Assembly (NCBI GenBank): GCA_035490055.1
Contig: DATHIB010000164.1
Location: 29,380-93,379 of the forward strand
DNA: 64,000 nt
Direction of reading: 5' to 3'
Origin: Candidatus Limnocylindria bacterium
GTDB taxonomy: Bacteria > Acidobacteriota > Terriglobia > Acidiferrales > UBA7541
Shown: positions 1 through 64,000 of the stretch, in pieces
How positions within the stretch are numbered: the first letter of the stretch is position 1
Layout: every line of letters begins with the position of its first letter
The notes under the pieces: generated by a model
The model's database searches: none
What the model was told of the DNA's origin: nothing
The model's input: the letters and a program-made list of their open reading frames with translations, nothing else
Position numbers and translations under genes: made by a program

Positions 1-909
1 CTGCCTTCCGGGAGCGGCGAGACCGAGGCGTCCACTTCTACAAGACAAGAAGCTACCGAGCAGCAGCCGCAGGACTTCAATGCGCGCTGCCACACGGCGG
101 GAGTCGTGGTATGCCAAGGTTTCGATTCTCCCCTCATCAATATTGCTGCAAGGTGGCCCGCTCCCGGCCTTTATCCGGGTGGAGACAATTCCATCCACGG
201 AAAGTTCGACCGATCAGAAAAAGCTTCCGGAGAAGGATCGCTGCAATTTGAAATTCTCACGCACACCGGGGCGAACGCAGCGGGGTACTGGCGGCAACCC
301 CTGGGCACGAATTTCGGGGCGGGCGCAACGTTTTATGTTCAGTTCCGTGAGCGTTTTTCTCCGGAAATGTTGACGAACAATTGGGGCGACACGACGTGGA
401 AACAGATCATCTTTCACAACGAGAGCGCCACATGCGGGCAAGTGGAGCTATCGACAGCGCAGTATTACCATGCAGGTTTTCCAATCATGTACACCGACTG
501 CGGCGGCCGCGGCGTGGTCACCAACGACGGCACACCCCCTTACAAACTTGAGCAAGGTGACTACAATTGCTGGTACGGAAGGACGAATGCGAAGGACTGC
601 TTCCTCTATCCCGCGAATCAGTGGGTGACTTTCTATTACCAAATTTCCATCGGACATTGGGGCAAGCCGGACAGCACTATCAACGCTTGGGTCGGCCTGG
701 ATGGAAAGCCGATGCAGGAATGGATCAAGATGGCAAACTTCATTCTGAAGAATGACAACCCAGGACACGACTACGATTGCGTGACGCTGCTCACTTACAT
801 GACGAACAAAAGCGCGGGCCTCGACCTTCCCACCGCCTATGCCTGGTACGATGAACTGATCGTTTCCACCAAGCCAATCGCCCCGCCAACGCCGACAAGA
901 GCGCATTGA
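1..909 (+). CDS. 5'-truncated protein with polysaccharide-lyase-like / ConA-type beta-sandwich domain
   Basis: Frame 1 is open from base 1 (LPSGSGETEAST...ARCHTAGVVVCQGFD), so the ORF starts before the window. Beta-strand motifs FYVQFRERF, WKQIIF, NQWVTFYYQI and AWYDELIVST resemble PF14099-like lyase/jelly-roll proteins. Confidence 0.5.
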   Translation: MPSGSGETEASTSTRQEATEQQPQDFNARCHTAGVVVCQGFDSPLINIAARWPAPGLYPGGDNSIHGKFDRSEKASGEGSLQFEILTHTGANAAGYWRQPLGTNFGAGATFYVQFRERFSPEMLTNNWGDTTWKQIIFHNESATCGQVELSTAQYYHAGFPIMYTDCGGRGVVTNDGTPPYKLEQGDYNCWYGRTNAKDCFLYPANQWVTFYYQISIGHWGKPDSTINAWVGLDGKPMQEWIKMANFILKNDNPGHDYDCVTLLTYMTNKSAGLDLPTAYAWYDELIVSTKPIAPPTPTRAH

Positions 910-959
910 GGTGCGCGCGGCGGGGAGCAGACTGGGGCGGGGATTTCAGAGCGGAAGCA

Positions 960-2912
960 TCAGGAATGTCTGGCGAAGACTACCTGCGGTGTGCGGACTG
1001 ATTCCCACTCATTGCCATCCAGAACAATCTGACACCAGAGTTCCAGCATGACGAGTGCAAACAAATGATCCGTGTGATCCGTGCGCTCAGCGCCATGGTC
1101 GGAAATCAGCCGCTGAATCGCCGGCCAGTGGAACAGTCCGCGGTGGCGAATTTGATCTTCGGAAAGCAGTTCAGAAACCATCGGCTGGAGATCCTTGCGA
1201 AGCCAGGCGCCGATCGGTGCGCCAAACCCACGCTTCTTTCGCTTCAGGATTTCGCGGGGCAGCCAGGGCGCTACCGCCTTTTTCATCAGATACTTCATGG
1301 TGAAGCCGCGGACTTTGAACGATGAAGGCATGCGAGCCATCAGTTCGACCAGTTCGTAATCCACCAGCGGTGCGCGGCATTCGAGGGACGCCGCCATGCT
1401 CATGCGATCGGTCATGGCCAGGAGATCATCCGGCAGGGAAGTCTTCAAATCCGCGTAAAGGATACGATTGAGGCTATCCGGATCAGTGCAGCGGGTGAAG
1501 CAGCCTTGGAGAGCAGCCGCGGCCAGATTCGAGACGCGAGAGTCCGTCGACGTTGCGTGCCGGAGTAGTTCGTGCTGCACTTGGGGAGCAAAGAGGGTGG
1601 CGTAGGCCATATAGCGCGAAGCGGGCTCAAGCTCGGCTGACTTCACGAATGCCGCGGCATACCGCGCATAGTCTTTCCAGGTGGAGTGGCGGTCCTGGGG
1701 TATCCGATCGAGCAGCGCTGGAAGCCATTTCCTGCGCAGGGGTCCGGGAAGGAAACTGTAATAGCGCATCAGACTGTTGCCGAGGTAACGACGGTAGCCG
1801 CCGAAGAGCTCGTCGCCTCCCACGCCCGAGAGAATCACCGTTACGCTTTCGCGCGCGAGCCTTGAAACGAGATAGGTGGTGAGACATGCGGAGTCGGCCA
1901 CGGGCTCATCGAGATGCCAGACAAGCTTCGGCAGGAGTTCGCTAACGGCGGGCCGCACCACGATCTCGTGATGGTCGGTGTTGAAAGCTTTTGCGACCAC
2001 ACTCGCGTACGGGAGCTCGTTGTAGTAGCTGTGCTCACCCTGATACCCAATCGAGTAAGTCTTCACGGGTCGGCCGGTCAGACCCGCCATTACCGCCACG
2101 ATGGTGCTTGAATCCAACCCGCCGCTCAGGAACGCACCGAGCGGCACGTCGCTGACCAATTGCATACGCACCGCTTCTTGAATCTTGACGCGAATTTGTT
2201 CGATCCATTCCTCTTCGCTGTGCTTTTCGGGCTGGCCAAAGGGCACATCCCAGTATTGGCGGATTTCTGTGCGGCCTTTTTCGGCGACGAGATAGTGGCC
2301 AGCTGGCAGCTTCTCCATTCCTTCAAGCAAGCACAACGGGGCGGGAACATAGCCTAGCGCAAGGTACTCTTCGAGGGCGGCGTGGTTCAAACGCCGCGGA
2401 ACATCCTGTACCTGCAAAATGGACTTCAGTTCCGACGCAAAGAGGAGCCGCCCTGGTTCGCGGCGGATATAGAGCGGCTTTTCGCCGACGCGGTCACGGC
2501 CAAGGACGAGACGTTCGAGTTTGGCATCCCAGATCGCGAGGCCAAACATCCCGCGAAGGCACTTGAAGAATTCAAGACCCTCTTGTTCGTAGAGATGGAC
2601 GATCACTTCGGTGTCGGTGAGCGTGCGGAAAATATGGCCTTTTGTCTCCAACTCGTCCCGGAGCGATTGGAAGTTGTAAATCTCACCATTGAGAACGATC
2701 CAGATGCTCTCATCCTCGTTGCTGATGGGCTGGTGGCCGCCGGAAACGTCAATGATGGAAAGCCGTCGCATGCCCAGCCCGATGCCGCGGCCGCGATATT
2801 GGCCGAAGTCGTCCGGGCCCCGATGCGTGATGACCCCTCCCATGGCGGCGAGAATGGAGTCGGAGGGCTGCTCAGGACGGTCGAAATTCAGGATGCCGTA
2901 GATTCCGCACAT
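960..2912 (-). CDS. asnB: Asparagine synthase (glutamine-hydrolysing)-family amidotransferase, paralogue 1
   Basis: N-terminal MCGI (Cys1), HRGPD, NGEIYN, PP-loop LSGGLDSS, SGVGGDELFGGY. Confidence 0.93.
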   Translation of the reverse strand: MCGIYGILNFDRPEQPSDSILAAMGGVITHRGPDDFGQYRGRGIGLGMRRLSIIDVSGGHQPISNEDESIWIVLNGEIYNFQSLRDELETKGHIFRTLTDTEVIVHLYEQEGLEFFKCLRGMFGLAIWDAKLERLVLGRDRVGEKPLYIRREPGRLLFASELKSILQVQDVPRRLNHAALEEYLALGYVPAPLCLLEGMEKLPAGHYLVAEKGRTEIRQYWDVPFGQPEKHSEEEWIEQIRVKIQEAVRMQLVSDVPLGAFLSGGLDSSTIVAVMAGLTGRPVKTYSIGYQGEHSYYNELPYASVVAKAFNTDHHEIVVRPAVSELLPKLVWHLDEPVADSACLTTYLVSRLARESVTVILSGVGGDELFGGYRRYLGNSLMRYYSFLPGPLRRKWLPALLDRIPQDRHSTWKDYARYAAAFVKSAELEPASRYMAYATLFAPQVQHELLRHATSTDSRVSNLAAAALQGCFTRCTDPDSLNRILYADLKTSLPDDLLAMTDRMSMAASLECRAPLVDYELVELMARMPSSFKVRGFTMKYLMKKAVAPWLPREILKRKKRGFGAPIGAWLRKDLQPMVSELLSEDQIRHRGLFHWPAIQRLISDHGAERTDHTDHLFALVMLELWCQIVLDGNEWESVRTPQVVFARHS

Positions 2913-2919
2913 GGCTTGT

Positions 2920-4281
2920 CTAGTGTCTCGATGTTTTCGCGTTGAGCGGGTGCACTGTCAACTCGCAACTCTCTCCGTCCGCACGATTTTCCGCGCGCGG
3001 CGACTTGCCGGTCAATCCATCCAAGACCTTCGCCAACTGGCCTGTCTGAGCCTCGCGTGTATAGCGCTGGATCTTATCCTTGTCGGGAAGAGGATGAGTG
3101 CCAACTCGCAAAGTATCAACAAATGTGGACAATCCCTCATAAATCTCATCTTCGGATGCGATGTTGACGACCGTGGCTCCGCCGACTTCGCGCAGGAGAG
3201 CCGCGGTGTCACCGGTCTGCGTTGTCAAACCAAGAATGGGCTTGCCAATTCGAAGGTACTCGTAGGCTTTCGCGGGAATCTGCTTATCGCAATCTGCGGC
3301 CTGGAAGAGCAAGAGCCCATCGGCGTCGGCACATTCCTGCAAAGCCTGACGGTAGGGCATGTGGGGTTCAAGAACGATCAGATCCTCGATGTCCCTCTCC
3401 GCGAGGAGCCTGCGGTACAAGTCTTCCGAGCCAGGTGCGCGAAAAACAATTTGAACTTTATCGGCGCTGAGGCGGCCCATCTTTTTCAGGCGACCGACCG
3501 CGCTGAACATAGGTCTTGGGTCACGCTCGACGGGATAGATCAGGCCGGAGTGAACGAGCCGGATGGGACGGCCCACCGGAACAGGACCTGGCGTGGGAAT
3601 ATGCAGGTATCGAAAATCTTCTTCGTCATAACCATTTGAAATGAGGACACACATGTCTGGCGTGAGCAAATCCGGGTAACGCTCGAGGTACATCTGCCGG
3701 GTAGCTTCCGCCGTAAAAATCACGCGGGAGACACGTCGCATGCAGGCGTGCTCAATGGCGCCCCACACGCGGCGGACCAGGAGATCGTGAGGGTAGTCGT
3801 CCTGGCGCATGGGATCGCGAAGATCGAGAACCCAAGGTAAACCGGTCAGGCGCTGCAATCCAAGCCCGATCGCAGCCGCCGACATAATCGGAAAGGTAGA
3901 GTAGAGCACGTCGGTCTTATGAACTCGAACCGCGCGCAATCCAGCAGGGACTCCTCCGAGAATCCAACTGACCCAGCGGTCCGGCAAGGCCATGTACCTG
4001 AGATAGCGGCCCCCGATGCCCATGTGCTTCTTTGTGTCTAACGCGAAAGCGCGAATGACCGGCACATTCCTGGGAATGGAATCCAGGCTCCTCTCGTCGA
4101 TTTTCTCATACGCACGGGCGTGCGGAGTCAGCACCGCGGGCTGCCAGCCGAAGGTGGGCAGGTAGCGGGAATACTTCAGCGATCGCAGTAGACCGCTGCT
4201 GCCTGCTTGGGGCGGAAAGTGGTACGCGATGATTAGAACATTTCCCAAGGGGTCCAATCTCACTATACCCGGCCGGTGCAA
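2920..4281 (-). CDS. Glycosyltransferase family 4 (GT-B)
   Basis: LIIAYHFPP N-terminus, LISNGYDEEDF, IPAKAYEYLRIGKPIL. The true start may be a few codons downstream of 4281. Confidence 0.85.
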   Translation of the reverse strand: MHRPGIVRLDPLGNVLIIAYHFPPQAGSSGLLRSLKYSRYLPTFGWQPAVLTPHARAYEKIDERSLDSIPRNVPVIRAFALDTKKHMGIGGRYLRYMALPDRWVSWILGGVPAGLRAVRVHKTDVLYSTFPIMSAAAIGLGLQRLTGLPWVLDLRDPMRQDDYPHDLLVRRVWGAIEHACMRRVSRVIFTAEATRQMYLERYPDLLTPDMCVLISNGYDEEDFRYLHIPTPGPVPVGRPIRLVHSGLIYPVERDPRPMFSAVGRLKKMGRLSADKVQIVFRAPGSEDLYRRLLAERDIEDLIVLEPHMPYRQALQECADADGLLLFQAADCDKQIPAKAYEYLRIGKPILGLTTQTGDTAALLREVGGATVVNIASEDEIYEGLSTFVDTLRVGTHPLPDKDKIQRYTREAQTGQLAKVLDGLTGKSPRAENRADGESCELTVHPLNAKTSRH

Positions 4282-4321
4282 TTTCTTTGAAGAGCCTATC
4301 TGGGGCCGTGTGTGCGTCTAT

Positions 4322-5596
4322 TCACCGTTCATTCCTAGTGTGTAGTTCTGCGTCAACCCAAATTTCCGCCGGCAAAGGGTGGCTGAGGAAACCCACCGGG
4401 CTCGCTGACCGGCCGTAAGCGCCGGACTGAAAGATGCCGACAAGGTCGCCGATTTCCGCGTGCGGGAGGACGATCCCGCGCGCGAGGGTATCGAGCGGGG
4501 TGCAGAGGGGGCCTACAATATCCACGGCTTCGTCCGCTGGCGCGGTCAGCTTATTCACCAGGGCTATGGGGTAATTTCGTTTGATAGTCTGGCCAAGATT
4601 GCCGGAAGCCGCCAAATGATGGTTCATTCCACCATCGACAATGAGGAATTTCTTGCCGCGTGAAATCTTGATGTCGCTGATGCGTGTCAGGTAGACGCCT
4701 GCTTCGCCGGCGAGAAATCTACCGGGTTCGACGAGAAACTGGGTGCCCTCGAAGCACCGATGGGCATCCACTTCCTCACAAAGCGTCAGCAGTCCTTTTC
4801 GCAAACAATCAAGATTCAGTTCCTGCTCATGCGCGAAGTACGGGATTCCCAGACCTCCGCCGAAATCCAGCGTGCGGAGCGGGCGGCCCAGCCGCTCAAC
4901 GACGCGCCGGGCGAGGCTCAACCCGTGGCGATACTGATTGTGCAGAGTTGCCGCATCCAGAATCTGAGTTCCGGTGAACAGGTGGATTCCGCAGAGATCG
5001 AGCGCTGGCTCGGCAAGAACAGCCTCCAGTACTTGATCGAGGATCTCTTCGTCCATGCCAAATGGCGCCGGGCGGCCACCCATGCGCATCGCTCCGCCTT
5101 CGGCTTCGGCTGCTGGATTGATGCGGACGGCAACCTGAGCGCGGCGACCAAGAGGTCGGCAAATTGTGGCGATGCGCTTGGCTTCTGTGAGCGACTCCAT
5201 GTGGATCTCACCGATGCCATTCAAGAGCACCAGTTCGAGTTCCGCTTCGGATTTTCCAGGTCCGGCAAACAAAATTCGTTCCGGTGGACAGCCCGCCTCC
5301 AGCGCTTTCCGGAACTCACCCGCCGATGCAATTTCGATCCCGCAGCCCCGGCTCAGGAAATGCTTCACAACGGCAAGACAAGGATTGGCCTTAATAGAGT
5401 AGTAGATGGCGAAGCGTTCCGGAAGAGTGGTACGAAGCGCGTCATACTTCAGATCCAGCACGGCACGGTCATAAACAAACAGCGGTGTGCCGTAGGATTC
5501 CACGAGTTGATTGACCGGCAACTCACCGATGACCAGTGACTTCCCAGACTTCGGGAAATACTTCGCTGTCAGATATGCCGCCAGATCAGCCATCAA
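4322..5596 (-). CDS. Fold-type III PLP-dependent decarboxylase (LysA/BtrK-like; exosortase-A-associated TIGR03099-like)
   Basis: PLP lysine in YYSIKANP, plus HLFTGTQ, DFGGGLG, EPGRF, GPLCTPLD and SGAYG. Start overlaps the ligase stop (TGATG coupling). Confidence 0.88.
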   Translation of the reverse strand: MMADLAAYLTAKYFPKSGKSLVIGELPVNQLVESYGTPLFVYDRAVLDLKYDALRTTLPERFAIYYSIKANPCLAVVKHFLSRGCGIEIASAGEFRKALEAGCPPERILFAGPGKSEAELELVLLNGIGEIHMESLTEAKRIATICRPLGRRAQVAVRINPAAEAEGGAMRMGGRPAPFGMDEEILDQVLEAVLAEPALDLCGIHLFTGTQILDAATLHNQYRHGLSLARRVVERLGRPLRTLDFGGGLGIPYFAHEQELNLDCLRKGLLTLCEEVDAHRCFEGTQFLVEPGRFLAGEAGVYLTRISDIKISRGKKFLIVDGGMNHHLAASGNLGQTIKRNYPIALVNKLTAPADEAVDIVGPLCTPLDTLARGIVLPHAEIGDLVGIFQSGAYGRSASPVGFLSHPLPAEIWVDAELHTRNER

Positions 5597-7161
5597 AGCC
5601 CTTCACGGCGCCGCAACGCTGGGTAGTCCACTTTTCCGCTCGAAGTTTTCGGCAGCTCGCCCAGGATTTCAAATGTTTTCGGAACCATATAGCGGGGCAT
5701 TTTCCCCGCGCAAAAAGCAAGTAGCGCGTTGATGTCCAAGGAATTGCCGTCTTTCGATACAACAAACGCTTTAATAGCCTGTCCGAGAGTGTCGTCGGGA
5801 ATGCCGATGACGGCTGCCCCGCGTAATTCTCCGCTCTGGAAGAGCACCTCTTCCACTTCGGTGGGGCTGATGCGAAATCCACTGGACTTGATCATCGTAT
5901 CGCGCCGGCCAATGAAATACAGAAAACCGTCTTCATCCATTTTTACGAGGTCGCCCGAATAGCAAACCTTTTCGCAGTCACCCAGTTCCGGTGACAACTG
6001 CGGATTCGGCCGAAGGGCACGGGCTGTGTCTTCCGGCCGGTTCCAATAGCCGAGCGAAACCGTCGGCCCGCGGTGCACAAGTTCACCAGGCTCGCCAGGT
6101 TTGCAAAGCTGACCTTGCTCGTTGAGCACAAGAATTTCAGTGTCTGGAATGGCTTTGCCCATCGAGGTCGGCCGCCGATCGAGTTCTTCCGGCGGAAGAT
6201 AAGTCGAACGGAAAGCTTCGGTGAGCCCGTACATCAGAAACACTTTCGTTGCGGGAAGCACTTCTCGCAACACTTTGAGGACCGCCTGCGGCATTGCGCC
6301 ACCCGTATTCGTGATGTAGCGCAAGTGAGGCACCGGTTGCTTGGCGAGAGTTGCATTGGGCTGCGTCAGCAGGCTCCACAAAGTGGGCACGCCCGCGAGA
6401 CCGGTGATTTTTTCCTTGAGCAGGACCTGAACGATTTCGCGCGCAAAAATAAAATTGATGAGCACGCAGGTGCCGCCCTTTTCGAACGCGGTCATCAATT
6501 GATTCATTCCGGCGTCGAAACTGAAAGGCAGAACGGCGAGGATACGCTCGCCGTCGGTGATGCCAAGATAAGTGGAGACGATCCGGCTGCCGGCGACCAC
6601 GTTCGCATGACTCAGCATCACGCCTTTAGGCTTGCCGGTTGAACCGGAGGTGTAGAGGATGGCCGCTAGATCCTTTTCGATGCTCGTCTCGCGCCAGTCT
6701 GCTGGGAGTGTCCGGGCGCAGAACTCATCAAAAGGGTGAACCGTGAGTTGCGCCGTCACTTCTCCAGAACCGACCACCACTAGAAACTCGAGCGAGGGAA
6801 TCTGTGGGAGCACCTCAGCAAGCGAAGCGAGTTTCGCTGCCGTGCTAATCAGACCTTTCATCCCGCAATCCCGAGCGATATGCATTACCTGCTCGGCGTG
6901 CAAAAGTGCGTTGATGGGAACATAGACAGCCTCTGCGCGCGAAATGCCAAAGATGGAGATGACCTGGGGGACAGAGGCTTCCAGATAGATGCCCATTCTG
7001 TCGCCGCGGCGGAGTCCGGCGCTTCGCAAGCCAACGGCGAGTCCTTCGACGCGGCGTGCAACTTGACCGTAAGTCAGCCGCTCTTCTCCGTGTGCGAGGG
7101 CTTCTTTTTCCGGTGAACGCCTAGCGCTCTCACGCAATAGATGCCAAATCAGGAAGTCCAT
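5593..7161 (-). CDS. Adenylate-forming (ANL) acyl/aminoacyl ligase (TIGR03098-like)
   Basis: ILYTSGSTGKPKGVMLSH, MYGLTE, SGDL, GRRDTMIKSSGFRISPTEVE, PKTSSGKVD. Start placed at ATG 7161 (MDFLIWHLL) rather than 7254. Confidence 0.9.
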   Translation of the reverse strand: MDFLIWHLLRESARRSPEKEALAHGEERLTYGQVARRVEGLAVGLRSAGLRRGDRMGIYLEASVPQVISIFGISRAEAVYVPINALLHAEQVMHIARDCGMKGLISTAAKLASLAEVLPQIPSLEFLVVVGSGEVTAQLTVHPFDEFCARTLPADWRETSIEKDLAAILYTSGSTGKPKGVMLSHANVVAGSRIVSTYLGITDGERILAVLPFSFDAGMNQLMTAFEKGGTCVLINFIFAREIVQVLLKEKITGLAGVPTLWSLLTQPNATLAKQPVPHLRYITNTGGAMPQAVLKVLREVLPATKVFLMYGLTEAFRSTYLPPEELDRRPTSMGKAIPDTEILVLNEQGQLCKPGEPGELVHRGPTVSLGYWNRPEDTARALRPNPQLSPELGDCEKVCYSGDLVKMDEDGFLYFIGRRDTMIKSSGFRISPTEVEEVLFQSGELRGAAVIGIPDDTLGQAIKAFVVSKDGNSLDINALLAFCAGKMPRYMVPKTFEILGELPKTSSGKVDYPALRRREGL

Positions 7162-7207
7162 AGCGACTATTCGAAAACCCTTTCTCCTTTGATTCAGCGA
7201 TTTCTGC

Positions 7208-8422
7208 TTATACCGTGCTGTTCCGCGATTTGCCGCGTCGGAATGGACTGGCAAGCGACATGGCTGCGCGCTTCACGGCGCGTCCACCGACGTGACGCGC
7301 GATGGCCAGAACGCCCCTTGGCGTGCGGGGGTTCAGCGCCAGAATTCCCCAGCGCTCCCGCCGCTGAGACATCCAATCTTTCTTGTACGCATCGTCTCCG
7401 GACAGGTAATCCACCTCGGTGACCTTATCCACGTCCAGAGCATGCTCGAAGAGTGCCGCGGAGAGAATCGTGCCCACGGACAATTCCCCGAAACGTTCGT
7501 CATAGGCGAGCTTGTAGATCAACGCGTTTCCGTGGTGAACGATCCAAAGTTGAACTGCCGCCGGCTCGCCGTCCACGTAGATGATCCCCAGACGCAACGC
7601 TCCCATTGCCGCGCACATGCGGATGAGTCCTGGGATGAATTGCGGGTAAAGCTCAGGTTGTTTCCAGCTTGAAAGATAAACTTTCATATAGGCATCAATC
7701 GCAGCATCGAGCCCTTGCCCCCCGGTCACGATTTCTATTTTCGCTCGTCCGCTCTTTCCCAGTTTCTTTCTTTTGCGGTTCAGTGTGTTTTTCAGCACCG
7801 AAGGCAGGCTTTCCGAGTATTGTGCGAAACTCCGTCCGTTCACGGGCAGGTACCAGTTGCCAAAAGAAAAGAATGTCTGCACGATGAATCCGGCCGCCTT
7901 AAACGCTCCGACGAGTTCGGGAAATTCTGTCGAGTTGACGTCCATTGGCTTGACTTCGACCGCGTCCCAACGTGGATTTTCCTGGGCCATCGCTAATGTA
8001 AGGGCCCGAATGGTCTGGTGTGATTCACTCGCAGAAACAGCAAGGTGCGGTGCGTAAAAACAGCTGTAATAGTTGGCCAGTGCTTCAAGCTTTCGGGGAG
8101 AAGAGAATGAGTTCGAATTGCTCGAGCCGCGCATTAGCAGCATTCCTGCAGGCGTTCCTTGCCCACCTACTGCTGTGGCACAATAAATCCGCACACGATC
8201 TTCAGGGCCCATCGCGGTCTGAATGAAATTTTGAAACCAAGGCTGGGCCAAGAAGATGCTTTGACGCCCTGCTTCCTCGAAAAGATTCAGGAAAGACTCG
8301 GGTAGTTCCTCCAATCCCGAGTACACCCGTACATGAGGGGGGACTCCGGCTCCGCGCGCCGTGAAATCGGCGGGCACCGCGCCCGTAATTTGATCTTCGG
8401 TCTTTGCCAGAGGAAGGCTCAT
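7208..8422 (-). CDS. GNAT-family (CelD/BcsL-like, Fem-fold) acyltransferase
   Basis: LPSVLKNTLNRKRKKL, YKLAYDERFGELSVGTIL and VDYLSGDDAYKKDW are typical of GNAT_6/CelD proteins. Confidence 0.8.
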   Translation of the reverse strand: MSLPLAKTEDQITGAVPADFTARGAGVPPHVRVYSGLEELPESFLNLFEEAGRQSIFLAQPWFQNFIQTAMGPEDRVRIYCATAVGGQGTPAGMLLMRGSSNSNSFSSPRKLEALANYYSCFYAPHLAVSASESHQTIRALTLAMAQENPRWDAVEVKPMDVNSTEFPELVGAFKAAGFIVQTFFSFGNWYLPVNGRSFAQYSESLPSVLKNTLNRKRKKLGKSGRAKIEIVTGGQGLDAAIDAYMKVYLSSWKQPELYPQFIPGLIRMCAAMGALRLGIIYVDGEPAAVQLWIVHHGNALIYKLAYDERFGELSVGTILSAALFEHALDVDKVTEVDYLSGDDAYKKDWMSQRRERWGILALNPRTPRGVLAIARHVGGRAVKRAAMSLASPFRRGKSRNSTV

Positions 8423-8724
8423 TCACTCTTTCCGGTCTTTTTCAGGACGAACGCAGAGAGAGTGCCGAGCGTATGAAAATTTTCCGGCATCAGCTCATCA
8501 TCGCTGACCACGATCGAGAATTCGGTTTCGAGAAAGCTCACCACGTCGAGAATTCCAAGGGAATCCAGGATTCCCTTTTCAAGCAGTGCCGTGTCTTTGC
8601 CGACTCCAGACTTCCGTGCGAGCGGGAATTTTTCCAGCAGAAACGCGTGAATTCTCTGTTCGATTGAGCCTGTTGTGGTCTGATTCATTTCTTCGTCCTC
8701 GCTGCTAACTTTCTCTGTCTCCAT
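8419..8724 (-). CDS. Acyl carrier protein
   Basis: Small acidic protein with phosphopantetheine-site motif GILDSLGILDVV and C-terminal PENFHTL. Alternative start MNQ at 8688. Confidence 0.9.
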   Translation of the reverse strand: METEKVSSEDEEMNQTTTGSIEQRIHAFLLEKFPLARKSGVGKDTALLEKGILDSLGILDVVSFLETEFSIVVSDDELMPENFHTLGTLSAFVLKKTGKSE

Positions 8725-9772
8725 GCGTTAGATACCAGTGATCGGCGCCCTGATCGTCTTGGCGATTCGCCGCCCAGGGCAGGGTAAGCAAGATGACGGG
8801 AGCCGACTCCCGCGGCTGGAATCCGCAATCTTCAAGAATCTCTCGGCCGGCATGCGAGAGAAACGGAGCGCTCAAGGTGCTGACGGCTTTGCGCCGCATT
8901 ATCGTAATCGTCTCAACGAGCAGCGCCTTACTGACCGGGTCTCCTTCCGCGAACAGATCAACAACGGTCGCATCCTCTCCGGCCCAATGATAAATCAGAA
9001 AGCCACAAAGCCTGCCGTCCTTACGAGCCGTCAGAAATTGGTAGCGTCGTTGCGGATGCTGCAAGAATCGCCAATTCAGGTAATCGGCGTTGCGGCCGGC
9101 GCATACACCCATTCCGGGAGCCCACCGCTGAGTTGCAAGCGTGAACTCTTCACCGCACGGTTCGCTCTCCTCCGAAATTTTCCATGCGCTGGATCGTCTC
9201 AGGCCAGCATCACGTAAACGCAATGCCGCATTCGCAGCAACAGCCAGAGTGCGTCCGGCTGCTTTGTTAGGGACGCGCTTCTGGACCTGTCGGTCCGCTC
9301 GCAACGGCTTGGCGAATCGGATCACTGATTCCTGAGGTTCGATGCGAAGTCGTTTGTAGATTGCCAGCATCGAAGTACTGGGAAAGTCAAATACAAATCC
9401 CGCGCCTTCCCTGGAGAGATCTTCAAGAGAGCTTCTTTGCAGAGCCAGGGCGGGCCCGAGACTGCGATAATCCGGATGAATACAAAAATCACCCAGAACG
9501 TAGCCCCGCACTTCTTTTCCGTGGCGGAGGATTCGCCTGGGGAATGCTGCCGCAACTCCGATAATCATGCCTGTCTCAAACTCGCAAGCAACCCACACTC
9601 GCGCCATCCCTTCGGGATTCTTGCAGTATAACCACTCGTAACGGGCCTCGTTCGCATCCGGCGAGAGATACCTTGAAAGAAAAGCGGTAAGGGTTGTTTT
9701 CTCCCGATCGACTCCTGCGCGACGAACTAGGTTGGCCATTTTTGGGACACTTTGATTGAAGCCTGCGGTCAC
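8705..9772 (-). CDS. GNAT-family N-acyltransferase
   Basis: YEWLYCKNPEG, GDFCIHPDYRSLG (motif A), RNADYLNWRFLQHP. Confidence 0.75.
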   Translation of the reverse strand: MTAGFNQSVPKMANLVRRAGVDREKTTLTAFLSRYLSPDANEARYEWLYCKNPEGMARVWVACEFETGMIIGVAAAFPRRILRHGKEVRGYVLGDFCIHPDYRSLGPALALQRSSLEDLSREGAGFVFDFPSTSMLAIYKRLRIEPQESVIRFAKPLRADRQVQKRVPNKAAGRTLAVAANAALRLRDAGLRRSSAWKISEESEPCGEEFTLATQRWAPGMGVCAGRNADYLNWRFLQHPQRRYQFLTARKDGRLCGFLIYHWAGEDATVVDLFAEGDPVSKALLVETITIMRRKAVSTLSAPFLSHAGREILEDCGFQPRESAPVILLTLPWAANRQDDQGADHWYLTHGDRES

Positions 9773-9881
9773 TCAGTCCGAAGAGCCTGAGATGCAGGGT
9801 CCGAAGCCATCGCTCCAATCGTGAACGACCGGAGTACAGCACACCTCTCCTGTCATGGAAGTGGGGCTCATGGACTTGGAA

Positions 9882-9897
9882 AGCACGCTGTCTGCCA
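9882..9897 (-). promoter_or_regulatory. sigma54-type -24/-12 box for the leftward tailoring operon
   Basis: Minus strand reads TGGCAGACAGCGTGCT (GG-N10-GC), ~110 bp upstream of the 9772 start. Confidence 0.55.
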
Positions 9898-10113
9898 AAG
9901 AGACTTATGTGTCTATGGCATTCATAAGATTGAACTTAACAAAACATTGCAGTCCTAAGCCAATCTTGAATCCAAGTTTGGCGACCTCCTCGACAATCCC
10001 GTGCCTCCATTGGCGCGGGTATGGGGACACTTTACGCCCAGATTTCGCGGTAAGTCCTTCAAATTCAATCCGGCGTAACAAAGTTGCAATCGTCTACACA
10101 GGAAGTTTGACCT

Positions 10114-10129
10114 GGAACAAATATTTCCC
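10114..10129. promoter_or_regulatory. Candidate enhancer palindrome (degenerate GGGAAA-N4-TTTCCC)
   Basis: GGAACA-AATA-TTTCCC, ~138 bp upstream of the sigma54-like box at 10267. Confidence 0.3.
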
Positions 10130-10204
10130 ATGTGAGTAAGTCGTTTCCCTGGAAAAGAAACTGAGATCTCGTGAGACGGTCCACAGGCTACCCATGAGAT
10201 TCTC

Positions 10205-10217
10205 TAAACTATTGACA
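10205..10217 (-). promoter_or_regulatory. IHF-like site
   Basis: Minus strand TGTCAATAGTTTA, one mismatch to WATCARNNNNTTR. Lies between the candidate enhancer and the sigma54 box. Confidence 0.3.
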
Positions 10218-10266
10218 ATAAATATACTTAGAGAGGTCTTAGTACGAGGAATCTTGGATGCCTCTT

Positions 10267-10282
10267 TGGATGGTGAGTTGCT
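10267..10282 (+). promoter_or_regulatory. sigma54-type -24/-12 box for the priming transferase
   Basis: TGGATGGTGAGTTGCT (GG-N10-GC, TTGCT), ~128 bp upstream of 10410. Confidence 0.55.
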
Positions 10283-10409
10283 TTCTTTCCAAACATGGTT
10301 GAGGGGCTGGTGTGCCGTCAGAGGCCCAGTCTCCTTATCAAAGATTCGAAGCGATTGAGAATCAATCTGGCGGAAGCGACGCTACTACCATAGTACCCCA
10401 ACAGAACCC

Positions 10410-11807
10410 ATGCTAAAAATTGGTGGCCAAAAGATTCCGATGACAACCAAAGTACTGATTGTTGGCGATGCATGCCTGATCGCACTCGGTCTTTGCTTGG
10501 CGATTTTGATTCGTTTACATGGTTACCACTCAGTGTTGCACTATCTCCGCCTGCCCGACATGCCCTTTCGATTTGGTATTGTCTTAGCAACATGCGGAAT
10601 ATCTCTCTATTACAATGATCTCTATGCTTCGCGTGTGGTGAATAGGCGCAGCGAGTTGTTTGTTTATCTCTTCCAGGCTGTGGGAACTGCCTGGGTCATT
10701 CTCGCGATTCTGTATTACCTAATCCCGGACCACAGTCTTGGACGGGGCATTGCTGTCCTCTCCGCGCCAACGGTACTCCTGTTCTTGCTGTGCTGGCGCC
10801 TGGTCTTGCTTGAAGCTGACTTTCTCTTGCCAAGACAGCAGCGCGTTCTCGTCGTTGGCACGGGGCCTCTCGGGATTTCTTTGGTTCGTGAGATCCTCCA
10901 CCGTCCTGAACTCCACCTCAAGGTCGTGGGTTTTCTCGATGAGCGTGGAGAGAACATTGGCAAGTCATTAGTCAATCCCGGCATCATTGGTGCGACAAGG
11001 GACCTAGAAGAGATAACCGCTCGGGAAAAGATCGATCGCATCGTGCTTTCCCTCAAAGAGAGGCGCGGTCAGACGCCCTTACGAGAACTCCTGCACCTAA
11101 AGTTCGCCGGCATAGCGGTGGAAGATGCTCACACGGTGAGCGAACAGATTGACGGACGAATTCGTCTGGAGCATTTGTCGCCGAGCTGGATGATCCTGTC
11201 GGAAGGTTTTCGCAAGTCCGCACTCTTGCTCGCCGCAAAGCGCATGTTGGATGTTCTGGTCTCGCTGCTCCTCCTGATCTTTGCCTTGCCAATGATGGGA
11301 ATCGTGGCGCTCGCGATTTGGCTGGAGTCGGGCAGTCCGATGCTCTTCCGTCAGGAACGAATCGGATTGGGCGGACGCCCGTTCCAAATCCTGAAGTTTC
11401 GCTCGATGAAGCACGATGCCGAGGAGCATGGCCCCAAGTGGGCCGCGGATGGCGATCAACGCATCACGCCGGTGGGCCGCATCATCCGCAAACTGCGTCT
11501 CGACGAGCTTCCACAGGTGGTGAACGTACTGCGGGGTGAAATGAGTTTTGTGGGGCCGCGACCTGAGCGAGCGATCTTCTGCCGGATGATCGAGACTGAG
11601 ACGCCATTTTATGCCTTGCGATATTCGGTTCGTCCGGGAATTACGGGCTGGGCCCAAGTGAAGTATCAATACGGGGCCAGCATCGAAGAGGCAAAGACAA
11701 AGCTCGAATACGATCTTTTCTACATCAAACACCTTTCTCTGACGTTGGATCTCGCCATTCTTTTTGAGACCGCGAAAGTTGTATTGTGGCAGCGCGGAGC
11801 GAAATAG
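10410..11807 (+). CDS. Priming undecaprenyl-phosphate sugar transferase (WcaJ/EpsL-type, TIGR03013-like)
   Basis: Four N-terminal TM segments, CoA-binding-like middle (RVLVVGTG), and Bac_transf C-terminus [44 protein letters not shown]. Confidence 0.93.
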
Positions 11808-11867
11808 AGACTCTGGGGCAGGGAACCTGCTGGATTTCAACTCAGTAAAGTTTCGAGGACACAAGAT

Positions 11868-12059
11868 ATGGCCTATCAGAGTCAGCCACGACGCGCCACA
11901 GACACTATGCTGCTTGCGGTTTGGTTCATCGGGTACCACGCGCTGATTCTGTCGTTTGCGGCATTGCAGCGAGTCGAGAGGCTGCTAGCTGGGTCCAAAC
12001 GAGAAGGCCCGAAAGAGGCCGCCGTTCTTGGTCACCGGAGAGAACGATTCGATCTCTAA
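11868..12059 (+). CDS. Possible small membrane protein (63 aa)
   Basis: GAGGA RBS at 11855-11859, 8 nt before the ATG. One hydrophobic segment (MLLAVWFIGYHALILSFAAL). A weak GG-N10-GC box at 11816-11831. Confidence 0.35.
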   Translation: MAYQSQPRRATDTMLLAVWFIGYHALILSFAALQRVERLLAGSKREGPKEAAVLGHRRERFDL

Positions 12060-12125
12060 GGGATTCTCGGTTCTTCGATCTTTAGGAGGGTGGCTTCCCG
12101 AGTCGTGGAGGCGACTTCATAATTC

Positions 12126-12141
12126 GGGAAACTGGTTTCCT
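12126..12141. promoter_or_regulatory. Candidate enhancer palindrome
   Basis: GGGAAA-CTGG-TTTCCT, 71 bp upstream of the sigma54-like box at 12212. Confidence 0.4.
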
Positions 12142-12211
12142 GTGGTGTTGAGCACACCCCGCCGGTGTCCTCTAAATGCCATCGCTTCAACAGATACGGG
12201 CAGAAAAGGTT

Positions 12212-12227
12212 TGGCCGGAACATTGCT
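12212..12227 (+). promoter_or_regulatory. sigma54-type -24/-12 box for wza
   Basis: TGGCCGGAACATTGCT, 35 bp before the TTG start, with a GGAGG RBS between. Confidence 0.6.
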
Positions 12228-12261
12228 CTTGAGCTTACATACTGTGGAACGGAGGTAGCGA

Positions 12262-12981
12262 TTGTCTTCTCGACACTTCATTGGAAGGGTAGCGGTTTCC
12301 CTCTTGTTTAGCTTCCCGGTTTCGGTGCTTCTGGCTTGGCCGTCTGAGAAACTTTCTACAGCGCATCAACAATCATCGCAGTCTGGCCCGAGTCCTACTC
12401 CGGCAGACGACAAGAATGACAAAGATAGAGCCGAAAAACAGCCGGCGGACAAGGCCGCGAAGCCGGAATCTGTACCGCAATCGGCGCTGACTCCCGAACA
12501 GAGACTGACGTATATCATCGGAGTCGAAGACGAACTTCAGATCTCCGTATGGCGCGAGCCGGAACTCTCGACCGTGGTCGTTGTCCGGCCGGACGGAATG
12601 ATCACGCTGCCTCTGGTAAATGATGTGAAGGCGGTGGGATTGAAGACCGAGGAATTGCAGAATGTCCTGATGGACAAGCTCAAGAACTTTGTCAACGAAC
12701 CGCAAGTCACTGTCATCGTTCGAGCTATCCGCAGCCGAAAAGTTTATCTGGTTGGCGAGGTCGGACATCAGGGAACGTATGCTCTCAATGGGGATATGAC
12801 GGCGCTGGAGTTGCTGGCCGTGGCTGGAGGAGTTGGACCTTTTGCAAAAGCGGACTCCATTTATATTCTCCGCGAACAGAATGGCAAAAAGATACGCATC
12901 CCATTCCACTACAAGAAAGCAGTGGCGGGTAAAAGCGAAAACGTAACGCTCGAGCCAGGTGACGTGGTTGTTGTCCCTTGA
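12262..12981 (+). CDS. wza: Polysaccharide export protein (Poly_export + SLBB)
   Basis: Signal-like N-terminus, YIIGVEDELQISVW, VRPDGMITLPLVNDV, LEPGDVVVVP. TTG start after GGAGG. Confidence 0.88.
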   Translation: MSSRHFIGRVAVSLLFSFPVSVLLAWPSEKLSTAHQQSSQSGPSPTPADDKNDKDRAEKQPADKAAKPESVPQSALTPEQRLTYIIGVEDELQISVWREPELSTVVVVRPDGMITLPLVNDVKAVGLKTEELQNVLMDKLKNFVNEPQVTVIVRAIRSRKVYLVGEVGHQGTYALNGDMTALELLAVAGGVGPFAKADSIYILREQNGKKIRIPFHYKKAVAGKSENVTLEPGDVVVVP

Positions 12982-13015
12982 TGGTGTGTTGCCTTAGCCG
13001 AATTCTTCGAGGTGA

Positions 13016-14416
13016 GTGAGAAACATGCAGGACAAGAAACATCTTCGTATCAGCATCTGGCTGATCTTCTTCCCGATCCTTGCGACTTTTTTGCTGCCGA
13101 ATTTGGGATCGGCGCAAGAAGCAGGTCAGGCCACGGGAAAACAAAAGCCTGCTGCACAGGACGCTTCAAAGGATACAGACCGCAAGGATGCCGAGCCCGC
13201 AAGTCCTTACGCGCTGGCCTGGGCGGATTCGTACATCCGGCAAATCGGAACTTCCGGATTATTGGCTGGAAACCGAGAAGGCGTTGGCTGGGGCAGCATT
13301 TACATCCCCTCGGCGGGAGTCAGCGGAATTGTGGACCAGTTTGAGGGAACGAAGACGGCGCCCGGCGCTTCGTATACAGCGACCGTTTTCCAGACTACCG
13401 TGGTCTACGACCACAAGATTGGCACCACCAGGCTTGCGCTCCAATACCAGCCGAGTATGGCTATCGCCCAAGGGCAGGTTGTTGGTAATTTTTCAAATCA
13501 GAATACCAGTTTGGACTGGTTGATTTACACCCGTCCACGATGGAACATAAGATTCAGCGATGGCTTTCGTTACTACTATACCCAGCAGTCGATTGGTTTG
13601 TCGTATCTCGATGTGAACACGGTTACCTCGGGCGTGGCCACCAACAATTTCCTCGATGGGCCCAGTCGTTGGCTCTCGAACAATGCCTATATGTCCGTGG
13701 CGTACGCTTTGTCCAGGCGATCATCGATTGCCATCACTCCGAACTATACTTTTTCAGAGGCTGGAGCGCATGCCAACCTCATCCGCGGTTCGTCCTACGG
13801 CGGCAGTGTGGGTTGGAACTACCGTATGAGCGAGAGGCAGACCGTCGGTATCCAATATACGGGCCAACTTCTCCATGAAGCGGGGCTGGGGACTTCGACG
13901 ACAGGTACGCCGACCGACACAATTTTTCACACCATCGCTGGCACTGCGGGACGCCAAATGAGCGCGACCTTGTTCGCGAGAGGTTCATTAGGTGTCACAA
14001 CTTCTGCGCTGGCTCAGAACACTCGGGAATGGTCTGTTTACGGAACATTCGGATTGGTAAAGCAATTGCGGCGATCTTCGCTGAGTCTCAACTACTCACG
14101 CGGAGACACACTCTCAAACGGATTGATCGCCAATCAATATGCGGATCGCGTCGACCTCACGTACCAAAATCAGATTAGCACCAGACTTAACTGGTCCGCC
14201 GGAGGCGGTTATTTGCGACAGGTTCAATCGGGAGGAGTCGCTGGTTGGTATGCAACATCCAATGTGCAATTTTTGCTGGCGCCCAGAACTGGTCTTTTTG
14301 CCACTTTCGATTATTACCGGAAGAATCAATCAGCGAGCACGACTAGCCTGTTCAGCGGCAATCGGAATATCTATTCTTTCGGACTGCGCTGGCAACCCGG
14401 TCGCGTGGCCAACTAA
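13016..14416 (+). CDS. Outer-membrane beta-barrel protein of the EPS export module
   Basis: Signal peptide, alternating aromatic beta-strands, C-terminal YSFGLRW, position directly after wza. Confidence 0.65.
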   Translation: MRNMQDKKHLRISIWLIFFPILATFLLPNLGSAQEAGQATGKQKPAAQDASKDTDRKDAEPASPYALAWADSYIRQIGTSGLLAGNREGVGWGSIYIPSAGVSGIVDQFEGTKTAPGASYTATVFQTTVVYDHKIGTTRLALQYQPSMAIAQGQVVGNFSNQNTSLDWLIYTRPRWNIRFSDGFRYYYTQQSIGLSYLDVNTVTSGVATNNFLDGPSRWLSNNAYMSVAYALSRRSSIAITPNYTFSEAGAHANLIRGSSYGGSVGWNYRMSERQTVGIQYTGQLLHEAGLGTSTTGTPTDTIFHTIAGTAGRQMSATLFARGSLGVTTSALAQNTREWSVYGTFGLVKQLRRSSLSLNYSRGDTLSNGLIANQYADRVDLTYQNQISTRLNWSAGGGYLRQVQSGGVAGWYATSNVQFLLAPRTGLFATFDYYRKNQSASTTSLFSGNRNIYSFGLRWQPGRVAN

Positions 14417-14562
14417 GTAATTCCCCTAATCTCTGTCGAAAGATGATTTTGCACTCTCATAGTGGCTGCTTGATTGTCAGATCCCATCTCTTCTTGGCTT
14501 CCCGAGCCTAACTAACTCATTCCTTATCTGGAGACAAAGCCTCGGATAGAAGATGGATATAT

Positions 14563-14578
14563 GGGAAATGGGTTTCCC
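14563..14578. promoter_or_regulatory. Candidate enhancer palindrome (perfect)
   Basis: GGGAAA-TGGG-TTTCCC, 112 bp upstream of the sigma54-like box at 14690. Confidence 0.45.
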
Positions 14579-14630
14579 TTGGGCGTGACTCCGCATCCGG
14601 ACACCAGGAAGACGAATGGGTCTCTGGCCA

Positions 14631-14643
14631 TAAGTATATGATA
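14631..14643 (-). promoter_or_regulatory. IHF-like site
   Basis: Minus strand TATCATATACTTA, one mismatch to WATCARNNNNTTR, between the palindrome and the sigma54 box. Confidence 0.3.
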
Positions 14644-14689
14644 ATGGGCTATTTAAATTTAAGGGCAAGAAAGTTCCGCCTCGAATTTC

Positions 14690-14705
14690 TGGAAGACAAC
14701 TTGCT
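14690..14705 (+). promoter_or_regulatory. sigma54-type -24/-12 box for the wzc operon
   Basis: TGGAAGACAACTTGCT, 58 bp before the 14763 start. Confidence 0.6.
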
Positions 14706-14762
14706 AGATGAGTTGTGTCGGAAATTTGTTGACAGAGCGAGCAACCACTTGGAGGAAGATCT

Positions 14763-16331
14763 TTGAACGAGCAACCAGTCTTCACCGCTTCCGGCGATGC
14801 GGCGATTAACGTGCAGATTCGAGAGTACTTAGATCTAGCCCGCCGCCGCAAATTGTGGATTATCCTGCTTACTCTGGGTATCTCGGTCTGTATTGCGGTG
14901 GTGGCGATACGGCTCCCGAGTATCTACCGAGCAGAAACTGTCATTCTGGTCGACCCTCAAAAGGTACCCGACAGCGTCGTTCCGACCAGCGTGAGCGGTA
15001 CTGTCGCCGATCGTCTCTCCACGATCCGCCAGGAAGTCATGTCCCCGACACAGCTCGGGTTGCTGACGAAGGAGATGGGTCTGTATCCCCAACTGCGCGA
15101 CAAGGTGTCCGAACAGGAGCTCGTCTCCCGCATGCAGAAGTCGACGACCATTGAGGTGGTGGACTCTGGGGGACAGCGGCTTAGCGCGTTTCGCATCGCC
15201 TTCACGGACACGGATCAGCATCAAGTGGCGCGCGTTGCCAATCGCCTCGCATCGTTGTTCATCGAGCGGAACCTCAAAGCCCGCCAGCAGCATTTCAACG
15301 GAACGTCCCAGTTCCTCGAAACTGAATTGCAGGAAACGAAACGTCAACTCGAAGAGAAAGAGCACCTTTTGCAGGACGTCAAGAGCCGCTACATCATGGA
15401 TCTACCAGAGTCCAAGCAGTATCACCTGGAAGCCATGAACACCCTTAGGGATCAGTTGCGGAACAGCCAGGATCAAGTGAACCGCGATCGCCAGAGCAAG
15501 GTATATATCCAATCCATGGCAGGGATGTCAGCGCAGACGATCGATCTCGATCAGCAGGCGGGTGCCTCCAAATCTCCTTATCAGGCGCAGTTGCAGAAGT
15601 TGGAACTGCAGCTAAAGGACATGCAGGTTCGCTACGGGCCAAATTATCCGGATGTTCGCAAGTTGCGCAATGAAATCAATCAATTGAAAGCCAAGGCGGA
15701 AAGTGAGAAAACCGCAACAGACGCTCCGGACCCGCAATTGAGTACCCCGACACATCAAGCTCACAATCCAGTGGTAGAAGCCGAAGTAAACAAACTCGAC
15801 CAAGACATCGAGGACCAAACCAAGATCCAGGCTGAACTCGAAAAGCAGATCCAATACCACGTTGGTAAGCTGCAGCAGGTTCCCGTGTTCGAACAACAGA
15901 TCGCCGGGCTGATGCGTGACTACGACACGCTGAGGAACCACTATAACCAGCTCCAGGCCAAGAAGCTGGACGCGGTGATGGCAGGCGAGCTGGAAACGCA
16001 TCAAGCCGGAGAGCGTTTCGAAGTATTGGACCCAGCGATTCCACCCGATGGGCCTGCGGGACCAAGGCGCGGAATCATGATCATCGGTGGCCTGTTTTTC
16101 GGACTGCTGTGTGGAGTTGGTGTGGCTTTCCTCGTCGAGGTCAGCGATGAATCTGTGAGGCACGAGAGGGAAGCGGCGCAAATCTTCGGTAAGCCAGTGC
16201 TCGCTGGAATTCCAATGATCACCAGCGATAAGGAACACGCCTGGGCCCTTTGGCGGATCGCGAGCTTGACGGCCGGCACCGCCGTCGCAGCCGTCGCATT
16301 CGGCCTGGCGATTTCTCGGTTCGTTTCGTAG
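14763..16331 (+). CDS. Polysaccharide co-polymerase / chain-length determinant (membrane part of a split Wzc; TIGR03007-like)
   Basis: N-terminal TM (LWIILLTLGISVCIAVVA), coiled-coil periplasmic region, YGPNYPDV, ERFEVLDPA, C-terminal TMs, no kinase domain. Confidence 0.88.
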   Translation: MNEQPVFTASGDAAINVQIREYLDLARRRKLWIILLTLGISVCIAVVAIRLPSIYRAETVILVDPQKVPDSVVPTSVSGTVADRLSTIRQEVMSPTQLGLLTKEMGLYPQLRDKVSEQELVSRMQKSTTIEVVDSGGQRLSAFRIAFTDTDQHQVARVANRLASLFIERNLKARQQHFNGTSQFLETELQETKRQLEEKEHLLQDVKSRYIMDLPESKQYHLEAMNTLRDQLRNSQDQVNRDRQSKVYIQSMAGMSAQTIDLDQQAGASKSPYQAQLQKLELQLKDMQVRYGPNYPDVRKLRNEINQLKAKAESEKTATDAPDPQLSTPTHQAHNPVVEAEVNKLDQDIEDQTKIQAELEKQIQYHVGKLQQVPVFEQQIAGLMRDYDTLRNHYNQLQAKKLDAVMAGELETHQAGERFEVLDPAIPPDGPAGPRRGIMIIGGLFFGLLCGVGVAFLVEVSDESVRHEREAAQIFGKPVLAGIPMITSDKEHAWALWRIASLTAGTAVAAVAFGLAISRFVS

Positions 16332-16338
16332 AGAGCAT

Positions 16339-17475
16339 ATGTACACCACCTTCTACAACCTTCGCGAAGAGCCTTTTCGGCTCACTTCGGATCCGAGGTT
16401 CTTTCACCTTGCGGAACCACATGCGGCCGCGCTGGCGACGCTGGTTGAAGCAGTGATGCGCCGCAAGGGCTTTGTCCTGCTGACTGGTCCGATTGGAACT
16501 GGCAAAACGACAGTTGTTCACACGGCTCTGCAAATCCTCACGGAGAGAGCCGCGACCAATCACCCAATTTCTTCGGCATTCATTCTTAACCCGACTCTCA
16601 GCCGCGAGGAATTCCTGGAAATGCTCCTCTCGGAATTTGAGATCCCGTGCACATCAACAAGTAAGCCGGCGCGTCTCTCCGCTCTTCAGCGGATGCTCCT
16701 GGAGACACAAAGAAAGGGCGGCACATCGCTCCTGCTGGTGGACGAGGCGCATTTGCTGACGCCCGAACTCCTGGAAGAAATTCGCCTGCTCAGCAACGCG
16801 GATACCTACCAGGAAAAACTGTTGCAGATCGTTTTGTGTGGTCAGCCGGAGCTTCTCGGCATACTTCGGAAGCCCGAATTGCGTGCACTCCGGCAGCGAG
16901 TCGCGAGCAGTTGCTCGCTTCGGCCCTTGAGTTTGTCCGAGGTACGCGCGTACATCGCCGAGCGGCTTCATTCCGCAGGTTTTCGCGGCGCCACTTCTCC
17001 ATTTCCTACCCAGGTGCTCGAAGAGATTGTGCGGCTTACCGAGGGCGTTCCCCGGCTCGTGAACTTGCTTTGCGATGCCTGCCTGGCCATCGGTTGCAAG
17101 GCACGCCGGGCGGTCATCGATCTGGTCATCGTAGCGGAGGCTGCGTCCGAGCTTGGATTGAACGAGACCCACATCGAGCCAGCGATTGAGGAGAGGAGTG
17201 CTGCTTCCGGAAACGGGACCGCCGGCAAAGGAGTTGCAGGGGATGCAGTCATTGGGTCGGCGCTTGACCTGCTGGTTCAAGCCATGAAGAGGCGCCGTGC
17301 TCTCGTGCCCGAGGTAAATGAAGTCCGTTCCGAGATGAGCATCAAGGAACAAGTCGCGGTGTCGGTGAACGCGGTGCACGAAAAAGACCCTGCCGGCGAC
17401 AAGGTCATCGAATCGGCTGTCGACGTTTTGGTTCAAGCCATGAAGCTGCGCCGTAATTCCACCCTGGAGTTATAA
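16339..17475 (+). CDS. ExeA/GspA-family AAA ATPase (PEP-CTERM-locus type)
   Basis: MYTTFYNLREEPFRLTSDPRFF, Walker A GPIGTGKT, Walker B LLVDEAH, IVLCGQPEL. Confidence 0.88.
   Translation: MYTTFYNLREEPFRLTSDPRFFHLAEPHAAALATLVEAVMRRKGFVLLTGPIGTGKTTVVHTALQILTERAATNHPISSAFILNPTLSREEFLEMLLSEFEIPCTSTSKPARLSALQRMLLETQRKGGTSLLLVDEAHLLTPELLEEIRLLSNADTYQEKLLQIVLCGQPELLGILRKPELRALRQRVASSCSLRPLSLSEVRAYIAERLHSAGFRGATSPFPTQVLEEIVRLTEGVPRLVNLLCDACLAIGCKARRAVIDLVIVAEAASELGLNETHIEPAIEERSAASGNGTAGKGVAGDAVIGSALDLLVQAMKRRRALVPEVNEVRSEMSIKEQVAVSVNAVHEKDPAGDKVIESAVDVLVQAMKLRRNSTLEL
17239..17454 (+). repeat. Duplicated 20-codon motif in the ATPase C-terminus
   Basis: GDAVIGSALDLLVQAMKRRR (17239-17298) and GDKVIESAVDVLVQAMKLRR (17395-17454). 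They share the exact 17-mer tggttcaagccatgaag. Confidence 0.85.
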
Positions 17476-18327
17476 ATGAGCAAGTTCTTCAACGAAACGC
17501 AGAAGGCAAATCAGTGGGCGCAGCAGAAACTTGCGAACCAGGACATGGACGTCAAGGAATTGCTGGAGTCGCTCAAGCGCGGGCCAGGCTCCGACACGCA
17601 GTTGGCGGACAAGGGTCTCAGCCAATGCCGGCAAGTTCACGTCGGAAATGGGAACGCCGCACGACTAGTCCTCCATCAAGGTGAAGCATCAAGGGCAGCT
17701 CTAGAGGCCTACCGTGGATTGCGCACGAGACTGATGCGCGCCCAGGCAAAAACCGGCTTGAAGTCGATCGCGATCACAAGCTCACTGCCGGGCGAAGGCA
17801 AGACTTTGACAACCATGAATCTAGGTTTGTGCTACGCGCAACTTCCTCAGCAACGCGTGCTGGTCATTGATGCTGATCTGCGGATGTGCGGGCTTACGTC
17901 GATGCTTGACCATCCGAGCACACCAGGACTGGCGGAAGTTCTGGCGGGCGATGTTAGCCCGGACGAAGCCATCGTGTCGACCAATCAAAAGAACTTGTTC
18001 GTTTTGCCTGCCGGGACCGTTTTGTCATCTCCACCGGAGCTTTTCATCGGATCGCGCTGGCAGGAATTCATGGGGCGCTGCAGCGAGCTCTTCAAACTCA
18101 TCCTTATCGATACGCCGCCGATTCTTCCTCTGGCCGATTTCGAGCTGATCAGCGCGGCCTGCGACGGTGTTGTGATGGTGGTGCGCGCGCACCATGGGCA
18201 GCGGGAAACGTTGCAGAAGACCGCAGGAGCGTTGGATCCAAAGAAATTACTCGGTGTGGTATTTAATGCCACCGATGTCAGTGGGAAGGACTACGACGGG
18301 TATGGTTACGGTTCCGGCAAGAGCTGA
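17476..18327 (+). CDS. BY-kinase (CpsD/CapB-type tyrosine autokinase)
   Basis: Walker A SSLPGEGKT, VIDADLR, ILIDTPP, C-terminal Tyr cluster DYDGYGYG. Confidence 0.9.
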   Translation: MSKFFNETQKANQWAQQKLANQDMDVKELLESLKRGPGSDTQLADKGLSQCRQVHVGNGNAARLVLHQGEASRAALEAYRGLRTRLMRAQAKTGLKSIAITSSLPGEGKTLTTMNLGLCYAQLPQQRVLVIDADLRMCGLTSMLDHPSTPGLAEVLAGDVSPDEAIVSTNQKNLFVLPAGTVLSSPPELFIGSRWQEFMGRCSELFKLILIDTPPILPLADFELISAACDGVVMVVRAHHGQRETLQKTAGALDPKKLLGVVFNATDVSGKDYDGYGYGSGKS

Positions 18328-18369
18328 CGCAAATTTTCAGCAAGGTCCCTATTCGTTCCGACTTGGATG

Positions 18370-18406
18370 TGGACAGTGTCCAATACAGCGTCGGCTGTAT
18401 TGGGCA
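18370..18406. promoter_or_regulatory. Overlapping inverted repeats before the HTH gene (operator or RNA hairpin)
   Basis: Perfect 10-bp stem CCAATACAGC-GTCG-GCTGTATTGG (18380-18403) overlapping TGGACA-G-TGTCCA (18370-18382), just upstream of the RBS of 18422. Confidence 0.5.
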
Positions 18407-18421
18407 GTTTGAGGCGATGCC

Positions 18422-18682
18422 ATGTATCCAAACTTAAAATTACAACTGTTTCGCAGCGCAGTTCGGCAGAACTTCCTGGCTCGCGAGCTGGGGATCGACG
18501 AGAGCATTCTGAGCAAAATCATTCACGGCTATCGCGAGCCCTCGCCAGAACAGCGGCAGAGGCTTTCCGGCTACCTAGGAGTGGAAGAGTCCTGGTTGTT
18601 TGAAAAGTACGAGAATGCCTCGCCGGCGCGCGCGGCGGGCAATCATGGTTCCCCCCACGGAATGAAAGATGACATCACTTAG
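18422..18682 (+). CDS. XRE-family helix-turn-helix protein
   Basis: QNFLARELGIDESILSKIIHGYREP is a classic XRE HTH pattern. Confidence 0.8.
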   Translation: MYPNLKLQLFRSAVRQNFLARELGIDESILSKIIHGYREPSPEQRQRLSGYLGVEESWLFEKYENASPARAAGNHGSPHGMKDDIT

Positions 18683-19763
18683 CGTTCAGGCGGCGAATTT
18701 CCCGATTACCGATCCTCCCGCTTCTCCCGCGCCGGTTGTGGTTCGCGCGTTTGAGAGTCAGGATGCGGAGCGCTGGGATCGCTTCGTTTTAGAGCATCCC
18801 CAGGGGACCTTTTTCCACCAAGTGGCATGGAAGCGGGTTGTCGAAAGAACATTTGATCATCAGGCCCAGTATGTTTTCGGAGAGCGCGATGGTCGAATCG
18901 TTGCGGTTGCACCTGTATTCAAGGTTTCGAATTGGATGGTGGGCCGGTGTCTAGTGTCATCTCCATTGGCTTCGTACGGTGGCATTTGCGCCGAGGACCC
19001 CGAGGCTGAAAAGGCCCTGCTCGAATTCCTCAAACGGCAGGCGCAAGAGCAGCAAGTGGACTATTTAGAATTGCGGAATCCGATCGGCGGGACGCTGCCT
19101 GGATTTGTTCCCAATCCGCGCTATTCCAGTTTTTCGATGGCTCTCTCGAAGGACCCGGAAGCGGTGCTGAAGGGACTTCCCAAAGATATCCGTTACATGA
19201 TTCGCAAGGCTGAAAAGGCGGACCTGCATGTGCATCGCGGCCCGGAACTTCTCGACGAATTCTATAAGCTCTTTACGATTAACATGCGCCGTCTCGGCAC
19301 GCCGGTGTTTCCTCGGGCGCTTTTCGTGAATCTTCTCGAGGAGTTTGGCAAGCAGATCGATGTGCTCGTTGTGTATGCGGGTTCGGAACCCGTGGCAAGT
19401 GCGGTGTCTTTTCTCTTTCGCGACACCATGCACCCGTACTATATCGGGGGCCTGCCGCTGGCGCGCGCGCTGGCCGCCAATAATTTCCTATGGTGGGAGC
19501 TCATGAAGTTTGCGGCCCAATCCGGCATGAACACCTTTGATTTCGGACGCAGTAAGAAAGGCACCGGAGCGTACGCCTTCAAGAAGAAGTGGAATCCCAA
19601 GATCACGGACCTGGACTACCAAGTATTTCTGGTAAAGCGCAAGACCGCTCCAAACTTTTCCCCTGCCAATCCCAAATTTGAAGTTGCGACCCGAGTCTGG
19701 AGCCGCCTGCCGTTGTGGCTGACGAACAGGTTGGGACCGCGAGTCGTACGCTGGATTCCATGA
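18669..19763 (+). CDS. FemAB-related protein (TIGR03019-like)
   Basis: WDRFVLEHPQGTFFHQVAW, LVSSPLASYGG, FDFGRSKKGTGAYAFKKKW. Confidence 0.87.
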   Translation: MTSLSVQAANFPITDPPASPAPVVVRAFESQDAERWDRFVLEHPQGTFFHQVAWKRVVERTFDHQAQYVFGERDGRIVAVAPVFKVSNWMVGRCLVSSPLASYGGICAEDPEAEKALLEFLKRQAQEQQVDYLELRNPIGGTLPGFVPNPRYSSFSMALSKDPEAVLKGLPKDIRYMIRKAEKADLHVHRGPELLDEFYKLFTINMRRLGTPVFPRALFVNLLEEFGKQIDVLVVYAGSEPVASAVSFLFRDTMHPYYIGGLPLARALAANNFLWWELMKFAAQSGMNTFDFGRSKKGTGAYAFKKKWNPKITDLDYQVFLVKRKTAPNFSPANPKFEVATRVWSRLPLWLTNRLGPRVVRWIP

Positions 19764-19831
19764 CCGGAATAGAGCGCCTTTGAATCGCCGGTAACCGGCC
19801 CGCGCGGGATTCCGGTGCGGATTCTCTGAAA

Positions 19832-21067
19832 ATGCAGACCCAACCTGAAATCGAACGCAATCTTACCTCGCATGCCGTCATCACCGGCACGCCTTCCGAG
19901 GATGCCAATCTTTTGCGTATTCTGCATGTCATCAGCTACATGGGCCGCGGTGGCGCAGAGATGGGTATTCTGAAACTTATCGCCGGCCTGGGCGAGGGGT
20001 TCGAACACCGGATCTGTACTACCCGTGGTTTCGATGCAGACTTTGTGCGATCGTCCTTTTCCGAGGAAAAGATGTATGTTGCAGGAAGCTCTGACCTCAA
20101 GTTGCAATTCCCGCTCTTCCGGCTGGCTCGCATCATGCGCCGATACCGCCCACATATCGTGCACGCGCGCAATTGGGGAGCGATCGAGGCCGTGGCGGCG
20201 GCCAAACTGGCCGGCGTTCCTGTGGTCATTCATAGCGAGCACGGATATGAAATCGACATGTTCGCTGGCCTGCCCATCCGCCGCCGTCTCTTTCGTCGCG
20301 CAGCTTACGCCATGACGGATGCAGTTTTCGCTGTCACTCGCGAACTGCGCAATTTTCATGCACGCCAAACGTGGATCCACCCAGAGCGCATCGGCGTGAT
20401 TTACAACGGCGTGGATACCCAGCGTTTTGCACCCCACAGAGAAACGCGGGTCGCGGTGCGCAAAGAATTGGGTTTGTCCGAAGAATCTTTCGTAGTTGGC
20501 GCCGTTGGACGATTGGTGCCGATCAAGGATCAACAGACGCTGCTCAAAGCGGTCGCGCTGCTATCGGGAACCGGGATTGATGTGCGAGTTCTGCTAGTTG
20601 GTTCGGGACCCGAGCGCGAAAAACTCCAGGGCCGGGCCACGGATGCTCTTGAAGGCCGAGTTTGTTTCGCAGGCGATTCCGACCGCGTCCCCGAGATGCT
20701 GAACGCTATGGACGTTTTCGTGCTGCCCTCGCTCGGGGAAGGGATGTCCAATACTTTGCTGGAAGCCATGGCCTGTGGCTTGCCGGTCCTCGCGACAAAT
20801 GTCGGCGGCAATCCAGAAATCATAGAAAACCACGTTAACGGCTGCTTATTTGCACCGGGAGACGCCGAATGGCTTGCAAGCATGCTGAAGCTCCTGGCGC
20901 GGGATCCAGCCCTCATTCACCAGTTGGGCACGGCGGCTAGGAACCGGGCTATCGAGTCGTTCAGCTTGAGCCGCATGCTGGAGACATACCGCAGCTTTTA
21001 TCTTGATCTCACTGCACGCCGGGGGATCGCGGCCGTAAGGACGGATACCGCACATGTGCGGAATTAG
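19832..21067 (+). CDS. Glycosyltransferase family 4 (TIGR03088-like)
   Basis: HSEHG, IYNGVDT, GRLVPIKD, PSLGEGMSNTLLEAMACGLPV. Confidence 0.9.
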   Translation: MQTQPEIERNLTSHAVITGTPSEDANLLRILHVISYMGRGGAEMGILKLIAGLGEGFEHRICTTRGFDADFVRSSFSEEKMYVAGSSDLKLQFPLFRLARIMRRYRPHIVHARNWGAIEAVAAAKLAGVPVVIHSEHGYEIDMFAGLPIRRRLFRRAAYAMTDAVFAVTRELRNFHARQTWIHPERIGVIYNGVDTQRFAPHRETRVAVRKELGLSEESFVVGAVGRLVPIKDQQTLLKAVALLSGTGIDVRVLLVGSGPEREKLQGRATDALEGRVCFAGDSDRVPEMLNAMDVFVLPSLGEGMSNTLLEAMACGLPVLATNVGGNPEIIENHVNGCLFAPGDAEWLASMLKLLARDPALIHQLGTAARNRAIESFSLSRMLETYRSFYLDLTARRGIAAVRTDTAHVRN

Positions 21068-22928
21068 CGGCATCTTCGAATTTGAGCGCCGGGAGCCATT
21101 CCCCCAGGAAGTCGTCCACCGGATGAACGAAACTATCGTTCATCGTGGCCCGGATGACGAGGGCATCTATTGCGGCGAAGGAATTGGCTTCGGATTCCGG
21201 AGGCTCAGCATCATCGATCTGGCGGGAGGCCACCAGCCAATCTCCAACGAGGACGGCCGCTTCTGGGTCATGTTGAACGGGGAGATCTACAACTATTCCG
21301 AACTGCGGCGTGAACTGGAGAGCCGCGGCCACCGCTTTGCCACACGTTCGGATACCGAGACGATCGTTCACCTCTACGAGGAATACGGTGAGGGCTGTTT
21401 TCGAATGCTCCGGGGAATGTTTGCCATTGCCCTCTGGGACTCAAAAGAGAGAAAGCTACTGCTCGCGCGGGACCGCGTGGGCAAAAAACCGCTGTTCTAT
21501 GCGGCGGACTCCAAACGCATCATCTTCGGCTCCGAGTTGAAAGTGTTGCTCGCCGCCGGCGGGATGTCCCGCGAGATCGACCGGGAAGCGCTGTGCGACT
21601 ACTTTTCGTGCGGCTATATTCCGGCGCCCAAGACCATCTATCGCGCTGCCCGCAAAGTTCGACCGGGGCACTATCTGGTGGCTTCGAACGGAAACATTCG
21701 CGAAGTCTGCTATTGGGATCTTTCCTTCGCCGAAGTGGAAAACCGCACCGAGGATGAATGGTGCGAACTACTGCGCCACGAATTGTGCGAAGCGACCCGG
21801 GTGCGCCTGATGAGCGACGTACCGCTCGGCGCTTTCTTGAGCGGCGGCATCGATTCTTCCGCGATCGTCGGCACGATGAGCCGCCTCATGAAGCGGCCCG
21901 TCACAACCTGCTCGATCGGATTTGAAGAAAAAGAATTTGATGAGGCCGGGTACGCCCGGGAAGTTGCGAATCTCTTCCATTCGGAGCATCACGAAGAAAC
22001 GGTGCGGCCCAGCGCGCTGGAGGTCATGGAGAAGTTGGTCTGGCACTTTGACGAACCGTTCGCGGATTCCTCTGCTATTCCCACGTATTACGTCTCCCGG
22101 GTGGCGCGGCGCCACGTGACGGTCGCTCTTGGCGGTGACGGAGGCGACGAGAATCTCGCGGGCTATCGCCGATACATGCTGGACTACTATGAAAACCGCC
22201 TGCGGAGCAACGTGCCGCAATTCGTGAGGTCGGCCGTGTTTGGTCCGCTCGGCCGCTGGTATCCCGCGCTTGCCTGGGCCCCGCGCGTCGTTCGCGGCAA
22301 GGCCACTTTTCAGAGCCTTTCACAAACGCCGTTGGAAGGTTATTTCAATTCGATTTCTTATTTCCGTCCCGACGAAAAGCAGCGGCTGTTCACACCAGAA
22401 TTCCAGAAGAGTCTCGGTGGTTACAACACCATCGAGGTTTTCCGCGAGCATTACAACCGCGCCGACACAGATGACCTCCTCTCGAGAATCCAGTACCTGG
22501 ACATCAAAACGTACCTGACAGACGACATCCTCGCGAAAGTGGACCGCGCCAGCATGGCCGTCTCGCTGGAGGTCCGAGCTCCCCTCCTCGACCATCAGTT
22601 GATGGAAAAAATCTCGCGCATTCCCTCTTCCCTCAAACTGAATGGCCGCTCCGGGAAGTACATTTTCAAGAAAGCCATGTCCTCCATGCTTCCGGACCAA
22701 ATCCTTCACCGCCGCAAGCAGGGCTTCGCCATTCCGCTGGGTCAATGGTTCCGCCAGGAACTCAAGGAAATGACGGAGAAAACGCTTTTCGATTCGAACG
22801 ACGGAATTCTCGATCCTGGTTTCCTCCGGAAGATCTGGAATCAGCATCAGCGCGGACACTATGACCGATCGGCGCACCTTTGGTCGGTCCTGATGTTCCG
22901 TAAATGGAAAGAAACGTTTGCAGTTTAA
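21054..22928 (+). CDS. asnB: AsnB-family amidotransferase, paralogue 2 (TIGR03108-like)
   Basis: MCGI, HRGPD, NGEIYN, LSGGIDSS, GDGGDENLAGY. Confidence 0.92.
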   Translation: MCGISGIFEFERREPFPQEVVHRMNETIVHRGPDDEGIYCGEGIGFGFRRLSIIDLAGGHQPISNEDGRFWVMLNGEIYNYSELRRELESRGHRFATRSDTETIVHLYEEYGEGCFRMLRGMFAIALWDSKERKLLLARDRVGKKPLFYAADSKRIIFGSELKVLLAAGGMSREIDREALCDYFSCGYIPAPKTIYRAARKVRPGHYLVASNGNIREVCYWDLSFAEVENRTEDEWCELLRHELCEATRVRLMSDVPLGAFLSGGIDSSAIVGTMSRLMKRPVTTCSIGFEEKEFDEAGYAREVANLFHSEHHEETVRPSALEVMEKLVWHFDEPFADSSAIPTYYVSRVARRHVTVALGGDGGDENLAGYRRYMLDYYENRLRSNVPQFVRSAVFGPLGRWYPALAWAPRVVRGKATFQSLSQTPLEGYFNSISYFRPDEKQRLFTPEFQKSLGGYNTIEVFREHYNRADTDDLLSRIQYLDIKTYLTDDILAKVDRASMAVSLEVRAPLLDHQLMEKISRIPSSLKLNGRSGKYIFKKAMSSMLPDQILHRRKQGFAIPLGQWFRQELKEMTEKTLFDSNDGILDPGFLRKIWNQHQRGHYDRSAHLWSVLMFRKWKETFAV

Positions 22929-22937
22929 AGGCACCAG

Positions 22938-24827
22938 ATGAGCGGCATTTGCGGAATCTGCGAACCGGGCCGGTCTCTGAGTCCGGCGGGCATCAAAGCG
23001 ATGCTCGCCGCTCTCAGTTTGCCGGACGAGACCGGTCAACTAGCGCCTGGCAAAGATTCCGTGGCGCTGGGTGTATCGCAGCGCTGGCACTTCCAGCAAG
23101 TGGCCAGTATTCCCGGCGTTCGTATCGCTGCAGACGCAGAACTCTTCAATCGCCAGGAACTCACAAAGTCTCTCCAAGGCGGAACTTACGATCCCGCCTG
23201 CCTTACATCCGCTGAATTGCTGGCACGCCTCTATCGAGAGCGCGGAGTTTCCTTCGTCGAACTGCTGGATGGCGTTTTCTCCTTCGCCCTCTGGGATGAA
23301 GTGCACCGCCGTTTAGTGCTGGCGATTGACCGCCTTGGGGTCAACAGTCTGTATTGGCGCAAGGAAGGTGACCGCATCCTTTTTGCTTCGCGGGTGGGAG
23401 CCATTCGCAGTACCCAGGAAGCGCAGGCGACAGTCAATCCGGCCGCACTTGTGCAGTACATGCTTTTCAGTGCCGTCCCTGCTCCAATGGTGATTTATCA
23501 GGGAATCGAGAAGATTCGCCCTGGGTTTTGCCTGGTGTATGAGGCTGGCCAGATTCGCCAGACTCGCTACTGGGATCTCGAATATCGTGAGAGCGACAAT
23601 CGGGACGTTGCCCACTGGGCGCACGAAGTCCGCGAAGGGATGCGCTCCGCAGTCCATCGTCAACTGGCCGATCTCGCTCCGGAAAATACGGGGGCCTACT
23701 TAAGTGGGGGCACGGATAGTAGCAGTGTGGTCGCCTTCATGAATGAGTATCAGTCTCCCGTCAACACCTACTCGATTTTTTTTGCCGAAGCGGTCTACAG
23801 CGAGGTCGGCTTTGCTCGCACCACAGCAAAGCATTTCCGCGCCAACCACCATGAACTTAGCCTGACTTCCCGTGATACGTACGACGCTATTCCGAAGATC
23901 ATGGAGTATTACGACGAGCCCTTCGCGAACTCTTCCGCCATTGGGGCCTACCATTGTGCCCGCATGGCACGCGAATCTGGTGTGACCACATTGCTTGCTG
24001 GAGATGGAGGCGACGAACTCTTCGCCGGCAACGAGCGTTACGCGACCGACAAGCGCTTCGCGCTGTATCAACAAGTGCCAGCCTGGCTCCGCAAGGGAGT
24101 CATCGAACCGATCGCCGCTTTGCTCCCACAAAATGAGAGCCATCTCAGTCTGCCTCGGCGCTACGTCCGGCGAGCCAACATTCCTCTCCCGCGGCGGATT
24201 TTTTCTTACCATCTTCTACTGAGCACTCCGCCGGAGGAAATGTTCGAGCAGGGTTTGCTGGAGAGCGCTCCGCCCGAAACATGGCTTGACGTTGCTGAGG
24301 GGCATTTTCGTTCCGCCGTGGCGGAAAGCGATCTGAACAGGCTGCTTTATCTCGACGTCAAGATGACTTTGGCCGACAATGACCTCCGCAAAGTGCTGGG
24401 CACTGCTGAATTGGCGGGTGTCCGCGCGCGCTTTCCGCTGCTCGATTACACGCTCGCCGAGCTTTCCGGACGCGTCCCCGCGGCGTTGAAGATGCGGGGC
24501 TTTGAAAAGCGCTTCATCTTCAAAGAAGCCATGAGGGAAATCCTGCCGCACAATATCCTTTACAAGAAAAAACACGGTTTTGGTGTGCCTGTCGCGCTAT
24601 GGTTTCTGCAAGATCCCCGACTGGAAACGCTCGTTGCGGACGTTTTGACGGATTCACGCACCCGGCAGCGAGGTTACTTTCGCCCCGCCTTTCTGGACCA
24701 TTTGCTGCGGCTGCACCGCGGCAAGGACGCCCACTTTTACGGCGAGATTCTTTGGTATCTGGTGGCCTTGGAGCTTTGGCATCGTCAGCACTTGGAGCGG
24801 TCTCTGGAGAGTGTTTGTGCGGATTGA
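22938..24827 (+). CDS. AsnB-like ATP-dependent amide ligase with degenerate glutaminase domain, paralogue 3
   Basis: Starts MSGICG (no Cys1). HRGPD is replaced by SLPDE and NGEIYN by DAELFN. The synthetase motifs LSGGTDSS and GDGGDELFAG are intact. Confidence 0.85.
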   Translation: MSGICGICEPGRSLSPAGIKAMLAALSLPDETGQLAPGKDSVALGVSQRWHFQQVASIPGVRIAADAELFNRQELTKSLQGGTYDPACLTSAELLARLYRERGVSFVELLDGVFSFALWDEVHRRLVLAIDRLGVNSLYWRKEGDRILFASRVGAIRSTQEAQATVNPAALVQYMLFSAVPAPMVIYQGIEKIRPGFCLVYEAGQIRQTRYWDLEYRESDNRDVAHWAHEVREGMRSAVHRQLADLAPENTGAYLSGGTDSSSVVAFMNEYQSPVNTYSIFFAEAVYSEVGFARTTAKHFRANHHELSLTSRDTYDAIPKIMEYYDEPFANSSAIGAYHCARMARESGVTTLLAGDGGDELFAGNERYATDKRFALYQQVPAWLRKGVIEPIAALLPQNESHLSLPRRYVRRANIPLPRRIFSYHLLLSTPPEEMFEQGLLESAPPETWLDVAEGHFRSAVAESDLNRLLYLDVKMTLADNDLRKVLGTAELAGVRARFPLLDYTLAELSGRVPAALKMRGFEKRFIFKEAMREILPHNILYKKKHGFGVPVALWFLQDPRLETLVADVLTDSRTRQRGYFRPAFLDHLLRLHRGKDAHFYGEILWYLVALELWHRQHLERSLESVCAD

Positions 24828-26052
24828 GCGCACTTCAACAAGCGGGCTCCCCGCTCTTCGGCCCGAAAGCCAGGGCTGGGTGCACGCTTCGATCCCGCGC
24901 AAGCCGCTGTTCGATTGGCGGGAACTCCTCATCAAGGGCATGCACTACAGTGGAGCCTTGAATCTCGCCCGTCGTCTCTCCAAGTCCCATGAAATTCACC
25001 CGCACTCTTCCCTTCCGTTTCCGCGCTTCGAACGCGTCAAGACTCCCAGATTTGTGATCCTGTGCTACCACGGAATTGGCGAGTCCGGAAATCCGCTCTG
25101 CGCTGCGCTCACCCGCGAACTCTTCGAAACGCAAATGCGTTTCCTGCGCGAGAATTATCGGGTAGTTTCCCTCGATGAAGCGTGTCGTGAATTACGCAGC
25201 GGCGCGAAGCCCGAGCCCGGAGTCGCTATTACCTTTGACGACGGCTATCGCAGCGCCTACACCGTAGCCTTTCCGATTCTGCAAAGGTACCGCCTGCCGG
25301 CCACGGTTTATTTGACTATCGAGCCCGTCGAGACCGGCCAGGTTGCCTGGTATGACCGCGTTTTCCTGGCCATGGCTGTGGCCCCCAGCGGCGAACTCAA
25401 GCTCAACCTCCAGGGCCCCTGGCTTTTCCAGGTGAATTCCCCGGAGGATCGCTTGCGCGCGGCTCTAGAAGTAGTTGCCTTCCTGCGTACACTTCCCAAT
25501 TCACAGCGTCGCGAGTGCTGCGCCTTACTGGAGAATAAGATTGGTCTGCCTCAAAATAAGCTCTCCAGCCGCGTTTTGACATGGGATGAGATTCACACCA
25601 TGCACCAGGCGGGAATTGCCTTTGGCTCGCACACCCTCACCCATCCGGTGGTGAGCCAGTTGGCGCCTCAGGAATTGGAGCAGGAGCTTGGCGCCTCCAA
25701 ACGCCTTCTTGAGAAAATGCTGGGAATTCCCGTCCTGGATTTTGCGTTTCCCTTCGGCAAAGCTTCCGATTGCAGCAGCGCAGCCCTCGATATGCTTGCG
25801 CGCTGCGGATATCGTTCCGCCGCAACCACCGTTCCCGGCGCGAATACTCCCCAGGTCAATCTTTTCGAACTGCGCCGCTTGCAAGTCGGCTTGGATGGCT
25901 CACTCGCCCGTTTTGCCTTCGATCTTGGCCGGGCGTTTCTGTGCGCCGAAGAGCTTCGTGCGTTGAACGTTTCGCCGGCCGGTTCTTACAGTGCTCAAGA
26001 AGTTCCCATCCCGGTCGGCATGGGCGGCGCATTGGGAGACTCCGATGCGTGA
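24811..26052 (+). CDS. Polysaccharide deacetylase (NodB/CE4)
   Basis: ITFDDGY, GSHTLTHP, FAFPFG. Confidence 0.87.
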   Translation: MFVRIERTSTSGLPALRPESQGWVHASIPRKPLFDWRELLIKGMHYSGALNLARRLSKSHEIHPHSSLPFPRFERVKTPRFVILCYHGIGESGNPLCAALTRELFETQMRFLRENYRVVSLDEACRELRSGAKPEPGVAITFDDGYRSAYTVAFPILQRYRLPATVYLTIEPVETGQVAWYDRVFLAMAVAPSGELKLNLQGPWLFQVNSPEDRLRAALEVVAFLRTLPNSQRRECCALLENKIGLPQNKLSSRVLTWDEIHTMHQAGIAFGSHTLTHPVVSQLAPQELEQELGASKRLLEKMLGIPVLDFAFPFGKASDCSSAALDMLARCGYRSAATTVPGANTPQVNLFELRRLQVGLDGSLARFAFDLGRAFLCAEELRALNVSPAGSYSAQEVPIPVGMGGALGDSDA

Positions 26053-27394
26053 CCTGATTCTGTTCATTATCATCGCGATCTCCATCCCGATCAGCTTTTT
26101 TCGGCCCTACTTCGGGATTTTGATCTGGACGTGGATTACATTCTTTAACCCACATCGATACACGTGGGGTTTCATGTATAACTTCCCGGTGGCGGCGGTC
26201 ATTGCCGTGCCCACTCTGATCGGCTGTCTGTTTACTTCCAACATCAACAAGCAGTTTCTGAAGCGGGAAACATTTTTACTGGCTGTCCTGTGGATCTGGT
26301 TTTGCATCACCTTTTTCTATGCGATGCAGGTCCCATTCTTTCAGGGACATATCCTGGACGCGAAGCTGGAGTGGGTGAGAGTCAGCAAAGTCCTGTTAAT
26401 CACATTCACTATGATTTTGTTGGTCACTTCGCACCAGAGATTGAAGTCTCTTGTCATGGTTACGGCATTGAGCTTTGGAGCCCTGGCCGTCAAAGGCGCG
26501 ATCTTCGGAGTTCGTACCGGCGGAGAGGCTCGCGTCTGGGGACCGCCGGATTCTTTCATTGCTGACAACAACTCATTTGCCCTGGCCGTCAATATGTCTC
26601 TTCCGATGCTCTTTTTCCTCGCGCGCGATGAGAAAACGCGCACTTACCGATGGCTTCTGCATTTAGCTTTTGCTTGCGGAGTTCTCTCCGTGGTGCTCAC
26701 TTATTCGCGCGGCGGCCTGCTCGGACTGGCCGCGGTGCTCCTCGCGATCACGTTTAAGTCGCGGTATAAACTTGTTGGCGTTTTTCTGGTGGCCTTATCT
26801 TTTGCCGCCGTGATCACTTTCGCGCCGCCCCAATGGATGAATCGTATGGGAGGGCTTGTCCGCGGCGATGTGGACATGTCCGGTCACCAGCGGCTCGTGT
26901 CTTGGGGAACTTCCTGGAATTTTGCAATGGACTACCCCGTCACCGGCGGTTCCTTCAATGCGCTTCCGGATGTCGAGATTTTCCAGCGTTACCAGAATGA
27001 GCCGTTGCCAGGAGGCTTCCTCTCTTCCGGTCCCCATAGCATTTATTTTCAGATCCTCGAAGAGCAGGGTTTCGTTGGGCTCGCGCTTTATCTCAGTCTC
27101 GTCGCCAGTTGCTGGGCAAGTCTGCTCGGCTTGCGGCGCCGCTCCGGACGTTCGCCTTCTAGCCGGTGGATCGTTCCCTATACCCATATGATCGAAGTCT
27201 CTCTTTTCGGTTTTCTGGTGAGCGGCGCATTTTTGGGTTTAGCCAATTTCGATCTTTTTTATCAGCTCGTCGCCATGGTCATCATTCTCAAAATGCTCTA
27301 TCGCTCCGAGACTCCGGTAGCGGCTCCCGTTCGTGCGGAGGAAACGGAGCCTATCAAAGTAGCGGAGGAATCGTTGATCGCTCGGGAAGCCTGA
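26045..27394 (+). CDS. O-antigen ligase/polymerase-family membrane protein (TIGR03097-like O-glycosylation ligase)
   Basis: Multi-TM, DNNSFAL, TYSRGGLLGL, HSIYFQILEEQGFVGL. Start at ATG 26045 (MRDLILF). Confidence 0.85.
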   Translation: MRDLILFIIIAISIPISFFRPYFGILIWTWITFFNPHRYTWGFMYNFPVAAVIAVPTLIGCLFTSNINKQFLKRETFLLAVLWIWFCITFFYAMQVPFFQGHILDAKLEWVRVSKVLLITFTMILLVTSHQRLKSLVMVTALSFGALAVKGAIFGVRTGGEARVWGPPDSFIADNNSFALAVNMSLPMLFFLARDEKTRTYRWLLHLAFACGVLSVVLTYSRGGLLGLAAVLLAITFKSRYKLVGVFLVALSFAAVITFAPPQWMNRMGGLVRGDVDMSGHQRLVSWGTSWNFAMDYPVTGGSFNALPDVEIFQRYQNEPLPGGFLSSGPHSIYFQILEEQGFVGLALYLSLVASCWASLLGLRRRSGRSPSSRWIVPYTHMIEVSLFGFLVSGAFLGLANFDLFYQLVAMVIILKMLYRSETPVAAPVRAEETEPIKVAEESLIAREA

Positions 27395-27449
27395 TCGAGC
27401 CCGCAGCAGCGGGGCGCGCTCGCAGAATTTCGGGAGGTTCTAAGTCGGG

Positions 27450-28637
27450 ATGTCAGAAATGTTGATTCGAACTCTCAAACTTGTTTCGCGCTCCGTCGCT
27501 CGGGCCGCTGCGCTGCTGTTTTTCTTTTTTCTCGTTTCCGGGAGCACTCGCGCCCAATCCTGGTCCTGGACCTATGATCTGATCGATCTGCCCGCCAAAT
27601 TTCCTTCCCTGGCTGTGGACTCCGGTTCGAATTTGCACATCAGCTACGCGGACAACACTGGCGCCCTCAAGTATGGATTTCGGCCTGCCGGATCGGCTAA
27701 ATGGTTCTTCATGGTGCTCGACAAGCAGCTCGGCGCGTTCACCACGAAGCTGACGCTCGATTCGAGCGACAATCCCCATGTCTGCTACACGCCTGGAATC
27801 ATCAAGTATGCCCATTTTGACGGCAAGCGATGGCAGTCCATTCAGATCGCAAAGGATAGCGGCGAAATCGGATACACCTGCTCGATCGTGATCTCCAAGG
27901 AGGGCGTCCCCCATTTGACTTGGTACCAGCTCTCCGGCCCAACTCCCAACTATCTGCACATCCGCTACGCCGTCTTCAAGGACAACGCGTGGCTGGCCCG
28001 CACTCTGGACTTCGACAATGAAACCGGCAAGTGGAATTCCATGGTCCTCGATGCCCAGAGCAATCCGCTCCTCTCTTACAGTGCCTGGTACGACGGCGAA
28101 CTGCGGCTCGCTCATTGGAATGGCAAGCAATGGGAGTTCAGCACCGTGGACTCTCGCACGCGAAGCCATGGAGAGTTCAACATCGGCGAAGGCAACTCTC
28201 TAATTCTTGATTCCGAGGGAAAACCGCACATTAGTTTTTACAGCGAAAAAGCGCTGAAATATGCCCATCTTGTGGGAGAAAATTGGAAAATCGAAACGGT
28301 AGACCAGTTCACTTGGCTCGGCGGCTGGGCGCATTTCCGGAGTGCCATCGTACTGGACAAGCAGGCACGTCCACACATCTGCTATGACGACGCCGGTCTG
28401 CTGAAGCATGCTTATTGGGACGGCAAGCAATGGCACATTCAGGTGCTCGCGAGAAACGGCATGGAATCGCTCCGCTACGCCACCATGGCCATCGGCCGGG
28501 ACGACACCATCTACATCGCCTTCCGGGATCCGGAGGACAACACATTGAAACTGGCGACCGGCCGGCCAACGCCAGGGCAAGAGGATACGGCGTCCAAGAA
28601 AGAAGAGAAACAGGCAGTGCCTCAGAAACAGGAGTAG
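27450..28637 (+). CDS. Secreted 7-repeat beta-propeller protein
   Basis: Signal peptide, then seven S-[LI]-x-[LI]-D-x3-P-H-I-x-Y...LKYA...W repeats. Confidence 0.7.
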   Translation: MSEMLIRTLKLVSRSVARAAALLFFFFLVSGSTRAQSWSWTYDLIDLPAKFPSLAVDSGSNLHISYADNTGALKYGFRPAGSAKWFFMVLDKQLGAFTTKLTLDSSDNPHVCYTPGIIKYAHFDGKRWQSIQIAKDSGEIGYTCSIVISKEGVPHLTWYQLSGPTPNYLHIRYAVFKDNAWLARTLDFDNETGKWNSMVLDAQSNPLLSYSAWYDGELRLAHWNGKQWEFSTVDSRTRSHGEFNIGEGNSLILDSEGKPHISFYSEKALKYAHLVGENWKIETVDQFTWLGGWAHFRSAIVLDKQARPHICYDDAGLLKHAYWDGKQWHIQVLARNGMESLRYATMAIGRDDTIYIAFRDPEDNTLKLATGRPTPGQEDTASKKEEKQAVPQKQE

Positions 28638-28852
28638 GCGCACCTGAAGAAATCGCTGGAAATGTCAGACCCGATGAACTTATTACTTGGGTGTCCTGCG
28701 AGCCGTTTGGCGCCGGCTCACTTTCGCCGCCTCTCTTCGTTAGGGCCACTTCACGATTCCCGAAGCGGCCGTGGCATTCTCACGCTCTGCAGAGAGGTCT
28801 GCCTCCGGCGAGGAAATCGCCCGAGCTGGCGCCCGAACAAGAGGCTGCACGC

Positions 28853-30031
28853 TTGGAACTAGCGAGAATATTCGAATTCGTCTTTTGGGTCTGTGCGGGA
28901 CTCTTGGCTTATATCTATTTCGGATACCTCGTTCTGCTGACGTTGCTAGCTCGCTTATCGGAGAAAGCTACGCCTTCGGCTGATGTTCCTGAACCTTCGG
29001 TTACTCTTCTCGTTTCCGCATTCAACGAAAGCCAGGTAATTGCCGCCAAGCTGGAGAACGCGCTTGCCCTGGAGTACCCCTCTGATCAGCTTGAGATCCT
29101 GGTGGTCTCAGATGATTCGGATGACGGGACGGATGAAATCGTTCAACAATTTGTTTCTCAATCGAATGTGCGCTTGATCCGCCAGCATCCGCGCATGGGA
29201 AAGACGGCTGGCCTCAATCTTGGAGTTCCTCAGGCAAAGGGTCAAGTCCTCGTCTTTTCGGACGCCAACGCCCTCTACCAATCGGACGCGATTCGGCGTC
29301 TCGTGCGACATTTTTCAAACCCCAAGGTGGGGTATGTCGTGGGGAACGCAAGGTACTGCGAAAAAAACACGGAATCGTCTTCAGCAGAATCCGAGGGGCT
29401 CTATTGGAAACTCGAGACGTATTTAAAGAAAAAGGAATCTCTCTTTGGCTCAGTCGTTGGCGGCGATGGCGCGATTTATGCTATCCGGCGTGAATTGTAC
29501 TCGCCACTCTTGCCCACCGACATCAACGACTTCTTGAACCCGCTTCAGATTATCGCTCGCGGTTACACCGGTGTGTTTGAGCCGGCAGCGGTGTGTTACG
29601 AGGAGGCCGCTGAGAATTTCAGCCAGGAATATCGCCGCAAAGTCCGGATCATCAGCAGGAGCTTGAACGCCCTGCGGCGCATCCCTTCCGTGCTGAATCC
29701 ATTGAACAACACGCGACATTGGTTTCTATTGGTTTCGCACAAACTGCTGCGCTGGTTCGCGCCATTCTTCATGATATTGCTATTTGTTTCGAGTCTCGCG
29801 CTCTTGCAGTTTCCGGTCTATCGGGCCGCTGCGTTGTTGCAAGCCATTTTTTACGGTATGGCGCTGGTAGGCTGGCTGTGGAAGCCGCAGAAGCTCGGAA
29901 AGATTTTCTCCCTGGTCTTTTATTTTTGTATGGTCAATCTTGCGTCGCTGGTCGGCTGTGTGAAGTGTTTTCGAGGCGACCTTTCAAGGCAATGGGCGCC
30001 GCCACGGCAAAAGGTGCAGAATCAAACATAG
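28853..30031 (+). CDS. Membrane glycosyltransferase family 2 (IcaA/PgaC-like)
   Basis: N-terminal TM, VSAFNES, VVSDDSDD, FSDAN, GDGAIYAIRR, RKVRII, C-terminal TMs. TTG start at 28853 preferred over the 28415 extension. Confidence 0.85.
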   Translation: MELARIFEFVFWVCAGLLAYIYFGYLVLLTLLARLSEKATPSADVPEPSVTLLVSAFNESQVIAAKLENALALEYPSDQLEILVVSDDSDDGTDEIVQQFVSQSNVRLIRQHPRMGKTAGLNLGVPQAKGQVLVFSDANALYQSDAIRRLVRHFSNPKVGYVVGNARYCEKNTESSSAESEGLYWKLETYLKKKESLFGSVVGGDGAIYAIRRELYSPLLPTDINDFLNPLQIIARGYTGVFEPAAVCYEEAAENFSQEYRRKVRIISRSLNALRRIPSVLNPLNNTRHWFLLVSHKLLRWFAPFFMILLFVSSLALLQFPVYRAAALLQAIFYGMALVGWLWKPQKLGKIFSLVFYFCMVNLASLVGCVKCFRGDLSRQWAPPRQKVQNQT

Positions 30032-30119
30032 AGTCTGATTGAGTCGGTGAATCGAAAAGTGCATTGGCGCAGTGGGAAAGTCGCAGTGAGGACTCTCCCG
30101 TATTAATCCGCGGAGCTCG

Positions 30120-31409
30120 ATGAATACGGAGACTTTACAAGAGAAAGTACAACAGCAGGCGGTGCGGCCCATCCGTGTGCTACACGTGCTGGACCACTCG
30201 TGGCCTGTGCACACGGGTTATAGCATCCGCAGTCTTCATTTGGTTGCCGCGCAATATCGCCTTGGACTGCGTCCAAGAGTGCTGACTGGTCCCCTCCAAC
30301 TGGTAGACGACCCTGAAGCCGCAGACGCCGTCGTGGAAGACATCTCTTACCGGCGAACCCCGTACAGCGGGAGTTTCTCGGAGTGGGCCATCGCCCATCG
30401 GCTGCCACTCATTCGAGGGGCGGCCGTTGTGCAGCTTATCCGCAACAGGATTCTCGAGTTGCTGGAGAGCGAGCCCGTCGACATCATTCACGCGCATTCG
30501 CCGGCCCTCTGTGGTTTGGGTGCGCTGCTGGCCGCTCGTTCGAAAAACCTCCCCTTCGTTTACGAGTTGCGCGCGTTCTGGGAGGACGCCGCCGTCGATC
30601 AGAATAAAACCACCACCCGTTCTCTCCGCTACCGCCTGAGCCAGAAGCTCGAGGACTACGTTGTGCATCGCGCCGACGCGGTCGTGGGAATTTCGCAATC
30701 GATACTGGACGAACTCAAGAAAAGAAAAACAGATTCTGCAAGACTTTTTCATGTCCCGAATGGGGTCGACGTGGAGAAATTCTCTCCGATTTCCCGCGAC
30801 GAAAGCCTTGCCGCGAAACTCGGGCTCGGCAGCGATCCCGTCCTGGGTTTCATCGGCTCCCTTTACCGTTGGGAAGGGATAGCCTGGCTGGTGCGGGCCG
30901 TCGCGGAGCTTCGCCGTCGCGGAACAGCTTGCAAATTGCTGATTGTCGGCGACGGCGAAGAAATGGCCGCGGTCCGCGAAGCGGTGCGCGAGTTGAATGC
31001 GGAAGACTTTGTTCAAATTTTGGGAAGAGTGCCGCACGATGAAATCGAGCGCTACTATTCTGTGGTCGACGTGCTGGTCTACCCGCGGCACAGCATCCGG
31101 CTGACGGAGCTAGTCACCCCTCTGAAGCCGCTGGAAGCGATGGCGCTCGGGAAGGCCATCCTCGGAAGCGACGTGGGGGGGATGCGCGAACTGGTAAAGT
31201 CTGAGAGGACCGGCATCCTGTATCGTGCTGATAACGTTGAAGATTTTTGCCTGCAGGCCAAAAGGCTCCTGTCGCAGCCTAGTTTGCAACGCAAACTAGG
31301 CGAGGAAGCCCGGGAATTCATTTTGCGCGAAAAAGACTGGAAAGTACTCGCCCAGCGCTACATAGGCATCTACGACTCCGCGATTCGCAATCGCCAATGC
31401 TCAAATTGA
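30120..31409 (+). CDS. Glycosyltransferase family 4 (TIGR04063-like)
   Basis: RVLHVLDHSWPVHTGYSIRS, YELRAFWEDAAVD, TPLKPLEAMALGK. Confidence 0.9.
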   Translation: MNTETLQEKVQQQAVRPIRVLHVLDHSWPVHTGYSIRSLHLVAAQYRLGLRPRVLTGPLQLVDDPEAADAVVEDISYRRTPYSGSFSEWAIAHRLPLIRGAAVVQLIRNRILELLESEPVDIIHAHSPALCGLGALLAARSKNLPFVYELRAFWEDAAVDQNKTTTRSLRYRLSQKLEDYVVHRADAVVGISQSILDELKKRKTDSARLFHVPNGVDVEKFSPISRDESLAAKLGLGSDPVLGFIGSLYRWEGIAWLVRAVAELRRRGTACKLLIVGDGEEMAAVREAVRELNAEDFVQILGRVPHDEIERYYSVVDVLVYPRHSIRLTELVTPLKPLEAMALGKAILGSDVGGMRELVKSERTGILYRADNVEDFCLQAKRLLSQPSLQRKLGEEAREFILREKDWKVLAQRYIGIYDSAIRNRQCSN

Positions 31410-31995
31410 TTTTCAACTGACTGGTTCGCGCAGATCCTCCCGGCCGTGCAGATGCCATTTTTGTTCTCGCTGGATTCAAGGTCCGCAAACTCTACGCAAT
31501 TCAACTCTTGCACCAGTCAATTGCGCCGCGCGTTCTCTTCAGTGTCGGCTGGTTCGAGATTCGCCGCTTTCCGGAATTGGGATTGCCGCAGAGAATCGAT
31601 TTGCTGCAGAGGGCGCAGAGCACCCCCCCGCCGCAACGCCATTTCTTTGTTCTGTTCGAGAATCAACAGTTCAGCGTACAGCGCATCCCCGTCAGGACTC
31701 TGGGCACGCTGGGCGAAATCGATGCTCTCGCGGATTGGCTCGGCGCGCATCCGGAAATTTCGTCGCTGCTGGTCGTTATTGCCGCGGCCCGCACCAGTGG
31801 CGCTTGCGCATCTGTTGCCGCGTGATACTGCCTCGAAATATAAAAACCGGTGTTCTCGTCGCGCCTGAAGAAAGCGCTGAACCGAATCAGCGAAATTGGT
31901 GGAATGACGCTCCAATGCGCAAGATCGTCTTTTCCGAATGGATCAAGATTCCCTGCTACCTGGTTTTTCTGCCGTTCTGGAAATTGGCGAGGTAA
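31397..31995 (+). pseudogene. YdcF/DUF218 (ElyC/SanA-like) pseudogene with a nonsense codon and a frameshift
   Basis: ATG 31397: MLKLIFN*LVRADPPGRADAIFVLAG (TGA at 31418 where Trp is expected) ...GTLGEIDAL...SLLVVIA. A 1-nt deletion near 31784 then shifts into GPHQWRLR...WW...FSEWIKIPCY, ending TAA 31995. Confidence 0.75.
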
Positions 31996-32053
31996 TAGCG
32001 ATCGAAAACGGTTTCATCGACCGCGCCCCACTGATTCTCGAGACTCGCTCTCG

Positions 32054-33253
32054 CTATTGCCGCACTTTCGATTCGAGAAAAGCTTGGACCTCCGCGGCAA
32101 CTGCATCCCAACTGCGCAATCGCGAGTGCCGTGCAATTTCCTCTCGATTCCACGTCTTGGTGAGAGCCCGTTCCAGTCCCGCCGCGATCGAATCCACATC
32201 TCGTTCGGCAAGAATTCCGAAATCGGAAGACGTGATAATTTCCGGAATTCCTCCCGTGCGCGTTGCCAAAACAGGCGTGCCGCAGGCGAGCGCTTCTGAA
32301 ACGACATTCGGCCAGCCTTCGCGCGAACTCATCAGACAACTAATATTCGCCGCGCTGAACCAGAGACTTAGTTCTTCATTTGGCCTATTGCCCAAGAGAA
32401 AGACGCGGTCTTGCAACTGCTGTTCGCGCACCAATTCTTCAAGTCTCGAGCGCAAGACTCCCTCGCCGATGACATATAGACGGAGTTTTGGTAAGCGCTG
32501 AGCGAGTTCGGCGACAGCAGCTATGAGCAGGTGATGCCCTTTGGATTCGATCAAGGAGCCGACCGAAAGGGCGATGGGTCCTTCTTCCGGCAGCCCTAAG
32601 CTTCTGCGCGATGCCTCGGCATTCTGGGGCTGAAAGCGCTCCACATCTACTCCATTGGAGATCACCCGAATTTTCTCATCGGGTACTCCCAATTGAGTCA
32701 TTTTGTTCTTCAGGTCCGCGGACACCGCAATGGCGCCAGCGGCGTTCCTAAGGGTCCACCGCAGCATCGGGCGAATGAGGGGAAAGGAAGGGTAAACATT
32801 GATGTCCGTGCCGCGCGCTGAAACGATGACTGGCAGGGCCAAGATTCTGCCAAGCAGAACAGCTGCAAACCCATCGGGATAGACGAAGTGAGCATCGATG
32901 CAGTCAAATTTCCTTTCCTTATGCAGCCGCTGCGCGAGTGCCAAGCATCCAAGGAATACCAGCATGCCGTGTAGTGGCATGCTGATACCTGTGGCGAGTG
33001 GATAGCGAGGATGATGGACGCGAATGCCGTCGATCTCCTCCAGGTGCGGGATCAGGCCGAAGTGTTGCCACCGTGTCAAGTGCCACCAAGATGGGAAATA
33101 GGGCACAGGAGCGATTACCTCTAGAGTATTTCCGGGACGGCGCGCGAGGTGGAGCCCACGTTGGTGGATGAAGACTCCCTGAAGGGGGTTGATCTTGTTG
33201 GGGTACAAACTTGTGAACGTCAGGATTCGCAAGCGCAATCCATAGGATCCCAA
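32054..33253 (-). CDS. Glycosyltransferase family 4 (TuaC-like)
   Basis: ILTFTSLYP, DAHFVYPDG, SARGTDIN, REGWPNVVSEALACGTPV. Confidence 0.9.
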   Translation of the reverse strand: MGSYGLRLRILTFTSLYPNKINPLQGVFIHQRGLHLARRPGNTLEVIAPVPYFPSWWHLTRWQHFGLIPHLEEIDGIRVHHPRYPLATGISMPLHGMLVFLGCLALAQRLHKERKFDCIDAHFVYPDGFAAVLLGRILALPVIVSARGTDINVYPSFPLIRPMLRWTLRNAAGAIAVSADLKNKMTQLGVPDEKIRVISNGVDVERFQPQNAEASRRSLGLPEEGPIALSVGSLIESKGHHLLIAAVAELAQRLPKLRLYVIGEGVLRSRLEELVREQQLQDRVFLLGNRPNEELSLWFSAANISCLMSSREGWPNVVSEALACGTPVLATRTGGIPEIITSSDFGILAERDVDSIAAGLERALTKTWNREEIARHSRLRSWDAVAAEVQAFLESKVRQ

Positions 33254-33572
33254 TTCGTTCCCGGAGGGACATCAAATTCGATCGCCCTGATACTTCCTAA
33301 AATTGCGAACGGTGGCATCACGACACCTTTTCGTTCCGTACTAGCGAGACTAGCATATTCGGACTGAGCCTTGACGAGGCTGCCGAGCCGGATCTTCCTC
33401 GCGACGCTATTTTCAGTCAGATCCCCGCACACCCGAGAAGGAAGTTGTTTTCTTATACTCTTCCAGATTGTGCTAAAAGATCCGCAGTTTCTTCGCTGGC
33501 GGCGCAAGCATCATTTCAATATCTTTTTTGTTTACAATCACTTATGGGCCTAGCCGGCTCTAGACCACCTCA

Positions 33573-33588
33573 TGGAAGGCCAATTGCA
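33573..33588 (+). promoter_or_regulatory. sigma54-type box for the deacetylase
   Basis: TGGAAGGCCAATTGCA. Confidence 0.55.
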
Positions 33589-33600
33589 CCATTTCTTCCA
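33585..33600 (-). promoter_or_regulatory. sigma54-type box for the leftward GT4
   Basis: Minus strand TGGAAGAAATGGTGCA. Shares its GC (33586-33587) with the plus-strand box. Confidence 0.5.
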
Positions 33601-33679
33601 AGTTGAAATATGAGCGAGAAACCAGCCGTTTGTACTGCAACAGGTGTCGGAGTCTAATGCTCAGATCTTGTCGCATTTG

Positions 33680-34537
33680 ATGAAAAACGCCCTCACAATC
33701 GATCTAGAAGATTACTTCCACGTCAGCGCCTACGCGGGTAAAGTGCGTATGGAGGAATGGGACTCTTATCCCAGCCGAGTGGAGCAAAACACCGATCGGC
33801 TTCTGGAGTTGCTGGCGGAGCATAACTGCCTGGCGACTTTTTTTGTTTTGGGTTGGGTGGCGGAGAAAAAGCCGGAGGTTGTGGCGCGCGTTGCCGACGC
33901 AGGGCATGAGATCGCCTGCCACAGTATGCTGCACCGACGCATTTTCGATTTGACACCCCAAGAATTCCGCGAAGATACGCGCCGCGCAAAAACCGTCATT
34001 GAGGACACGACGGGAAAGCAAGTTGTTGGATATCGAGCTCCAAGTTTCTCCGTGACAAAGAAATCGTCCTGGGCGCTGGATATTCTTGTCGAAGAAGGAT
34101 TTCAGTACGATTCGAGCATATTCCCGGTAGAGCACCCTTCCTATGGGATTCCCGATGCGCCTCGGACTCCTTACTGGATCTACACCGCCAGCGGACCAAT
34201 TCTAGAGTTCCCCATGCCGACGTTGGCGATGGGATCGAAGAGGTCGCCGATCGGTGGCGGAGCCTATCTACGGCTGCTGCCATATAGCTACACACTCAGA
34301 TCGATCCGGTACTTGAATCAGCACGAGGATTCTCCGGTCTGCGTCTACATTCATCCCTGGGAGCTGGATCCGGAGCAACCCCGGATGGGCGGGAGCCTCT
34401 CGGCGCGAGCGCGACACTATTTCGGTCTAGGAGGGACAGAAACCAAGTTGCGAAAGCTAATCCGAGACGTGGAGTTTTGCCCCCTTGCCGCGCTCGTCAG
34501 CCAACTCAGCCATGTCGAAGACCTTGTGTCGGTTTAG
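33680..34537 (+). CDS. Polysaccharide deacetylase, PEP-CTERM-locus subfamily (DUF3473, TIGR03006-like)
   Basis: NALTIDLEDYFHV, ATFFVLGWVAE, GYRAPSFS, GGGAYLRLLPY, YIHPWELDP. Start at ATG 33680 (GTG 33644 alternative). Confidence 0.9.
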   Translation: MKNALTIDLEDYFHVSAYAGKVRMEEWDSYPSRVEQNTDRLLELLAEHNCLATFFVLGWVAEKKPEVVARVADAGHEIACHSMLHRRIFDLTPQEFREDTRRAKTVIEDTTGKQVVGYRAPSFSVTKKSSWALDILVEEGFQYDSSIFPVEHPSYGIPDAPRTPYWIYTASGPILEFPMPTLAMGSKRSPIGGGAYLRLLPYSYTLRSIRYLNQHEDSPVCVYIHPWELDPEQPRMGGSLSARARHYFGLGGTETKLRKLIRDVEFCPLAALVSQLSHVEDLVSV

Positions 34538-34596
34538 AGCAGCCCGTCCTATAAGTGCCTCATTTCCCGCGTAGTGTGGGTCGAATTGAAGTAATT

Positions 34597-34721
34597 CTTT
34601 AGAATCAGCAAGAACTACCCCTCTACCCCTATATTTGATAAAGAGTGTGGAATTGATTGATTCTAAAAGAATTCACGAAAACGCCTCTGCAAAAGAGTGC
34701 GTAACTGACTGATTCTAAAGG
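34597..34721. repeat. Intergenic ~27-bp direct repeat plus an inverted core copy
   Basis: AAGAGTGTGGAATTGATTGATTCTAAA (34641) and AAGAGTGCGTAACTGACTGATTCTAAA (34693), 52 bp apart. CTGATTCTAAAG also occurs inverted at 34597-34608. Confidence 0.75.
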
Positions 34722-35149
34722 ATCAAGAATTGCATACGACCTCGCGCAAGGAGAGGAGTGCGCAATAGACAGAAAAGAAATAGGATACTTCAAAATTAAG
34801 AATAGGGTTGGGAATTGCCCCCGGAGAGGGCCGCAAATTCTGCGATGACTGGCAGTGCTCCCTAGCAGCAATTATGGCGCACAGGAATGCGAAGTCAAAG
34901 ATCACTCCAGCCATGTAGAGGCGAATTTGCCTCGACGGTGAAGCACCGGAAAGGGATTGCGACTCGAGAAGGCGGGGGTAGAGGCGGGATTCCTGCGCCA
35001 GGTCTCGGACGGTGGCGAGCGAGTGAAAATGGGTGCCGCTAAGGGGAAAGCGGTTGGACGTATCCTTTTGGAGTCCGCCTGGTAATTTGAGCGAATTTTC
35101 CTAAGTCCATATTATACAATGGTTTAGAATGTGCGAGACGAGGACCTGC

Positions 35150-35165
35150 TGGTACGCTGCATGCT
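35150..35165 (+). promoter_or_regulatory. sigma54-type box for the nucleotide-sugar/ABC operon
   Basis: TGGTACGCTGCATGCT, near-canonical TGGCACG-N4-TTGCT, ~160 bp before 35328. Confidence 0.55.
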
Positions 35166-35327
35166 TACTTGAAGGGGAGTGTGGGTGTCAGTCTGACTAG
35201 TCATTATGGTACAGGTTAGACTAGCTAGAACTGGCGCGGCCGACAGTCCGAGCAAGCACAATTCAATTGCTTTCGGTTTCAAGAGTTGGCGGGTTGATGG
35301 AATTCCCGAGAATCCAGGAATGGTGGA

Positions 35328-36389
35328 ATGCGGATACTTATCACGGGTCATAAAGGCTATATCGGAACGGTGATGGCGCCGCTGCTGGCGGATGCCGGGC
35401 ACGAAGTCGCCGGACTGGACAGCGATCTCTTCGAGAAATGCACATTTGGAGAGGCCCCGCGGGAGTTTCCTTCGGTACGAAAAGACCTGCGTGATGTTCA
35501 GGCTGCGGACCTGAAGGGATTCGACGCTGTGATTCACCTGGCGGGGCTCTCGAACGATCCGCTGGGCAACCTGAATCCGAACTTGACGTACGACATCAAT
35601 TACCACGCCTCGGTGCGGCTCGCGCGGCTTGCAAAGGAAGTTGGGGTCGAGCGCTACTTGTTTTCCTCATCCTGCAGCACGTATGGCGCGGCGGGCGACA
35701 AGATTCTGGATGAGACGGCGGAATTCAATCCAGTCACGCCCTATGGGCGCTCGAAGGTGCTGGTGGAACAGGAAGTGTCGCAACTGGCGAGTGCGGAATT
35801 CAGCCCGGTGTTTCTGCGCAACGCGACGGCGTACGGTGTGTCGCCGCGCTTGCGGTTTGACCTCGTGCTGAACAACTTGACGGCGTGGGCGCTGACGACG
35901 GGCCGCGTGTTCATCAAGAGCGATGGGACGCCGTGGCGGCCGATCGTGCATATCGAAGACATCTCTAGCGCATTTCTGGCAGCGCTCGAAGCGCCGCGCG
36001 AGCTGATTCACAATCAAGCCTTCAACGTGGGCCGCAGCGAAGAGAATTACCAGATCCGCGACCTGGCCGAGATCGTGAAGGAAACGGTTCCGGGCTGCAC
36101 GATTGAGTTTGCGGCGGATGCGGGTCCAGACAAGCGCTGTTACCGCGCTGATTTCTCCCGCATTGCCAGGACGCTGCCGGCATTTCAGCCGAAGTGGGAC
36201 GCCCGGCGCGGCGCGCGCGAACTTTACGAGGCCTACAAGAAGGTGGACCTGCGCGTCGAGGACTTCGAAGGTGCGCGCTACAAGCGCATCGACCATATTC
36301 AAGGATTGCTGGCATCGAGACGCTTGAATGCGGACCTGCGCTGGCAGGCTGTGGAAACCGAACACGTGCTGCAAGCGAAGAATTCCTGA
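35328..36389 (+). CDS. NAD-dependent epimerase/dehydratase (extended SDR)
   Basis: TGHKGYIG (GxxGxxG), SSCSTYG, YGRSK (YxxxK). Confidence 0.9.
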   Translation: MRILITGHKGYIGTVMAPLLADAGHEVAGLDSDLFEKCTFGEAPREFPSVRKDLRDVQAADLKGFDAVIHLAGLSNDPLGNLNPNLTYDINYHASVRLARLAKEVGVERYLFSSSCSTYGAAGDKILDETAEFNPVTPYGRSKVLVEQEVSQLASAEFSPVFLRNATAYGVSPRLRFDLVLNNLTAWALTTGRVFIKSDGTPWRPIVHIEDISSAFLAALEAPRELIHNQAFNVGRSEENYQIRDLAEIVKETVPGCTIEFAADAGPDKRCYRADFSRIARTLPAFQPKWDARRGARELYEAYKKVDLRVEDFEGARYKRIDHIQGLLASRRLNADLRWQAVETEHVLQAKNS

Positions 36390-36417
36390 AGTGCCCTCGA
36401 CGAGCGGCTGGTGAGAT

Positions 36418-36948
36418 TTGATTTTTACGGAGACTAAGCTGGCCGGCGCATTCCTCATCGAACTGGAACGACGCACGGACCGCCGCGGTTTTTTCGCCCG
36501 GACATTTTGCCAGAAGGAATTCGAGGCATACGGCCTGAATACCCAAGTAGTGCAGTGCAACGTTTCCTTCAACAAGCGGAAAGGCACGCTGCGAGGAATG
36601 CATTACCAGGCAGCGCCGTTCGCGGAGGCGAAGCTGGTGCGGTGCGCTTCGGGGTCAATCTATGACGTCATCATCGACTTGCGGCCTGCCTCGCCGACGT
36701 TCAAGCAGTATTTCGCGGTGGAACTCTCCGCGGAAAACCGCAGGATGCTGTACATCCCGGAAGCTTTTGCACACGGGTTTCAAACATTGCAGGACGACAC
36801 CGAAGTTTTCTACCAGATGGCGCAGCAATATTCGGCGGAACATGCGCGAGGCGCGCGCTGGAACGATCCAGCTTTCGGAATTGAATGGCCTGAGGGCGAG
36901 CGGATTATCATCGATCGAGATCAAAACTATCCCGACTTCGTTTCATGA
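36418..36948 (+). CDS. rfbC: NDP-4-keto-6-deoxyhexose 3,5-epimerase
   Basis: DRRGFFAR, GTLRGMHYQ, LYIPEAFAHGFQTL, ARWNDP. Confidence 0.92.
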   Translation: MIFTETKLAGAFLIELERRTDRRGFFARTFCQKEFEAYGLNTQVVQCNVSFNKRKGTLRGMHYQAAPFAEAKLVRCASGSIYDVIIDLRPASPTFKQYFAVELSAENRRMLYIPEAFAHGFQTLQDDTEVFYQMAQQYSAEHARGARWNDPAFGIEWPEGERIIIDRDQNYPDFVS

Positions 36949-36964
36949 GAGCGGCCAGGAAATC

Positions 36965-38302
36965 TTGAATCTAAGCGAACTCCAAAGCGGTTTAGATCCC
37001 CTGGCTGAGGGCCAAGCGATGTACAGCTTGATCTCCGAGCTCTATCCCATCTGCCGCAGCATCACCGGCAATGGCCTCCGGCAGAGCCTCCGGCTGCTCC
37101 AGCGGCAAATCCCCCTTGAGCTGCGAGAAGTTCCCACCGGCACGCTGGTGTTTGATTGGAGTGTGCCAAAAGAATGGAATATCCGCGATGCCTATGTGAA
37201 AAACTCCCGAGGCGAGCGGGTCATAGATTTCCAGAAGTCGAATTTGCACGTCGTCAACTACAGCGTTCCCGTCCGCGAGCGGATGCCGCTGTCTGAATTG
37301 AAAAAGCACTTGTTCACGCTCCCCGCTCATCCCCAATGGATTCCTTACCGGACTTCCTACTACAAGGAGACCTGGGGATTCTGCCTTTCCGAACGGCAGC
37401 TGACGGAGCTGAAAGACGAGGAGTACGAAGTCTGCATCGACTCCAGCTTGGAAGACGGTCAATTGACCTACGGCGAGTGCTACTTGCCGGGAGAGACGCA
37501 CGATGAATTTTTGATTTCCTGCCACGCGTGCCACCCGTCACTGTGCAATGACAATCTTTCCGGGATAGCGCTTGCCGTTTCGCTCGCGCGCTTCCTGGGA
37601 TCCGCGCCGCGCCGCTATTCCTATCGCTTTCTTTTCATTCCAGGCACGATCGGCGCCATCACGTGGCTCGCGAAAAATGAAGACAAGATTTCCCACATCA
37701 AGCACGGACTGGTGCTAACGGGCGTTGGCGATGCCGGACCGCTGCACTATAAGAAGAGCCGCAAGGGCACGGCAGACATCGATCGGGCGGCGGCCCATGT
37801 ACTCCAGCGTTTTGGACAACCGCACCAGGTTCTGGATTTCTCGCCCTACGGCTACGACGAGCGCCAATACTGCTCGCCGGGAATCAATCTCCCTGTTGGA
37901 AGGCTGTCACGCACTCCCCACGGTACCTTTCCGGAATACCACACTTCCGCCGACAACTTGGAATTCGTCCACCCCGATAAACTGGGTGAAGCATTGATGG
38001 TTAGCCTGGAAATTTTGTCAGTCCTGGAGAATAACGGAACTTTTGTGAATGTAAACCCCAAGTGCGAGCCGCAGCTTGGAAAGCGAGGCCTGTACCGCAT
38101 GGTTGGAGGCTCCGCCGACGCCGGACTGAGCGAAATGGCGATGCTGTGGGTTCTCAATCAATCCGACGGGAAAAACTCGCTGCTCGATATCGCGGAGCGG
38201 GCGGGAATGAGTTTCCATGTCATTCGCAGGGCTGCCGAAGCCCTTCAGGAACACCAATTGTTGCGGAAAGATTTCAAGTCTGTGCCGCAGGCCGCACGTT
38301 GA
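36965..38302 (+). CDS. DUF4910 / DUF2172 M28-like protein with C-terminal wHTH
   Basis: ELYPICRSITGNG, HACHPSLCNDNLSG, GYDERQYCSPG, EYHTSAD. TTG start at 36965 (ATG 37019 alternative); the 36662 extension overlaps rfbC. Confidence 0.82.
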   Translation: MNLSELQSGLDPLAEGQAMYSLISELYPICRSITGNGLRQSLRLLQRQIPLELREVPTGTLVFDWSVPKEWNIRDAYVKNSRGERVIDFQKSNLHVVNYSVPVRERMPLSELKKHLFTLPAHPQWIPYRTSYYKETWGFCLSERQLTELKDEEYEVCIDSSLEDGQLTYGECYLPGETHDEFLISCHACHPSLCNDNLSGIALAVSLARFLGSAPRRYSYRFLFIPGTIGAITWLAKNEDKISHIKHGLVLTGVGDAGPLHYKKSRKGTADIDRAAAHVLQRFGQPHQVLDFSPYGYDERQYCSPGINLPVGRLSRTPHGTFPEYHTSADNLEFVHPDKLGEALMVSLEILSVLENNGTFVNVNPKCEPQLGKRGLYRMVGGSADAGLSEMAMLWVLNQSDGKNSLLDIAERAGMSFHVIRRAAEALQEHQLLRKDFKSVPQAAR

Positions 38303-38323
38303 GCTTGCGGAAAGGATAACGTC

Positions 38324-39247
38324 ATGAATTCGATCATCATCGATGCGCCCATCCCAGATGACAAACGTCGCGAACTACTCTATCGCGGCCAATTGCTCGT
38401 CTATTCCCCCACGCCGAGCTCTCTCGCGCTCGTTGATTTTGCCCGCAAGATGGCCGAGGAGGCGTTCCACCCCCTCGACCCGGAAACCGCTCAATTCCAT
38501 TTGGCGGTGGAGCGTTACGCGGCAATCCTTTCCGAGCTTAAGCCAAAATTCATTCATGCTGCGGAATCCAAGAAATGTATCCAAGGGATGTTGCGCGAAC
38601 TCGGCGCCGATCCGGAGAAGACGTACTTTGACGTGCCGCGGATGCGCTCTTCCACAAGCGATGATTTCCTTACGTCCGGTATTGCCTACGCTTTCCACCC
38701 GCACCGCGACACGTGGTATTCCGCGCCGATGTGCCAGATCAATTGGTGGATGCCGATTTATCCGATCGTTTCGGAGAATGCGATGGCTTTTCATCCACAC
38801 TATTGGAGCCAGGCGGTACGCAACGGTTCCGCCGAATACAACTACGCCGAGTGGAACCGCACCAGCCGGCAGAACGCGGCTCAATTCCTCAAGCAAGACA
38901 CTCGAAAGCAACCCAAGCCAGAAGAGCCGATGGAACTCGATCCTCAAATCCGAGTGATCGCACCGCCGGGTGGAGTTCTGCTTTTCTCCGCCGCCCAAAT
39001 GCATTCCAGCGTGCCCAATAATTCGGGCCGCACGCGGTTCAGCATCGATTTTCGTACCGTCAACGTGGATGACGTTGTCGCACGGCGGGGCGCTCCGAAC
39101 GTGGACTCGGCTTGCACGGGAACGACGATGGGCGATTACCTGCGCGGGACAGACTTGGCTCACTTGCCGGAAAAATATTTTGAGTTGTACGAGACGCAGC
39201 CGCCGTTCGCGAAGCCGGAGGAATTCGAGACCGCGACGTCGGCATAG
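38324..39247 (+). CDS. Putative Fe(II)/2-oxoglutarate-dependent oxygenase
   Basis: HxD (HRDTWY), distal His (QMHSS) and RFSIDFR give the DSBH facial-triad pattern. Confidence 0.6.
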   Translation: MNSIIIDAPIPDDKRRELLYRGQLLVYSPTPSSLALVDFARKMAEEAFHPLDPETAQFHLAVERYAAILSELKPKFIHAAESKKCIQGMLRELGADPEKTYFDVPRMRSSTSDDFLTSGIAYAFHPHRDTWYSAPMCQINWWMPIYPIVSENAMAFHPHYWSQAVRNGSAEYNYAEWNRTSRQNAAQFLKQDTRKQPKPEEPMELDPQIRVIAPPGGVLLFSAAQMHSSVPNNSGRTRFSIDFRTVNVDDVVARRGAPNVDSACTGTTMGDYLRGTDLAHLPEKYFELYETQPPFAKPEEFETATSA

Positions 39248-39289
39248 CACCGTCGAGGTCATGCCTTTACTCAAATTCGACCAGGACTA

Positions 39290-40537
39290 TTGATGACTCC
39301 AGAGAACCAATCCGGATGCAGATTTTGCGGGACGAAGCTCGAACACACGTTCGTGGATCTGGGAATGTCGCCGTTGTGCGAGAGCTTTCTTCCCGGGGAC
39401 CACTTGAATCAGATGGAAGCGTTCTATCCGCTGCACGCATATGTTTGCGGTAAGTGTTTTCTGGTACAGCTGGAAGCATACGTCACGCCGGAACACATCT
39501 TCAGCGACTACGCATATTTTTCGTCATATTCGGACTCGTGGCTGGCGCATGCAAAGAAGTACACGGGCGGGATGATGGAGCAGTTTGGAATCGGCGAAAA
39601 GAGTTTTGTGGTGGAACTGGCCAGCAACGACGGATATCTGCTGCAGTACTTTGTCGAGAAGCGTGTGCCGGTGCTGGGAATTGAACCAGCGGCAAATGTT
39701 GCGGCGGTGGCGGTGAAGAAGGGTGTGCCGTCGCTAGTGAAGTTTTTTGGGAGAGAGACGGCCCGGGAGCTGGCGGTAGCGGGAAAACAGGCGGATTTGC
39801 TGCTCGGGAATAATGTTCTCGCGCAAGTGCCGGACCTGAACGACTTTGTGGCGGGTATGAAAATCCTGCTGAAGCCGTCGGGCGTGATCACCATGGAGTT
39901 TCCCCACCTGCAGCGGCTGATGGAAGAAAACCAGTTCGACACGATTTATCACGAACATTTTTCCTACTTTTCCTTTTTGACGGTGGAGAAGATCTTCGCA
40001 GAGCATGGAATCACGCTCTTCGACGTTGAGGAACTGCCGACGCATGGCGGATCGCTGCGGATTTACGGGCGGCATGCAGAAGATTCATCGAAACCGGTGG
40101 CGGAGCGAGTCAGGGAGTTGCGTAGGCGAGAAGAAGCGGCCGGAACCACGCGTCTGGAGACGTACTCGCGTTTTGCGGAGCAGGTGAAGGAGACGAAGCG
40201 GAAGCTGCTGGAGTTTTTGATTTCCGCGAAACGCAATGGGAAAAAGATCGCGGGGTACGGAGCGCCAGGGAAGGGCAATACTCTGTTGAATTACTGCGCC
40301 ATCCGCACGGATTTCCTGGATTACACTGTGGACAGAAATCCTTACAAGCACGGCAGATTCTTGCCGGGGACCCATGTTCCGATTTTTCCGCCGGACCGCA
40401 TCCGGGAGACGAAGCCGGACTTTCTGCTGATTCTTCCCTGGAATTTGAAGGACGAAATCATCAAGCAGAACGCGTTTATTCGCGAGTGGGGCGGGAAGTT
40501 CGTCGTGCCGATTCCGGAGGTGCAAGTTCATGAGTGA
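39290..40537 (+). CDS. SAM-dependent NDP-sugar C-methyltransferase
   Basis: Zn motifs CRFCG and CGKC, VELASNDG, HEHFSYFS, HGGSLR, YGAPGKGNTLLNY. Confidence 0.9.
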   Translation: MMTPENQSGCRFCGTKLEHTFVDLGMSPLCESFLPGDHLNQMEAFYPLHAYVCGKCFLVQLEAYVTPEHIFSDYAYFSSYSDSWLAHAKKYTGGMMEQFGIGEKSFVVELASNDGYLLQYFVEKRVPVLGIEPAANVAAVAVKKGVPSLVKFFGRETARELAVAGKQADLLLGNNVLAQVPDLNDFVAGMKILLKPSGVITMEFPHLQRLMEENQFDTIYHEHFSYFSFLTVEKIFAEHGITLFDVEELPTHGGSLRIYGRHAEDSSKPVAERVRELRRREEAAGTTRLETYSRFAEQVKETKRKLLEFLISAKRNGKKIAGYGAPGKGNTLLNYCAIRTDFLDYTVDRNPYKHGRFLPGTHVPIFPPDRIRETKPDFLLILPWNLKDEIIKQNAFIREWGGKFVVPIPEVQVHE

Positions 40538-40705
40538 TGCACCGCTGGCAGAAATCGTGAGCGCCGGGGAAGTTCCTGGCCCGTGTGCGCACCTCGTTTT
40601 CGAATCGGGACAGGGAACGAAGAACCAGATCAAGATCTATCGCTGGTATGGAAACAGCGCGTCCAGAGTTCTCGCGAGTTCTCAAGCGGTGAAGGAGTAA
40701 CGCAG

Positions 40706-41572
40706 ATGAAAGTGGTCATTTTTTGCGGCGGACTTGGGATGCGCTTGCGGGAATATGCCGACAATGTTCCCAAGCCAATGGTGCCCATTGGCTACCGGCC
40801 AGTGCTGTGGCACGTCATGAAGTACTACGCGCACTTTGGTCACAAGGATTTTATTTTGTGCCTGGGTTATCGCGCGGACGCCATCAAGCAGTACTTCCTC
40901 CATTACGACGAGTGCGTGTCCAACGATTTTTCGCTCTCAAAGGGCGGCAAGGACCTGCAACTCTTCAACAGCGATATTCACGATTGGAACATCACGTTCG
41001 CTGAAACCGGTATGCATTCGAACATTGGGCAGCGGCTCAAAGCCGTGGAAAAATACCTCGTGGGCGAGGAGGCATTCCTAGCGAATTATGCCGACGGCCT
41101 TACCGACCTGGAGCTTCCGAGACTCATCGAGTTTTCAAAGCAACACGACAAGATTGCCACGTTTGTTTCCGCGAAGCCGAATTTGACTTATCACCTTGTT
41201 TCTGCCGGGCCGGACGGTGTGGTGAGCGATATCAAATCCATTCGCGATGCTGAACTTCGTATCAACAGCGGATATTTTGTTCTCAAGCAGGATATTTTCA
41301 AGCATATGCGCGATGGAGAAGAACTGGTCCTCGAGCCTTTCAGGCGATTGATCCAGGAAAAGCAGTTGATGGCGTACGAACACAACGGCTTTTACGCCTC
41401 CATGGATACATTCAAGGACAAGCAGCAATTGGATGATTTGTATGCGCGGGGAGACGCGCCCTGGGTGGTTTGGAAATCCAACTCCCCGCAAGGTGCCGCT
41501 CCGGCGCCGGAGACCGTGAAAACCTCCGCTGGTGATTCTGCCGGCTACGTCGTGAGTCGTCGTGATGGTTGA
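40706..41572 (+). CDS. rfbF: Glucose-1-phosphate cytidylyltransferase
   Basis: MKVVIFCGGLGMRL, PKPMVPIG, NYADGL, MDTFKD. ATG 40706 follows an AAGGAG RBS. Confidence 0.88.
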   Translation: MKVVIFCGGLGMRLREYADNVPKPMVPIGYRPVLWHVMKYYAHFGHKDFILCLGYRADAIKQYFLHYDECVSNDFSLSKGGKDLQLFNSDIHDWNITFAETGMHSNIGQRLKAVEKYLVGEEAFLANYADGLTDLELPRLIEFSKQHDKIATFVSAKPNLTYHLVSAGPDGVVSDIKSIRDAELRINSGYFVLKQDIFKHMRDGEELVLEPFRRLIQEKQLMAYEHNGFYASMDTFKDKQQLDDLYARGDAPWVVWKSNSPQGAAPAPETVKTSAGDSAGYVVSRRDG

Positions 41573-42218
41573 GTTTCAACTGGGTTCTGCCCGGCAACCC
41601 CTGCGCCGAATCCTGTGCCTGGGTTCGCACTGCGATGACATTGAGATTGGGTGCGGCGGAACGATTCTGCACCTCCTGCGTGAACGTCGGGAAGTCGAAA
41701 TCTACTGGCTGGTATTCAGCTCGACTCCAGTTCGAAAGAAGGAAGCTCTGCGAGCGGCGAATCTCTTTCTTGCGTCTGCAAAGAAAAAGAGAATTGTGAT
41801 TCGCAGCTATCGCGACAGTTTTTTCCCTTCGCTTCACGCGCGGATCAAAGTGGAGTTCGAAAAACTTAAAAAAGAGTTTGTTCCCGATCTCATTCTGACG
41901 CACTACCGCCACGATCTGCATCAGGATCATCGAGTGGTTTGTGAACTGACTTGGAACACGTTTCGCAGCCATCTGATCTTGGAATACGAGATTCCCAAGT
42001 ACGATGGCGACCTGGGAATCCCGAACTTCTTTGTCGCACTGGATCGCGCCACTTGTGAACGGAAGTCGAAGCATATTCTGGACGCGTTTGCGTCTCAGCG
42101 GGCAAAGCAGTGGTTCACTGCGGACACCTTTATGGGTTTACAGCGAATCCGGGGCATCGAAGCGAATAGCCCAGGCGGATACGCGGAAGGTTTTCATTGT
42201 CGAAAGCTAGTATGGTGA
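41565..42218 (+). CDS. PIG-L/LmbE-family deacetylase
   Basis: LGSHCDDIEIGCGG (HxDD), THYRHDLHQDH. Confidence 0.87.
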   Translation: MVEFQLGSARQPLRRILCLGSHCDDIEIGCGGTILHLLRERREVEIYWLVFSSTPVRKKEALRAANLFLASAKKKRIVIRSYRDSFFPSLHARIKVEFEKLKKEFVPDLILTHYRHDLHQDHRVVCELTWNTFRSHLILEYEIPKYDGDLGIPNFFVALDRATCERKSKHILDAFASQRAKQWFTADTFMGLQRIRGIEANSPGGYAEGFHCRKLVW

Positions 42219-43060
42219 TACCGGATCAGAAATCGCTCCCGTCCATTCCGCAAGCTCGCGAAGAAATCACCGCCACAAAAGCGGAATGGATGTCGGAACT
42301 CTGGCATTTTCGCGAGCTGCTCTATTTCCTCGCGTGGCGTGACGTGAAGGTGCGGTATAAACAAGCCGCTTTCGGCGCTGCGTGGGCCATCATCCAGCCG
42401 CTTTTTACGATGCTGATTTTCACGTTCTTTTTTGGCCGGATGGCGAATATTCCCAGCGGCGGCATCCCCTATCCTCTTTTTTTCTACACCACGCTCGTTC
42501 CTTGGACATATTTTGCAGGAACGCTCGGCCAGGGCGGAAATAGTCTCGTGAGCAACGCTCCATTAATCACGAAGATCTATTTTCCGCGAATTCTGCTGCC
42601 TGCCTCTTCGGCATTGAGCAGCTTGTTGGACTTCGGTGTCGGCTCGTCCTTCCTGGTTGTAATGATGGCGTATTACCGGGTGAAACCCAGCTGGACGCTC
42701 GTGTTCTGGCCGCTGGCCGTTCTGGAAATGCTGCTGGTCACCCTGGGGATTAGCATGTGGTTCGCAGCGCTCAATGTCCGCTATCGCGACATCAAGCACG
42801 TCATTCCCTTCATGATCCAGCTCGGGCTCTGGGTGAGTCCTGTTCTTTACCCGGTGAGTTATCTCTCTCCCCGTTGGCGGCCGTTGCTTGCTCTCAATCC
42901 GCTTTCCGCCGTTATGGAAGGATTCCGCGCCTGTATTTTCCCCAGTCATCAGCTGGACTGGAAATTGATGGCAACTTCGCTGGGCACTTCGCTTCTTTTC
43001 TTCGTGATCGGAGTTCTCTATTTCCGCAAGGCGGAGCGGACCTTTGCCGACATTATTTGA
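42212..43060 (+). CDS. wzm: ABC-2 polysaccharide exporter permease
   Basis: RDVKVRYKQ, WAIIQPL, ITKIYFPR, VRYRDI, ERTFADII. Confidence 0.92.
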   Translation: MVIPDQKSLPSIPQAREEITATKAEWMSELWHFRELLYFLAWRDVKVRYKQAAFGAAWAIIQPLFTMLIFTFFFGRMANIPSGGIPYPLFFYTTLVPWTYFAGTLGQGGNSLVSNAPLITKIYFPRILLPASSALSSLLDFGVGSSFLVVMMAYYRVKPSWTLVFWPLAVLEMLLVTLGISMWFAALNVRYRDIKHVIPFMIQLGLWVSPVLYPVSYLSPRWRPLLALNPLSAVMEGFRACIFPSHQLDWKLMATSLGTSLLFFVIGVLYFRKAERTFADII

Positions 43061-43167
43061 TTTGGTTTTAAAGAAGGAAAGCTGCCGATGATAATTCAAC
43101 GCGCACACCGGGCAATCGAACAAGGAGAATGCACGCGCCCTCCTGCCAGAATGATCAAGGGACTCGC

Positions 43168-44493
43168 ATGAACGATTCGATTCGCGTCGAACATCTTTCG
43201 AAGGAGTACCGCCTGGGGAAAATGAGCCAGGAGACGATGCTCCGCGAGCGCCTGGCCAGCTTCCTGAAGAATCCCTTCACCAGGGAATCCGCTATTGCCG
43301 AGACGTTATGGGCGCTGCGAGATGTTACGTTCTCCATCAAACAAGGAGAAGTCGTCGGCATAATCGGCCGCAACGGAGCCGGTAAGAGCACCTTGTTGAA
43401 AGTGCTTTCCAAGATCACCTATCCGACCTCCGGCCGGGTAAAGGTTCGCGGCCGGGTCGCTTCCTTACTCGAGGTTGGCACTGGCTTTCACGAAGAGCTC
43501 ACCGGAAGAGAAAACATCTTTCTGAACGGCTCTATTCTTGGGATGAAGCAGAAAGAGGTCGAAGCCAAGCTCGACCAGATTATTGAATTCGCCGGAGTGG
43601 AACGTTTCATTGATACTCCCATCAAACGCTATTCCTCCGGCATGCGATTGCGGCTGGGTTTTGCAGTTGCTGCGCACTTGGAACCTGACGTTCTGATCGT
43701 CGATGAGGTGTTGGCCGTCGGTGACGCGGGCTTCCAGAAAAAATGCCTGAGCGTCATGGAAGATCTGCGAAAAGGCGGTAGAACCGTCTTGTTCGTCTCG
43801 CACAACATGGCGGCCGTGGAAAATCTTTGCACGCGCGGCATCTGGATCGACAGTGGCGGTGTCCGGCAAGACGGGCCGACCCGCCAGGTCATCGAATCGT
43901 ATTTGTCATCTTTCGCGGAGACTCAGCAGAGCGCTTCGGACTTGAGCGTGGTGGAATCCCGCCACGGCAACGGCGATATTCGCTACACGGGCATCTCGTT
44001 TCTCGGTCTGGATGGGCAGCCACAATTGGTTACGCGAAGCGGCGACAGCATCCGGTTGCGATTCCACTTTCATGCCAAGAAAACAATTCCGTACCCAAGT
44101 TTTGGATTCCGGCTTCTGACCGAGATGGGGACCCTCGTCACCGATACCAGCACCTGGCATCACAGCCTGGACATTCCTGAAATTGCTCCAGGAGAGGGCT
44201 ATCTAGACCTGGAGATCGATTTCCTGAATCTCCTCCCCGGCCGTTACGATTTGTCGCTCTGGATCACCGGCCTTAGCCAGATCGTCTACGACGGCGTTGA
44301 ACATTGCGCAAAGCTCGAGGTTGAATTGGCGAATGTCTACCGCTCCGGGAGACAGCTCGATTCGCGGTCCGGCATCGTCTACTTTCCTCAGAAATGGAAT
44401 TTGCAGGGACTGCACAGCGAGCGGCTGAGCCGCGCGGACGAGCCGTCTGAAGAGGAGCGCGAAAAGTGGAGCGCGCACCGAACACAACTCTAG
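43168..44493 (+). CDS. wzt: ABC polysaccharide exporter ATPase with C-terminal carbohydrate-binding domain (Wzt-C)
   Basis: GRNGAGKS, YSSGM, LIVDE, HNM, followed by a ~190-aa beta-sandwich extension. Confidence 0.92.
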   Translation: MNDSIRVEHLSKEYRLGKMSQETMLRERLASFLKNPFTRESAIAETLWALRDVTFSIKQGEVVGIIGRNGAGKSTLLKVLSKITYPTSGRVKVRGRVASLLEVGTGFHEELTGRENIFLNGSILGMKQKEVEAKLDQIIEFAGVERFIDTPIKRYSSGMRLRLGFAVAAHLEPDVLIVDEVLAVGDAGFQKKCLSVMEDLRKGGRTVLFVSHNMAAVENLCTRGIWIDSGGVRQDGPTRQVIESYLSSFAETQQSASDLSVVESRHGNGDIRYTGISFLGLDGQPQLVTRSGDSIRLRFHFHAKKTIPYPSFGFRLLTEMGTLVTDTSTWHHSLDIPEIAPGEGYLDLEIDFLNLLPGRYDLSLWITGLSQIVYDGVEHCAKLEVELANVYRSGRQLDSRSGIVYFPQKWNLQGLHSERLSRADEPSEEEREKWSAHRTQL

Positions 44494-45587
44494 AGAGCGA
44501 AAGACCGCTGGATCTCATTACCATGTCCTCCTATTCCATTGCCGATTTCTACGCTCACATACTGAGCCCAGCGCAACAGCCGCTCGTGAGTGTGATCACG
44601 CCGGTCTATAATGGCGAGGAATTCCTGCCGGAATGCATCGACAGTGTGCTTGCGCAGACCTATCAGAATTGGGACTACACCATCGTCAATAACCGCAGCA
44701 CGGATCGCACACTCGAGATCGCGAAGAGCTACGCGGCCAAAGATTTGCGGATTCGAGTCCGCGACAATCGCGATTTTTTGCCCATCATTCAGAATCACAA
44801 TCACGCGATCAGCCAGATTTCTCGCCTGAGCAAGTACTGCAAAGTCGTACTGGCCGATGACTGGCTCTTTCCTGAATGCATCATGAAAATGGTGGCTCTT
44901 GCCGAAGCGCACCCATCCGTCGGTCTCGTCGGGGCGTATGGCCTCTACGGCGACGGCATGCACGTGATGTGGCGCGGTCTGCCTTTCCCGCGGACCGTGG
45001 TGACTGGCAGGGAAGTCTCCCGATTGCGACTGCTCAACGGTCGCTATGTTTTCGGCGCACCGACCGCGACGCTCGTTCGTTCGGATTTTGTTCGCAAAGA
45101 GAAAAAGTTCTACGACGAGTCCAATCTTCATGCGGATTCTACAGTTTGTTTCAGAATTCTTCAGGAATCTGATTTTGGCTTCGTTCACCAGTTGCTGACG
45201 TTTACCAGAACGCAGGGCGAATCCAATACGACCTTCGCGGAGCAAATGAACAGTATTCAGTTGTCCTTTCTGACGGAACTCGTTCAGTACGGCCCATCCA
45301 GTCTCGACAAGAACGAGTATGAGGATCGTATGCGGGTCCGCCTGCGCGAGTACTACCAGGTTCTTGCGGAAGGACTCTTGCAGTTGCGCGGCAAGAACTA
45401 TTTTGAATTTCACAAAAACTGGCTGCGCAACCTGGAAATGCCTTTGAGCTGGAGCAGGCTCCTCCGCGGATTCTGCATGGCCGCCTGGAACGGCATATCG
45501 CACCCGGTAGCAGCCGTGAGAAGTCTTGCCCGCTGGTGGGGCAAAGCAACGGCCTCCAAGAAGACCAACACCGGGGCTCGGACATAA
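44466..45587 (+). CDS. Glycosyltransferase family 2
   Basis: VSVITPVYNG, NNRSTD, LADD. Start is GTG 44466 or ATG 44523. Confidence 0.88.
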   Translation: MERAPNTTLESERPLDLITMSSYSIADFYAHILSPAQQPLVSVITPVYNGEEFLPECIDSVLAQTYQNWDYTIVNNRSTDRTLEIAKSYAAKDLRIRVRDNRDFLPIIQNHNHAISQISRLSKYCKVVLADDWLFPECIMKMVALAEAHPSVGLVGAYGLYGDGMHVMWRGLPFPRTVVTGREVSRLRLLNGRYVFGAPTATLVRSDFVRKEKKFYDESNLHADSTVCFRILQESDFGFVHQLLTFTRTQGESNTTFAEQMNSIQLSFLTELVQYGPSSLDKNEYEDRMRVRLREYYQVLAEGLLQLRGKNYFEFHKNWLRNLEMPLSWSRLLRGFCMAAWNGISHPVAAVRSLARWWGKATASKKTNTGART

Positions 45588-45590
45588 GCC

Positions 45591-46553
45591 ATGGACTTGA
45601 CGGTCATCATCTGCACCTGGAATCGCTCGAAGTCCCTTGCTGTCGCTTTGAATAGTCTCAAGGCTTCCGTTGTGCCCGAAGGGCTCGAATGGGAAGTGCT
45701 GGTCGTTGACAACAATTCGAAGGACGATACCCGTGCGGTTTGTGAATCCTTTATCGCGAAAAACTCGCACCGGTTCCGGTACTTTTTTCATGGCACGCAG
45801 GGCAAGACCAACGCCTTGAATGCCGGCATTCGGGAAGCCCGCAGCGAGATTCTCGCTCTGACGGATGACGATCTGACCGTCGATCATCACTGGGTCGCCG
45901 AAATGTACGATGCGTTCCAGAAATATGATTGCGCGGCGGTTGGCGGAAAAATCATCCCTGTGTGGAGCTGCAAGAAGCCTTCCTGGATTGTCTTCGACGG
46001 TCCCTACCGTCACCCTGCCTACGGTGGGATCGTGAATTTTGACAAGGGCGATGTGCCGTGCCAACTCACGGCGACGGCGATCGGCGCAAACATGGGCCTT
46101 CGCAAATCCATTTTTAAAAAGTATGGTCCCTACCGGACCGACCTCAACCGAATCAATGACCTGTTGGGTGGAGAGGACACTGAGTATTGCCGGAGACTTA
46201 TGCACGCGGGCGAACGCCTGATGTACGCTTCCAAGGCTGTGGTTTACCACCCGGTGGAAGAGTACCGCACCACGCGAAAGTATTTTCGGTCCATGGCGTT
46301 TCACTATGGCCGGTGGTCTATTCTCGTCGAGGGAGTTCCGGACGGCGCGAAATGCTATTTCGGCGTTCCGCGTTACCTGTTCCCGATCGCTCTGCGGTTT
46401 CTCGGGAAGTGGATGTTTTCGCTGGGGGAGCAACGCCGTTCTTTTTACAGGCTGGAGTTATTTCAGACCTTTGGGAGAATGGCCGAAAGCAAGAAATGGT
46501 TGCGGAATCGTCAAATGCAACAACACCTTCAGGGACTCCATCCGGCAAAATGA
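45591..46553 (+). CDS. Glycosyltransferase family 2
   Basis: VIICTWNRS, VVDNNSKD, LTDDD, GGEDTE. Confidence 0.9.
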   Translation: MDLTVIICTWNRSKSLAVALNSLKASVVPEGLEWEVLVVDNNSKDDTRAVCESFIAKNSHRFRYFFHGTQGKTNALNAGIREARSEILALTDDDLTVDHHWVAEMYDAFQKYDCAAVGGKIIPVWSCKKPSWIVFDGPYRHPAYGGIVNFDKGDVPCQLTATAIGANMGLRKSIFKKYGPYRTDLNRINDLLGGEDTEYCRRLMHAGERLMYASKAVVYHPVEEYRTTRKYFRSMAFHYGRWSILVEGVPDGAKCYFGVPRYLFPIALRFLGKWMFSLGEQRRSFYRLELFQTFGRMAESKKWLRNRQMQQHLQGLHPAK

Positions 46554-46615
46554 TTGTAGCAAGCGAAAGAACAGGGAAAGGCGAAAGTCAGCACCACGAT
46601 TCGCAAAGTTTCAGG

Positions 46616-47515
46616 ATGAAGCTCAGCATCATCATCGCCAGCTACAATCGAGCCGATAGCTTGCTCAAGTTTCTGCGCGGACTTTCGCATCAGGTTGTGC
46701 CGGACGGCGTGGATTGGGAGGTTGTGATCGTCGATAACAATTCCTCGGACGGGACAAAAAGTGCGATTGTGCCGTTCGTCCAAGAAACCCCGCCACGATG
46801 CATTTACCTGCTGGAAAGCCGGCAAGGAAAGTCAATCGCGCTCAATGCCGGGCTTCGCGCAGCCACCGGCGAAATTCTGGTTTTTACCGATGACGATTGC
46901 ATACCCGATCCGAAGTGGCTGGCCACGATTGCGCGGGAATTCGCCTCCGACCCCTCCCTGGGCGTGCTCGGAGGGAGAGTCGAGCTTTTTGATAAACAAG
47001 ATCGGCCCATAACCATCCGGAGCTTCCCCGAGAGGACGCCCATTGAATCGCGCGATCAGCTTTTCTTGTTCCTGATTGGCGCCAACATGTCGATTCGCCG
47101 GAAGATTTTTGATGTGGTGGGAGATTTCGATCCCTTCCTTGGTCCTGGATCAAGAATCGGCGCGGTGATGGAAGATCTCGATTTTCTCTATCGAGTCTTC
47201 CGGGAAAAATTCAAGATCATCTATTCGCCCGACGTCCTTGTCTATCACAATCATGGGCGAACCACCGACGCTCAAATTCAGGCTCTGAATCACCGGTACG
47301 TTGTGGGCCGCGGGGCGTTCTACTGCAAGCACATCCTGGGAGGCGACCGGAAAGTACTCAAAATGGCCTACTGGGAGGTCTCCTCTTTAACCAAAGGCAT
47401 GCTGAAGGATTTTTTCGCAGGCAGGAAGTTCCGGGAGCAGCGCAGCCTTCTCTGGGCACTATTGGTGGGCGCCGGTGGCCGTCTCGCGTGGAATCCCAAG
47501 GTCCGCCGGATTTGA
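46616..47515 (+). CDS. Glycosyltransferase family 2
   Basis: MKLSIIIASYNR, IVDNNSSD, FTDDD, EDLDF. Start at ATG 46616; the 46187 extension overlaps the previous gene. Confidence 0.9.
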   Translation: MKLSIIIASYNRADSLLKFLRGLSHQVVPDGVDWEVVIVDNNSSDGTKSAIVPFVQETPPRCIYLLESRQGKSIALNAGLRAATGEILVFTDDDCIPDPKWLATIAREFASDPSLGVLGGRVELFDKQDRPITIRSFPERTPIESRDQLFLFLIGANMSIRRKIFDVVGDFDPFLGPGSRIGAVMEDLDFLYRVFREKFKIIYSPDVLVYHNHGRTTDAQIQALNHRYVVGRGAFYCKHILGGDRKVLKMAYWEVSSLTKGMLKDFFAGRKFREQRSLLWALLVGAGGRLAWNPKVRRI

Positions 47516-47563
47516 ACGCTCTTCTTTTTTTAAGGACGATGAGAGGAAGGATCGCGAGATAGG

Positions 47564-48835
47564 ATGATCTCCATGCAGGTTGACGTAGCTCCTCCAAAAA
47601 AAACGGCCAGCAAGCCCGTGCTGGAAGACGTCGGCATCCTTGCGCTTGTTCCTGATCACTGGAACCCGCGCTGGATGGTGCGCCATCACATCATGGCGCG
47701 CCTGGCGAGCTACTTTCATATGGTCTGGGTAAATCCCGCGCACCACTGGCGGGATACTCTCAAGAGCCGGCCAGAACCATCACAAACATCCGGCATGGCC
47801 CAATATCCGGGGTTTGCCGAATATACTCCGGAATTCTGGCTTCCGGACTTCTACCGGCCAGCCTGGCTGGCGCGATTTACGTTGCAGCAGCGCCTCTTGC
47901 AGGCTAGCCGCATCCTTCGGGACCGTGGCTGCCAGAAGATCATTCTCTATCTCTGGCGTCCCGAATTTGAACCCGTCCTTCGGATGATTCCTTTCGATCT
48001 GAGCTGTTATCACCTCGAAGATGAATATTCTTTTTCGCGCGTGGAGTGCCCCATAGATCCTGTCGAAGCCCGATTGCTCGCTGCCGTGGATCACGTATTC
48101 ATCCTTTCACCTGCTCTCTACGAGAAAAAGGGAAAAATCAATCCACAAACCACCTATCTTCCCGGCGGCGTTGATTTTGAAGCCTATTCGCGGCCGTTCG
48201 ACGAACCCAAGGATCTTGCGCCCATTCCTCATCCCCGCGTCGGGTACGTGGGATCCCTCAAATGGCAAATCGATTGGGACCTGCTTCTCAAGCTGACTTG
48301 CGAGCATCCGGAATGGTCATTCGTGTTGGTGGGACCCGCAAGCCCGCATCCGGAAATTGACGGCGCTCTTCAGGAACTCATGGGACGCCGCAACGTTCAT
48401 TTCCTCGGAGGAAAGCCTTCAGCTGAGATGATGGCGTACCCGCAGCATTTCGATGTGTGCATCATGCCTTACGGGGATAATGACTACACCAAGTACATTT
48501 ATCCGCTCAAATTGCATGAATATCTGGCGAGCGGCAAGCCACTCGTGGGAACGCCAATCGCGTCGCTCGCGACCCTTGGGGACATCGTGTTGCTTCCAAG
48601 AAGCGCCGAACAATGGTCCTCCATGCTCGCACAAGCCCTAAGCCGGGCGGAAAACACGGAAGAGCGGCGCGTAGCCAGGCAGAATTTCGCGCGGCAGCAT
48701 GATTGGTCGAATCTCACGCGGCAGATCGCCGGCACAATGGCCCGGCGGCTCGGCCCTGCGTGCTCCGCTCGCGTTGAACGTCATTTTCAAGAGAGTACTG
48801 GAAAGACGGTCCCGGAAGAGACTGTCCAGTTGTGA
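47564..48835 (+). CDS. GT-B glycosyltransferase (TuaH-like)
   Basis: GGVDFEAY, GYVGSLKWQID, IYPLKLHEYLASGKP. Confidence 0.85.
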   Translation: MISMQVDVAPPKKTASKPVLEDVGILALVPDHWNPRWMVRHHIMARLASYFHMVWVNPAHHWRDTLKSRPEPSQTSGMAQYPGFAEYTPEFWLPDFYRPAWLARFTLQQRLLQASRILRDRGCQKIILYLWRPEFEPVLRMIPFDLSCYHLEDEYSFSRVECPIDPVEARLLAAVDHVFILSPALYEKKGKINPQTTYLPGGVDFEAYSRPFDEPKDLAPIPHPRVGYVGSLKWQIDWDLLLKLTCEHPEWSFVLVGPASPHPEIDGALQELMGRRNVHFLGGKPSAEMMAYPQHFDVCIMPYGDNDYTKYIYPLKLHEYLASGKPLVGTPIASLATLGDIVLLPRSAEQWSSMLAQALSRAENTEERRVARQNFARQHDWSNLTRQIAGTMARRLGPACSARVERHFQESTGKTVPEETVQL

Positions 48836-48901
48836 ATTGCCCTCTCTCTGGCTCTTTTACGACCGCGACCCTTTGACCCAAGGAAAGAGAGACAAACGGA
48901 A

Positions 48902-49957
48902 ATGGGACGATCAATCCCCGATCAGGAGCTCAACCTTCAGGCGGGAGAACTCGTCGAGGTTCGCTCTGAGGACGAAATCCTCGCGACACTGGACGATAAC
49001 GGCAGGCTCAATGCAATGCCGTTCATGCCGGAGATGCTCAAATATTGCGGGAAACGCTTTCGAGTCTATAAAATCGCGCATAAGACGTGCGACAACATCC
49101 AGCCCTGGAACATGCGGCAAGTGAAAAACGCTGTGCACCTGACGGGTGTGCGCTGCGACGGGAGAGCTCACGGGGACTGCGACGCCGGCTGCTTGATTTT
49201 TTGGAATGCGGCCTGGCTCAAGAGAGCCGTGGCGCCGTTCACGCAAGAGTCGCAGCTTGGTGAATGTGGTTCGTCCTTACAAAAGAGCCCTGTGGACCTG
49301 AAATCAGGAGCATCTATTCAAACCCCCGGAGTCCTGCTGAGAGGGAGCCGCGGGGGAACGGATCCAGCTACTGCAGAAGCAATCTATTCTTGCCAAGCGA
49401 CGAATCTAAGGGAGTTTACTTCGGATCTCCCCTGGTGGAATTTATGGCAATACATCAGGGATATTCGCTCCGGAAACTTGCACCGGGGATTGGGCGATTC
49501 CAAGGGCGAGAAGCTGTTGGAGACGTTGCTCGGTATTGTGGACGTGTTTCGCACTATCCTGATCGAAGTTTTCAACAAGTTTCAGTCCGTTCGCAAGGGT
49601 GTGCAGTATCCTCACATCCAGGCATTGCCTGCCGCCTCTCCGGCTGGTGAGTTGAAACTCCAGCCTGGCGAATTTGTCCAAGTAAGATCAAGGCAGGAAA
49701 TATTCGCCACCCTAGACCAAAAGAATCGCAACCGCGGCCTTTTGTTCGATTCTGAAATGCTCAAGTATTGCGGGGGGACGTATCGCGTTGCAAGACGCGT
49801 AAATCAGATCGTGGACGAAAAGAATGGCAAGATGCTCCGGATGAAGTCCTCTTGCATCATCTTGGATGGTTCCGCGTGCGCCGCCGATTACCACCGGCTG
49901 TGCCCAAGAGCGATTTACCATTACTGGAGAGAGGGATGGCTTCGTCGCGCGGACTGA
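48902..49957 (+). CDS. Hypothetical protein with two tandem Cys-rich SH3-like domains
   Basis: Internal duplication: LQAGELVEVRS..ILATLD..EMLKYCG..W..AWLKR and LQPGEFVQVRS..IFATLD..EMLKYCG..WREGWLRR. Confidence 0.8.
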   Translation: MGRSIPDQELNLQAGELVEVRSEDEILATLDDNGRLNAMPFMPEMLKYCGKRFRVYKIAHKTCDNIQPWNMRQVKNAVHLTGVRCDGRAHGDCDAGCLIFWNAAWLKRAVAPFTQESQLGECGSSLQKSPVDLKSGASIQTPGVLLRGSRGGTDPATAEAIYSCQATNLREFTSDLPWWNLWQYIRDIRSGNLHRGLGDSKGEKLLETLLGIVDVFRTILIEVFNKFQSVRKGVQYPHIQALPAASPAGELKLQPGEFVQVRSRQEIFATLDQKNRNRGLLFDSEMLKYCGGTYRVARRVNQIVDEKNGKMLRMKSSCIILDGSACAADYHRLCPRAIYHYWREGWLRRAD

Positions 49958-50636
49958 GCAGAGCCACGTTTCAAGACTGCTTTGAGGCGTTGCCACGACT
50001 TCGCTAACTAAGCGCATCCCTGAGAACTCCCTGCAGCGCGCTCTGGAAGTGGAATACAGGAATTCGCCATTCTGTTTCCCGCGAGTTCCACTGCCCTCGT
50101 GTAAAGTCCATGTTAACATCCTCTTTTTCAATAAGTTACGAAGAGTCATCTTTGGCTGACAAGTTGCACCGCATAGGGTGTGCATATCATCCTAGCATCA
50201 CTCTCAAACCTTCCCGAGACCATGGGGCTATTCCTAATTGGGCTTGTACTGATTCTTTCCGGTGTAGTGCTTCGCCGCGTATTCTTGACCTTCGAAACCG
50301 CAATACCCGCGCCAGCTCGGAGCTCAGAGTCGAACGAGCATCCCCTGAAGTAGCAAAACTCCTTCTTCTTTCCGATAGCTTTAGGAAAAAGCGCAACGGG
50401 AACATCTTTGCTGGGCGAAGCTGCCCATAGATTTAAGGAAAATTCTAATTCTGTGGAACGATCGGCAGAATCTGCTTGATTCGAAGCGTTTTTTTATCAG
50501 ATTGAAAGATCAACGCAGACTTCAATCCGTACATTAGCCCGTCTGCCCCATTTTATGGAAGCGGCCTGCACAATGATGCCCGTGAGTTTCTCTCGAACCT
50601 TGCGAGGGTGTTTTGGACCATGGCTAAGTCCAAATG

Positions 50637-50649
50637 AATCAATGAATTG
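50637..50649 (+). promoter_or_regulatory. IHF consensus site
   Basis: AATCAATGAATTG is an exact match to WATCARNNNNTTR, 14 bp upstream of a sigma54-like box. Confidence 0.45.
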
Positions 50650-50662
50650 GTCTTGCTGAATT

Positions 50663-50678
50663 TGGAAGGCGGGGTGCT
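50663..50678 (+). promoter_or_regulatory. sigma54-type box for the giant IPT protein
   Basis: TGGAAGGCGGGGTGCT. Confidence 0.5.
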
Positions 50679-50909
50679 TTGTCATTCTGCACTACTTAAC
50701 GGTTGGAGGTCTGTCGTTAGGGCACGAAACCAGGTCTTGAGCGGTAGCTGTATAGCAAGAGGGGAACCCAGCAGCCAGCAGGCGTGTCGCGATTCTGGAT
50801 GCGGCCGTACTTGCCAACCGTTGGTTCAGCCAAAGCTTCCTTACTCGCTCGTTGGCAGTCTTATTTACCGGAAAATTTTATTTGCTGCGTCTCCCGCGGA
50901 GGATGCTTC

Positions 50910-53900
50910 ATGTTGATTTGCTCGCGTCGTCACAATGGATCGACGCTTCAGGTTCGGCTCGCCCGATCGCTCGCGCTGCTCGTTCTCCTACTCGCGGCCG
51001 CTTCGGGACAGGCGCTGGCTGCCTCTGTCGCCTTCGTGCAGAGCAACTCCGCGACACCTCAGTCGCCGCAGGCAACGGTAACGGTCACTTACGCCGCAGC
51101 TCAGACGCTCGGAAATTTGAACGTCGTTGTCGTCGGCTGGAATGACTCGATTTCAACTCTCAGTTCCGTGACCGATTCACTTGGCAACGCGTACGTTCTG
51201 GCAGCTGGTCCGCTCGTACAGACTGGAACTGCTTCGCAGGCCATCTATTACGCAAAGAACATCTCCGCGGCCGCAGCGAGTGCGAACAGTGTCACCGTGA
51301 CCTTCAGCGTCGCAGCAGCTTTCCCGGACATTCGCATCGCAGAGTACGGCGGCTTGGATACCGTAAATCCTCTGGACGTTTCTGCCGGCGCGCAGGGCAC
51401 TACGACGTCAACGAGCAGTAGCGGATCAGTGACCACTAGCAGCGCGAACGATCTGCTCGTTGGTGCGAACCTGGTTCAGTCGACCACTACGGGAGCGGGA
51501 GCTGGTTATACCAGCCGGGGCATCACTGGCGATGGCGACATTCTTGAAGATCGCATCGTGACCGTGACCGGCAGTTACAACGCCACTGCCGCCCTGGACA
51601 AAGTCCAGTCGTGGATCATGCAGATGGTGGCCTTCCGCGCGGCTGGAGGCAGCACTCCCGCACCGTCCATTACCAATCTGAGTCCGACCACCGGGCCCGT
51701 CGGTACCTCTGTCACCATCGCGGGTGTAAATTTCGGCGCTTCCCAAGGAAGTAGCACGGTCACCTTTAACGGCACAGCAGCGACACCGACGGCATGGGGC
51801 GCCACGAGCATCACGGCTCCGGTTCCCACAGGTGCGACGACCGGCAACGTTGTGGTCACCGTAAGTGCGCAACCCAGCAACGGAGTGAACTTCACGGTTG
51901 GCGCAGGCTCTCCTATCGTCTTCATACAAGCCAATTCTGCGAGCCCACAGGCAACGCAAACGCCCGTGACGGTCACCTATACCGGCGCCCAGACAGCGGG
52001 CAATCTGAACGTCGTGATCGTCAGCTGGAATGATTCGACGGCGACCATCAGCTCCGTAACGGACTCCATCGGCAATACCTACGCCGTGGCGGCGGCTCCG
52101 GTTGTGCAAAGTGCTACGGCTTCGCAGGCCATCTACTACGGAAAGAATATCGCGGCGGCTGCGGCCGGCGCGAACACCGTGACCGTGACCTTCAACGTCG
52201 CCGCGCGCCACCCTGACATCCGCATCGCCGAATACAGCGGCGTCGACCCGTTAAATCCGCTGGATGCTTCGGTGGGCGCACAAGGAAATACGGCGACGAG
52301 CGACAGCGGCCCAGTCTCAACGACAAACGCAAACGACATTCTCATCGGCGCGAACGTTGTGCAGGCGACCTCAACAGGTCCGGGAACTGGATATAGCAGC
52401 CGCGGAATCACTGTGGACGGCGACATTCTCGAAGACCAAGTCGTCTCCGTGACGGGGAGCTATAGCGCCACCGCTACTTTGGACAAAGTGCAGCTTTGGA
52501 TCATGCAGATGGCCGCCTTCCGTGCCGCCACGAGCGGCGGCAGTCCGGCGCCGAACATCGCTAGCCTGAATCCAACGACGGGACCAGCAGGCACGTCAGT
52601 AACAATCACGGGCTCCAATTTTGGAACGTCGCAGGGGACAAGCATCGTCAACTTCAACGGGACGACCGCAACACCCACCAACTGGTCCGCTAACAGCATT
52701 GTGGTCGCGGTTCCCGCCGGCGCAACTTCCGGCAATTTGGTTGTAACTGCAGGAGGCGTGGCCAGCAATGGTGTGACCTTCACTGTCATTTCCACACCCA
52801 GTATTTCAAGTCTCAACCCCTCATCGGGTCCGGTGGGCGCCTCTGTCACAATCACCGGCGCAAACTTCGGCGCCAGCCAGGGAACCAGCACCGTTACGTT
52901 TAACGGGACCCCGGCGTCTCCAACGAGCTGGACGGCGACCAGCATCACTGTTCCCGTGCCGACGGGAGCCACCACGGGCAATGTCATTGTCACCGTCGGT
53001 GGACTACCCAGCAACGGGCTCAGCTTCATCGTCATGCCGATTCCGACAATCACCAGTCTGAATCCGGCTTCCGGCGCTATTGGCGCATCGGTCACAATCG
53101 CGGGCGCCAATTTCGGTGCTTCTCAGGGCACCAGCGCCGTAACGTTTAGCGGAATCGCCTCGACGCCCACGAGCTGGAGCGCTACCAGCATTGCGGCTCC
53201 CGTGCCGAACGGCGCAACGACCGGCAATGTCTTGGTGACCGTCAACGGCTTGGCGAGCAACGGTGTCTCCTTCTCCGTGACTTCGACCGCTCCCAGCATC
53301 ACCAGCCTCAATCCGACCTCTGGACCGATCGGCACCTCCGTTACGATTGCAGGCGTGAACTTCGGAGCCAGTCAGGGAACAAGCACAATCACGTTCAATG
53401 GGACCACTGCAACACCGACGAGTTGGAGCGCCACCAGCATCGCTGTGCCAGTGCCTACGGGCGCCACCACGGGCAATATAGTTGTCACTGTCGGAGGTCA
53501 GGTCAGCAATGGCCTAAACTTCACGGTCACAATTCCCGCGCCAAGCATCACCAGCCTCAACCCTGCGTCAGGAGTTGTAGGTACTTCCGTTACCATCGCG
53601 GGCACAAACTTTGGCGCAAGCCAAGGCACCGGCACCATCACATTTAATGGAACGGCGGGAACTCCCGCAGCATGGAGCGCCACCGGCATCACCGTCCCAG
53701 TGCCCACCGGCGCCACCACCGGCAATATCGTGGTCACCGCTGGCGGCGTCGCCAGCAACGGCATCAACTTCACCGTCACTACTCCACCAAGCATCACCAG
53801 CCTCACTCCAGCTTCTGGTCCCGTGGGGACATCGGTCACCGTTGCGGGCGCCAATTTTGGACCGACGCAGGGCACCAGCACGGTCACCTTCAACGGCATC

Positions 53901-56900
53901 TCTGCCACTCCCACAAGCTGGGGCGCGAGCGGCATCGTCGTTCCGGTTCCGGCCGCCGCAACAACAGGCAATGTTGTCGTGGCGGTCGGAGGTCAAGCCA
54001 GCAATGGCTCGAACTTCACGGTGACCACGTCAACTGCGGGGATCGCAGTCGTCCAGCATCGAAGCAAGGATGCCGGCGTCACCGCTTCTTCGACCCTGGC
54101 GTTTAATTCGACCAATTCCGTCGGGAACTGGATCGCCGTAGTCATTCGCGCGGGCAAGACAGGGCAAGTCTTGACGGTCTCAGACACGCGCGGAAATACC
54201 TACCGCAAAGCGATCCAATTTAACGTCACCACGGACACCCCGAACGGCGACACGCTCGGAATTTTCTACGCTGAAAATATCGCCGGCGGAGCGAACACGG
54301 TTACGGTAGCGGAGAGCATTAATGGCAATACCTTGCGGTTCGCCATACTCGAGTACTCGGGTGTTGCGCTCGCCAATTCGCTCGACGTGGTTTCCACCGC
54401 GCAAGGAACGAGCGCGACCGCCAATGGCGGCAGCGTGCTCACGACTGCCAATGGCGACCTGCTGCTCGGCGCGGTCCTGACGGGCAATCCCGCGACCTTC
54501 ACCGCGGCAACCGGCTATGCGATCGAAGAGAGAGTTCCCGCATCTCCGAACACCAAATTGGCCGCAGAAGACCAGATTCAGGCGACTGCCGGAACCGTTT
54601 CTGCGGGCGTCACGCTGGGCTCATCCGATAGCTGGGGTGCCGGACTGGCCGCGTTCAAGGCCGTCAGCGGCGGCGGGACCACCGGCCCATCAATCACGAG
54701 CTTGAATCCAACTTCGGGTGTCGTCGGCACATCCATAACCATCATGGGCGCAAACTTTGGCGCCAGCCAAAGCACCAGCACCGTGGCCTTCAACGGGACT
54801 GCCGCGACTCCCACAAGCTGGAGCGCGACGAGCATCGCCGTTCCGGTTCCGACGGGCGCGACCACCGGCAACGTCCTCGTAACAGTTGGCGGCGTGGCCA
54901 GCAACGGAGTCACGTTCAACGTCACCGTACCGCCGCCGAGCATCACGAGTCTAAATCCCACGTCGGGTCTAGTAGGGGCGTCCGTCACGATCACGGGCAC
55001 AAATTTCGGTGCTTCGCAAGGCACCAGCACGGTGAAGTTCAACGGGACCTCGGCTTCACCCACCAGTTGGAGCGCAACGAGTATCGCTGTGCTTGTTCCC
55101 ACAAGCGCCACGACCGGCAATGTCGTAGTGACCGTGGGCGGAGCGTCGAGCAACGCAGTCAATTTTACTGTCCTCGTTCCACCGAGCGTCACCAGTTTGA
55201 CCCCGAATTCGGGAATGGTCGGGACATCCGTGACCGTCGCGGGGGCGAACTTTGGAACGGCGCAGGGAACTAGCGCACTTACATTCAATGGGACTGCGGC
55301 GACACCGACAAGCTGGAGCGCGACCAGCATCGCGGTGTCCGTGCCTACTGGAGCGACGACTGGCAATGTTGTCGTCACTGTCGGCAGTTTGGCGAGCAAT
55401 GGTGTGAACTTCACAGTCGTTGTTCCGCCAAGCATCACCAGCTTGACTCCTAATTCCGGAACGGCCGGGACGTCTGTGACACTCGCCGGGGCAAATTTCG
55501 GCGCAACTCAGGGAACCAGCACGGTGACGTTCAACGGCATCGCCGCGACTCCTACAAGCTGGAGCGCGACGACCATTGCCGCCCTGGTTCCGAACGGCGC
55601 GACCACTGGCAACGTCATCGTGACGGTCAACGGTGTCGCCAGTAACGGCGTATCGTTCACGGTCACTTCGCCGGGTCCGAGTCTCACCTCGCTTGGCTTA
55701 ACCCAGGGTCCCGTGGGAGCGACCGTGACGATCACCGGTACGAACTTCGGCGCGACTCAGGGCACCAGCACTGTCACGTTTAATGGCGCCGCGGGAACAC
55801 CTTCCAACTGGACCGCCACGGGTATTGACGTGCCGGTTCCGACTGGCGCAACGACGGGAAATGTTGTCGTTACCGTTGGCGGCGTGGCCAGCAACGGACT
55901 GCCTTTCACGGTTACACCGCCCCCGAACATTTCGAGCATTAGTCCGCTATCGGGGCCAATCGGTGCTGTCGTCGCCATCAACGGCACGAACTTTGGACCC
56001 ACGGTCGGTACAAGAGTGAGCGGCGTGACGTTCAACGGCGTTGCCGCAAGAACGAACAGCTGGAATGACACGCAGATTCTCGTACCCGTGCCCGCAGGCG
56101 CGACCACTGGAAACGTGATCGTTTCGATCAGCGGTGTTGCCAGCAACGGCGTTCTCTTCACCGTCACGGCGGCCCCGGCGATCACAACAGTGGGCCCGAC
56201 AGGCGGACCCGTCGGCACATCGGTCACCATCAGCGGTACCAGCTTCGGCTCAAGTCAGGGCACCAGTACGATTACATTTAACGGCACGACCGCGACACCC
56301 ACGAGTTGGAGCGACACCAGCATCGTGGCGCCGGTTCCAACGGGCGCAGCAACCGGCAACGTCGTCGTATCCGTCGGCGGAGTCGCCAGCAATGGTGTCG
56401 CCTTCATCGTGACCGCAGGGTCGGGGACCATCAAGCTGGTTCAACACACCGGCAAAGACGCGGGCACCACCAACTCTTCTTCTTTGGCGTTCACTTCGAA
56501 TAACACTGCAGGAAACTTTATCGCCGTGGTCATCCGCGCCGGCAAATCAGGCCAAGTGCTAAACGTTTCGGACTCTCACGGGAACACTTATAAACAAGCA
56601 GTCCTTCTCAATATGACCCTAGATGGCGAAACGAACGCTGTCTACTATGCCGAGAACATTGCCGGTGGTGCGAACACCGTCACCGTCTCCGATAACATCT
56701 CGGCCGCAACGCTGCGCTTCTCCATCATGGAATACTCAGGAGTGGCACTGACCAACTCTCTAGATAACGCCTCTGCGGCAGAGGGCACGGGTACGGCGCC
56801 GAGCACGGCAAATGCTCCCACGTCGTGGGGCGGCGATTTGCTCCTTGGCGAAATCGTCACCGCAAATCCCGCCGCCTACACAGCCGGCGCCGGTTACAAG

Positions 56901-59135
56901 ATCGAAGATTTTGTTCCCGCGGAACCCAACACCAAGTTGATCGGCGAAGACCAGATCCAAACTACTGCCGGAAACGCCTCAGCGAACGCAACGATCGGCG
57001 CCTCCGACAATTGGGGGGCGGTTTTCGCGGCGTTCAAATCGGCCAATGGCATTCCGGCTCAACCCATCAGCGTTAGCATCTTACCCGTCAGCGCCAGTGT
57101 TCCAGCGACCTTTGGGACGCAGGTATTCACGGCGCAGCTGACCAACGATGTCCAAAACAAGGGCGTGACGTGGTCGATCTCCGGCACCGGTTGCAGTGGA
57201 AGCACGTGCGGCACGCTGACAAACGCAACCTCGACGTCCGTGACTTACAACGGGCCCTCAGCTATACCGAACCCAGCCACCGTCACACTTAAGGGCACTT
57301 CTCTCTCGGACAACACCAAATCGAGCACCGCGACGATCACTGTCGTCCAAGGCCTGCTCACCGTTTTCGTCAGTCCGAAGCGCGGCTCGATTACCACTTC
57401 TCAGGCGCAGCAATTTATGCCCACTGTCTTCAACGACCCGAATAACGCTGGCGTAACCTGGCAAGTAGATGGCAGCACAGGCGGCAATAGCACCACCGGC
57501 TCCATTAGCACATCGGGTCTCTTCACGCCGGGGACACAGCCAGGAGTGCATACCATTACGGCGGTGAGCGTCACAAACGCTTCGGTGACTGCTTCGGTGA
57601 CCTTTGCCGTCAGCGACATCGCGGGTGTTTTCATGCACCACAACGACGTCGCTCGCACCGGTCAAAACTTGAAAGAGTATGCATTGACGACCTCCAACGT
57701 CAATTCGTCTACGTTCAAGCAGCTCTTCTCTTGCCCGGTGGACGGTCAGATCTACGCCCAACCGCTCTACATGGCCAACCTGTTGGTCGGCTCCACCACG
57801 CGCAACGTCGTGTTTGTCGCCACGGAGCACGATAGCGTCTACGCCTTCGACGCTGATTCCCCCTCTTGCGTACAGCTCTGGAAGACCAGCTTTCTAGCGA
57901 CCGGGGTCACCACTATGTCTTGGCTCGATACTAGTCCTACTTACCCCACCAACGACGTATTCCCCGAGATCGGCATCACATCAACGCCGGTCATTGACAC
58001 GGCGACGAACACTATCTATATCGAGGCCAAGACGAAGGAATCGGTGGGCACAGGTTGTTCCACGAGCTCTCCTTGCTACGTTCACCGCTTGCATGCCCTG
58101 AACATCACCACGGGCGCAGAAAGATTTGGGGGCCCCGTTGTAATCTCGGATCCAAACTTTGTCTCGTTGCGCCATTTCAACAGGCCTGGTCTGCTATTGG
58201 CCAATGGCACCGTTTACATCGGCTTCGGATCACACGGCGATATATCAAACTGGCAGGGTTGGGTGTTTGGCTATGACCCAGCCACCCTGGCGCAGAAGTT
58301 CGTGTTCTCAACCTCGGATCCCAGGAGTGGGAGCAACGGCGCGTCCGTTTGGGATGCCGGCGCAGGTCCCGCTGCCGATGCGAGCGGTAACATCTACGTC
58401 ACGACCGGCAACGGCTCCTATGATGGTACGAAGAATTTCTCCGAGTCGGTATTGAAGCTTAGCCCCTCGGGAGCGTTGCTCGATTGGTTCACTCCGTTTA
58501 ACCGCAGCGTTCTCGACGCCAATGACGTTGACATGGGCTCCGCAGGCATCGTGGTTCTGCCCGACTCTGTCGGTTCCGCAACCCACCAACATTTGGTCCT
58601 CGCTACTGGCAAGATTGCCATTCTTTACCTGCTGGATCAGATCAGCTTGGGCAAGTTCAATTCCGGGAGCAACCAGGACGTGCAGGAAGTAATTCCTGTT
58701 CCTCCTCCCAACACCACGCAACTGGATGGCGGTATCTACGGCCTGCCAGCCTATTGGAACGGAAACATATACGTGACGGGACAGAACTTCCCATTGAGCC
58801 AATTCACGATCGCGAATGGCGCCATGTCCACAACGCAATCTGCCGTTTCGAGCAACACGTTCCCGCCGCGAGGCGCGATACCTGCCGTCTCCGCTAATGG
58901 GAATACCAATGGCATCGTTTGGATCCTGGATCTGAGCGCCTGGCCGTCAAACGGCGCGGCCGTCCTGTACGCTTACGATGCAACCAATGTCGCCAACTTG
59001 CTCTACAGCAGTCCTGCAAGCGGGACTGGCGCTGCCGGGGCCGCCGTAAAATTCACCGTGCCGACTGTCGCCAACGGCAAGGTTTACGTTGGCGGACAGA
59101 CTTCGTTCACTGTTTTCGGTCTGCTGCCGAACTAA
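50910..59135 (+). CDS. Giant secreted surface protein: 4 uncharacterised ~200-aa beta domains, 14 IPT/TIG repeats, 2 Ig-like domains, C-terminal PQQ-like beta-propeller
   Basis: GGAGGA RBS before ATG 50910, signal peptide ending GQALA, repeats PSITSLNP..G..GTSVTI.G.NFG, C-terminal HNDVARTGQN...PTVANGKVYVG. No PEP-CTERM or LPxTG tail. Confidence 0.9.
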   Translation: MLICSRRHNGSTLQVRLARSLALLVLLLAAASGQALAASVAFVQSNSATPQSPQATVTVTYAAAQTLGNLNVVVVGWNDSISTLSSVTDSLGNAYVLAAGPLVQTGTASQAIYYAKNISAAAASANSVTVTFSVAAAFPDIRIAEYGGLDTVNPLDVSAGAQGTTTSTSSSGSVTTSSANDLLVGANLVQSTTTGAGAGYTSRGITGDGDILEDRIVTVTGSYNATAALDKVQSWIMQMVAFRAAGGSTPAPSITNLSPTTGPVGTSVTIAGVNFGASQGSSTVTFNGTAATPTAWGATSITAPVPTGATTGNVVVTVSAQPSNGVNFTVGAGSPIVFIQANSASPQATQTPVTVTYTGAQTAGNLNVVIVSWNDSTATISSVTDSIGNTYAVAAAPVVQSATASQAIYYGKNIAAAAAGANTVTVTFNVAARHPDIRIAEYSGVDPLNPLDASVGAQGNTATSDSGPVSTTNANDILIGANVVQATSTGPGTGYSSRGITVDGDILEDQVVSVTGSYSATATLDKVQLWIMQMAAFRAATSGGSPAPNIASLNPTTGPAGTSVTITGSNFGTSQGTSIVNFNGTTATPTNWSANSIVVAVPAGATSGNLVVTAGGVASNGVTFTVISTPSISSLNPSSGPVGASVTITGANFGASQGTSTVTFNGTPASPTSWTATSITVPVPTGATTGNVIVTVGGLPSNGLSFIVMPIPTITSLNPASGAIGASVTIAGANFGASQGTSAVTFSGIASTPTSWSATSIAAPVPNGATTGNVLVTVNGLASNGVSFSVTSTAPSITSLNPTSGPIGTSVTIAGVNFGASQGTSTITFNGTTATPTSWSATSIAVPVPTGATTGNIVVTVGGQVSNGLNFTVTIPAPSITSLNPASGVVGTSVTIAGTNFGASQGTGTITFNGTAGTPAAWSATGITVPVPTGATTGNIVVTAGGVASNGINFTVTTPPSITSLTPASGPVGTSVTVAGANFGPTQGTSTVTFNGISATPTSWGASGIVVPVPAAATTGNVVVAVGGQASNGSNFTVTTSTAGIAVVQHRSKDAGVTASSTLAFNSTNSVGNWIAVVIRAGKTGQVLTVSDTRGNTYRKAIQFNVTTDTPNGDTLGIFYAENIAGGANTVTVAESINGNTLRFAILEYSGVALANSLDVVSTAQGTSATANGGSVLTTANGDLLLGAVLTGNPATFTAATGYAIEERVPASPNTKLAAEDQIQATAGTVSAGVTLGSSDSWGAGLAAFKAVSGGGTTGPSITSLNPTSGVVGTSITIMGANFGASQSTSTVAFNGTAATPTSWSATSIAVPVPTGATTGNVLVTVGGVASNGVTFNVTVPPPSITSLNPTSGLVGASVTITGTNFGASQGTSTVKFNGTSASPTSWSATSIAVLVPTSATTGNVVVTVGGASSNAVNFTVLVPPSVTSLTPNSGMVGTSVTVAGANFGTAQGTSALTFNGTAATPTSWSATSIAVSVPTGATTGNVVVTVGSLASNGVNFTVVVPPSITSLTPNSGTAGTSVTLAGANFGATQGTSTVTFNGIAATPTSWSATTIAALVPNGATTGNVIVTVNGVASNGVSFTVTSPGPSLTSLGLTQGPVGATVTITGTNFGATQGTSTVTFNGAAGTPSNWTATGIDVPVPTGATTGNVVVTVGGVASNGLPFTVTPPPNISSISPLSGPIGAVVAINGTNFGPTVGTRVSGVTFNGVAARTNSWNDTQILVPVPAGATTGNVIVSISGVASNGVLFTVTAAPAITTVGPTGGPVGTSVTISGTSFGSSQGTSTITFNGTTATPTSWSDTSIVAPVPTGAATGNVVVSVGGVASNGVAFIVTAGSGTIKLVQHTGKDAGTTNSSSLAFTSNNTAGNFIAVVIRAGKSGQVLNVSDSHGNTYKQAVLLNMTLDGETNAVYYAENIAGGANTVTVSDNISAATLRFSIMEYSGVALTNSLDNASAAEGTGTAPSTANAPTSWGGDLLLGEIVTANPAAYTAGAGYKIEDFVPAEPNTKLIGEDQIQTTAGNASANATIGASDNWGAVFAAFKSANGIPAQPISVSILPVSASVPATFGTQVFTAQLTNDVQNKGVTWSISGTGCSGSTCGTLTNATSTSVTYNGPSAIPNPATVTLKGTSLSDNTKSSTATITVVQGLLTVFVSPKRGSITTSQAQQFMPTVFNDPNNAGVTWQVDGSTGGNSTTGSISTSGLFTPGTQPGVHTITAVSVTNASVTASVTFAVSDIAGVFMHHNDVARTGQNLKEYALTTSNVNSSTFKQLFSCPVDGQIYAQPLYMANLLVGSTTRNVVFVATEHDSVYAFDADSPSCVQLWKTSFLATGVTTMSWLDTSPTYPTNDVFPEIGITSTPVIDTATNTIYIEAKTKESVGTGCSTSSPCYVHRLHALNITTGAERFGGPVVISDPNFVSLRHFNRPGLLLANGTVYIGFGSHGDISNWQGWVFGYDPATLAQKFVFSTSDPRSGSNGASVWDAGAGPAADASGNIYVTTGNGSYDGTKNFSESVLKLSPSGALLDWFTPFNRSVLDANDVDMGSAGIVVLPDSVGSATHQHLVLATGKIAILYLLDQISLGKFNSGSNQDVQEVIPVPPPNTTQLDGGIYGLPAYWNGNIYVTGQNFPLSQFTIANGAMSTTQSAVSSNTFPPRGAIPAVSANGNTNGIVWILDLSAWPSNGAAVLYAYDATNVANLLYSSPASGTGAAGAAVKFTVPTVANGKVYVGGQTSFTVFGLLPN
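51657..56414 (+). repeat. 14 diverged IPT/TIG repeats (~245 bp) in blocks of 1, 6 and 7
   Basis: Counted by hand from the translation; blocks at ~51657-51902, ~52545-54026 and ~54678-56414. Confidence 0.85.
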
Positions 59136-59140
59136 CTAGA

Positions 59141-59174
59141 TCGAAAGCGCAGTCCGCAAGGATTGCGGTTTCGG
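59141..59174 (+). terminator. GNRA-capped hairpin after the giant IPT gene (terminator or processing stem)
   Basis: TCGAAA-G-CGCAGTCC-GCAA-GGATTGCG-G-TTTCGG; only a short U-tract. Confidence 0.45.
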
Positions 59175-59302
59175 AACTGCTCGCAAGTGCTGATGTGCGG
59201 CTACCTTTCAGCCGAGGTTTCTTCCGCTTGCCCAGAGATTGGTGCCTGCGAACGGCTTAAACGGCTTTTATGATCGAACGCTACAGGCCGAAAGGATTTC
59301 CC

Positions 59303-62300
59303 ATGACCCCAGCGAGCAGACGCCGACTCGTTGCACTAGCACTCTTAACGTGCTCGCTATCCTCAATTCTCCTGGCTCCGCAGGCCGCTGGGCAGGCGAG
59401 CGTCCAGGGTCAATGGCAGACCTTGGTGACTCTGGCGCCGATTAATCCCGTTCACCTAGCGCTGATGCACAACGGGAAGATCCTATTCGCTACAGGGTCA
59501 GGAAACGACAAGACCGTTACGTTCTTTCAGGGGGGGGTCTTCGACCCGGTCACGGACACAACGACGACCCAGCCACTGACATGGGATCTGTTTTGCAACG
59601 GAATGGTGGTCTTGCCTGACGGTCGGCCATTCATCATGGGTGGCACGATCAATTACAACCCTTTCCAAGGCTCGAATCGCACCACTGCCTTTGATCCCGC
59701 CAGCGGAAACTTTGTTGATCTCCAATCGATGGCCCACGGTCGATGGTACCCAACGAGCACGGTGCTTCCGGACGGTCGCGTCATGGTGTTCTCTGGTTTG
59801 ACGGAAACCGGGGGTACGAATGTCGCAGTCGAGATCTACAAGGTCGGCGCCGGATGGAGCCAGCAGTACATGGCGCCGTTCACACCTCCTCTCTATCCCC
59901 GAATGCACGTGCTTCCGAATGGCAAAGTGTTTTTCTCGGGCTCGACCGCCCAGTCGTGGACCTTCGATCCCTCCAACCAAAGCTGGACCGCCGGCCCCAC
60001 CACGAACTATGGCAACACCCGAACCTACGGGTCTTCCGTTCTTCTTCCATTGACGCCCGCAAACGGCTACAACCCGAAAGTTCTGATCTTAGGAGGGGCT
60101 AGCCCTTCAACCGCAACAACGGAGCTGATCGATCTTTCCGCGGCCAGCCCAAAGTGGGTGAACGGCCCCAGCATGGTTCAGCCTCGCATCGAGATGAACG
60201 CGACCATCTTGCCAAATGGAAAGATTCTGACCTCGGGCGGCTCCCAGATTGATGAAGATGGCACAACTGCCAGTCTCAAGGCGGAGTTGTACGACCCAAC
60301 TGCCGGCGCTACCGGCGCATTCACTTCGGCCGGCTCAAATACCTACCCCCGTCTCTATCATTCCAACACCATCTTATTGCCTGATGCGACCGTGCTCATG
60401 GCAGGCAGCAATCCACGTCAGGGAGCCTACGACCCGCACATGGAAATTTACTCGCCTCCCTATCTGTTCAATTCGAACGGAACGCTGGCGACCCGGCCGA
60501 CAATTGCGAGCGTGACTCCTGGTGTGATTGGCTACAACGGCGCCTTCCAAGTGCAAACCCCCGATGCTGCAAATATCACCTCCGCTGTTTTGATCCGCGC
60601 CGGAGCCGTTACTCATTCCTTCGACATGGATCAACGGCTTGTCGGGTTGGTATTCACCGCGGGAAGTGGCGTGCTCAATCTCACATCGCCGCCGAATTCC
60701 AATATCGCGCCTCCAGGCTATTACCTGCTTTTCATTCTCAATTCTTCCGGCGTGCCTTCGGGCGCTCAATTCGTCCAGCTCTCCTTAACCCCCACGGACC
60801 TGTCGCCGACGGGGACGATTGTTACTCCCACTTCGAACGTGGCGATTGGCCCTGGACAGTCGGTTTCTTTCTCTGGAACAGGAAGCGACCCCGATGGCAC
60901 AGTTGCTGCATATAACTGGGTGTTTCCGAGCGGAAGTCCGAGCTCGAGTTCGTCGCAAAATCCCGGCTCGGTTAGCTTTGCGAATCCCGGTACCTACATC
61001 GCATCCCTTACGGTGACGGACAATGTTGGTCTGACGGATCCAAGTCCTGCGACACGCACAATCACCGTTACGCCGGATTTCTCTCTGACTTTTTCGCCGG
61101 CGACGCAAACTGTGGTCGCTGGCAACGGCACGAGCTACACCATCAACGTTGTTCCCGGTCCCAATTTCACCGGTTCCGTCAGTTTCTCGGCTTCGGGCCT
61201 TCCTTCCGGTGCCTCTGCCACTTTCAACCCTGCGACCGTCACTACCTCCGGTTCGACGACGATGACGGTATCGACGTCCGCGGGCACGCCGATCGGCAAT
61301 TCCAACCTGACTGTGACGGGAACGAGCGGTGCGTCAAGTCATTCGGTAACCCCCGTGCTTTCGGTGATCGTTTCGGCGGACACCATTCCGCCGACCGCGC
61401 CAACGAACCTGACGGCGACCGCATCATCCAATCTGCAGATCAACCTGTCCTGGACGGCAGCGACCGACAACGTCGGAGTGACCGGAAACAAAGTGGAACG
61501 CTGCCAGGGGGCGGGTTGTACCAATTTCGGGCAGATCACGACGCTGGGAGCAGTCACAAGCTACACCGACACGAGCTTGCAGCCCTCGACGTCCTACAGC
61601 TACCGCATCAGGGCCAATGACGCCGCCGGAAACATCGGTGCGTATTCGAATGTCGCCAGCGCAACGACGCCCGCGGCTCCCCCTCCGCCGATCAAGTTTG
61701 TGCAGCAAGTGGCATTGACGACGGGCTCCGGCGTCAGCACCGCCTCGCAAACTTTTACTATCCCGAGCGTCAGCGGTGACCTCATCGTTGTTGGCGTCAA
61801 GTGGGGCAACCAGGCCATATCCGTTGCCTCTATCGGGGACGACAAGGGCAACAACTACACCAACGCCGTCGGCCCCACCAACTGGAGTGGCACGGCGAAA
61901 CGCGCCCAGATCTTCTACGCCAAGAACATCATCGGCGGCGGTGCCCCGATCACCATCACGGTGACATTGACCGGAATCGCCACCAGTTCTTTCTACATTT
62001 ATCAGCTTGAATATTCGAACGCGGATATCAACGCGCCTCTCGATGTGGTCTCCGCCGCGATCGGCACGTCCACTTTCGTCAGTAGCGGATCCGCCACGAC
62101 CAATTTCCCGAACGAATTGATATTTGGCTTTTCCATTGCGGATTCTGTGGGGATAAACCCGGGACCGGGATTCACCGCCGAGTCCACGTTCCGCGGAAAC
62201 CTGGTCGAAGACATGACCGTCAGCACCACCGGATCTTACGCGGCACTCGGCACGGAGACCGGCGTCTCCAACTGGTTCATGCTGATGGCTGCGTTCAAGG

Positions 62301-64000
62301 CCGCCAACGCCGACACGACTCCACCGACCACGCCTTCCGGCTTGACAGCGCTCGCAACCGGCCCAACCCAGGTCAATCTCTCCTGGACCGCCTCGACCGA
62401 CAACGTTGGAGTCTCGGGCTACGTTGTGCAGCGTTGTTCGGGCTCGGGCTGCACGAATTTCGCTCAAGTAGCTTCTTTGCCGGGCAACACAACCGCGTAC
62501 GACGACACCAGCCTGGCGCCTTCCACAACCTACACCTATCAAATCGTTTCCACGGACGCAGCGGTCAATCTCAGTCTGCCTTCGAATCCAGCGAGCGCCA
62601 CGACGCAGGCAGACACCACTCCGCCGACCGCGCCAACCAACCTCGCCGCCACGGTCGCCGGCAACACTCAAATTAATTTGTCTTGGACGGCCTCGACGGA
62701 CAACGTTGGCGTCACCAACTACCTGATTCAGCGCTGCGCAACGCCCGGATGCTCAAATTTCGCTCAGATTGGAACCACCGGTGGTCCGGGAACAACCTAC
62801 AACGATGCGGCTGCTTCGGCCTCCACCAGCTACACCTATCAAGTGATCGCCACGGATGCGGCTGGTAATCCCGGCTTGCCCTCGAATACTGCCACGGCCG
62901 TCACCATGGGACCGCCAGCCACGCCTTCTGCTTTGACAGCTACTGCGGCCTCGGCTACGCAAATCAACCTCTCGTGGACCAACGACGCCATCAATCAATC
63001 TGGTTTTAAGGTGGAACGTTCGCCGGACAACGTTACATTTACCCAGATCGGCACAACCAGCGCCACCGCCTACTCGGATCCAAATTTGGCGCCGAAGATC
63101 CTCTACTATTACCGCGTTCGGGCCACGAACGCCTCCGGAGACTCCGGCTACTCCAATGTTTCCAGCGCCACAACGCTGCCAGACACGACCCCACCAACCG
63201 CGCCATCCAATCTGACGGCGACTGCCGCCAGCAGCACGCAAATTAATCTTTCCTGGACAGCCTCGACGGACAATGTCGGCGTGACCGGATACCAGATCCA
63301 ACGCTGCCAGGGTGTGAGCTGCACCACCTTGTCGCAAATCGCAGCACCCACGGGAACCGGCACAACTTATGTCGACACCGGCCTTTCACCTTCGACGAGT
63401 TATAGCTATGAAATCATTGCCGCGGACGCCGCGGGGAATCAGAGCCTGCCATCCAACCTTGGAACGGCAACGACGCTTGCCGGTCCGCCTGCCATACCTT
63501 CCAATTTGACCGCGACCGCTGCCGGTGCGACGCAGATCAATCTTTTGTGGACTAACAACGCCACCAATCAAACCGGGTTCAAGGTTGAACGCTCGCCGGA
63601 CAATGTGACCTTCACGCAAATTGCCACGACCGGCGCAACGATTACAACGTATTCCGACAGTCCTCTCGCACCCGTGACCCTTTACTACTATCGTGTGCGG
63701 GCCACCAACGGCTCAGGTGACTCGACCTATTCAAACCTGGCCAGCTCCACCACGCTTGCGGATACAACGCCGCCAACGGCCCCAACAAACTTGACGGCGA
63801 CGGCCACGAGCAGTTCGCAGAACGATCTTTCCTGGACCGCCTCGACGGACAACGTCGGCGTCACCGGTTATAAGATTCAGCGCTGTCAGGGGACGGGATG
63901 CACCACCTTTGCGCAGATTGCCACGCCGCCGGGAACAGGCACAACCTTCAGTGACACTGGTCTCTCTCCATCCACCAGCTACAGCTACGAGATCATCGCT
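59303..64000 (+). CDS. 3'-truncated giant secreted copper-radical oxidase (galactose/glyoxal oxidase, AA5-like) with DUF1929, PKD, Ig-like, one ~200-aa beta domain and >=7 FN3 repeats
   Basis: Hand-translated, open from ATG 59303 (AAAGGA RBS) to the window end (1566 codons). Signal peptide. Kelch repeats with DLFC (Cys 59594), RWYP (Tyr 59747), RLYHS (60356-60361) and VTHS (His 60614). Confidence 0.92.
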   Translation, partial: MTPASRRRLVALALLTCSLSSILLAPQAAGQASVQGQWQTLVTLAPINPVHLALMHNGKILFATGSGNDKTVTFFQGGVFDPVTDTTTTQPLTWDLFCNGMVVLPDGRPFIMGGTINYNPFQGSNRTTAFDPASGNFVDLQSMAHGRWYPTSTVLPDGRVMVFSGLTETGGTNVAVEIYKVGAGWSQQYMAPFTPPLYPRMHVLPNGKVFFSGSTAQSWTFDPSNQSWTAGPTTNYGNTRTYGSSVLLPLTPANGYNPKVLILGGASPSTATTELIDLSAASPKWVNGPSMVQPRIEMNATILPNGKILTSGGSQIDEDGTTASLKAELYDPTAGATGAFTSAGSNTYPRLYHSNTILLPDATVLMAGSNPRQGAYDPHMEIYSPPYLFNSNGTLATRPTIASVTPGVIGYNGAFQVQTPDAANITSAVLIRAGAVTHSFDMDQRLVGLVFTAGSGVLNLTSPPNSNIAPPGYYLLFILNSSGVPSGAQFVQLSLTPTDLSPTGTIVTPTSNVAIGPGQSVSFSGTGSDPDGTVAAYNWVFPSGSPSSSSSQNPGSVSFANPGTYIASLTVTDNVGLTDPSPATRTITVTPDFSLTFSPATQTVVAGNGTSYTINVVPGPNFTGSVSFSASGLPSGASATFNPATVTTSGSTTMTVSTSAGTPIGNSNLTVTGTSGASSHSVTPVLSVIVSADTIPPTAPTNLTATASSNLQINLSWTAATDNVGVTGNKVERCQGAGCTNFGQITTLGAVTSYTDTSLQPSTSYSYRIRANDAAGNIGAYSNVASATTPAAPPPPIKFVQQVALTTGSGVSTASQTFTIPSVSGDLIVVGVKWGNQAISVASIGDDKGNNYTNAVGPTNWSGTAKRAQIFYAKNIIGGGAPITITVTLTGIATSSFYIYQLEYSNADINAPLDVVSAAIGTSTFVSSGSATTNFPNELIFGFSIADSVGINPGPGFTAESTFRGNLVEDMTVSTTGSYAALGTETGVSNWFMLMAAFKAANADTTPPTTPSGLTALATGPTQVNLSWTASTDNVGVSGYVVQRCSGSGCTNFAQVASLPGNTTAYDDTSLAPSTTYTYQIVSTDAAVNLSLPSNPASATTQADTTPPTAPTNLAATVAGNTQINLSWTASTDNVGVTNYLIQRCATPGCSNFAQIGTTGGPGTTYNDAAASASTSYTYQVIATDAAGNPGLPSNTATAVTMGPPATPSALTATAASATQINLSWTNDAINQSGFKVERSPDNVTFTQIGTTSATAYSDPNLAPKILYYYRVRATNASGDSGYSNVSSATTLPDTTPPTAPSNLTATAASSTQINLSWTASTDNVGVTGYQIQRCQGVSCTTLSQIAAPTGTGTTYVDTGLSPSTSYSYEIIAADAAGNQSLPSNLGTATTLAGPPAIPSNLTATAAGATQINLLWTNNATNQTGFKVERSPDNVTFTQIATTGATITTYSDSPLAPVTLYYYRVRATNGSGDSTYSNLASSTTLADTTPPTAPTNLTATATSSSQNDLSWTASTDNVGVTGYKIQRCQGTGCTTFAQIATPPGTGTTFSDTGLSPSTSYSYEIIA
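61380..64000 (+). repeat. Seven fibronectin type III repeats of two subtypes
   Basis: Type A: DTTPPTAP.NL...WTASTDNVGV...RCxGxGC. Type B: PP..PS.L...WTN...GFKVERSPDNVTF. Order A,(insert),A,A,B,A,B,A. Confidence 0.88.

Follow-up and report, generated by a model that had tools for sequence, protein, structure and literature searches.

The window analysed here, the whole stretch of 64,000 nucleotides, comes from the genome of an uncultured soil Acidobacteriota and covers the middle 64 kb of a surface-matrix island that measures about 80 kb in all. On the left the island is bordered by regulatory genes, namely a conserved histidine kinase, a sigma-54 activator of NtrC type and an orphan one, and on the right by metH. 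It is a large slime-coat gene island, of an already familiar type of system, that combines a polysaccharide locus of exosortase type with a second, widespread sugar cassette and the genes of two giant secreted proteins, most of them behind sigma-54 promoters. Every component of the gene inventory given in the original prediction was found in our profile searches. The two congeners that carry this locus type are G013 (about 80% amino acid identity) and G003 (about 50-60%).

Profile matches identify the region from base 1 to 34,500 as a canonical exopolysaccharide locus of the XrtA/PEP-CTERM (exosortase A) system, an identity of the island core that the earlier reading had overlooked. TIGR03097, TIGR03098, TIGR03013, TIGR03019, TIGR03108 and TIGR03006 score above their curated cut-offs in this locus, and seven further XrtA-system models are the best match with scores slightly under the cut-off. 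The genes are as follows.

1..909, plus strand: 3' part of a 337-aa secreted protein (ORF start at contig C164:29275)
960..2912, minus strand: AsnB-type amidotransferase 1 (PF00733, 2.7e-98; TIGR03108, 586.7 bits, below the 816.9 cut-off)
2920..4281, minus strand: GT4 glycosyltransferase (PF13579/PF13439, weak)
4322..5596, minus strand: PLP-dependent decarboxylase, exosortase A system-associated type (TIGR03099, 452.3 bits, slightly below the 478.45 cut-off)
5593..7254, minus strand: AMP-forming acyl/aminoacyl ligase, exosortase A system-associated (TIGR03098, 643.6 bits; cut-off 592.35)
7208..8422, minus strand: FemAB-like GNAT, Acetyltransf_6 (PF13480, 1.3e-29)
8419..8724, minus strand: acyl carrier protein, ACP (PF00550 and several ACP NCBIfam models)
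8705..9772, minus strand: GNAT acyltransferase, leading gene of the leftward operon (PF13527, 5.6e-08)
10410..11807, plus strand: EpsB, priming polyprenyl-phosphate glycosyl-1-phosphate transferase (TIGR03013, 457.8 bits; cut-off 393.35)
12262..12981, plus strand: Wza-type outer-membrane polysaccharide export protein (PF02563 and SLBB domains; TIGR03027, 142.5 bits, below cut-off)
13016..14416, plus strand: 466-aa protein without a family, conserved in position
14763..16331, plus strand: chain-length determinant, Wzc N-terminal half (TIGR03007, 252.9 bits, below the 278.85 cut-off; GNVR and Wzz domains)
16339..17475, plus strand: AAA ATPase, XrtA/PEP-CTERM system-associated type (TIGR03015, 226.7 bits, below cut-off; AAA_22)
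17476..18327, plus strand: tyrosine autokinase, Wzc C-terminal half (TIGR01007, 141.5 bits; cut-off 108)
18422..18682, plus strand: small HTH_3 protein (PF01381, 4.6e-08), syntenic in G013 and G003
18669..19763, plus strand: FemAB-family XrtA/PEP-CTERM system-associated protein (TIGR03019, 333 bits; cut-off 260.35)
19832..21067, plus strand: GT4 glycosyltransferase, stp2 type (TIGR03088, 295.7 bits, below cut-off)
21054..22928, plus strand: AsnB 2, XrtA/PEP-CTERM system amidotransferase (TIGR03108, 824.4 bits; cut-off 816.9)
22938..24827, plus strand: AsnB 3 with a weak glutaminase domain (PF00733, 3.3e-79; GATase_7 only 1.2e-18, from residue 62)
24811..26052, plus strand: polysaccharide deacetylase, N-terminus PgaB/IcaB-like (PF01522, 5.6e-21)
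25991..27394, plus strand: Wzy_C-family membrane protein, 'putative O-glycosylation ligase, exosortase A system-associated' (TIGR03097, 373.1 bits; cut-off 188.1)
27450..28637, plus strand: 395-aa protein without a family, syntenic in G013 and G003
28415..30031, plus strand: GT2 glycosyltransferase (PF00535, 6.6e-24, from residue 198)
30120..31409, plus strand: GT4 glycosyltransferase, stp3 type (TIGR04063, 428.9 bits, slightly below the 442 cut-off)
32054..33253, minus strand: GT4 glycosyltransferase, TuaC-like (PF00534, 2.8e-36)
33644..34537, plus strand: XrtA system polysaccharide deacetylase (TIGR03006, 355.8 bits; cut-off 276.2)

The Wzc function is split over two genes (14763-16331 and 17476-18327), and the true start of the GT2 gene probably lies downstream of 28415, as relatives align only from residue 130-156 or thereabouts. 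The 337-aa, 466-aa and 395-aa proteins gave no Pfam or NCBIfam match in profile searches. The 466-aa protein is syntenic in G013 (64% identity) and G003 (27%), and the domain of the 337-aa protein is paralogous to the C-terminus of a 1283-aa IPT/FN3/kelch protein upstream; in 20-21 of 80 species loci a homolog of the 337-aa protein is found no more than 10 kb from the TIGR03098 ligase. XrtA is encoded elsewhere in the genome (279.6 bits against a cut-off of 208), on another contig together with the genome's only PEP-CTERM protein; the gene of that protein has no sigma-54 box before it, and no ortholog of PrsR or PrsK in the genome reaches the cut-off.

This first module thus comprises EpsB as the priming transferase, the GT4 and GT2 enzymes, the Wzy_C-family TIGR03097 protein, and Wza with the split Wzc for export. 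With them come the AsnB amidotransferases, the FemAB/GNAT enzymes, the deacetylases and the ACP-ligase-decarboxylase cassette. The latter is a recurrent unit, with the ligase being accompanied by a TIGR03099-like decarboxylase in 77 of 80 loci, by the ACP in 73 and by the adjoining GT4 in 53, and it probably N-acylates or aminoacylates a de-N-acetylated sugar.

A second module, self-contained and distinct from the first, occupies bases 35,300-50,000. It is a C-methyl-sugar cassette (DUF4910 and partners) that has its export by Wzm/Wzt and was assigned from Pfam matches.

35328..42218, plus strand: NDP-sugar C-methylation cassette, comprising the next seven genes
35328-36389, plus strand: SDR
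36418-36948, plus strand: RmlC-like protein
36662-38302, plus strand: DUF4910 protein
38324-39247, plus strand: 2OG-oxygenase-like protein
39290-40537, plus strand: C-methyltransferase
40583-41572, plus strand: nucleotidyltransferase
41562-42218, plus strand: PIG-L deacetylase
42197-43060, plus strand: Wzm (PF01061, 2.5e-16)
43129-44493, plus strand: Wzt with a C-terminal glycan-cap-binding domain (PF00005 and PF14524, Wzt_C, 2.8e-19)
44466..48835, plus strand: four glycosyltransferases (three GT2, one GT1-like)
48902..49957, plus strand: Cys-rich 351-aa protein without a family

Profile searches gave no family match for the Cys-rich protein, homologs of which occur beside the giant-1 homolog in G003 and in 7 of 80 DUF4910 loci. 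The gene set of the cassette co-occurs in 57-72 of the 80 DUF4910 loci, from many phyla including Cyanobacteria, Nitrospirota and Chloroflexota, and XrtA genes lie near it in G013 only. The second module is a portable C-methyl-branched deoxysugar cassette with its own glycosyltransferases and a Wzm/Wzt exporter, its product probably being a second, ABC-transporter-dependent, O-polysaccharide-like polymer.

The original prediction had instead proposed a single aminoacylated or amidated, methyl-branched glycan that is exported and perhaps attached to, bound by or oxidatively cross-linked with the giant proteins. Spelled out as one pathway of all three modules, the glycan would be built on Und-PP and exported, and the TIGR03097 protein would link it to Ser/Thr of the giants as in S-layer glycosylation, or the oxidase would cross-link it to them. 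This proposal gains some support from the name of TIGR03097, which is the sole strong Wzy_C-family gene in the island, from the lack of a ligase or priming transferase among the genes of the second module, and from the layout of the two modules, which adjoin in G003 and G013 and whose ligase and DUF4910 cassettes lie on one contig, 31-47 kb apart, in three more acidobacterial MAGs. Against it, the island contains two complete and different export routes, the XrtA loci that are the home of TIGR03097 are without an ABC exporter, and the cassette is found across phyla almost always without XrtA genes, so that two polymers were probably conflated into one glycan.

The third module consists of the large IPT/FN3 proteins, secreted by the Sec route.

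50784..59135, plus strand: giant secreted protein 1, about 2,741 aa, with four 205-aa domains, 14 IPT/TIG repeats and a C-terminal propeller-like domain of about 500 aa
59270..64000, continuing to 65272, plus strand: giant secreted protein 2, 2000 aa, with a GlxA-like radical copper oxidase head, PKD and FN3 repeats and two 205-aa domains

Both giants have a signal peptide, before which giant 1 likely starts at 50910, and they have in common the 205-aa domain, an unnamed beta-sandwich. A PEP-CTERM tail was looked for and found in neither; they are not exosortase substrates. The C-terminal domain of giant 1 gave no sequence match in the PDB. Among solved structures, the giant 2 head matches GlxA of Streptomyces best (4UNM, E 8e-59), and the active-site motifs Cys, W-Y, Y-H and H align between the two. 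The Ser+Thr content of the giants (26.4% and 26.2%) would suit glycosylated cargo, but these residues are located within the folded IPT/FN3 Ig-like repeats and not in mucin-like linker tracts, and the domain families of the giants are also present in congeners without TIGR03097. Attachment of one common glycan to the giants is thus improbable in our estimate. By analogy with GlxA and CslA, the giants may rather act on or bind polysaccharides outside the cell.

The motif reported before most units is real and corresponds to sigma-54-type boxes; the C-methyl cassette has one, and so does giant 1, though a weaker one. As read from the sequence, the common motif is a loose sigma-54 -24/-12 box.

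9882..9897, minus strand: box of the GNAT-ACP-ligase operon, TGGCAGACAGCGTGCT, conserved in G013 and G003
10267..10282, plus strand: weak sigma-54-like box of EpsB, score 5/8
12126..12141, no strand: palindrome, candidate activator site, GGGAAACTGGTTTCCT, 71 nt before the Wza box, conserved in G013
12212..12227, plus strand: box of the Wza unit, TGGCCGGAACATTGCT, conserved in G013
14563..14578, no strand: perfect palindrome, candidate activator site, GGGAAATGGGTTTCCC, 112 nt before the chain-length box
14690..14705, plus strand: box of the chain-length/ATPase/kinase unit, TGGAAGACAACTTGCT
33573..33588, plus strand: box of the TIGR03006 deacetylase, TGGAAGGCCAATTGCA, with equidistant boxes in G013 (score 7) and G003
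35150..35165, plus strand: box of the C-methyl-sugar cassette, TGGTACGCTGCATGCT, with aligned TGGCAC/TGGCAT boxes in G013 and G003
50663..50678, plus strand: sigma-54-like box of giant 1, TGGAAGGCGGGGTGCT, score 5/8

The strict TGGCAC-N5-TTGC motif is not enriched in the window (2 matches, 5.9 expected), whereas looser GG-N10-GC boxes are, with eight of the 18 good boxes falling in the intergenic 8% of the window (p~3e-5, a binomial estimate). These boxes are correctly oriented, 35-180 nt before the GNAT-ACP operon, EpsB, Wza, the chain-length gene, the TIGR03006 deacetylase, the C-methyl cassette and giant 1; the window scan found none upstream of the HTH/FemAB unit or giant 2. Boxes keep their position in G013 and G003 while the DNA around them has diverged, and the chain-length box is the best-conserved island of the three-genome alignment.

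The boxes are also enriched before orthologous operons of other Acidobacteriota. Across the upstream regions of species-representative loci, with the antisense strand as the control, boxes were found before the GNAT-ACP-ligase operon in 35/50 (antisense 5/50), before the Wza unit in 12/31 (antisense 0/31) and, at about 55-67 nt, before the chain-length unit in 15/32 (antisense 1/32). The EpsB box is not enriched (3/35, control 2/35) and is doubtful as a sigma-54 promoter. Of the acidobacterial loci, 8/15 have a box 108-194 nt before the gene that opens the C-methyl cassette, as against 4/45 of those from other phyla. The giant 1 box is 120 nt from the first ATG of the frame (50799), or about 230 nt if the protein starts at 50910; it has no aligned orthologous site in relatives. 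Boxes were also found ahead of the giant-1 homolog in G003 and of a 205-aa-domain protein in the congener G008. Exact GGAAA-N4-TTTCC copies number just 13 genome-wide, two of them in the locus, each upstream of a box.

The genome encodes rpoN and about 15 sigma-54 activators, among which the flanking ones are candidate cognate activators; Pfam confirms the kinase, the REC-sigma-54-HTH_8 regulator and the orphan activator. In G003, G008 and G013 the NtrC-type regulator shows 90-95% identity and lies beside the syntenic island or a different polysaccharide cluster. In 12-14 of 80 species, activator homologs are found no more than 10 kb from the TIGR03098 ligase. Co-regulation as a matrix programme is plausible on these sequence grounds, with RpoN and the flanking activators possibly switching on the entire island; promoters common to the modules would also fit a single glycan pathway.

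Alternatively, the stretch between the two-component genes and metH may be a recombination hot spot that gathers unrelated surface genes, the giants being general adhesins or enzymes unrelated in function to either glycan and sigma-54 the habitual driver of surface genes in this lineage. The content of the island varies among congeners (G008 has another polysaccharide type at the corresponding site, and TIGR03097 is over its cut-off in just 2 of 40 relatives), and sigma-54 controls the exterior of the cell in general (PMC3162934). The giant-1 C-terminal domain family is found in 23 of the 25 genus genomes searched, our own included; 22 of 24 congeners have 1-7 copies, and the present genome has two more paralogs elsewhere. 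GlxA-like giants (60-67% identity) occur in six congeners without an XrtA-type locus, and G003, which has the locus, is without one, which makes the tie of the giants to this particular glycan weak. On the other hand, GlxA-like giants again adjoin polysaccharide clusters, of other types, in G001, G010 and G020, although a more distant copy in G006 lies only near a lone ATPase homolog, about 11 kb away. The 205-aa domain recurs inside polysaccharide islands of G000, G003, G005 and G008, the giant-1 homolog of G003 is embedded in the second module despite rearrangement, and in the Acidobacteriaceae MAG L141 no more than 10 kb separate a homolog of the giant-1 C-terminus from the TIGR03098 ligase. 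We regard chance adjacency as unlikely, though it deserves more weight than the single-glycan pathway.

The explanation that we favour, with reasonable though far from full confidence, is a three-module matrix island under a sigma-54 programme, with two polymers and extracellular giants. The proposed integration holds in part, as far as promoters and the grouping of the modules are concerned: all three occur together in both congeners with this locus type. The synteny comes mostly from one genus and may reflect shared ancestry.

The earlier statement that no characterised example exists was too strong, as the left 34 kb represent the well-described XrtA/PEP-CTERM system, the sigma-54 link of which has been in print since 2006 (PMC1569441).

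About 45 open reading frames (ORFs) of the window were scanned with the Pfam and NCBIfam models, and each item of the component list in the original prediction was found again. No RNA families were found in the window by an Rfam scan. The genome to which the window belongs (G000) is represented by a 5.9 Mb assembly of 211 contigs that is 96% complete. In the third AsnB paralog (22938-24827), the synthetase domain is strong whereas the glutaminase domain is far weaker and starts late (GATase_7, 1.2e-18 from residue 62).

The protein families encoded by the left 34 kb (module 1) identify it as the exopolysaccharide locus that Haft et al. 2006 (PMC1569441) described for the PEP-CTERM/EpsH (exosortase A) system. 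The matches above the model cut-offs are listed below.

NCBIfam matches above cut-off in module 1 (score in bits; cut-off in brackets)
TIGR03098, ligase, exosortase A system-associated: 643.6 (592.35)
TIGR03013, XrtA/PEP-CTERM system glycosyltransferase: 457.8 (393.35)
TIGR03019, FemAB family: 333 (260.35)
TIGR03108, amidotransferase: 824.4 (816.9)
TIGR03097, putative O-glycosylation ligase: 373.1 (188.1)
TIGR03006, XrtA system deacetylase: 355.8 (276.2)

Matches to TIGR03099, 03027, 03007, 03015, 03018, 03088 and 04063 fall below their cut-offs, yet these are the top XrtA-system matches. The gene list predicted for this region was right, although its XrtA/PEP-CTERM identity had gone unnamed where NCBIfam names the system directly.

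XrtA itself lies on a different contig from the window (C208:29401-30174, within a 545-aa ORF; 279.6 bits, cut-off 208). The 785-aa ORF directly upstream of it is, at a guess, a TPR protein of the PrsT (TIGR02917) type. A single PEP-CTERM protein was matched in the whole genome (23.1 bits, cut-off 16); it adjoins XrtA, and no sigma-54 box was found before its gene. No PEP-CTERM protein was found in the window. XrtA is thus unlinked to the island, unlike the exosortase-family genes of two congeners, which are located inside polysaccharide islands of other types (G008:C7:150016-150783, 207 bits; G005:C16:48313-49107, 124 bits; both scored against the XrtA model and both under its cut-off of 208). 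In a third congener, G003, the sole exosortase A-like match (G003:C12:852603-853199) has five in-frame stops, though the XrtA-type polysaccharide locus is intact; this assembly is 80% complete, so an intact exosortase copy could be absent from it.

A 57-codon ORF at 50180-50353 (+), ending in ...SNLPETMGLFLIGLVLILSGVVLRRVF..., was also observed. It has no upstream protein body, and its tail resembles a degenerate PEP-CTERM, with PET for PEP followed by a TM helix and then RR. A sigma-54-like box at 50153 precedes it, TIGR02595 gave no match on it, and it may be the relic of a sorted-protein gene.

Shared control of the units by sigma-54, as originally proposed, is well supported by the sequence and its comparison among relatives, which reveal boxes that are conserved and enriched across species. 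With the strict consensus TGGCAC-N5-TTGC (one mismatch allowed), two matches were found in the window against 5.9 expected, and the motif holds only in a looser form, namely GG-N10-GC with at least six of eight further consensus positions. Eight of the 18 loose boxes are situated in intergenic DNA, which makes up 8% of the window. A position-weight matrix scan, trained on orthologous sites and hence partly circular, was set aside. The boxes of five units (the GNAT-ACP-ligase operon, Wza, the chain-length gene, the TIGR03006 deacetylase and the first cassette gene) occur at equal distance in the congener G013 and also in G003, which is much more divergent, and the box is the best-conserved island in the three-genome alignments. 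Two facing GG-N10-GC boxes with a common central TGCA were observed at 33573-33600; of these, only the rightward (deacetylase) one is found again, at an unchanged distance, in G013 and G003.

Boxes were further counted in 80 species-representative loci found with the ligase, where the antisense strand served as control.

Loci with a box upstream of the gene, sense strand and antisense control
GNAT operon: sense 35/50, antisense 5/50
Chain-length gene: sense 15/32, tightly at 55-67 nt; antisense 1/32
Wza: sense 12/31, antisense 0/31
EpsB: sense 3/35, antisense 2/35

The EpsB box was rejected as a promoter, being without cross-species support. For the first gene of the C-methyl-sugar cassette, a box is present 108-194 nt upstream in 8 of 15 acidobacterial loci against 4 of 45 loci of other phyla, and this portable cassette therefore appears to be wired to sigma-54 in Acidobacteriota. 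The Wza and chain-length boxes are preceded, at 71-112 nt, by a palindrome, GGGAAA-N4-TTTCC(C/T). Its exact core GGAAA-N4-TTTCC has only 13 copies genome-wide, two of which are these sites, both kept in G013. The genome contains rpoN and encodes enhancer-binding proteins, and the -24/-12 elements, at short distance, are kept in relatives. RpoN-dependent transcription of the island is a prediction from these features.

A HisKA/HATPase kinase, a REC-sigma-54-HTH_8 regulator and an orphan sigma-54 activator were identified with Pfam 11-16 kb to the left of the window. Counterparts of the REC-sigma-54-HTH_8 regulator in G003, G008 and G013 share 90-95% identity with it, a degree of conservation well above that of the polysaccharide genes. 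Synteny with G003 extends over all 105 kb, but module 2 is rearranged there and includes a 2051-aa homolog of giant 1. At the same site, between metH and the regulators, G008 has a different polysaccharide cluster with its own exosortase-like gene and proteins carrying the 205-aa domain described below. Because the content differs in G008 and TIGR03097 is above cut-off in just 2 of 40 relatives, the locus appears to be a variable surface island beside conserved regulators. No PrsR (TIGR02915) was found above the cut-off of 502.6 (genome best 428.8 bits, island regulator 374 bits) and no PrsK (TIGR02916) above 300 (best 104.4 bits, kinase core only); the regulatory proteins are therefore unlike those of the proteobacterial system. 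Between the regulators and the window, within G000:C164:18928-30288, three secreted proteins are placed.

Secreted proteins left of the window
1118-aa IPT protein, whose apiosidase-like match is weak and below cut-off (E 0.002)
1283-aa IPT/FN3 protein, with a stretch paralogous to the neighbouring kelch protein
407-aa kelch protein

The 337-aa protein at the window start is a paralog of the C-terminal domain of the 1283-aa protein, a domain without family assignment. In 20-24 of 80 species, homologs of the kelch protein and of this C-terminal domain are encoded no more than 10 kb from the ligase.

Module 2 (35-50 kb) begins with seven sugar-modification genes, encoding an SDR, an RmlC-like epimerase, a DUF4910 protein, a 2OG-oxygenase-like protein, a C-methyltransferase, a nucleotidyltransferase and a PIG-L deacetylase. 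Downstream of this cassette are Wzm (PF01061, 2.5e-16), Wzt (PF00005, 8.4e-24) with a Wzt_C domain (PF14524, 2.8e-19), four glycosyltransferases and an unassigned Cys-rich protein. Scanning species-representative genomes with the DUF4910 protein gave 80 loci from Cyanobacteria, Nitrospirota, Chloroflexota, Verrucomicrobiota, Acidobacteriota and others. The cassette genes were found together in 57-72 of these loci and Wzm/Wzt within 10 kb in 16-20 of them, while TIGR03097 or stp3 homologs were near DUF4910 only in the close relative G013. Since the cassette travels together across phyla and has XrtA-type genes nearby in G013 only, module 2 is best described as a portable module for an ABC-transporter-dependent glycan. 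By its gene content it is a second export route beside Wza/Wzc. The original prediction of a single, multiply decorated glycan thus gives way to that of two polymers, which the two export routes and the independent occurrence of module 2 make more likely. Most DUF4910 homologs from other phyla align only from residue ~100-117 and several acidobacterial ones from residue 1; because of this difference, the start of the DUF4910 gene is uncertain. The RmlC-like ORF (36418-36948) and the DUF4910 ORF (36662-38302) were observed to overlap by 287 nt in different frames.

The right end of the window is occupied by two giant proteins that have in common a 205-aa domain, present in six copies in total.

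Giant proteins and copies of the 205-aa domain
50784/50910-59135, giant 1
59270-65272, giant 2 (2000 aa), extending past the window end
51027-51644, 205-aa domain
51915-52529, 205-aa domain
54042-54662, 205-aa domain
56430-57044, 205-aa domain
61691-62305, 205-aa domain
about 64652-65260, 205-aa domain, sixth copy, past the window end

Both giants have Sec signal peptides and a Ser+Thr content of 26%, which is spread over the IPT/TIG and FN3 repeats and not gathered in linkers. Their C-termini read ...GGQTSFTVFGLLPN and ...WFMQLLAIKRHP, in which no PEP motif, TM helix or Arg cluster was found by eye, by a regular-expression scan of all ORFs of the genome or with TIGR02595. As neither has a PEP-CTERM tail, the giants are not exosortase cargo.

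The first 520 residues of giant 2 match Streptomyces GlxA (PDB 4UNM) with an E-value of 8e-59, and PF09118 with 3.4e-26. The motifs FCNG/FCTG, RWYPT/RWYPT, LYHS/NYHS and VTHS/STHV are aligned between giant 2 (first of each pair) and GlxA (second), and their Cys, Trp-Tyr, Tyr-His and His residues are presumably the GlxA active-site positions (the Cys-Tyr cross-link pair and the Tyr/His/His copper ligands). With a predicted kelch propeller, an E-set domain and these motifs, the head of giant 2 fits the GlxA/galactose-oxidase radical copper oxidases. No PDB sequence match was found for the C-terminal 500 residues of giant 1, whose family has 1-7 copies in 22 of 24 congeners.

The 205-aa domain has invariant positions Q, D, GN-Y, Y-N, EY, D, ED and W, and its AlphaFold model (pLDDT 79) is an all-beta sandwich. 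Pfam has no model for the domain; a Foldseek search against the PDB gave no match at E<=0.001, with a query-normalised TM-score never above 0.31, and a PDB sequence search gave only a meaningless match (E 0.63). In metagenomes it was found in 17,840 representative proteins at E<=0.001, and its Pfam partners in 54 metagenomic proteins are solely Ig-like stalk domains and in no case catalytic. The domain occurs inside polysaccharide islands in four genomes of the genus. It represents a sizeable uncharacterised family that is worth a structure.

Among the relatives, a giant-1 homolog lies within the island of G003. The GlxA-like giant is absent from G003, and homologs of it with 57-67% identity occur in six congeners without an XrtA-type locus. 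GlxA-like giants directly adjoin other polysaccharide clusters in G001, G010 and G020, and G006 has a 33-44%-identical copy ~11 kb from an XrtA-type ATPase homolog. The idea of one decorated glycan attached to the giants is not supported; instead, they resemble partners that serve polysaccharide islands generally outside the cell, and not cargo of the XrtA-type locus. A stronger version, to which we give little credence, is that in this acidobacterial lineage the giant stalked GlxA-like radical copper oxidases and the 205-aa domain are extracellular partners dedicated to such islands. The oxidase would turn sugar hydroxyls of the exported polymer into aldehydes, and these would react with free amines provided by the deacetylases of the locus or by aminoacyl decorations. 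The product would be a polysaccharide-protein matrix with covalent cross-links, turned on as a single sigma-54 programme.

Acidobacteriota rank among the most abundant bacteria of soil, and their slime is believed to contribute to the building of soil aggregates; to our knowledge, no acidobacterial polysaccharide locus has yet been dissected genetically. The island map is concrete and testable. Its exosortase-type locus has conserved sigma-54 promoters before the biosynthetic operons and regulatory proteins that differ from the proteobacterial ones, and a portable C-methyl-sugar cassette has come under promoters of this type as well.

Compared with the XrtA/PEP-CTERM (EpsH) system, which underlies floc formation in Zoogloea and Aquincola (PMC9850573), the island shares TIGR03097, 03098, 03099, 03013, 03019, 03108 and 03006, the stp2/stp3 glycosyltransferases, Wza, the chain-length protein, the kinase and the ATPase, as well as XrtA in the genome and the sigma-54 link. 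It differs in that neither XrtA nor the only PEP-CTERM protein is linked to it, both being encoded on contig C208, that there is one such protein and not a large family, and that the large secreted proteins of the island have no PEP-CTERM tail. Module 2 resembles the ABC-dependent O-polysaccharide and S-layer-glycan pathways in having Wzm, Wzt with Wzt_C, nucleotide-sugar genes and GT2/GT1 glycosyltransferases in one operon. Such pathways, for example E. coli O9a and Geobacillus slg, use Wzm/Wzt with a C-terminal cap-binding domain on Wzt. Unlike them, module 2 has no priming transferase or ligase and lies behind a sigma-54-type promoter in Acidobacteriota.

Streptomyces GlxA is a radical copper oxidase paired with the glycan synthase CslA (PMC11022532, PMC4736821). 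Giant 2 is similar in that its head is closest to GlxA (4UNM) and its gene adjoins polysaccharide synthesis genes, but in this diderm the oxidase is predicted to form the head of a PKD/FN3 stalk protein of 2000 aa, and no CslA-type synthase partner adjoins it. GlxA-like giants beside polysaccharide clusters would, if true, extend the Streptomyces idea to Gram-negative bacteria.

That sigma-54 controls exosortase loci and the cell exterior has been published before (PMC1569441, PMC3162934, PMC9850573). PrsK/PrsR/PrsT form the sigma-54 regulon of proteobacterial PEP-CTERM genes (PMC1569441); Aquincola pepA is RpoN-dependent, and polysaccharide is still synthesised without RpoN1 (PMC9850573). The island is comparable in its -24/-12 promoters with an upstream site and in the NtrC-type regulator and kinase near the locus. 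However, its kinase, a HisKA/HATPase_c protein of 409 aa, falls far short of the length of the PrsK model (679 positions) and does not match it, and the boxes stand before biosynthesis and export operons, whereas the published proteobacterial ones stand before genes of sorted PEP-CTERM proteins. Francke et al. 2011 assigned sigma-54 a general role in controlling the bacterial exterior (PMC3162934), in a survey where the word Acidobacteria appears 0 times. The polysaccharide and surface-protein genes behind -24/-12 promoters with local enhancer-binding proteins agree with this theme, and the cross-species enrichment of the boxes carries it into Acidobacteriota.

Follow-up and report, generated by a model that had tools for sequence, protein, structure and literature searches.

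A seven-gene operon on the minus strand (positions 960 to 9772) of the window, the whole 64,000-nucleotide stretch of DNA that was analysed, encodes a cassette for which ACP-dependent aminoacyl tailoring of an exopolysaccharide (EPS) is the favoured reading, held with slightly better than even confidence. If this is true, the surface polymer would end up with an omega-aminoacyl (primary amine) substituent and might, as the original prediction had it, be cationic or zwitterionic. The genes follow one another in the order tandem GNAT, ACP, PF13480 GNAT, ANL ligase (TIGR03098), PLP decarboxylase (TIGR03099-like), GT-B glycosyltransferase and AsnB, and neighbours either overlap or are separated by gaps of 7-46 nt (Table 1). 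The original prediction had described this set as tightly coupled, with intact phosphopantetheine Ser, adenylation motifs and PLP Lys, and both statements held: all seven minus-strand ORFs were found as described, and the residues in question are Ser55 in LDSLG of the ACP, the ligase motifs SGSTGKPKG, YGLTE and SGK, and Lys69 within YYSIKANP of the decarboxylase.

Table 1. Genes of the cassette and the first gene of the adjoining EPS locus, with positions in the window.
Feature	Coordinates	Strand	Evidence
Tandem-GNAT acyltransferase, 355 aa	8705..9772	-	PF13527
Stand-alone acyl/aminoacyl carrier protein (ACP), 101 aa	8419..8724	-	Phosphopantetheine Ser55; NCBIfam type II carrier matches
PF13480 (FemX/CelD-like) GNAT-family protein, 404 aa	7208..8422	-	PF13480, 1.3e-29
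ANL adenylating ligase	5593..7254 (probable start 7161)	-	TIGR03098, 643.6 bits
BtrK-like fold-type III PLP decarboxylase	4322..5596	-	PF02784 + PF00278; TIGR03099, 452.3 bits
GT-B (GT4-like) glycosyltransferase, 453 aa	2920..4281	-	Weak PF13579/PF13439; AF2 fold
AsnB-like glutamine amidotransferase, 650 aa, last operon gene	960..2912	-	TIGR01536, 486.8 bits
XrtA/PEP-CTERM-type priming glycosyltransferase, first gene of EPS assembly/export locus (context)	10410..11807	+	TIGR03013, 457.8 bits, above cut-off

The ligase scores above the TIGR03098 cut-off of 592.35 bits and probably starts at Met32, since most homologues align from residue 32. Over the whole protein its best PDB matches are the NRPS A domains and VinN, with DltA also among the matches; when the comparison is confined to the pocket region, VinN ranks first, at 96.9 bits versus 65.9 for LgrA. 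The alignment with VinN runs without gaps across the beta13-beta14 loop, which has the same length in both enzymes, and places D247 on VinN D230 and R349 on VinN R331; the amine-binding Asp of A domains lies in FSFDAG, and the Arg is the carboxylate-binding residue. These pocket residues are invariant among 70 homologues of 57-94% identity, while F231 and K330 of VinN are replaced by Ala248 and Phe348. The beta13-beta14 loop is shortened in VinN, where its key residues are R331 and K330 (PMC11253843). The original prediction that the ligase activates an amino-diacid gains from this pocket: its amine-binding Asp, together with the Arg and the loop seen in VinN, supports an enzyme of the amino-acid-activating type whose basic pocket residue would suit such a substrate. 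The ligase is thus predicted to adenylate the side-chain carboxyl of L-Asp or L-Glu and to thioesterify it to the holo-ACP, a step for which homology is strong and whose product would carry free alpha-amino and alpha-carboxyl groups. The butirosin enzyme BtrJ, previously offered as the model for loading, had to be rejected as an identity for the ligase, which belongs to the ANL adenylating enzymes, has a pocket of the VinN type and is not an ATP-grasp protein. As for the TIGR03098/TIGR03099 pair, earlier regarded as chemically uncharacterised, a literature search found no paper assigning it any chemistry, in agreement with that view.

The decarboxylase scores slightly below the TIGR03099 cut-off of 478.45 bits. 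Its best PDB matches are BtrK structures (7ru7/2j66; E = 1.7e-83, 284 bits), with diaminopimelate (DAP) decarboxylases at 169 bits or less, and it is 39% identical to BtrK and 30% to the host genome's own LysA, a bona fide LysA (430.9 bits) encoded elsewhere. All seven BtrK-clade signature columns are present and five LysA-only residues are missing; the catalytic residues K69, G246-248, E290, R293, C365, D369 and Y394 are retained, and the LysA-specific substrate residues are swapped as they are in BtrK, for example CES to CTP. By its PDB matches and residues the enzyme clusters with BtrK-like enzymes. In a tree, the kind of check that had been proposed, it groups (support 97) with the natural ligase-decarboxylase fusion P0129; BtrK falls in a different subclade and is not its sister, and the backbone is weakly supported. 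Taken together, the sequence comparisons support a BtrK-like rather than a LysA-like enzyme, one predicted to act on an ACP-tethered amino acid. The substrate of BtrK is Glu-S-BtrI (PMC7857480). By strong homology, the cassette enzyme would likewise strip the alpha-carboxyl from the ACP-bound substrate, giving beta-alanyl-ACP from Asp, a product leaned towards a little beyond an even chance, or 4-aminobutyryl-ACP from Glu, which is possible but rather unlikely.

The remaining steps are suggested by context. The ACP matches NCBIfam type II carriers (AmcB, 3.9e-11; AsbD; OlsHI ACP), and Asp54-Ser55 of its LDSLG motif is invariant in 75/75 homologues. The AF2 model of the tandem GNAT (pLDDT 91.7) has two GNAT domains, its best PDB folds are the Eis-like acetyltransferases (2hv2, 3n7z, 2i00, 2ozg) and N-myristoyltransferases, and an R-x-x-G-x-A motif (R103, G106, A108) is conserved; a sequence search gave no solved relatives of either cassette GNAT. 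The tandem GNAT is the candidate off-loading N-acyltransferase, which would take the aminoacyl-ACP thioester as donor and N-acylate a sugar amine, the sugar being a cytoplasmic intermediate in the form of a nucleotide sugar or of a lipid-linked repeat unit. Such an intermediate may be supplied or extended by the MshA/BshA-like GT-B enzyme, which has weak matches to the Pfam GT4 N-domains and an AF2 model (pLDDT 91.2) of GT-B fold nearest to MshA (3c4q), GlgM and BshA. The AsnB-like protein has the N-terminus MCGI with Cys2 intact and reaches 586.7 bits against TIGR03108, below that family's cut-off; its probable role is the amidation of a carboxylate. The choice between Asp and Glu, the GNAT off-loading role and the sugar-amine acceptor are all things that we infer.

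Transcribed away from the cassette is an EPS assembly locus of the XrtA/PEP-CTERM type. After its priming glycosyltransferase come members of these XrtA-system families: export, chain-length, ATPase, Tyr-kinase, FemAB, stp2, AsnB, O-ligase and deacetylase. The host is a soil acidobacterium (Acidobacteriota, Terriglobia), and its genome encodes XrtA on another contig. Neighbourhoods were counted in 67 related loci with full flanks: 66 contain the decarboxylase, 62 have the ACP directly upstream of the ligase, and in 62 the two accompany the ligase together. The tandem GNAT occurs in 57/67, a GT4-like gene downstream of the decarboxylase in 51/67 and an AsnB-like gene in 26/67, and natural ligase-decarboxylase fusion proteins (P0129, P0233, P0247) exist. 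The gene order of the cassette is not chance. With the ACP so regularly present and the EPS module divergent from the cassette in 48/80 related loci, the expectation of a dedicated ACP in a set beside polysaccharide genes was borne out.

The same counts bear on the nature of the acceptor. It is unlikely, but conceivable, that the aminoacyl-ACP is made and decarboxylated in the same way and then passed to an acceptor other than a polysaccharide, for example a lipid, a small metabolite that is secreted, or a PEP-CTERM protein. In around 30 of the 80 related loci, assembly genes of the XrtA type are missing within 10 kb, the ACP-ligase-decarboxylase-GNAT core of Planctomycetaceae SH248 (L105) has no EPS genes nearby, and the Eis-like and N-myristoyltransferase-like folds are those of enzymes that acylate amines of proteins or small molecules. 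Against these stand the adjoining EPS priming/export module in the window and in the 48 loci, the co-operonic GT-B glycosyltransferase, the DegT-type sugar aminotransferase genes inserted in 17/67 full loci and the proteobacterial copies, which sit amid glycosyltransferase, flippase and deacetylase genes. The partners in the proteobacterial copies examined are hypothetical proteins, alpha/beta hydrolases or ATP-grasp proteins and, because these differ and the planctomycete core lies outside an EPS locus, the acceptor may vary from locus to locus.

A second variant, given an equally small chance, has the ACP-bound omega-amino acid extended or capped (as a dipeptidyl or N-acyl group) before transfer, one GNAT being the builder and the other the transferase. 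The favoured reading, too, allows that the PF13480 FemX/CelD-like GNAT might append a second residue or cap one. Ala-capping by VinM and gamma-glutamylation by BtrJ are the models, and the amine is protected in this way in known pathways (PMC11284099). Two GNAT-fold genes flank the ACP in the window, the slot between ACP and ligase is filled in other loci by a second tandem-GNAT paralogue instead of PF13480, and several loci have an ATP-grasp gene after the ACP or, in Shinella, ATPgrasp_ST after the decarboxylase. However, many loci, and minimal cassettes such as L105 and G244 in L124, have a single GNAT and no ATP-grasp, and therefore capping is not obligatory; a beta-alanyl thioester should also have no chemical need of protection. 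The PF13480 protein, found in 32/67 full loci at varying positions, is an accessory partner that varies across loci.

That the resemblance is misleading, and that a fatty- or organic-acyl-ACP ligase stands beside a soluble DAP/Orn/Lys-type decarboxylase releasing a free amine for a GNAT to acylate, is very improbable: the database names (acyl-CoA ligase, diaminopimelate decarboxylase) and a related S. meliloti ligase-ACP pair that was reported to give acylated ACP and was read as a fatty-acyl system (PMC7232532) point that way, but the ligase pocket, the lost LysA substrate residues and BtrK-like clustering of the decarboxylase, the separate true LysA and the fusion proteins all speak against it, as do the failure of SMb20650 to replace FadD (PMC7232532) and the VinN TECKR loop in the S. 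meliloti 1021 ligase beside AsnB and ACP, which is probably SMb20650.

For aminoacyl tailoring of an EPS, the closest analogue of the whole pathway would be VinN/VinL/VinO (FlvN/FlvL/FlvO) of vicenistatin and fluvirucin rather than butirosin, because loading falls to an ANL ligase with a VinN-type pocket and not to a BtrJ-type ATP-grasp enzyme. VinL receives 3-MeAsp from VinN, and VinO decarboxylates it solely as the ACP thioester (PMC11284099). Here too ANL enzyme and ACP are both stand-alone proteins, an acidic amino acid would be attached by its side-chain carboxyl, and a PLP decarboxylase would act next (VinO being compared by its described activity); the ligases share the D230 and R331 equivalents and the loop length but differ at F231 and K330. 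The second adenylation enzyme VinM, a VinK-type acyltransferase, a VinJ-type amidohydrolase and a PKS had no match among the seven cassette proteins, whose partners are instead GNATs, a glycosyltransferase and AsnB within an EPS locus. Butirosin BtrI/BtrJ/BtrK offers a homologous decarboxylase, a substrate tethered to a small ACP and a product passed to a sugar, as is proposed for the cassette, but differs in its mode of loading; a BtrH-type transferase, the BtrG cyclotransferase and BtrO/V had no match among the seven proteins scanned.

In DltA/DltC and AlmE/AlmF, too, a small dedicated carrier receives its amino acid from an ANL enzyme, and the amine decorates a cell-envelope polymer. Unlike what is proposed for the cassette, these systems activate the alpha-carboxyl, proceed without a decarboxylation step and transfer through an MBOAT protein (DltB) or a lipid A acyltransferase (AlmG). 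With the "exosortase A system-associated" TIGR03098/TIGR03099 pair, the cassette has in common a ligase above cut-off, an adjacent decarboxylase gene, an XrtA/PEP-CTERM-type locus and XrtA in the genome; it differs in the decarboxylase score (452 against a cut-off of 478), in the separate contig of XrtA and in its candidate off-loading partners, the GNATs, which the proteobacterial copies replace with other proteins. The cassette is a further instance of a widespread set that is catalogued by name while its chemistry is undescribed, and for which the present reading is directly testable.

The original prediction of a tight gene set was borne out: seven minus-strand ORFs, overlapping or at most 46 nt apart, were all found and assigned by library scans. 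The motifs that it named were found as well: the carrier has LDSLG, the ligase SGSTGKPKG, YGLTE and SGK, and the decarboxylase YYSIKANP. The ligase belongs to TIGR03098, with model positions 2-515 of 517 covered. The decarboxylase, whose gene overlaps that of the ligase by 4 nt, falls short of the TIGR03099 cut-off but matches this top-scoring family over its full length (2-398 of 398), and was treated as a divergent acidobacterial member. Promoter and terminator scans gave no signal above chance. Three AsnB-type paralogues are present in the window and are included in the table.

Features of the cassette and the AsnB-type paralogues of the window
Feature	Position	Strand	Assignment
GNAT protein	8705-9772	minus	PF13527
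Carrier protein (ACP)	8419-8724	minus	type II ACP matches (AmcB, AsbD, OlsHI ACP); LDSLG motif
PF13480 (FemX/CelD-type) GNAT	7208-8422	minus	library scan
ANL ligase	5593-7254	minus	TIGR03098, 643.6 bits (cut-off 592.35); PF00501/PF13193
Fold-type III PLP decarboxylase	4322-5596	minus	best family TIGR03099, 452.3 bits (cut-off 478.45)
GT4-like protein	2920-4281	minus	weak GT4 match
AsnB-type amidotransferase	960-2912	minus	Cys2 intact (MCGI); under TIGR03108 cut-off
AsnB-type paralogue	21054-22928		above TIGR03108 cut-off
AsnB-type paralogue	22938-24827		matches models only from about residue 60

The decarboxylase was compared with all PDB sequences, and the two entries for BtrK, the L-glutamyl-[BtrI acyl-carrier protein] decarboxylase, came out on top (E 1.7e-83, 284 bits), against 169 bits for the best diaminopimelate (DAP) decarboxylase. 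BLASTP puts the window enzyme at 39% identity to BtrK and at 30% to the LysA of its own genome, which is encoded on another contig and scores above the TIGR01048 cut-off (430.9 bits). An alignment of 157 BtrK-like representatives with seven acidobacterial LysA proteins showed catalytic residues common to all of them and seven columns that split the two types (e.g., CES in LysA vs. CTP). The window enzyme is BtrK-type at all seven and has none of the five residues invariant in LysA. It is a fold-type III enzyme that resembles BtrK more closely than it does DAP decarboxylase and that lacks the substrate residues of the latter. In a FastTree phylogeny, it was placed in a clade of 22 rows (support 97) together with the decarboxylase part of a naturally occurring fusion to a ligase, while BtrK sits in a different small clade (support 99); since the tree backbone is weak, the two are to be regarded as relatives and not as sisters. 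A role in lysine synthesis is very unlikely, judging from the BtrK-type residues, the tree placement and the presence of a separate, true LysA. Other Acidobacteriota carry a separate group of BtrK-like decarboxylases (loci L006-L031), common in one acidobacterial family, which score 200-247 bits against the window enzyme; the LysA of the genome itself reaches far less (125) and BtrK somewhat more (284).

The substrate of the ligase was approached through its pocket. At full length, the top matches are NRPS adenylation domains, but with the region from motifs A4 to A6 as the query, VinN was the best by far (96.9 bits vs. 65.9 for LgrA). The beta13-beta14 loop aligned with VinN without a gap (YGLTEAFRSTYLPP in the window ligase vs. 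YGQTECKRISIMPP in VinN); the alignment with the alpha-amino-acid domain of LgrA has a two-residue gap exactly there. In VinN, D230 binds the beta-amino group of 3-methylaspartate, and K330 and R331 are key residues of the shortened beta13-beta14 loop (PMC11253843). D230 and R331 correspond to D247 and R349 of the window ligase, and the equivalents of the bulky residues F231 and S299 and of the loop residue K330 are Ala248, Thr317 (a placement uncertain by one position) and Phe348; the Shinella ligase has Tyr at the position equivalent to 248. Three features described for VinN-type enzymes are present, namely an amine-binding Asp, a basic residue in a shortened loop and an adjacent stand-alone ACP (PMC11253843). 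Among 70 homologues with 57-94% overall identity, there is no variation, or almost none, at D247, A248, N251, T291, W293, T315, N316, T317, M341, F348, R349, S350 and K541, which argues for one fixed substrate. The pocket fits an amino-dicarboxylic acid whose side-chain carboxyl is the one activated, the sole way in which the alpha-amino acid end would stay free for the PLP decarboxylase. Pocket features alone are compatible with either Asp or Glu, and the precedent of BtrK keeps Glu in consideration. Asp is favoured, because the loop has the geometry seen in VinN and because minimal cassettes have no amine-protecting enzyme, which a 4-aminobutyryl thioester would need, being prone to lactam formation unless its amine is protected.

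A scan of one genome per species yielded 80 related loci, in which ORFs were mapped by BLAST and by profiles built from the window proteins. Gene counts were taken from the 67 loci with full flanks: the decarboxylase is adjacent to the ligase in 66, the ACP is present in 62, the tandem GNAT in 57 and the GT4-like gene in 51, followed by the PF13480 GNAT (32), AsnB (26), a DegT-type aminotransferase (17) and ATP-grasp (7). The slot between ACP and ligase is filled by the PF13480 protein in the window and by a second tandem-GNAT paralogue in other loci. An XrtA-type priming glycosyltransferase lies divergent and just upstream in 48 of the 80 loci, as it does in the window. Fusions of adenylation domain and decarboxylase were found in a library of 50%-identity representatives (P0129, P0233 and P0247), with P0129 bearing the same TEAFRS loop as the window ligase. 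In a sample of 301 genomes of the phylum, the decarboxylase occurs in three, each time with ACP and ligase alongside. Co-occurrence of ligase and decarboxylase over the 301 genomes was rejected as a test, as ANL ligases are numerous and only 4-5 candidates are scored per genome. One genome (G015) seemed ligase-negative in the family search because its ligase is split into two overlapping frames (locus L122, G015:C26, 7153-8812), by either a frameshift or an assembly error. A PIG-L deacetylase, considered as a fixed partner by mycothiol-like logic, was dropped, as the 80 related loci have no such gene within 10 kb.

Some of these loci depart from the common layout. In five (L066, L072, L078, L090 and L096), a PF15632-like ATP-grasp directly follows the ACP, and then, still ahead of the ligase, come a tandem GNAT and a PF13480 GNAT, an arrangement that recalls butirosin BtrJ as extender of the ACP-bound amine. 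Six others (L075, L077, L084, L089, L102 and L111) have a second ligase-decarboxylase pair downstream of the GT4-like gene; it is convergent, on the other strand, at a distance of a few kb from the first cassette, so that each of these loci holds two core copies. The acidobacterial locus L123 (G288:C22:28000-46000) has the order ligase, AsnB, ACP and second NRPS-like ligase, with no decarboxylase nearby; its ligase is above the TIGR03098 cut-off (658 bits) and has the TEAFRS loop, and the locus looks like a sister cassette with AsnB in the decarboxylase's place.

Outside the Acidobacteriota, the core keeps different company. On S. meliloti megaplasmids (27 records), a hypothetical protein, ligase, decarboxylase and carrier protein are found with a GT2 and a CE4 deacetylase, and the ligase and decarboxylase are both annotated as “exosortase A system-associated”. 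The Shinella set consists of a hypothetical protein, ACP, ligase, decarboxylase and a sugar-transfer ATP-grasp, adjoining a flippase, a deacetylase and an alpha/beta hydrolase, and in Planctomycetaceae SH248 unrelated genes surround a free-standing set of four, namely ACP, ligase, decarboxylase and a GNAT-like gene. These differing partners mark ACP-ligase-decarboxylase as a portable core with lineage-specific partners, of which the GNAT version is the acidobacterial variant. SMb20650/SMb20651 were considered as experimental homologues and set aside as a sister set, since the S. meliloti 1021 operon (L127) comprises AsnB, ACP and ligase without a decarboxylase; the 27 megaplasmids with the cassette are others of this species. 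This operon (pSymB 1446625-1458112, ligase ORF 4956-6527) is probably the published SMb20651/SMb20650 set; its ligase has FDYG, and its loop, YGLTECKRCTYL, has the same residues as VinN at K330/R331, which suggests an Asp-type amino acid as the substrate, not the fatty acid assumed in the literature.

Both GNATs and the glycosyltransferase gave no useful sequence matches in the PDB, hence folds were searched. The AlphaFold2 model of the 355-residue GNAT protein, built from an alignment of 48 homologues (pLDDT 91.7), shows two tandem GNAT domains with the R-x-x-G-x-A motif kept, and among solved folds it comes nearest to Eis-like acetyltransferases and N-myristoyltransferases, enzymes that acylate amines with a pantetheine thioester as donor. 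The GT4-like protein was modelled with a GT-B fold (pLDDT 91.2), nearest to MshA, GlgM and BshA. From fold and neighbourhood, the tandem GNAT is the best candidate for an off-loading N-acyltransferase, and a sugar amine is a plausible acceptor.

In that neighbourhood, from 10410 onward, the plus strand carries a typical XrtA/PEP-CTERM exopolysaccharide (EPS) locus. It starts with a TIGR03013 priming transferase and includes an export protein, a chain-length determinant, an ATPase, a tyrosine kinase, a FemAB-family protein, the stp2 and stp3 glycosyltransferases, the two further AsnB paralogues, an O-antigen-ligase-like protein and deacetylases, and is followed by a CDP-sugar and ABC-transporter block. 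TIGR03013, TIGR03019, TIGR03097, TIGR03006 and one TIGR03108 copy are above cut-off in the window, while TIGR03027, TIGR03007, TIGR03015, TIGR03088 and TIGR04063 are best matches yet under theirs. XrtA itself (TIGR03109, 279.6 bits, above cut-off) is encoded outside the window on contig C208 (29401-30174), so that the genome combines XrtA with a cluster of system-specific EPS families. Contig C208 also bears the true lysA. Close relatives are without exception metagenome-assembled genomes of Acidobacteriota (Terriglobia; Candidatus Acidiferrales/Acidoferrum), and a protein homologue search gave acidobacterial matches only, with at least 72% identity.

The probable course of events is that an acidic amino acid is loaded onto the ACP and then decarboxylated on the carrier; homology, synteny, gene fusions and the conserved residues of the pocket support this well. 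Transfer by the tandem GNAT to an EPS amino sugar is plausible, and the whole statement, from ACP loading and on-carrier decarboxylation to that transfer, seems somewhat better than an even proposition. A far bolder and improbable reading is that an omega-aminoacyl amine on a glycan or lipid-linked precursor would be the nucleophile with which XrtA resolves its acyl-enzyme, PEP-CTERM proteins being thereby covalently anchored to polysaccharide. This would be a Gram-negative counterpart of the FemABX-built cross-bridge of sortase, and a FemAB-family gene (TIGR03019) is present in the same locus. Bacteria of soil, sediment and activated sludge very commonly have exosortase/PEP-CTERM loci; to our knowledge, little of the chemistry of the accessory genes in these loci has been described, TIGR03098 and TIGR03099 being named only as “exosortase A system-associated”. 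Literature searches on these two families, and on exosortase in combination with a decarboxylase, an ACP or a ligase, turned up no publication assigning a chemistry. Carrier-tethered amino-acid decarboxylation has until now been known in antibiotic synthesis (butirosin, vicenistatin and fluvirucin). If the loading, decarboxylation and transfer set out here are true, it would be a widespread route to primary amines on bacterial surface polysaccharides, and such amines would alter polymer charge, adhesion and flocculation.

The likeness to butirosin synthesis first proposed for the cassette holds for the decarboxylase and the carrier logic, but not for the loading enzyme or the transferase. In butirosin synthesis, the ATP-grasp enzyme BtrJ loads Glu and BtrH transfers to the aminoglycoside, whereas the window loader is a PF00501/PF13193 ANL enzyme; library scans of the seven cassette proteins gave no ATP-grasp or BtrH family match, ATP-grasp being found in some relatives only. 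The vicenistatin and fluvirucin pathways come closer. VinN (FlvN), an ANL enzyme, loads 3-methylaspartate (or Asp) onto VinL, a stand-alone ACP, and VinO, a PLP enzyme, decarboxylates the ACP-bound form only (PMC11284099). All three core enzymes are paralleled in the cassette, with VinO compared by its described activity. The remainder of the macrolactam starter-unit pathway (VinM/K/J and the PKS) is without counterpart, as no second adenylation enzyme, dipeptidyl transferase, amidohydrolase or type I PKS is among the annotated large ORFs of the window. The cassette is a variant of a known pathway type and a further instance of a widespread, uncharacterised cassette.

Follow-up and report, generated by a model that had tools for sequence, protein, structure and literature searches.

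Acidobacteriota are among the most abundant bacteria of soil, and their exopolysaccharides shape soil aggregation. To our knowledge, almost nothing is known about the regulation of their matrix. The window (the whole stretch of DNA analysed here, 64 kb) carries an XrtA/PEP-CTERM exopolysaccharide locus of a soil acidobacterium, which raises the question of whether its operons are under common sigma-54 (RpoN) control and, if so, by which activator. In the motif description given by Haft et al. (2006; PMC1569441), the cis-regulatory site of proteobacterial PEP-CTERM genes has two parts, a -24/-12 motif for sigma-54 and, some 63 nt further upstream, motif 1 (17 nt, with TTTACA at its 3' end), and is associated with PrsK/PrsR/PrsT; regulatory motifs outside Proteobacteria are referred to there as still to be found. 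RpoN dependence was shown for pepA of Aquincola tertiaricarbonis (PMC9850573).

The assignment of the locus is based on marker profiles in the window and an XrtA exosortase elsewhere in the genome (contig C208; 279.6 bits, cut-off 208). TIGR03013, TIGR03019, TIGR03097, TIGR03098, TIGR03006 and TIGR03108 (copy at 21054-22928) scored above cut-off, and TIGR03027, TIGR03007, TIGR03015, TIGR03018, TIGR03088, TIGR03099 and TIGR04063 were best matches that each stayed below it. Only one clear PEP-CTERM protein was picked up genome-wide by a regex search, a probable undercount given the crude pattern; its gene adjoins XrtA, and the box there reaches 8.9 bits at best. A first-pass annotation had proposed a locus-wide RpoN regulon headed by eight -24/-12 boxes, a proposal that would fail in a genome without rpoN. 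One copy of rpoN was detected by profile search (401.7 bits, cut-off 277), together with about 15 genes for sigma-54 activators (AAA+).

All eight TGG-N9-TGC(A/T) boxes were recovered by pattern search of the window with the positions and strands originally assigned to them, including the four that read TGGAAG, and a ninth intergenic match, 50153(+), was added (Table 1). Within the 5.5 kb of intergenic DNA of the window, TGG-N9-TGCW occurs nine times in sense to the next gene and never in antisense. The excess over random intergenic DNA was confirmed by 5000 dinucleotide-preserving shuffles of these spacers, in which sense matches averaged 0.75, peaked at 5 and never reached nine (Poisson P ~1e-7).

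Table 1. Predicted sigma-54 boxes, candidate activator sites and small ORF of the window. Bits, score on the weight matrix (PWM).
Feature	Sequence	Position	Strand	Bits	Context
-24/-12 box	TGGCAGACAGCGTGCT	9882..9897	-	21.3	top PWM score of the genome; heads operon 9772 to 960; TGG-N9-TGC kept in 20/22 relatives, spacer variable
Second degenerate copy	GGAACAAATATTTCC	start ~10113			near half-palindrome 10135..10148
Degenerate half-palindrome	AGTAAGTCGTTTCC	10135..10148			132 nt upstream of 10267 box
-24/-12 box	TGGATGGTGAGTTGCT	10267..10282	+	17.7	5' of EpsB_2 (TIGR03013, 10410-11807); kept in 20/22 relatives
Perfect palindrome, candidate enhancer (UAS)	GGAAACTGGTTTCC	12127..12140			85 nt upstream of 12212 box
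-24/-12 box	TGGCCGGAACATTGCT	12212..12227	+	18.9	export protein (12262-12981), outer-membrane protein (13016-14416); kept in 18/22 relatives
Perfect palindrome, candidate enhancer	GGAAATGGGTTTCC	14564..14577			126 nt upstream of 14690 box
-24/-12 box	TGGAAGACAACTTGCT	14690..14705	+	19.0	chain-length determinant (14763-16331), then long operon; kept in 22/22 relatives
Degenerate palindrome	GGAAGTTGTTTTCT	33440..33453			133 nt upstream of 33573 box
-24/-12 box	TGGAAGGCCAATTGCA	33573..33588	+	13.0	5' of XrtA-system polysaccharide deacetylase (33644-34537)
Weak box, doubtful	TGGAAGAAATGGTGCA	33585..33600	-	9.6	332 nt upstream of GT4 gene (33253-32054)
Degenerate palindrome	TGAAAATGGGTGCC	35024..35037			126 nt upstream of 35150 box
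-24/-12 box	TGGTACGCTGCATGCT	35150..35165	+	6.2	5' of epimerase (35328-36389); operon of sugar modification/glycosyltransferases to ~49957
-24/-12 box	TGGCTGACAAGTTGCA	50153..50168	+	18.0	5' of small ORF at 50180; kept in G001
Conserved 57-aa ORF		50180..50353	+		mini PEP-CTERM-like protein behind 50153 box
-24/-12 box	TGGAAGGCGGGGTGCT	50663..50678	+	20.9	5' of 2783-aa IPT-repeat surface protein (50784-59135)

The boxes were compared with their counterparts in 22 syntenic Acidobacteriota, which are not independent samples, but of which at least eight lineages differ in spacer sequence. As the first-pass annotation had expected, the orthologous spacers of the 9882, 10267, 12212 and 14690 boxes retain GG and GC. 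The bases between them vary, all matches were counted in sense orientation, and antisense matches in orthologous spacer slots B and C number only 4 and 3. The boxes at 33573, 35150, 50153 and 50663 are conserved too. The 35150 box scores low because of an A at -15; boxes aligned with it read TGGCATGCGGCATGC in the closest relative (G001), TGGCACTCGGCATGC in G002 and TGGCAACTTGTTTGC in G017, and among 12 further relatives a sense box occupies this slot in nine and an antisense match in only one. The column of the 50663 box reads TGGCAGGCGGAGTGCT in G001, and that of the 33573 box TGGCAGGTGAATTGC in G002, with a strict match in 5/18 relatives. Caveats are the low scores of the 35150 and 33573 boxes and the loss of the 33573 spacer in G001. 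The remaining box, 33585(-), is weak: it overlaps the 33573 box via a common TGCA, the resulting TGG-N9-TGCA-N9-CCA layout recurs among the relatives in L122 only, and the minus-strand box of this spacer in G002 is a different one at another place.

Positions that the search pattern leaves free agree in the relatives' sites with the sigma-54 consensus (tested as YTGGCACG-N4-TTGCW). T is preferred at two and one bases 5' of TGG (0.72 and 0.57), GG is followed by C/A and then A, the base before TGC is T/G, never A or C, and the one after GC is A/T in 85%. Compared with the canonical consensus, the -24 half is relaxed, and across relatives the base following GG in the boxes of this locus is C (0.45), A (0.31) or T (0.21). 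A lineage-specific TGGAAG -24 element, as had been suggested, did not hold up, since orthologous boxes read TGGCAG, TGGCAC, TGGTAC or TGGACG and TGGAAG is fixed at no site. A lineage-wide use of this variant was likewise rejected; outside the window, TGGAAG-N6-TGC gave seven sense and three antisense intergenic matches with no common function. As to the proposal that the boxes stand at the heads of the transcription units, all nine intergenic matches face the next gene, but they do not mark all possible unit heads, because no sigma-54 box was found in three promoter-sized gaps (18328-18668, 36390-36661 and 59136-59269). No such box was detected in front of the contig's two other giant IPT-repeat genes either. 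Terminator scans gave no more matches than shuffled DNA and were of no use for delimiting units, and an Rfam search of the leaders detected no known RNA element.

Five of the boxes are preceded by GGAAA-N4-TTTCC, a palindrome that is perfect at two of them and degenerate at three (Table 1). Only 13 copies of GGAAA-N4-TTTCC occur in the 5.9-Mb genome, two of them here. L010 and L011 keep the site of the 12212 box at its distance of 85 nt, and the half-palindrome of the 10267 box lies in a block conserved between these two loci and the window. In the 14690 slot, where the site is conserved in relatives at about 126 nt, 18/23 loci have a palindrome with at most one mismatch and a variable N4, placed 115-133 nt in front of the orthologous box. 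The sequence aligned with the degenerate site at 33440..33453 is GGAAACTGTCTTCC in G002, and the one at 35024..35037 belongs to a block whose sequence is conserved across four genomes; in the 35150 slot of more distant relatives, copies of the CGAAA-N4-TTTCC or GGAA type are found 111-137 nt upstream. Spacings of 126 nt and of 132-133 nt are half a helical turn apart, which weighs against the sigma-54 reading. At the usual distance, no good palindrome was found for the 9882, 50153 and 50663 boxes, and the promoters of the small ORF and its homologues, in which it was not found either, have a different TTTCC-rich block in common.

In our reading, seven of the eight originally claimed boxes, together with 50153, are very probably working sigma-54 promoters, and there is good support for the proposed locus-wide RpoN regulon from spacer conservation, fit to the sigma-54 consensus, the presence of rpoN and a palindrome at fixed distance upstream. 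The motifs with their statistics and conservation, and the presence of rpoN and of activators, are seen directly; we infer the identity of the activator, the signal, the start sites and the actual RpoN dependence. RpoN-RNA polymerase would bind GG (-24) and GC (-12) in a closed complex incapable of starting by itself, until this complex is opened by an enhancer-binding protein that uses ATP and sits about 85-135 bp upstream; transcription would then start about 12 nt downstream of GC. GGAAA-N4-TTTCC or its degenerate form would be the enhancer of at least five promoters (10267, 12212, 14690, 33573 and 35150). The units covered would comprise initiation (EpsB_2), export, chain-length control, glycosyltransferases and sugar modification, the giant IPT-repeat surface protein, the mini PEP-CTERM-like peptide and, under the 9882 box, an acyl/aminoacyl tailoring operon on the minus strand, which encodes two GNAT-like proteins, an ACP, an acyl-CoA ligase, a PLP decarboxylase, a family-less protein and an AsnB-type amidotransferase. 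These units span the entire matrix programme, which would therefore stay off until one signal is received.

Could the boxes be chance matches to a loose pattern picked after the sequence had been viewed? Across the entire 64 kb the pattern matches 20 times where 16.7 are expected, so that enrichment is confined to intergenic DNA, and genome-wide the loose TGG-N9-TGC is almost unbiased in intergenic DNA (332 sense, 320 antisense). The local bias of nine to none, the retention of GG and GC at the same positions in about 20 relatives despite diverging spacers, and the fit of unforced flanking positions to sigma-54 contradict this reading for seven boxes and leave it an extremely small probability; 33585(-) alone may still be a chance match. 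Genome-wide, sense and antisense were separated only by the weighted matrix, which was built from the relatives' sites alone: at 16 bits or more it found 22 sense and three antisense intergenic matches, next to 22 coding matches in ten times more DNA, and 6/22 of the sense matches fall in the window. Recent horizontal copying of one spacer sequence is at odds with the divergent spacer bases. It is also quite unlikely that the conserved TGG...TGC elements are operators of another DNA-binding protein or parts of promoters of sigma-70 type or for another sigma factor. The promoter rules of Acidobacteriota are poorly known, and the 35150 box is preceded at 35 nt by a sigma-70-like TTGAGC-17-TATTAT, the only sense sigma-70 consensus promoter in the spacers scanned. 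Against this, the GG-N10-GC spacing is exact in every slot and genome, the boxes always point towards the gene, their flank preferences are those of sigma-54, and an upstream palindrome is present at 85-135 nt, where an enhancer-dependent promoter should have its activator site (about 80-200 bp away); moreover, unlike most operators, the box is neither a palindrome nor a direct repeat.

Sigma-54 promoters at an XrtA/PEP-CTERM locus might simply represent the canonical PrsK/PrsR/PrsT regulon in an acidobacterium, given that such sites are tied to PEP-CTERM genes in Haft et al. (2006; PMC1569441) and that the top activators of the genome reach 374-429 bits with the PrsR model. We regard this as very improbable. 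The suggested link of the locus to sigma-54 stands, but PrsR (TIGR02915) as its regulator was rejected, the best match in the genome reaching 428.8 bits and the local activator 374 bits against an NCBIfam cut-off of 502.6. The transmembrane kinase PrsK (TIGR02916) was rejected as well (best match 104 bits, cut-off 300, generic kinase domain only). The most PrsR-like gene (contig C73) adjoins a prepilin peptidase gene and a single-TM kinase, which is not an EPS context. TTTACA, the stated 3' end of motif 1 and the part of the 17-nt element that was searched for, occurs within 130 nt upstream of only one of the nine boxes, and the motif was encountered in Proteobacteria only, according to Haft et al. 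(2006; PMC1569441). The locus shares with the proteobacterial system enhancer-dependent sigma-54 promoters at an exosortase/PEP-CTERM exopolysaccharide system, the pairing of a GG/GC box with an upstream activator site and, at 50153, a single-gene target encoding a PEP-CTERM-like peptide. It differs in phylum, in its upstream site (GGAAA-N4-TTTCC at 85-133 nt) and in that PrsR and PrsK stay below cut-off and the targets are mainly operons for EPS biosynthesis, export and tailoring rather than PEP-CTERM protein genes.

For the sigma-54 regulon proposed here, the best candidate activator is a putative pair of cytoplasmic PAS histidine kinase and NtrC-type response regulator, which lies on the same contig some 14 kb before the start of the window (C164:12940-15666). 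The response regulator is 80-96% identical in 16/16 relatives, whose EpsB_2 proteins are only 58-91% identical; its gene lies within 8-32 kb of EpsB_2 in 8/16 relatives. It could be a general regulator, because it is unlinked to the locus in the other 8/16 and fits no named equivalog. In glnAp2 and other classical NtrC-type promoters for sigma-54, GG-N10-GC goes together with an activator that is a two-component response regulator and with a palindromic enhancer some 100-150 bp further upstream. Our boxes resemble this class in GG-N10-GC, a T-rich stretch 5' of GG, TTGC(A/T) at -12, the upstream palindrome and the candidate response regulator. They depart from it in a relaxed -24 element, TGG(C/A/T)A(G/C), often TGGAAG (the canonical consensus was reportedly given as TGGCACG-N4-TTGCW by Barrios et al. 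in 1999), and in a regulon of polysaccharide and matrix genes instead of nitrogen assimilation. FleQ at pel/psl (Pseudomonas) and VpsR at vps (Vibrio) are enhancer-binding proteins that act largely at sigma-70 promoters. The AAA+ activator family over exopolysaccharide operons is common to these systems and ours, in which c-di-GMP parts (a GGDEF and a PilZ protein) adjoin the candidate activators; unlike theirs, every target here has a bona fide -24/-12 box.

Taken together, conserved sigma-54 boxes and palindromes suggest that the link between sigma-54 and PEP-CTERM systems reaches a new phylum, biosynthesis operons and a different activator. Sigma-54 control could then span a whole biosynthesis locus, beyond the PEP-CTERM protein genes, and the gap left by Haft et al. 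(2006) for motifs outside Proteobacteria would be filled by this locus. It is tempting to speculate, although we consider it rather doubtful as a whole, that a PrsR-free sigma-54 circuit runs the XrtA matrix of Acidobacteriota, with an NtrC-type activator, deeply conserved across genera, binding GGAAA-N4-TTTCC and a leaderless sorting-signal peptide of about 55 aa among its targets. Nine predicted starts, a single enhancer motif and a two-component pair as candidate activator make a testable circuit, conserved in many uncultured relatives.

The small ORF at 50180 is similar in layout to a PEP-CTERM sorting signal, with about 10 N-terminal residues, LPET, a transmembrane helix, RR and a tail of about 22 aa. 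Its mRNA is predicted to be leaderless because the start codon lies 12 nt past the -12 C. Substitutions relative to G001 are mostly synonymous, and each of its homologues within the locus in G008, G009, G011 and G019 is headed by a box of its own. The Pfam PEP-CTERM model matched 2/6 members of the family weakly (E=0.0024), and 58 unnamed protein clusters were found in public metagenomes. If the proposed circuit is real, such a cargo-less exosortase substrate with a cytoplasmic tail could serve sorting as a primer, a decoy or a feedback sensor. A similar box also lies 5' of epsB2 in betaproteobacterial loci (L077-L088), and its occurrence in these Thiobacillus-type loci suggests that the sigma-54 layer may be old and widespread.

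The eight sigma-54 (RpoN) -24/-12 boxes listed in the first-pass annotation (TGG-N9-TGC(A/T), named here by start position) were all found as described, four of them with TGGAAG, and a ninth intergenic match, box 50153, was absent from that list. Across the whole window the pattern occurs 20 times vs 16.7 expected, i.e., at chance level. Nine of these matches are intergenic (5.5 kb; gene map checked by hand), and all nine point towards the next gene, none being antisense. The non-random placement suggested earlier was borne out by 5000 dinucleotide-preserving shuffles of the same spacers, which contained 0.75 sense matches on average and never reached nine. No box is present in three sizeable gaps of the window (18328-18668, 36390-36661 and 59136-59269). 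The window lies in a 5.9-Mb genome that is 96% complete (C164:29380-93379), and the public genomes nearest to it are MAGs of Acidobacteriota that carry the label Candidatus Acidoferrum or Acidiferrales. An XrtA/PEP-CTERM exopolysaccharide locus was recognised in the window by NCBIfam scans; the XrtA gene is located on a separate contig.

Features of the XrtA/PEP-CTERM locus, its boxes and upstream palindromes (GGAAA-N4-TTTCC), and homologues of the small ORF in relatives
Feature	Position	Basis or observation
EpsB_2 glycosyltransferase	10410-11807	NCBIfam scan
Export protein	12262-12981	NCBIfam scan
Chain-length determinant	14763-16331	NCBIfam scan
ATPase and tyrosine kinase	in window locus	NCBIfam scan
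FemAB-family protein	18669-19763	NCBIfam scan
stp2 and stp3 glycosyltransferases	in window locus	NCBIfam scan
AsnB-type amidotransferases (n=3)	in window locus	NCBIfam scan
O-antigen-ligase-like protein	in window locus	NCBIfam scan
Polysaccharide deacetylase	33644-34537	NCBIfam scan
Divergent operon (ACP, acyl-CoA ligase, PLP decarboxylase)	in window locus	NCBIfam scan
Box 9882(-)	9882	sense TGG-N9-TGC in 20/22 relatives
Box 10267	10267	sense TGG-N9-TGC in 20/22 relatives
Box 12212	12212	sense TGG-N9-TGC in 18/22 relatives
Box 14690	14690	sense TGG-N9-TGC in 22/22 relatives
Perfect palindrome	85 nt upstream of box 12212	
Perfect palindrome	126 nt upstream of box 14690	
Degenerate palindrome	132 nt upstream of box 10267	
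Degenerate palindrome	133 nt upstream of box 33573	
Degenerate palindrome	126 nt upstream of box 35150	
Small-ORF homologues	L139:4956-5126; L162:~600-761; L163:574-735; L164 and L165 (both reverse strand)	

An EpsB_2 search identified 80 loci of relatives, of which 22 are syntenic (divergent gene, EpsB_2, export protein, outer-membrane protein, chain-length determinant; EpsB_2 identity 58-91%). In the orthologous spacers of four boxes, TGG and TGC are kept in 18-22 of the 22 while the nine intervening bases vary among lineages, although these relatives share ancestry and the counts therefore overstate independence. In the two one-directional spacers, which in some relatives reach 1.7 kb, just 4 and 3 antisense matches occur. 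Box 35150 is aligned with TGGCATGCGGCATGC, TGGCACTCGGCATGC and TGGCAACTTGTTTGC in three relatives and is present in 9/12 more distant ones, where one antisense match was seen. Box 33573 is aligned with TGGCAGGTGAATTGC in one relative (G002) and strictly matched in 5/18 relatives, its spacer being deleted in the closest relative (G001), which keeps boxes 50663 and 50153.

A weight matrix was trained exclusively on sites from the relatives, 71 distinct sequences in all. Where the pattern leaves the base free, T precedes TGG by two bases and by one base at frequencies of 0.72 and 0.57; GG is followed by C, A or T, with G nearly absent, and then by A or C; the base preceding TGC is always T or G; and A or T follows GC in 85% of sites. 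The relatives' sites follow the canonical YTGGCACG-N4-TTGCW, but less strictly in the -24 half. In the genome, scanned with crude gene calls made for this analysis, there are 22 matches of at least 16 bits in sense orientation and 3 in antisense in intergenic DNA, and another 22 in coding sequence, which is ten times more DNA. The window holds six of the 22 sense matches, including the two best of the genome. A single rpoN copy scores above cut-off, and about 15 sigma-54 activator genes are present. The locus-wide RpoN regulon proposed in the first-pass annotation is well supported, at the sequence level, for seven of its eight boxes and for the new 50153 box.

The exception is 33585(-), which is weak (9.6 bits) and common to one relative. 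It overlaps 33573(+) in TGG-N9-TGCA-N9-CCA at 33573-33600, where two opposed boxes use one central TGCA. Among the relatives this layout occurs only in L122, with different intervening bases, and is absent from four others, so that 33585(-) is doubtful as a sigma-54 site. The suggestion that TGGAAG is a lineage-specific -24 element was not upheld, since orthologous boxes read TGGCAG, TGGCAC, TGGTAC or TGGACG instead. A after GG is frequent (0.31) in locus promoters across relatives, and by this comparison TGGAAG is a tolerated variant rather than a fixed element. Outside the window, enrichment of TGGAAG-N6-TGC was unconvincing (7 sense vs 3 antisense).

Footprinting of the three closest genomes revealed conserved GGAAA-N4-TTTCC palindromes, candidate activator sites. 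The perfect palindrome occurs 13 times genome-wide, two of these copies being in the window, and the combination of box and palindrome at such distances is essentially restricted to this locus. In the 14690 slot, a palindrome with at most one mismatch lies at 115-133 nt in 18/23 loci, with variable N4. None was found upstream of boxes 9882, 50153 and 50663; the small-ORF promoters have a different, TTTCC-rich common block. Conserved A/T-rich blocks immediately upstream of -24 elements, TTCAACAGATAC (12185-12205) and TAAGTCCATATTATACAATGGTTTAG (35095-35130), could be IHF-like bending sites, and the latter could alternatively be a tandem sigma-70-type promoter (TTGAGC-17-TATTAT). A further conserved element reads GGAAATTTGTTGAC in the window (14720-14733) and GAAACAATTATTTTT in relatives, about 20 of which have it in the corresponding slot. 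It follows the -12 GC of the chain-length-determinant promoter by 15-30 nt, within the predicted 5' leader, and has no match in Rfam.

For genes of PEP-CTERM proteins, an upstream pair of a sigma-54 motif and an activator motif was described previously, in Proteobacteria only, with PrsK/PrsR/PrsT predicted (Haft et al., 2006; PMC1569441). For pepA of Aquincola, transcription was shown to depend on RpoN and its start was mapped (PMC9850573). Our literature search found no report of an acidobacterial XrtA locus under sigma-54 control. PrsR, linked to PEP-CTERM loci in the first-pass annotation, is not supported as the activator here: neither PrsR nor PrsK reaches the curated cut-off in the genome, and Haft motif 1, judged by its 3' end TTTACA, lies upstream of just one of the nine boxes. 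The best candidate activator is, from gene context and conservation, an NtrC-type response regulator (C164:14185-15666) encoded with a cytoplasmic PAS histidine kinase, the pair spanning C164:12940-15666, ~14 kb upstream of the window. No named equivalog fits it. It is 80-96% identical in 16/16 relatives tested, far above EpsB_2 conservation, and lies 8-32 kb from EpsB_2 in eight of them. The surrounding regulatory cluster (C164:10762-18431) adjoins the locus, 11-19 kb before the start of the window. Beside the pair are encoded a GGDEF, a PilZ and a CBS protein and a second activator without receiver, and the CBS gene is preceded, 54 nt away, by a 13-bit sigma-54 box. The arrangement suggests that c-di-GMP feeds into the system and that activators may act in a cascade. 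Predicted sigma-54 control of epsB2 is not confined to Acidobacteriota, because Thiobacillus-type betaproteobacterial loci have a conserved -24/-12 box, CTGGCATGGAAGATGCT, just upstream of the epsB2 homologue. In L077-L088 (Thiobacillus and Hydrogenophilales MAGs), it lies ~30 nt upstream of the inferred start of the XrtA-associated epsB2; these Betaproteobacteria are expected to have PrsK/PrsR.

The ORF at 50180-50353(+) belongs to a conserved set of 48-57 aa that resembles a bare PEP-CTERM sorting signal: ~10 aa, LPET/IPEP, a TM helix, RR/RK and a ~22-aa tail, with neither signal peptide nor cargo. The Pfam PEP-CTERM match is weak, and public metagenomes contain 58 unnamed clusters. Each copy is preceded by its own sigma-54 GC at 12-17 nt (35 nt in one copy), and a leaderless mRNA is therefore predicted. 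In one clade (L012, L013, L016, L019 and L042), the conserved sigma-54 box is separated from EpsB_2 by a tRNA-Val(TAC) gene (L012:5831-5907) that starts 20 nt after the box GC; the window has no tRNA. A sigma-54 promoter ahead of a tRNA is unusual. FemAB-family proteins use aminoacyl-tRNA as donor, and one is also encoded in the locus.
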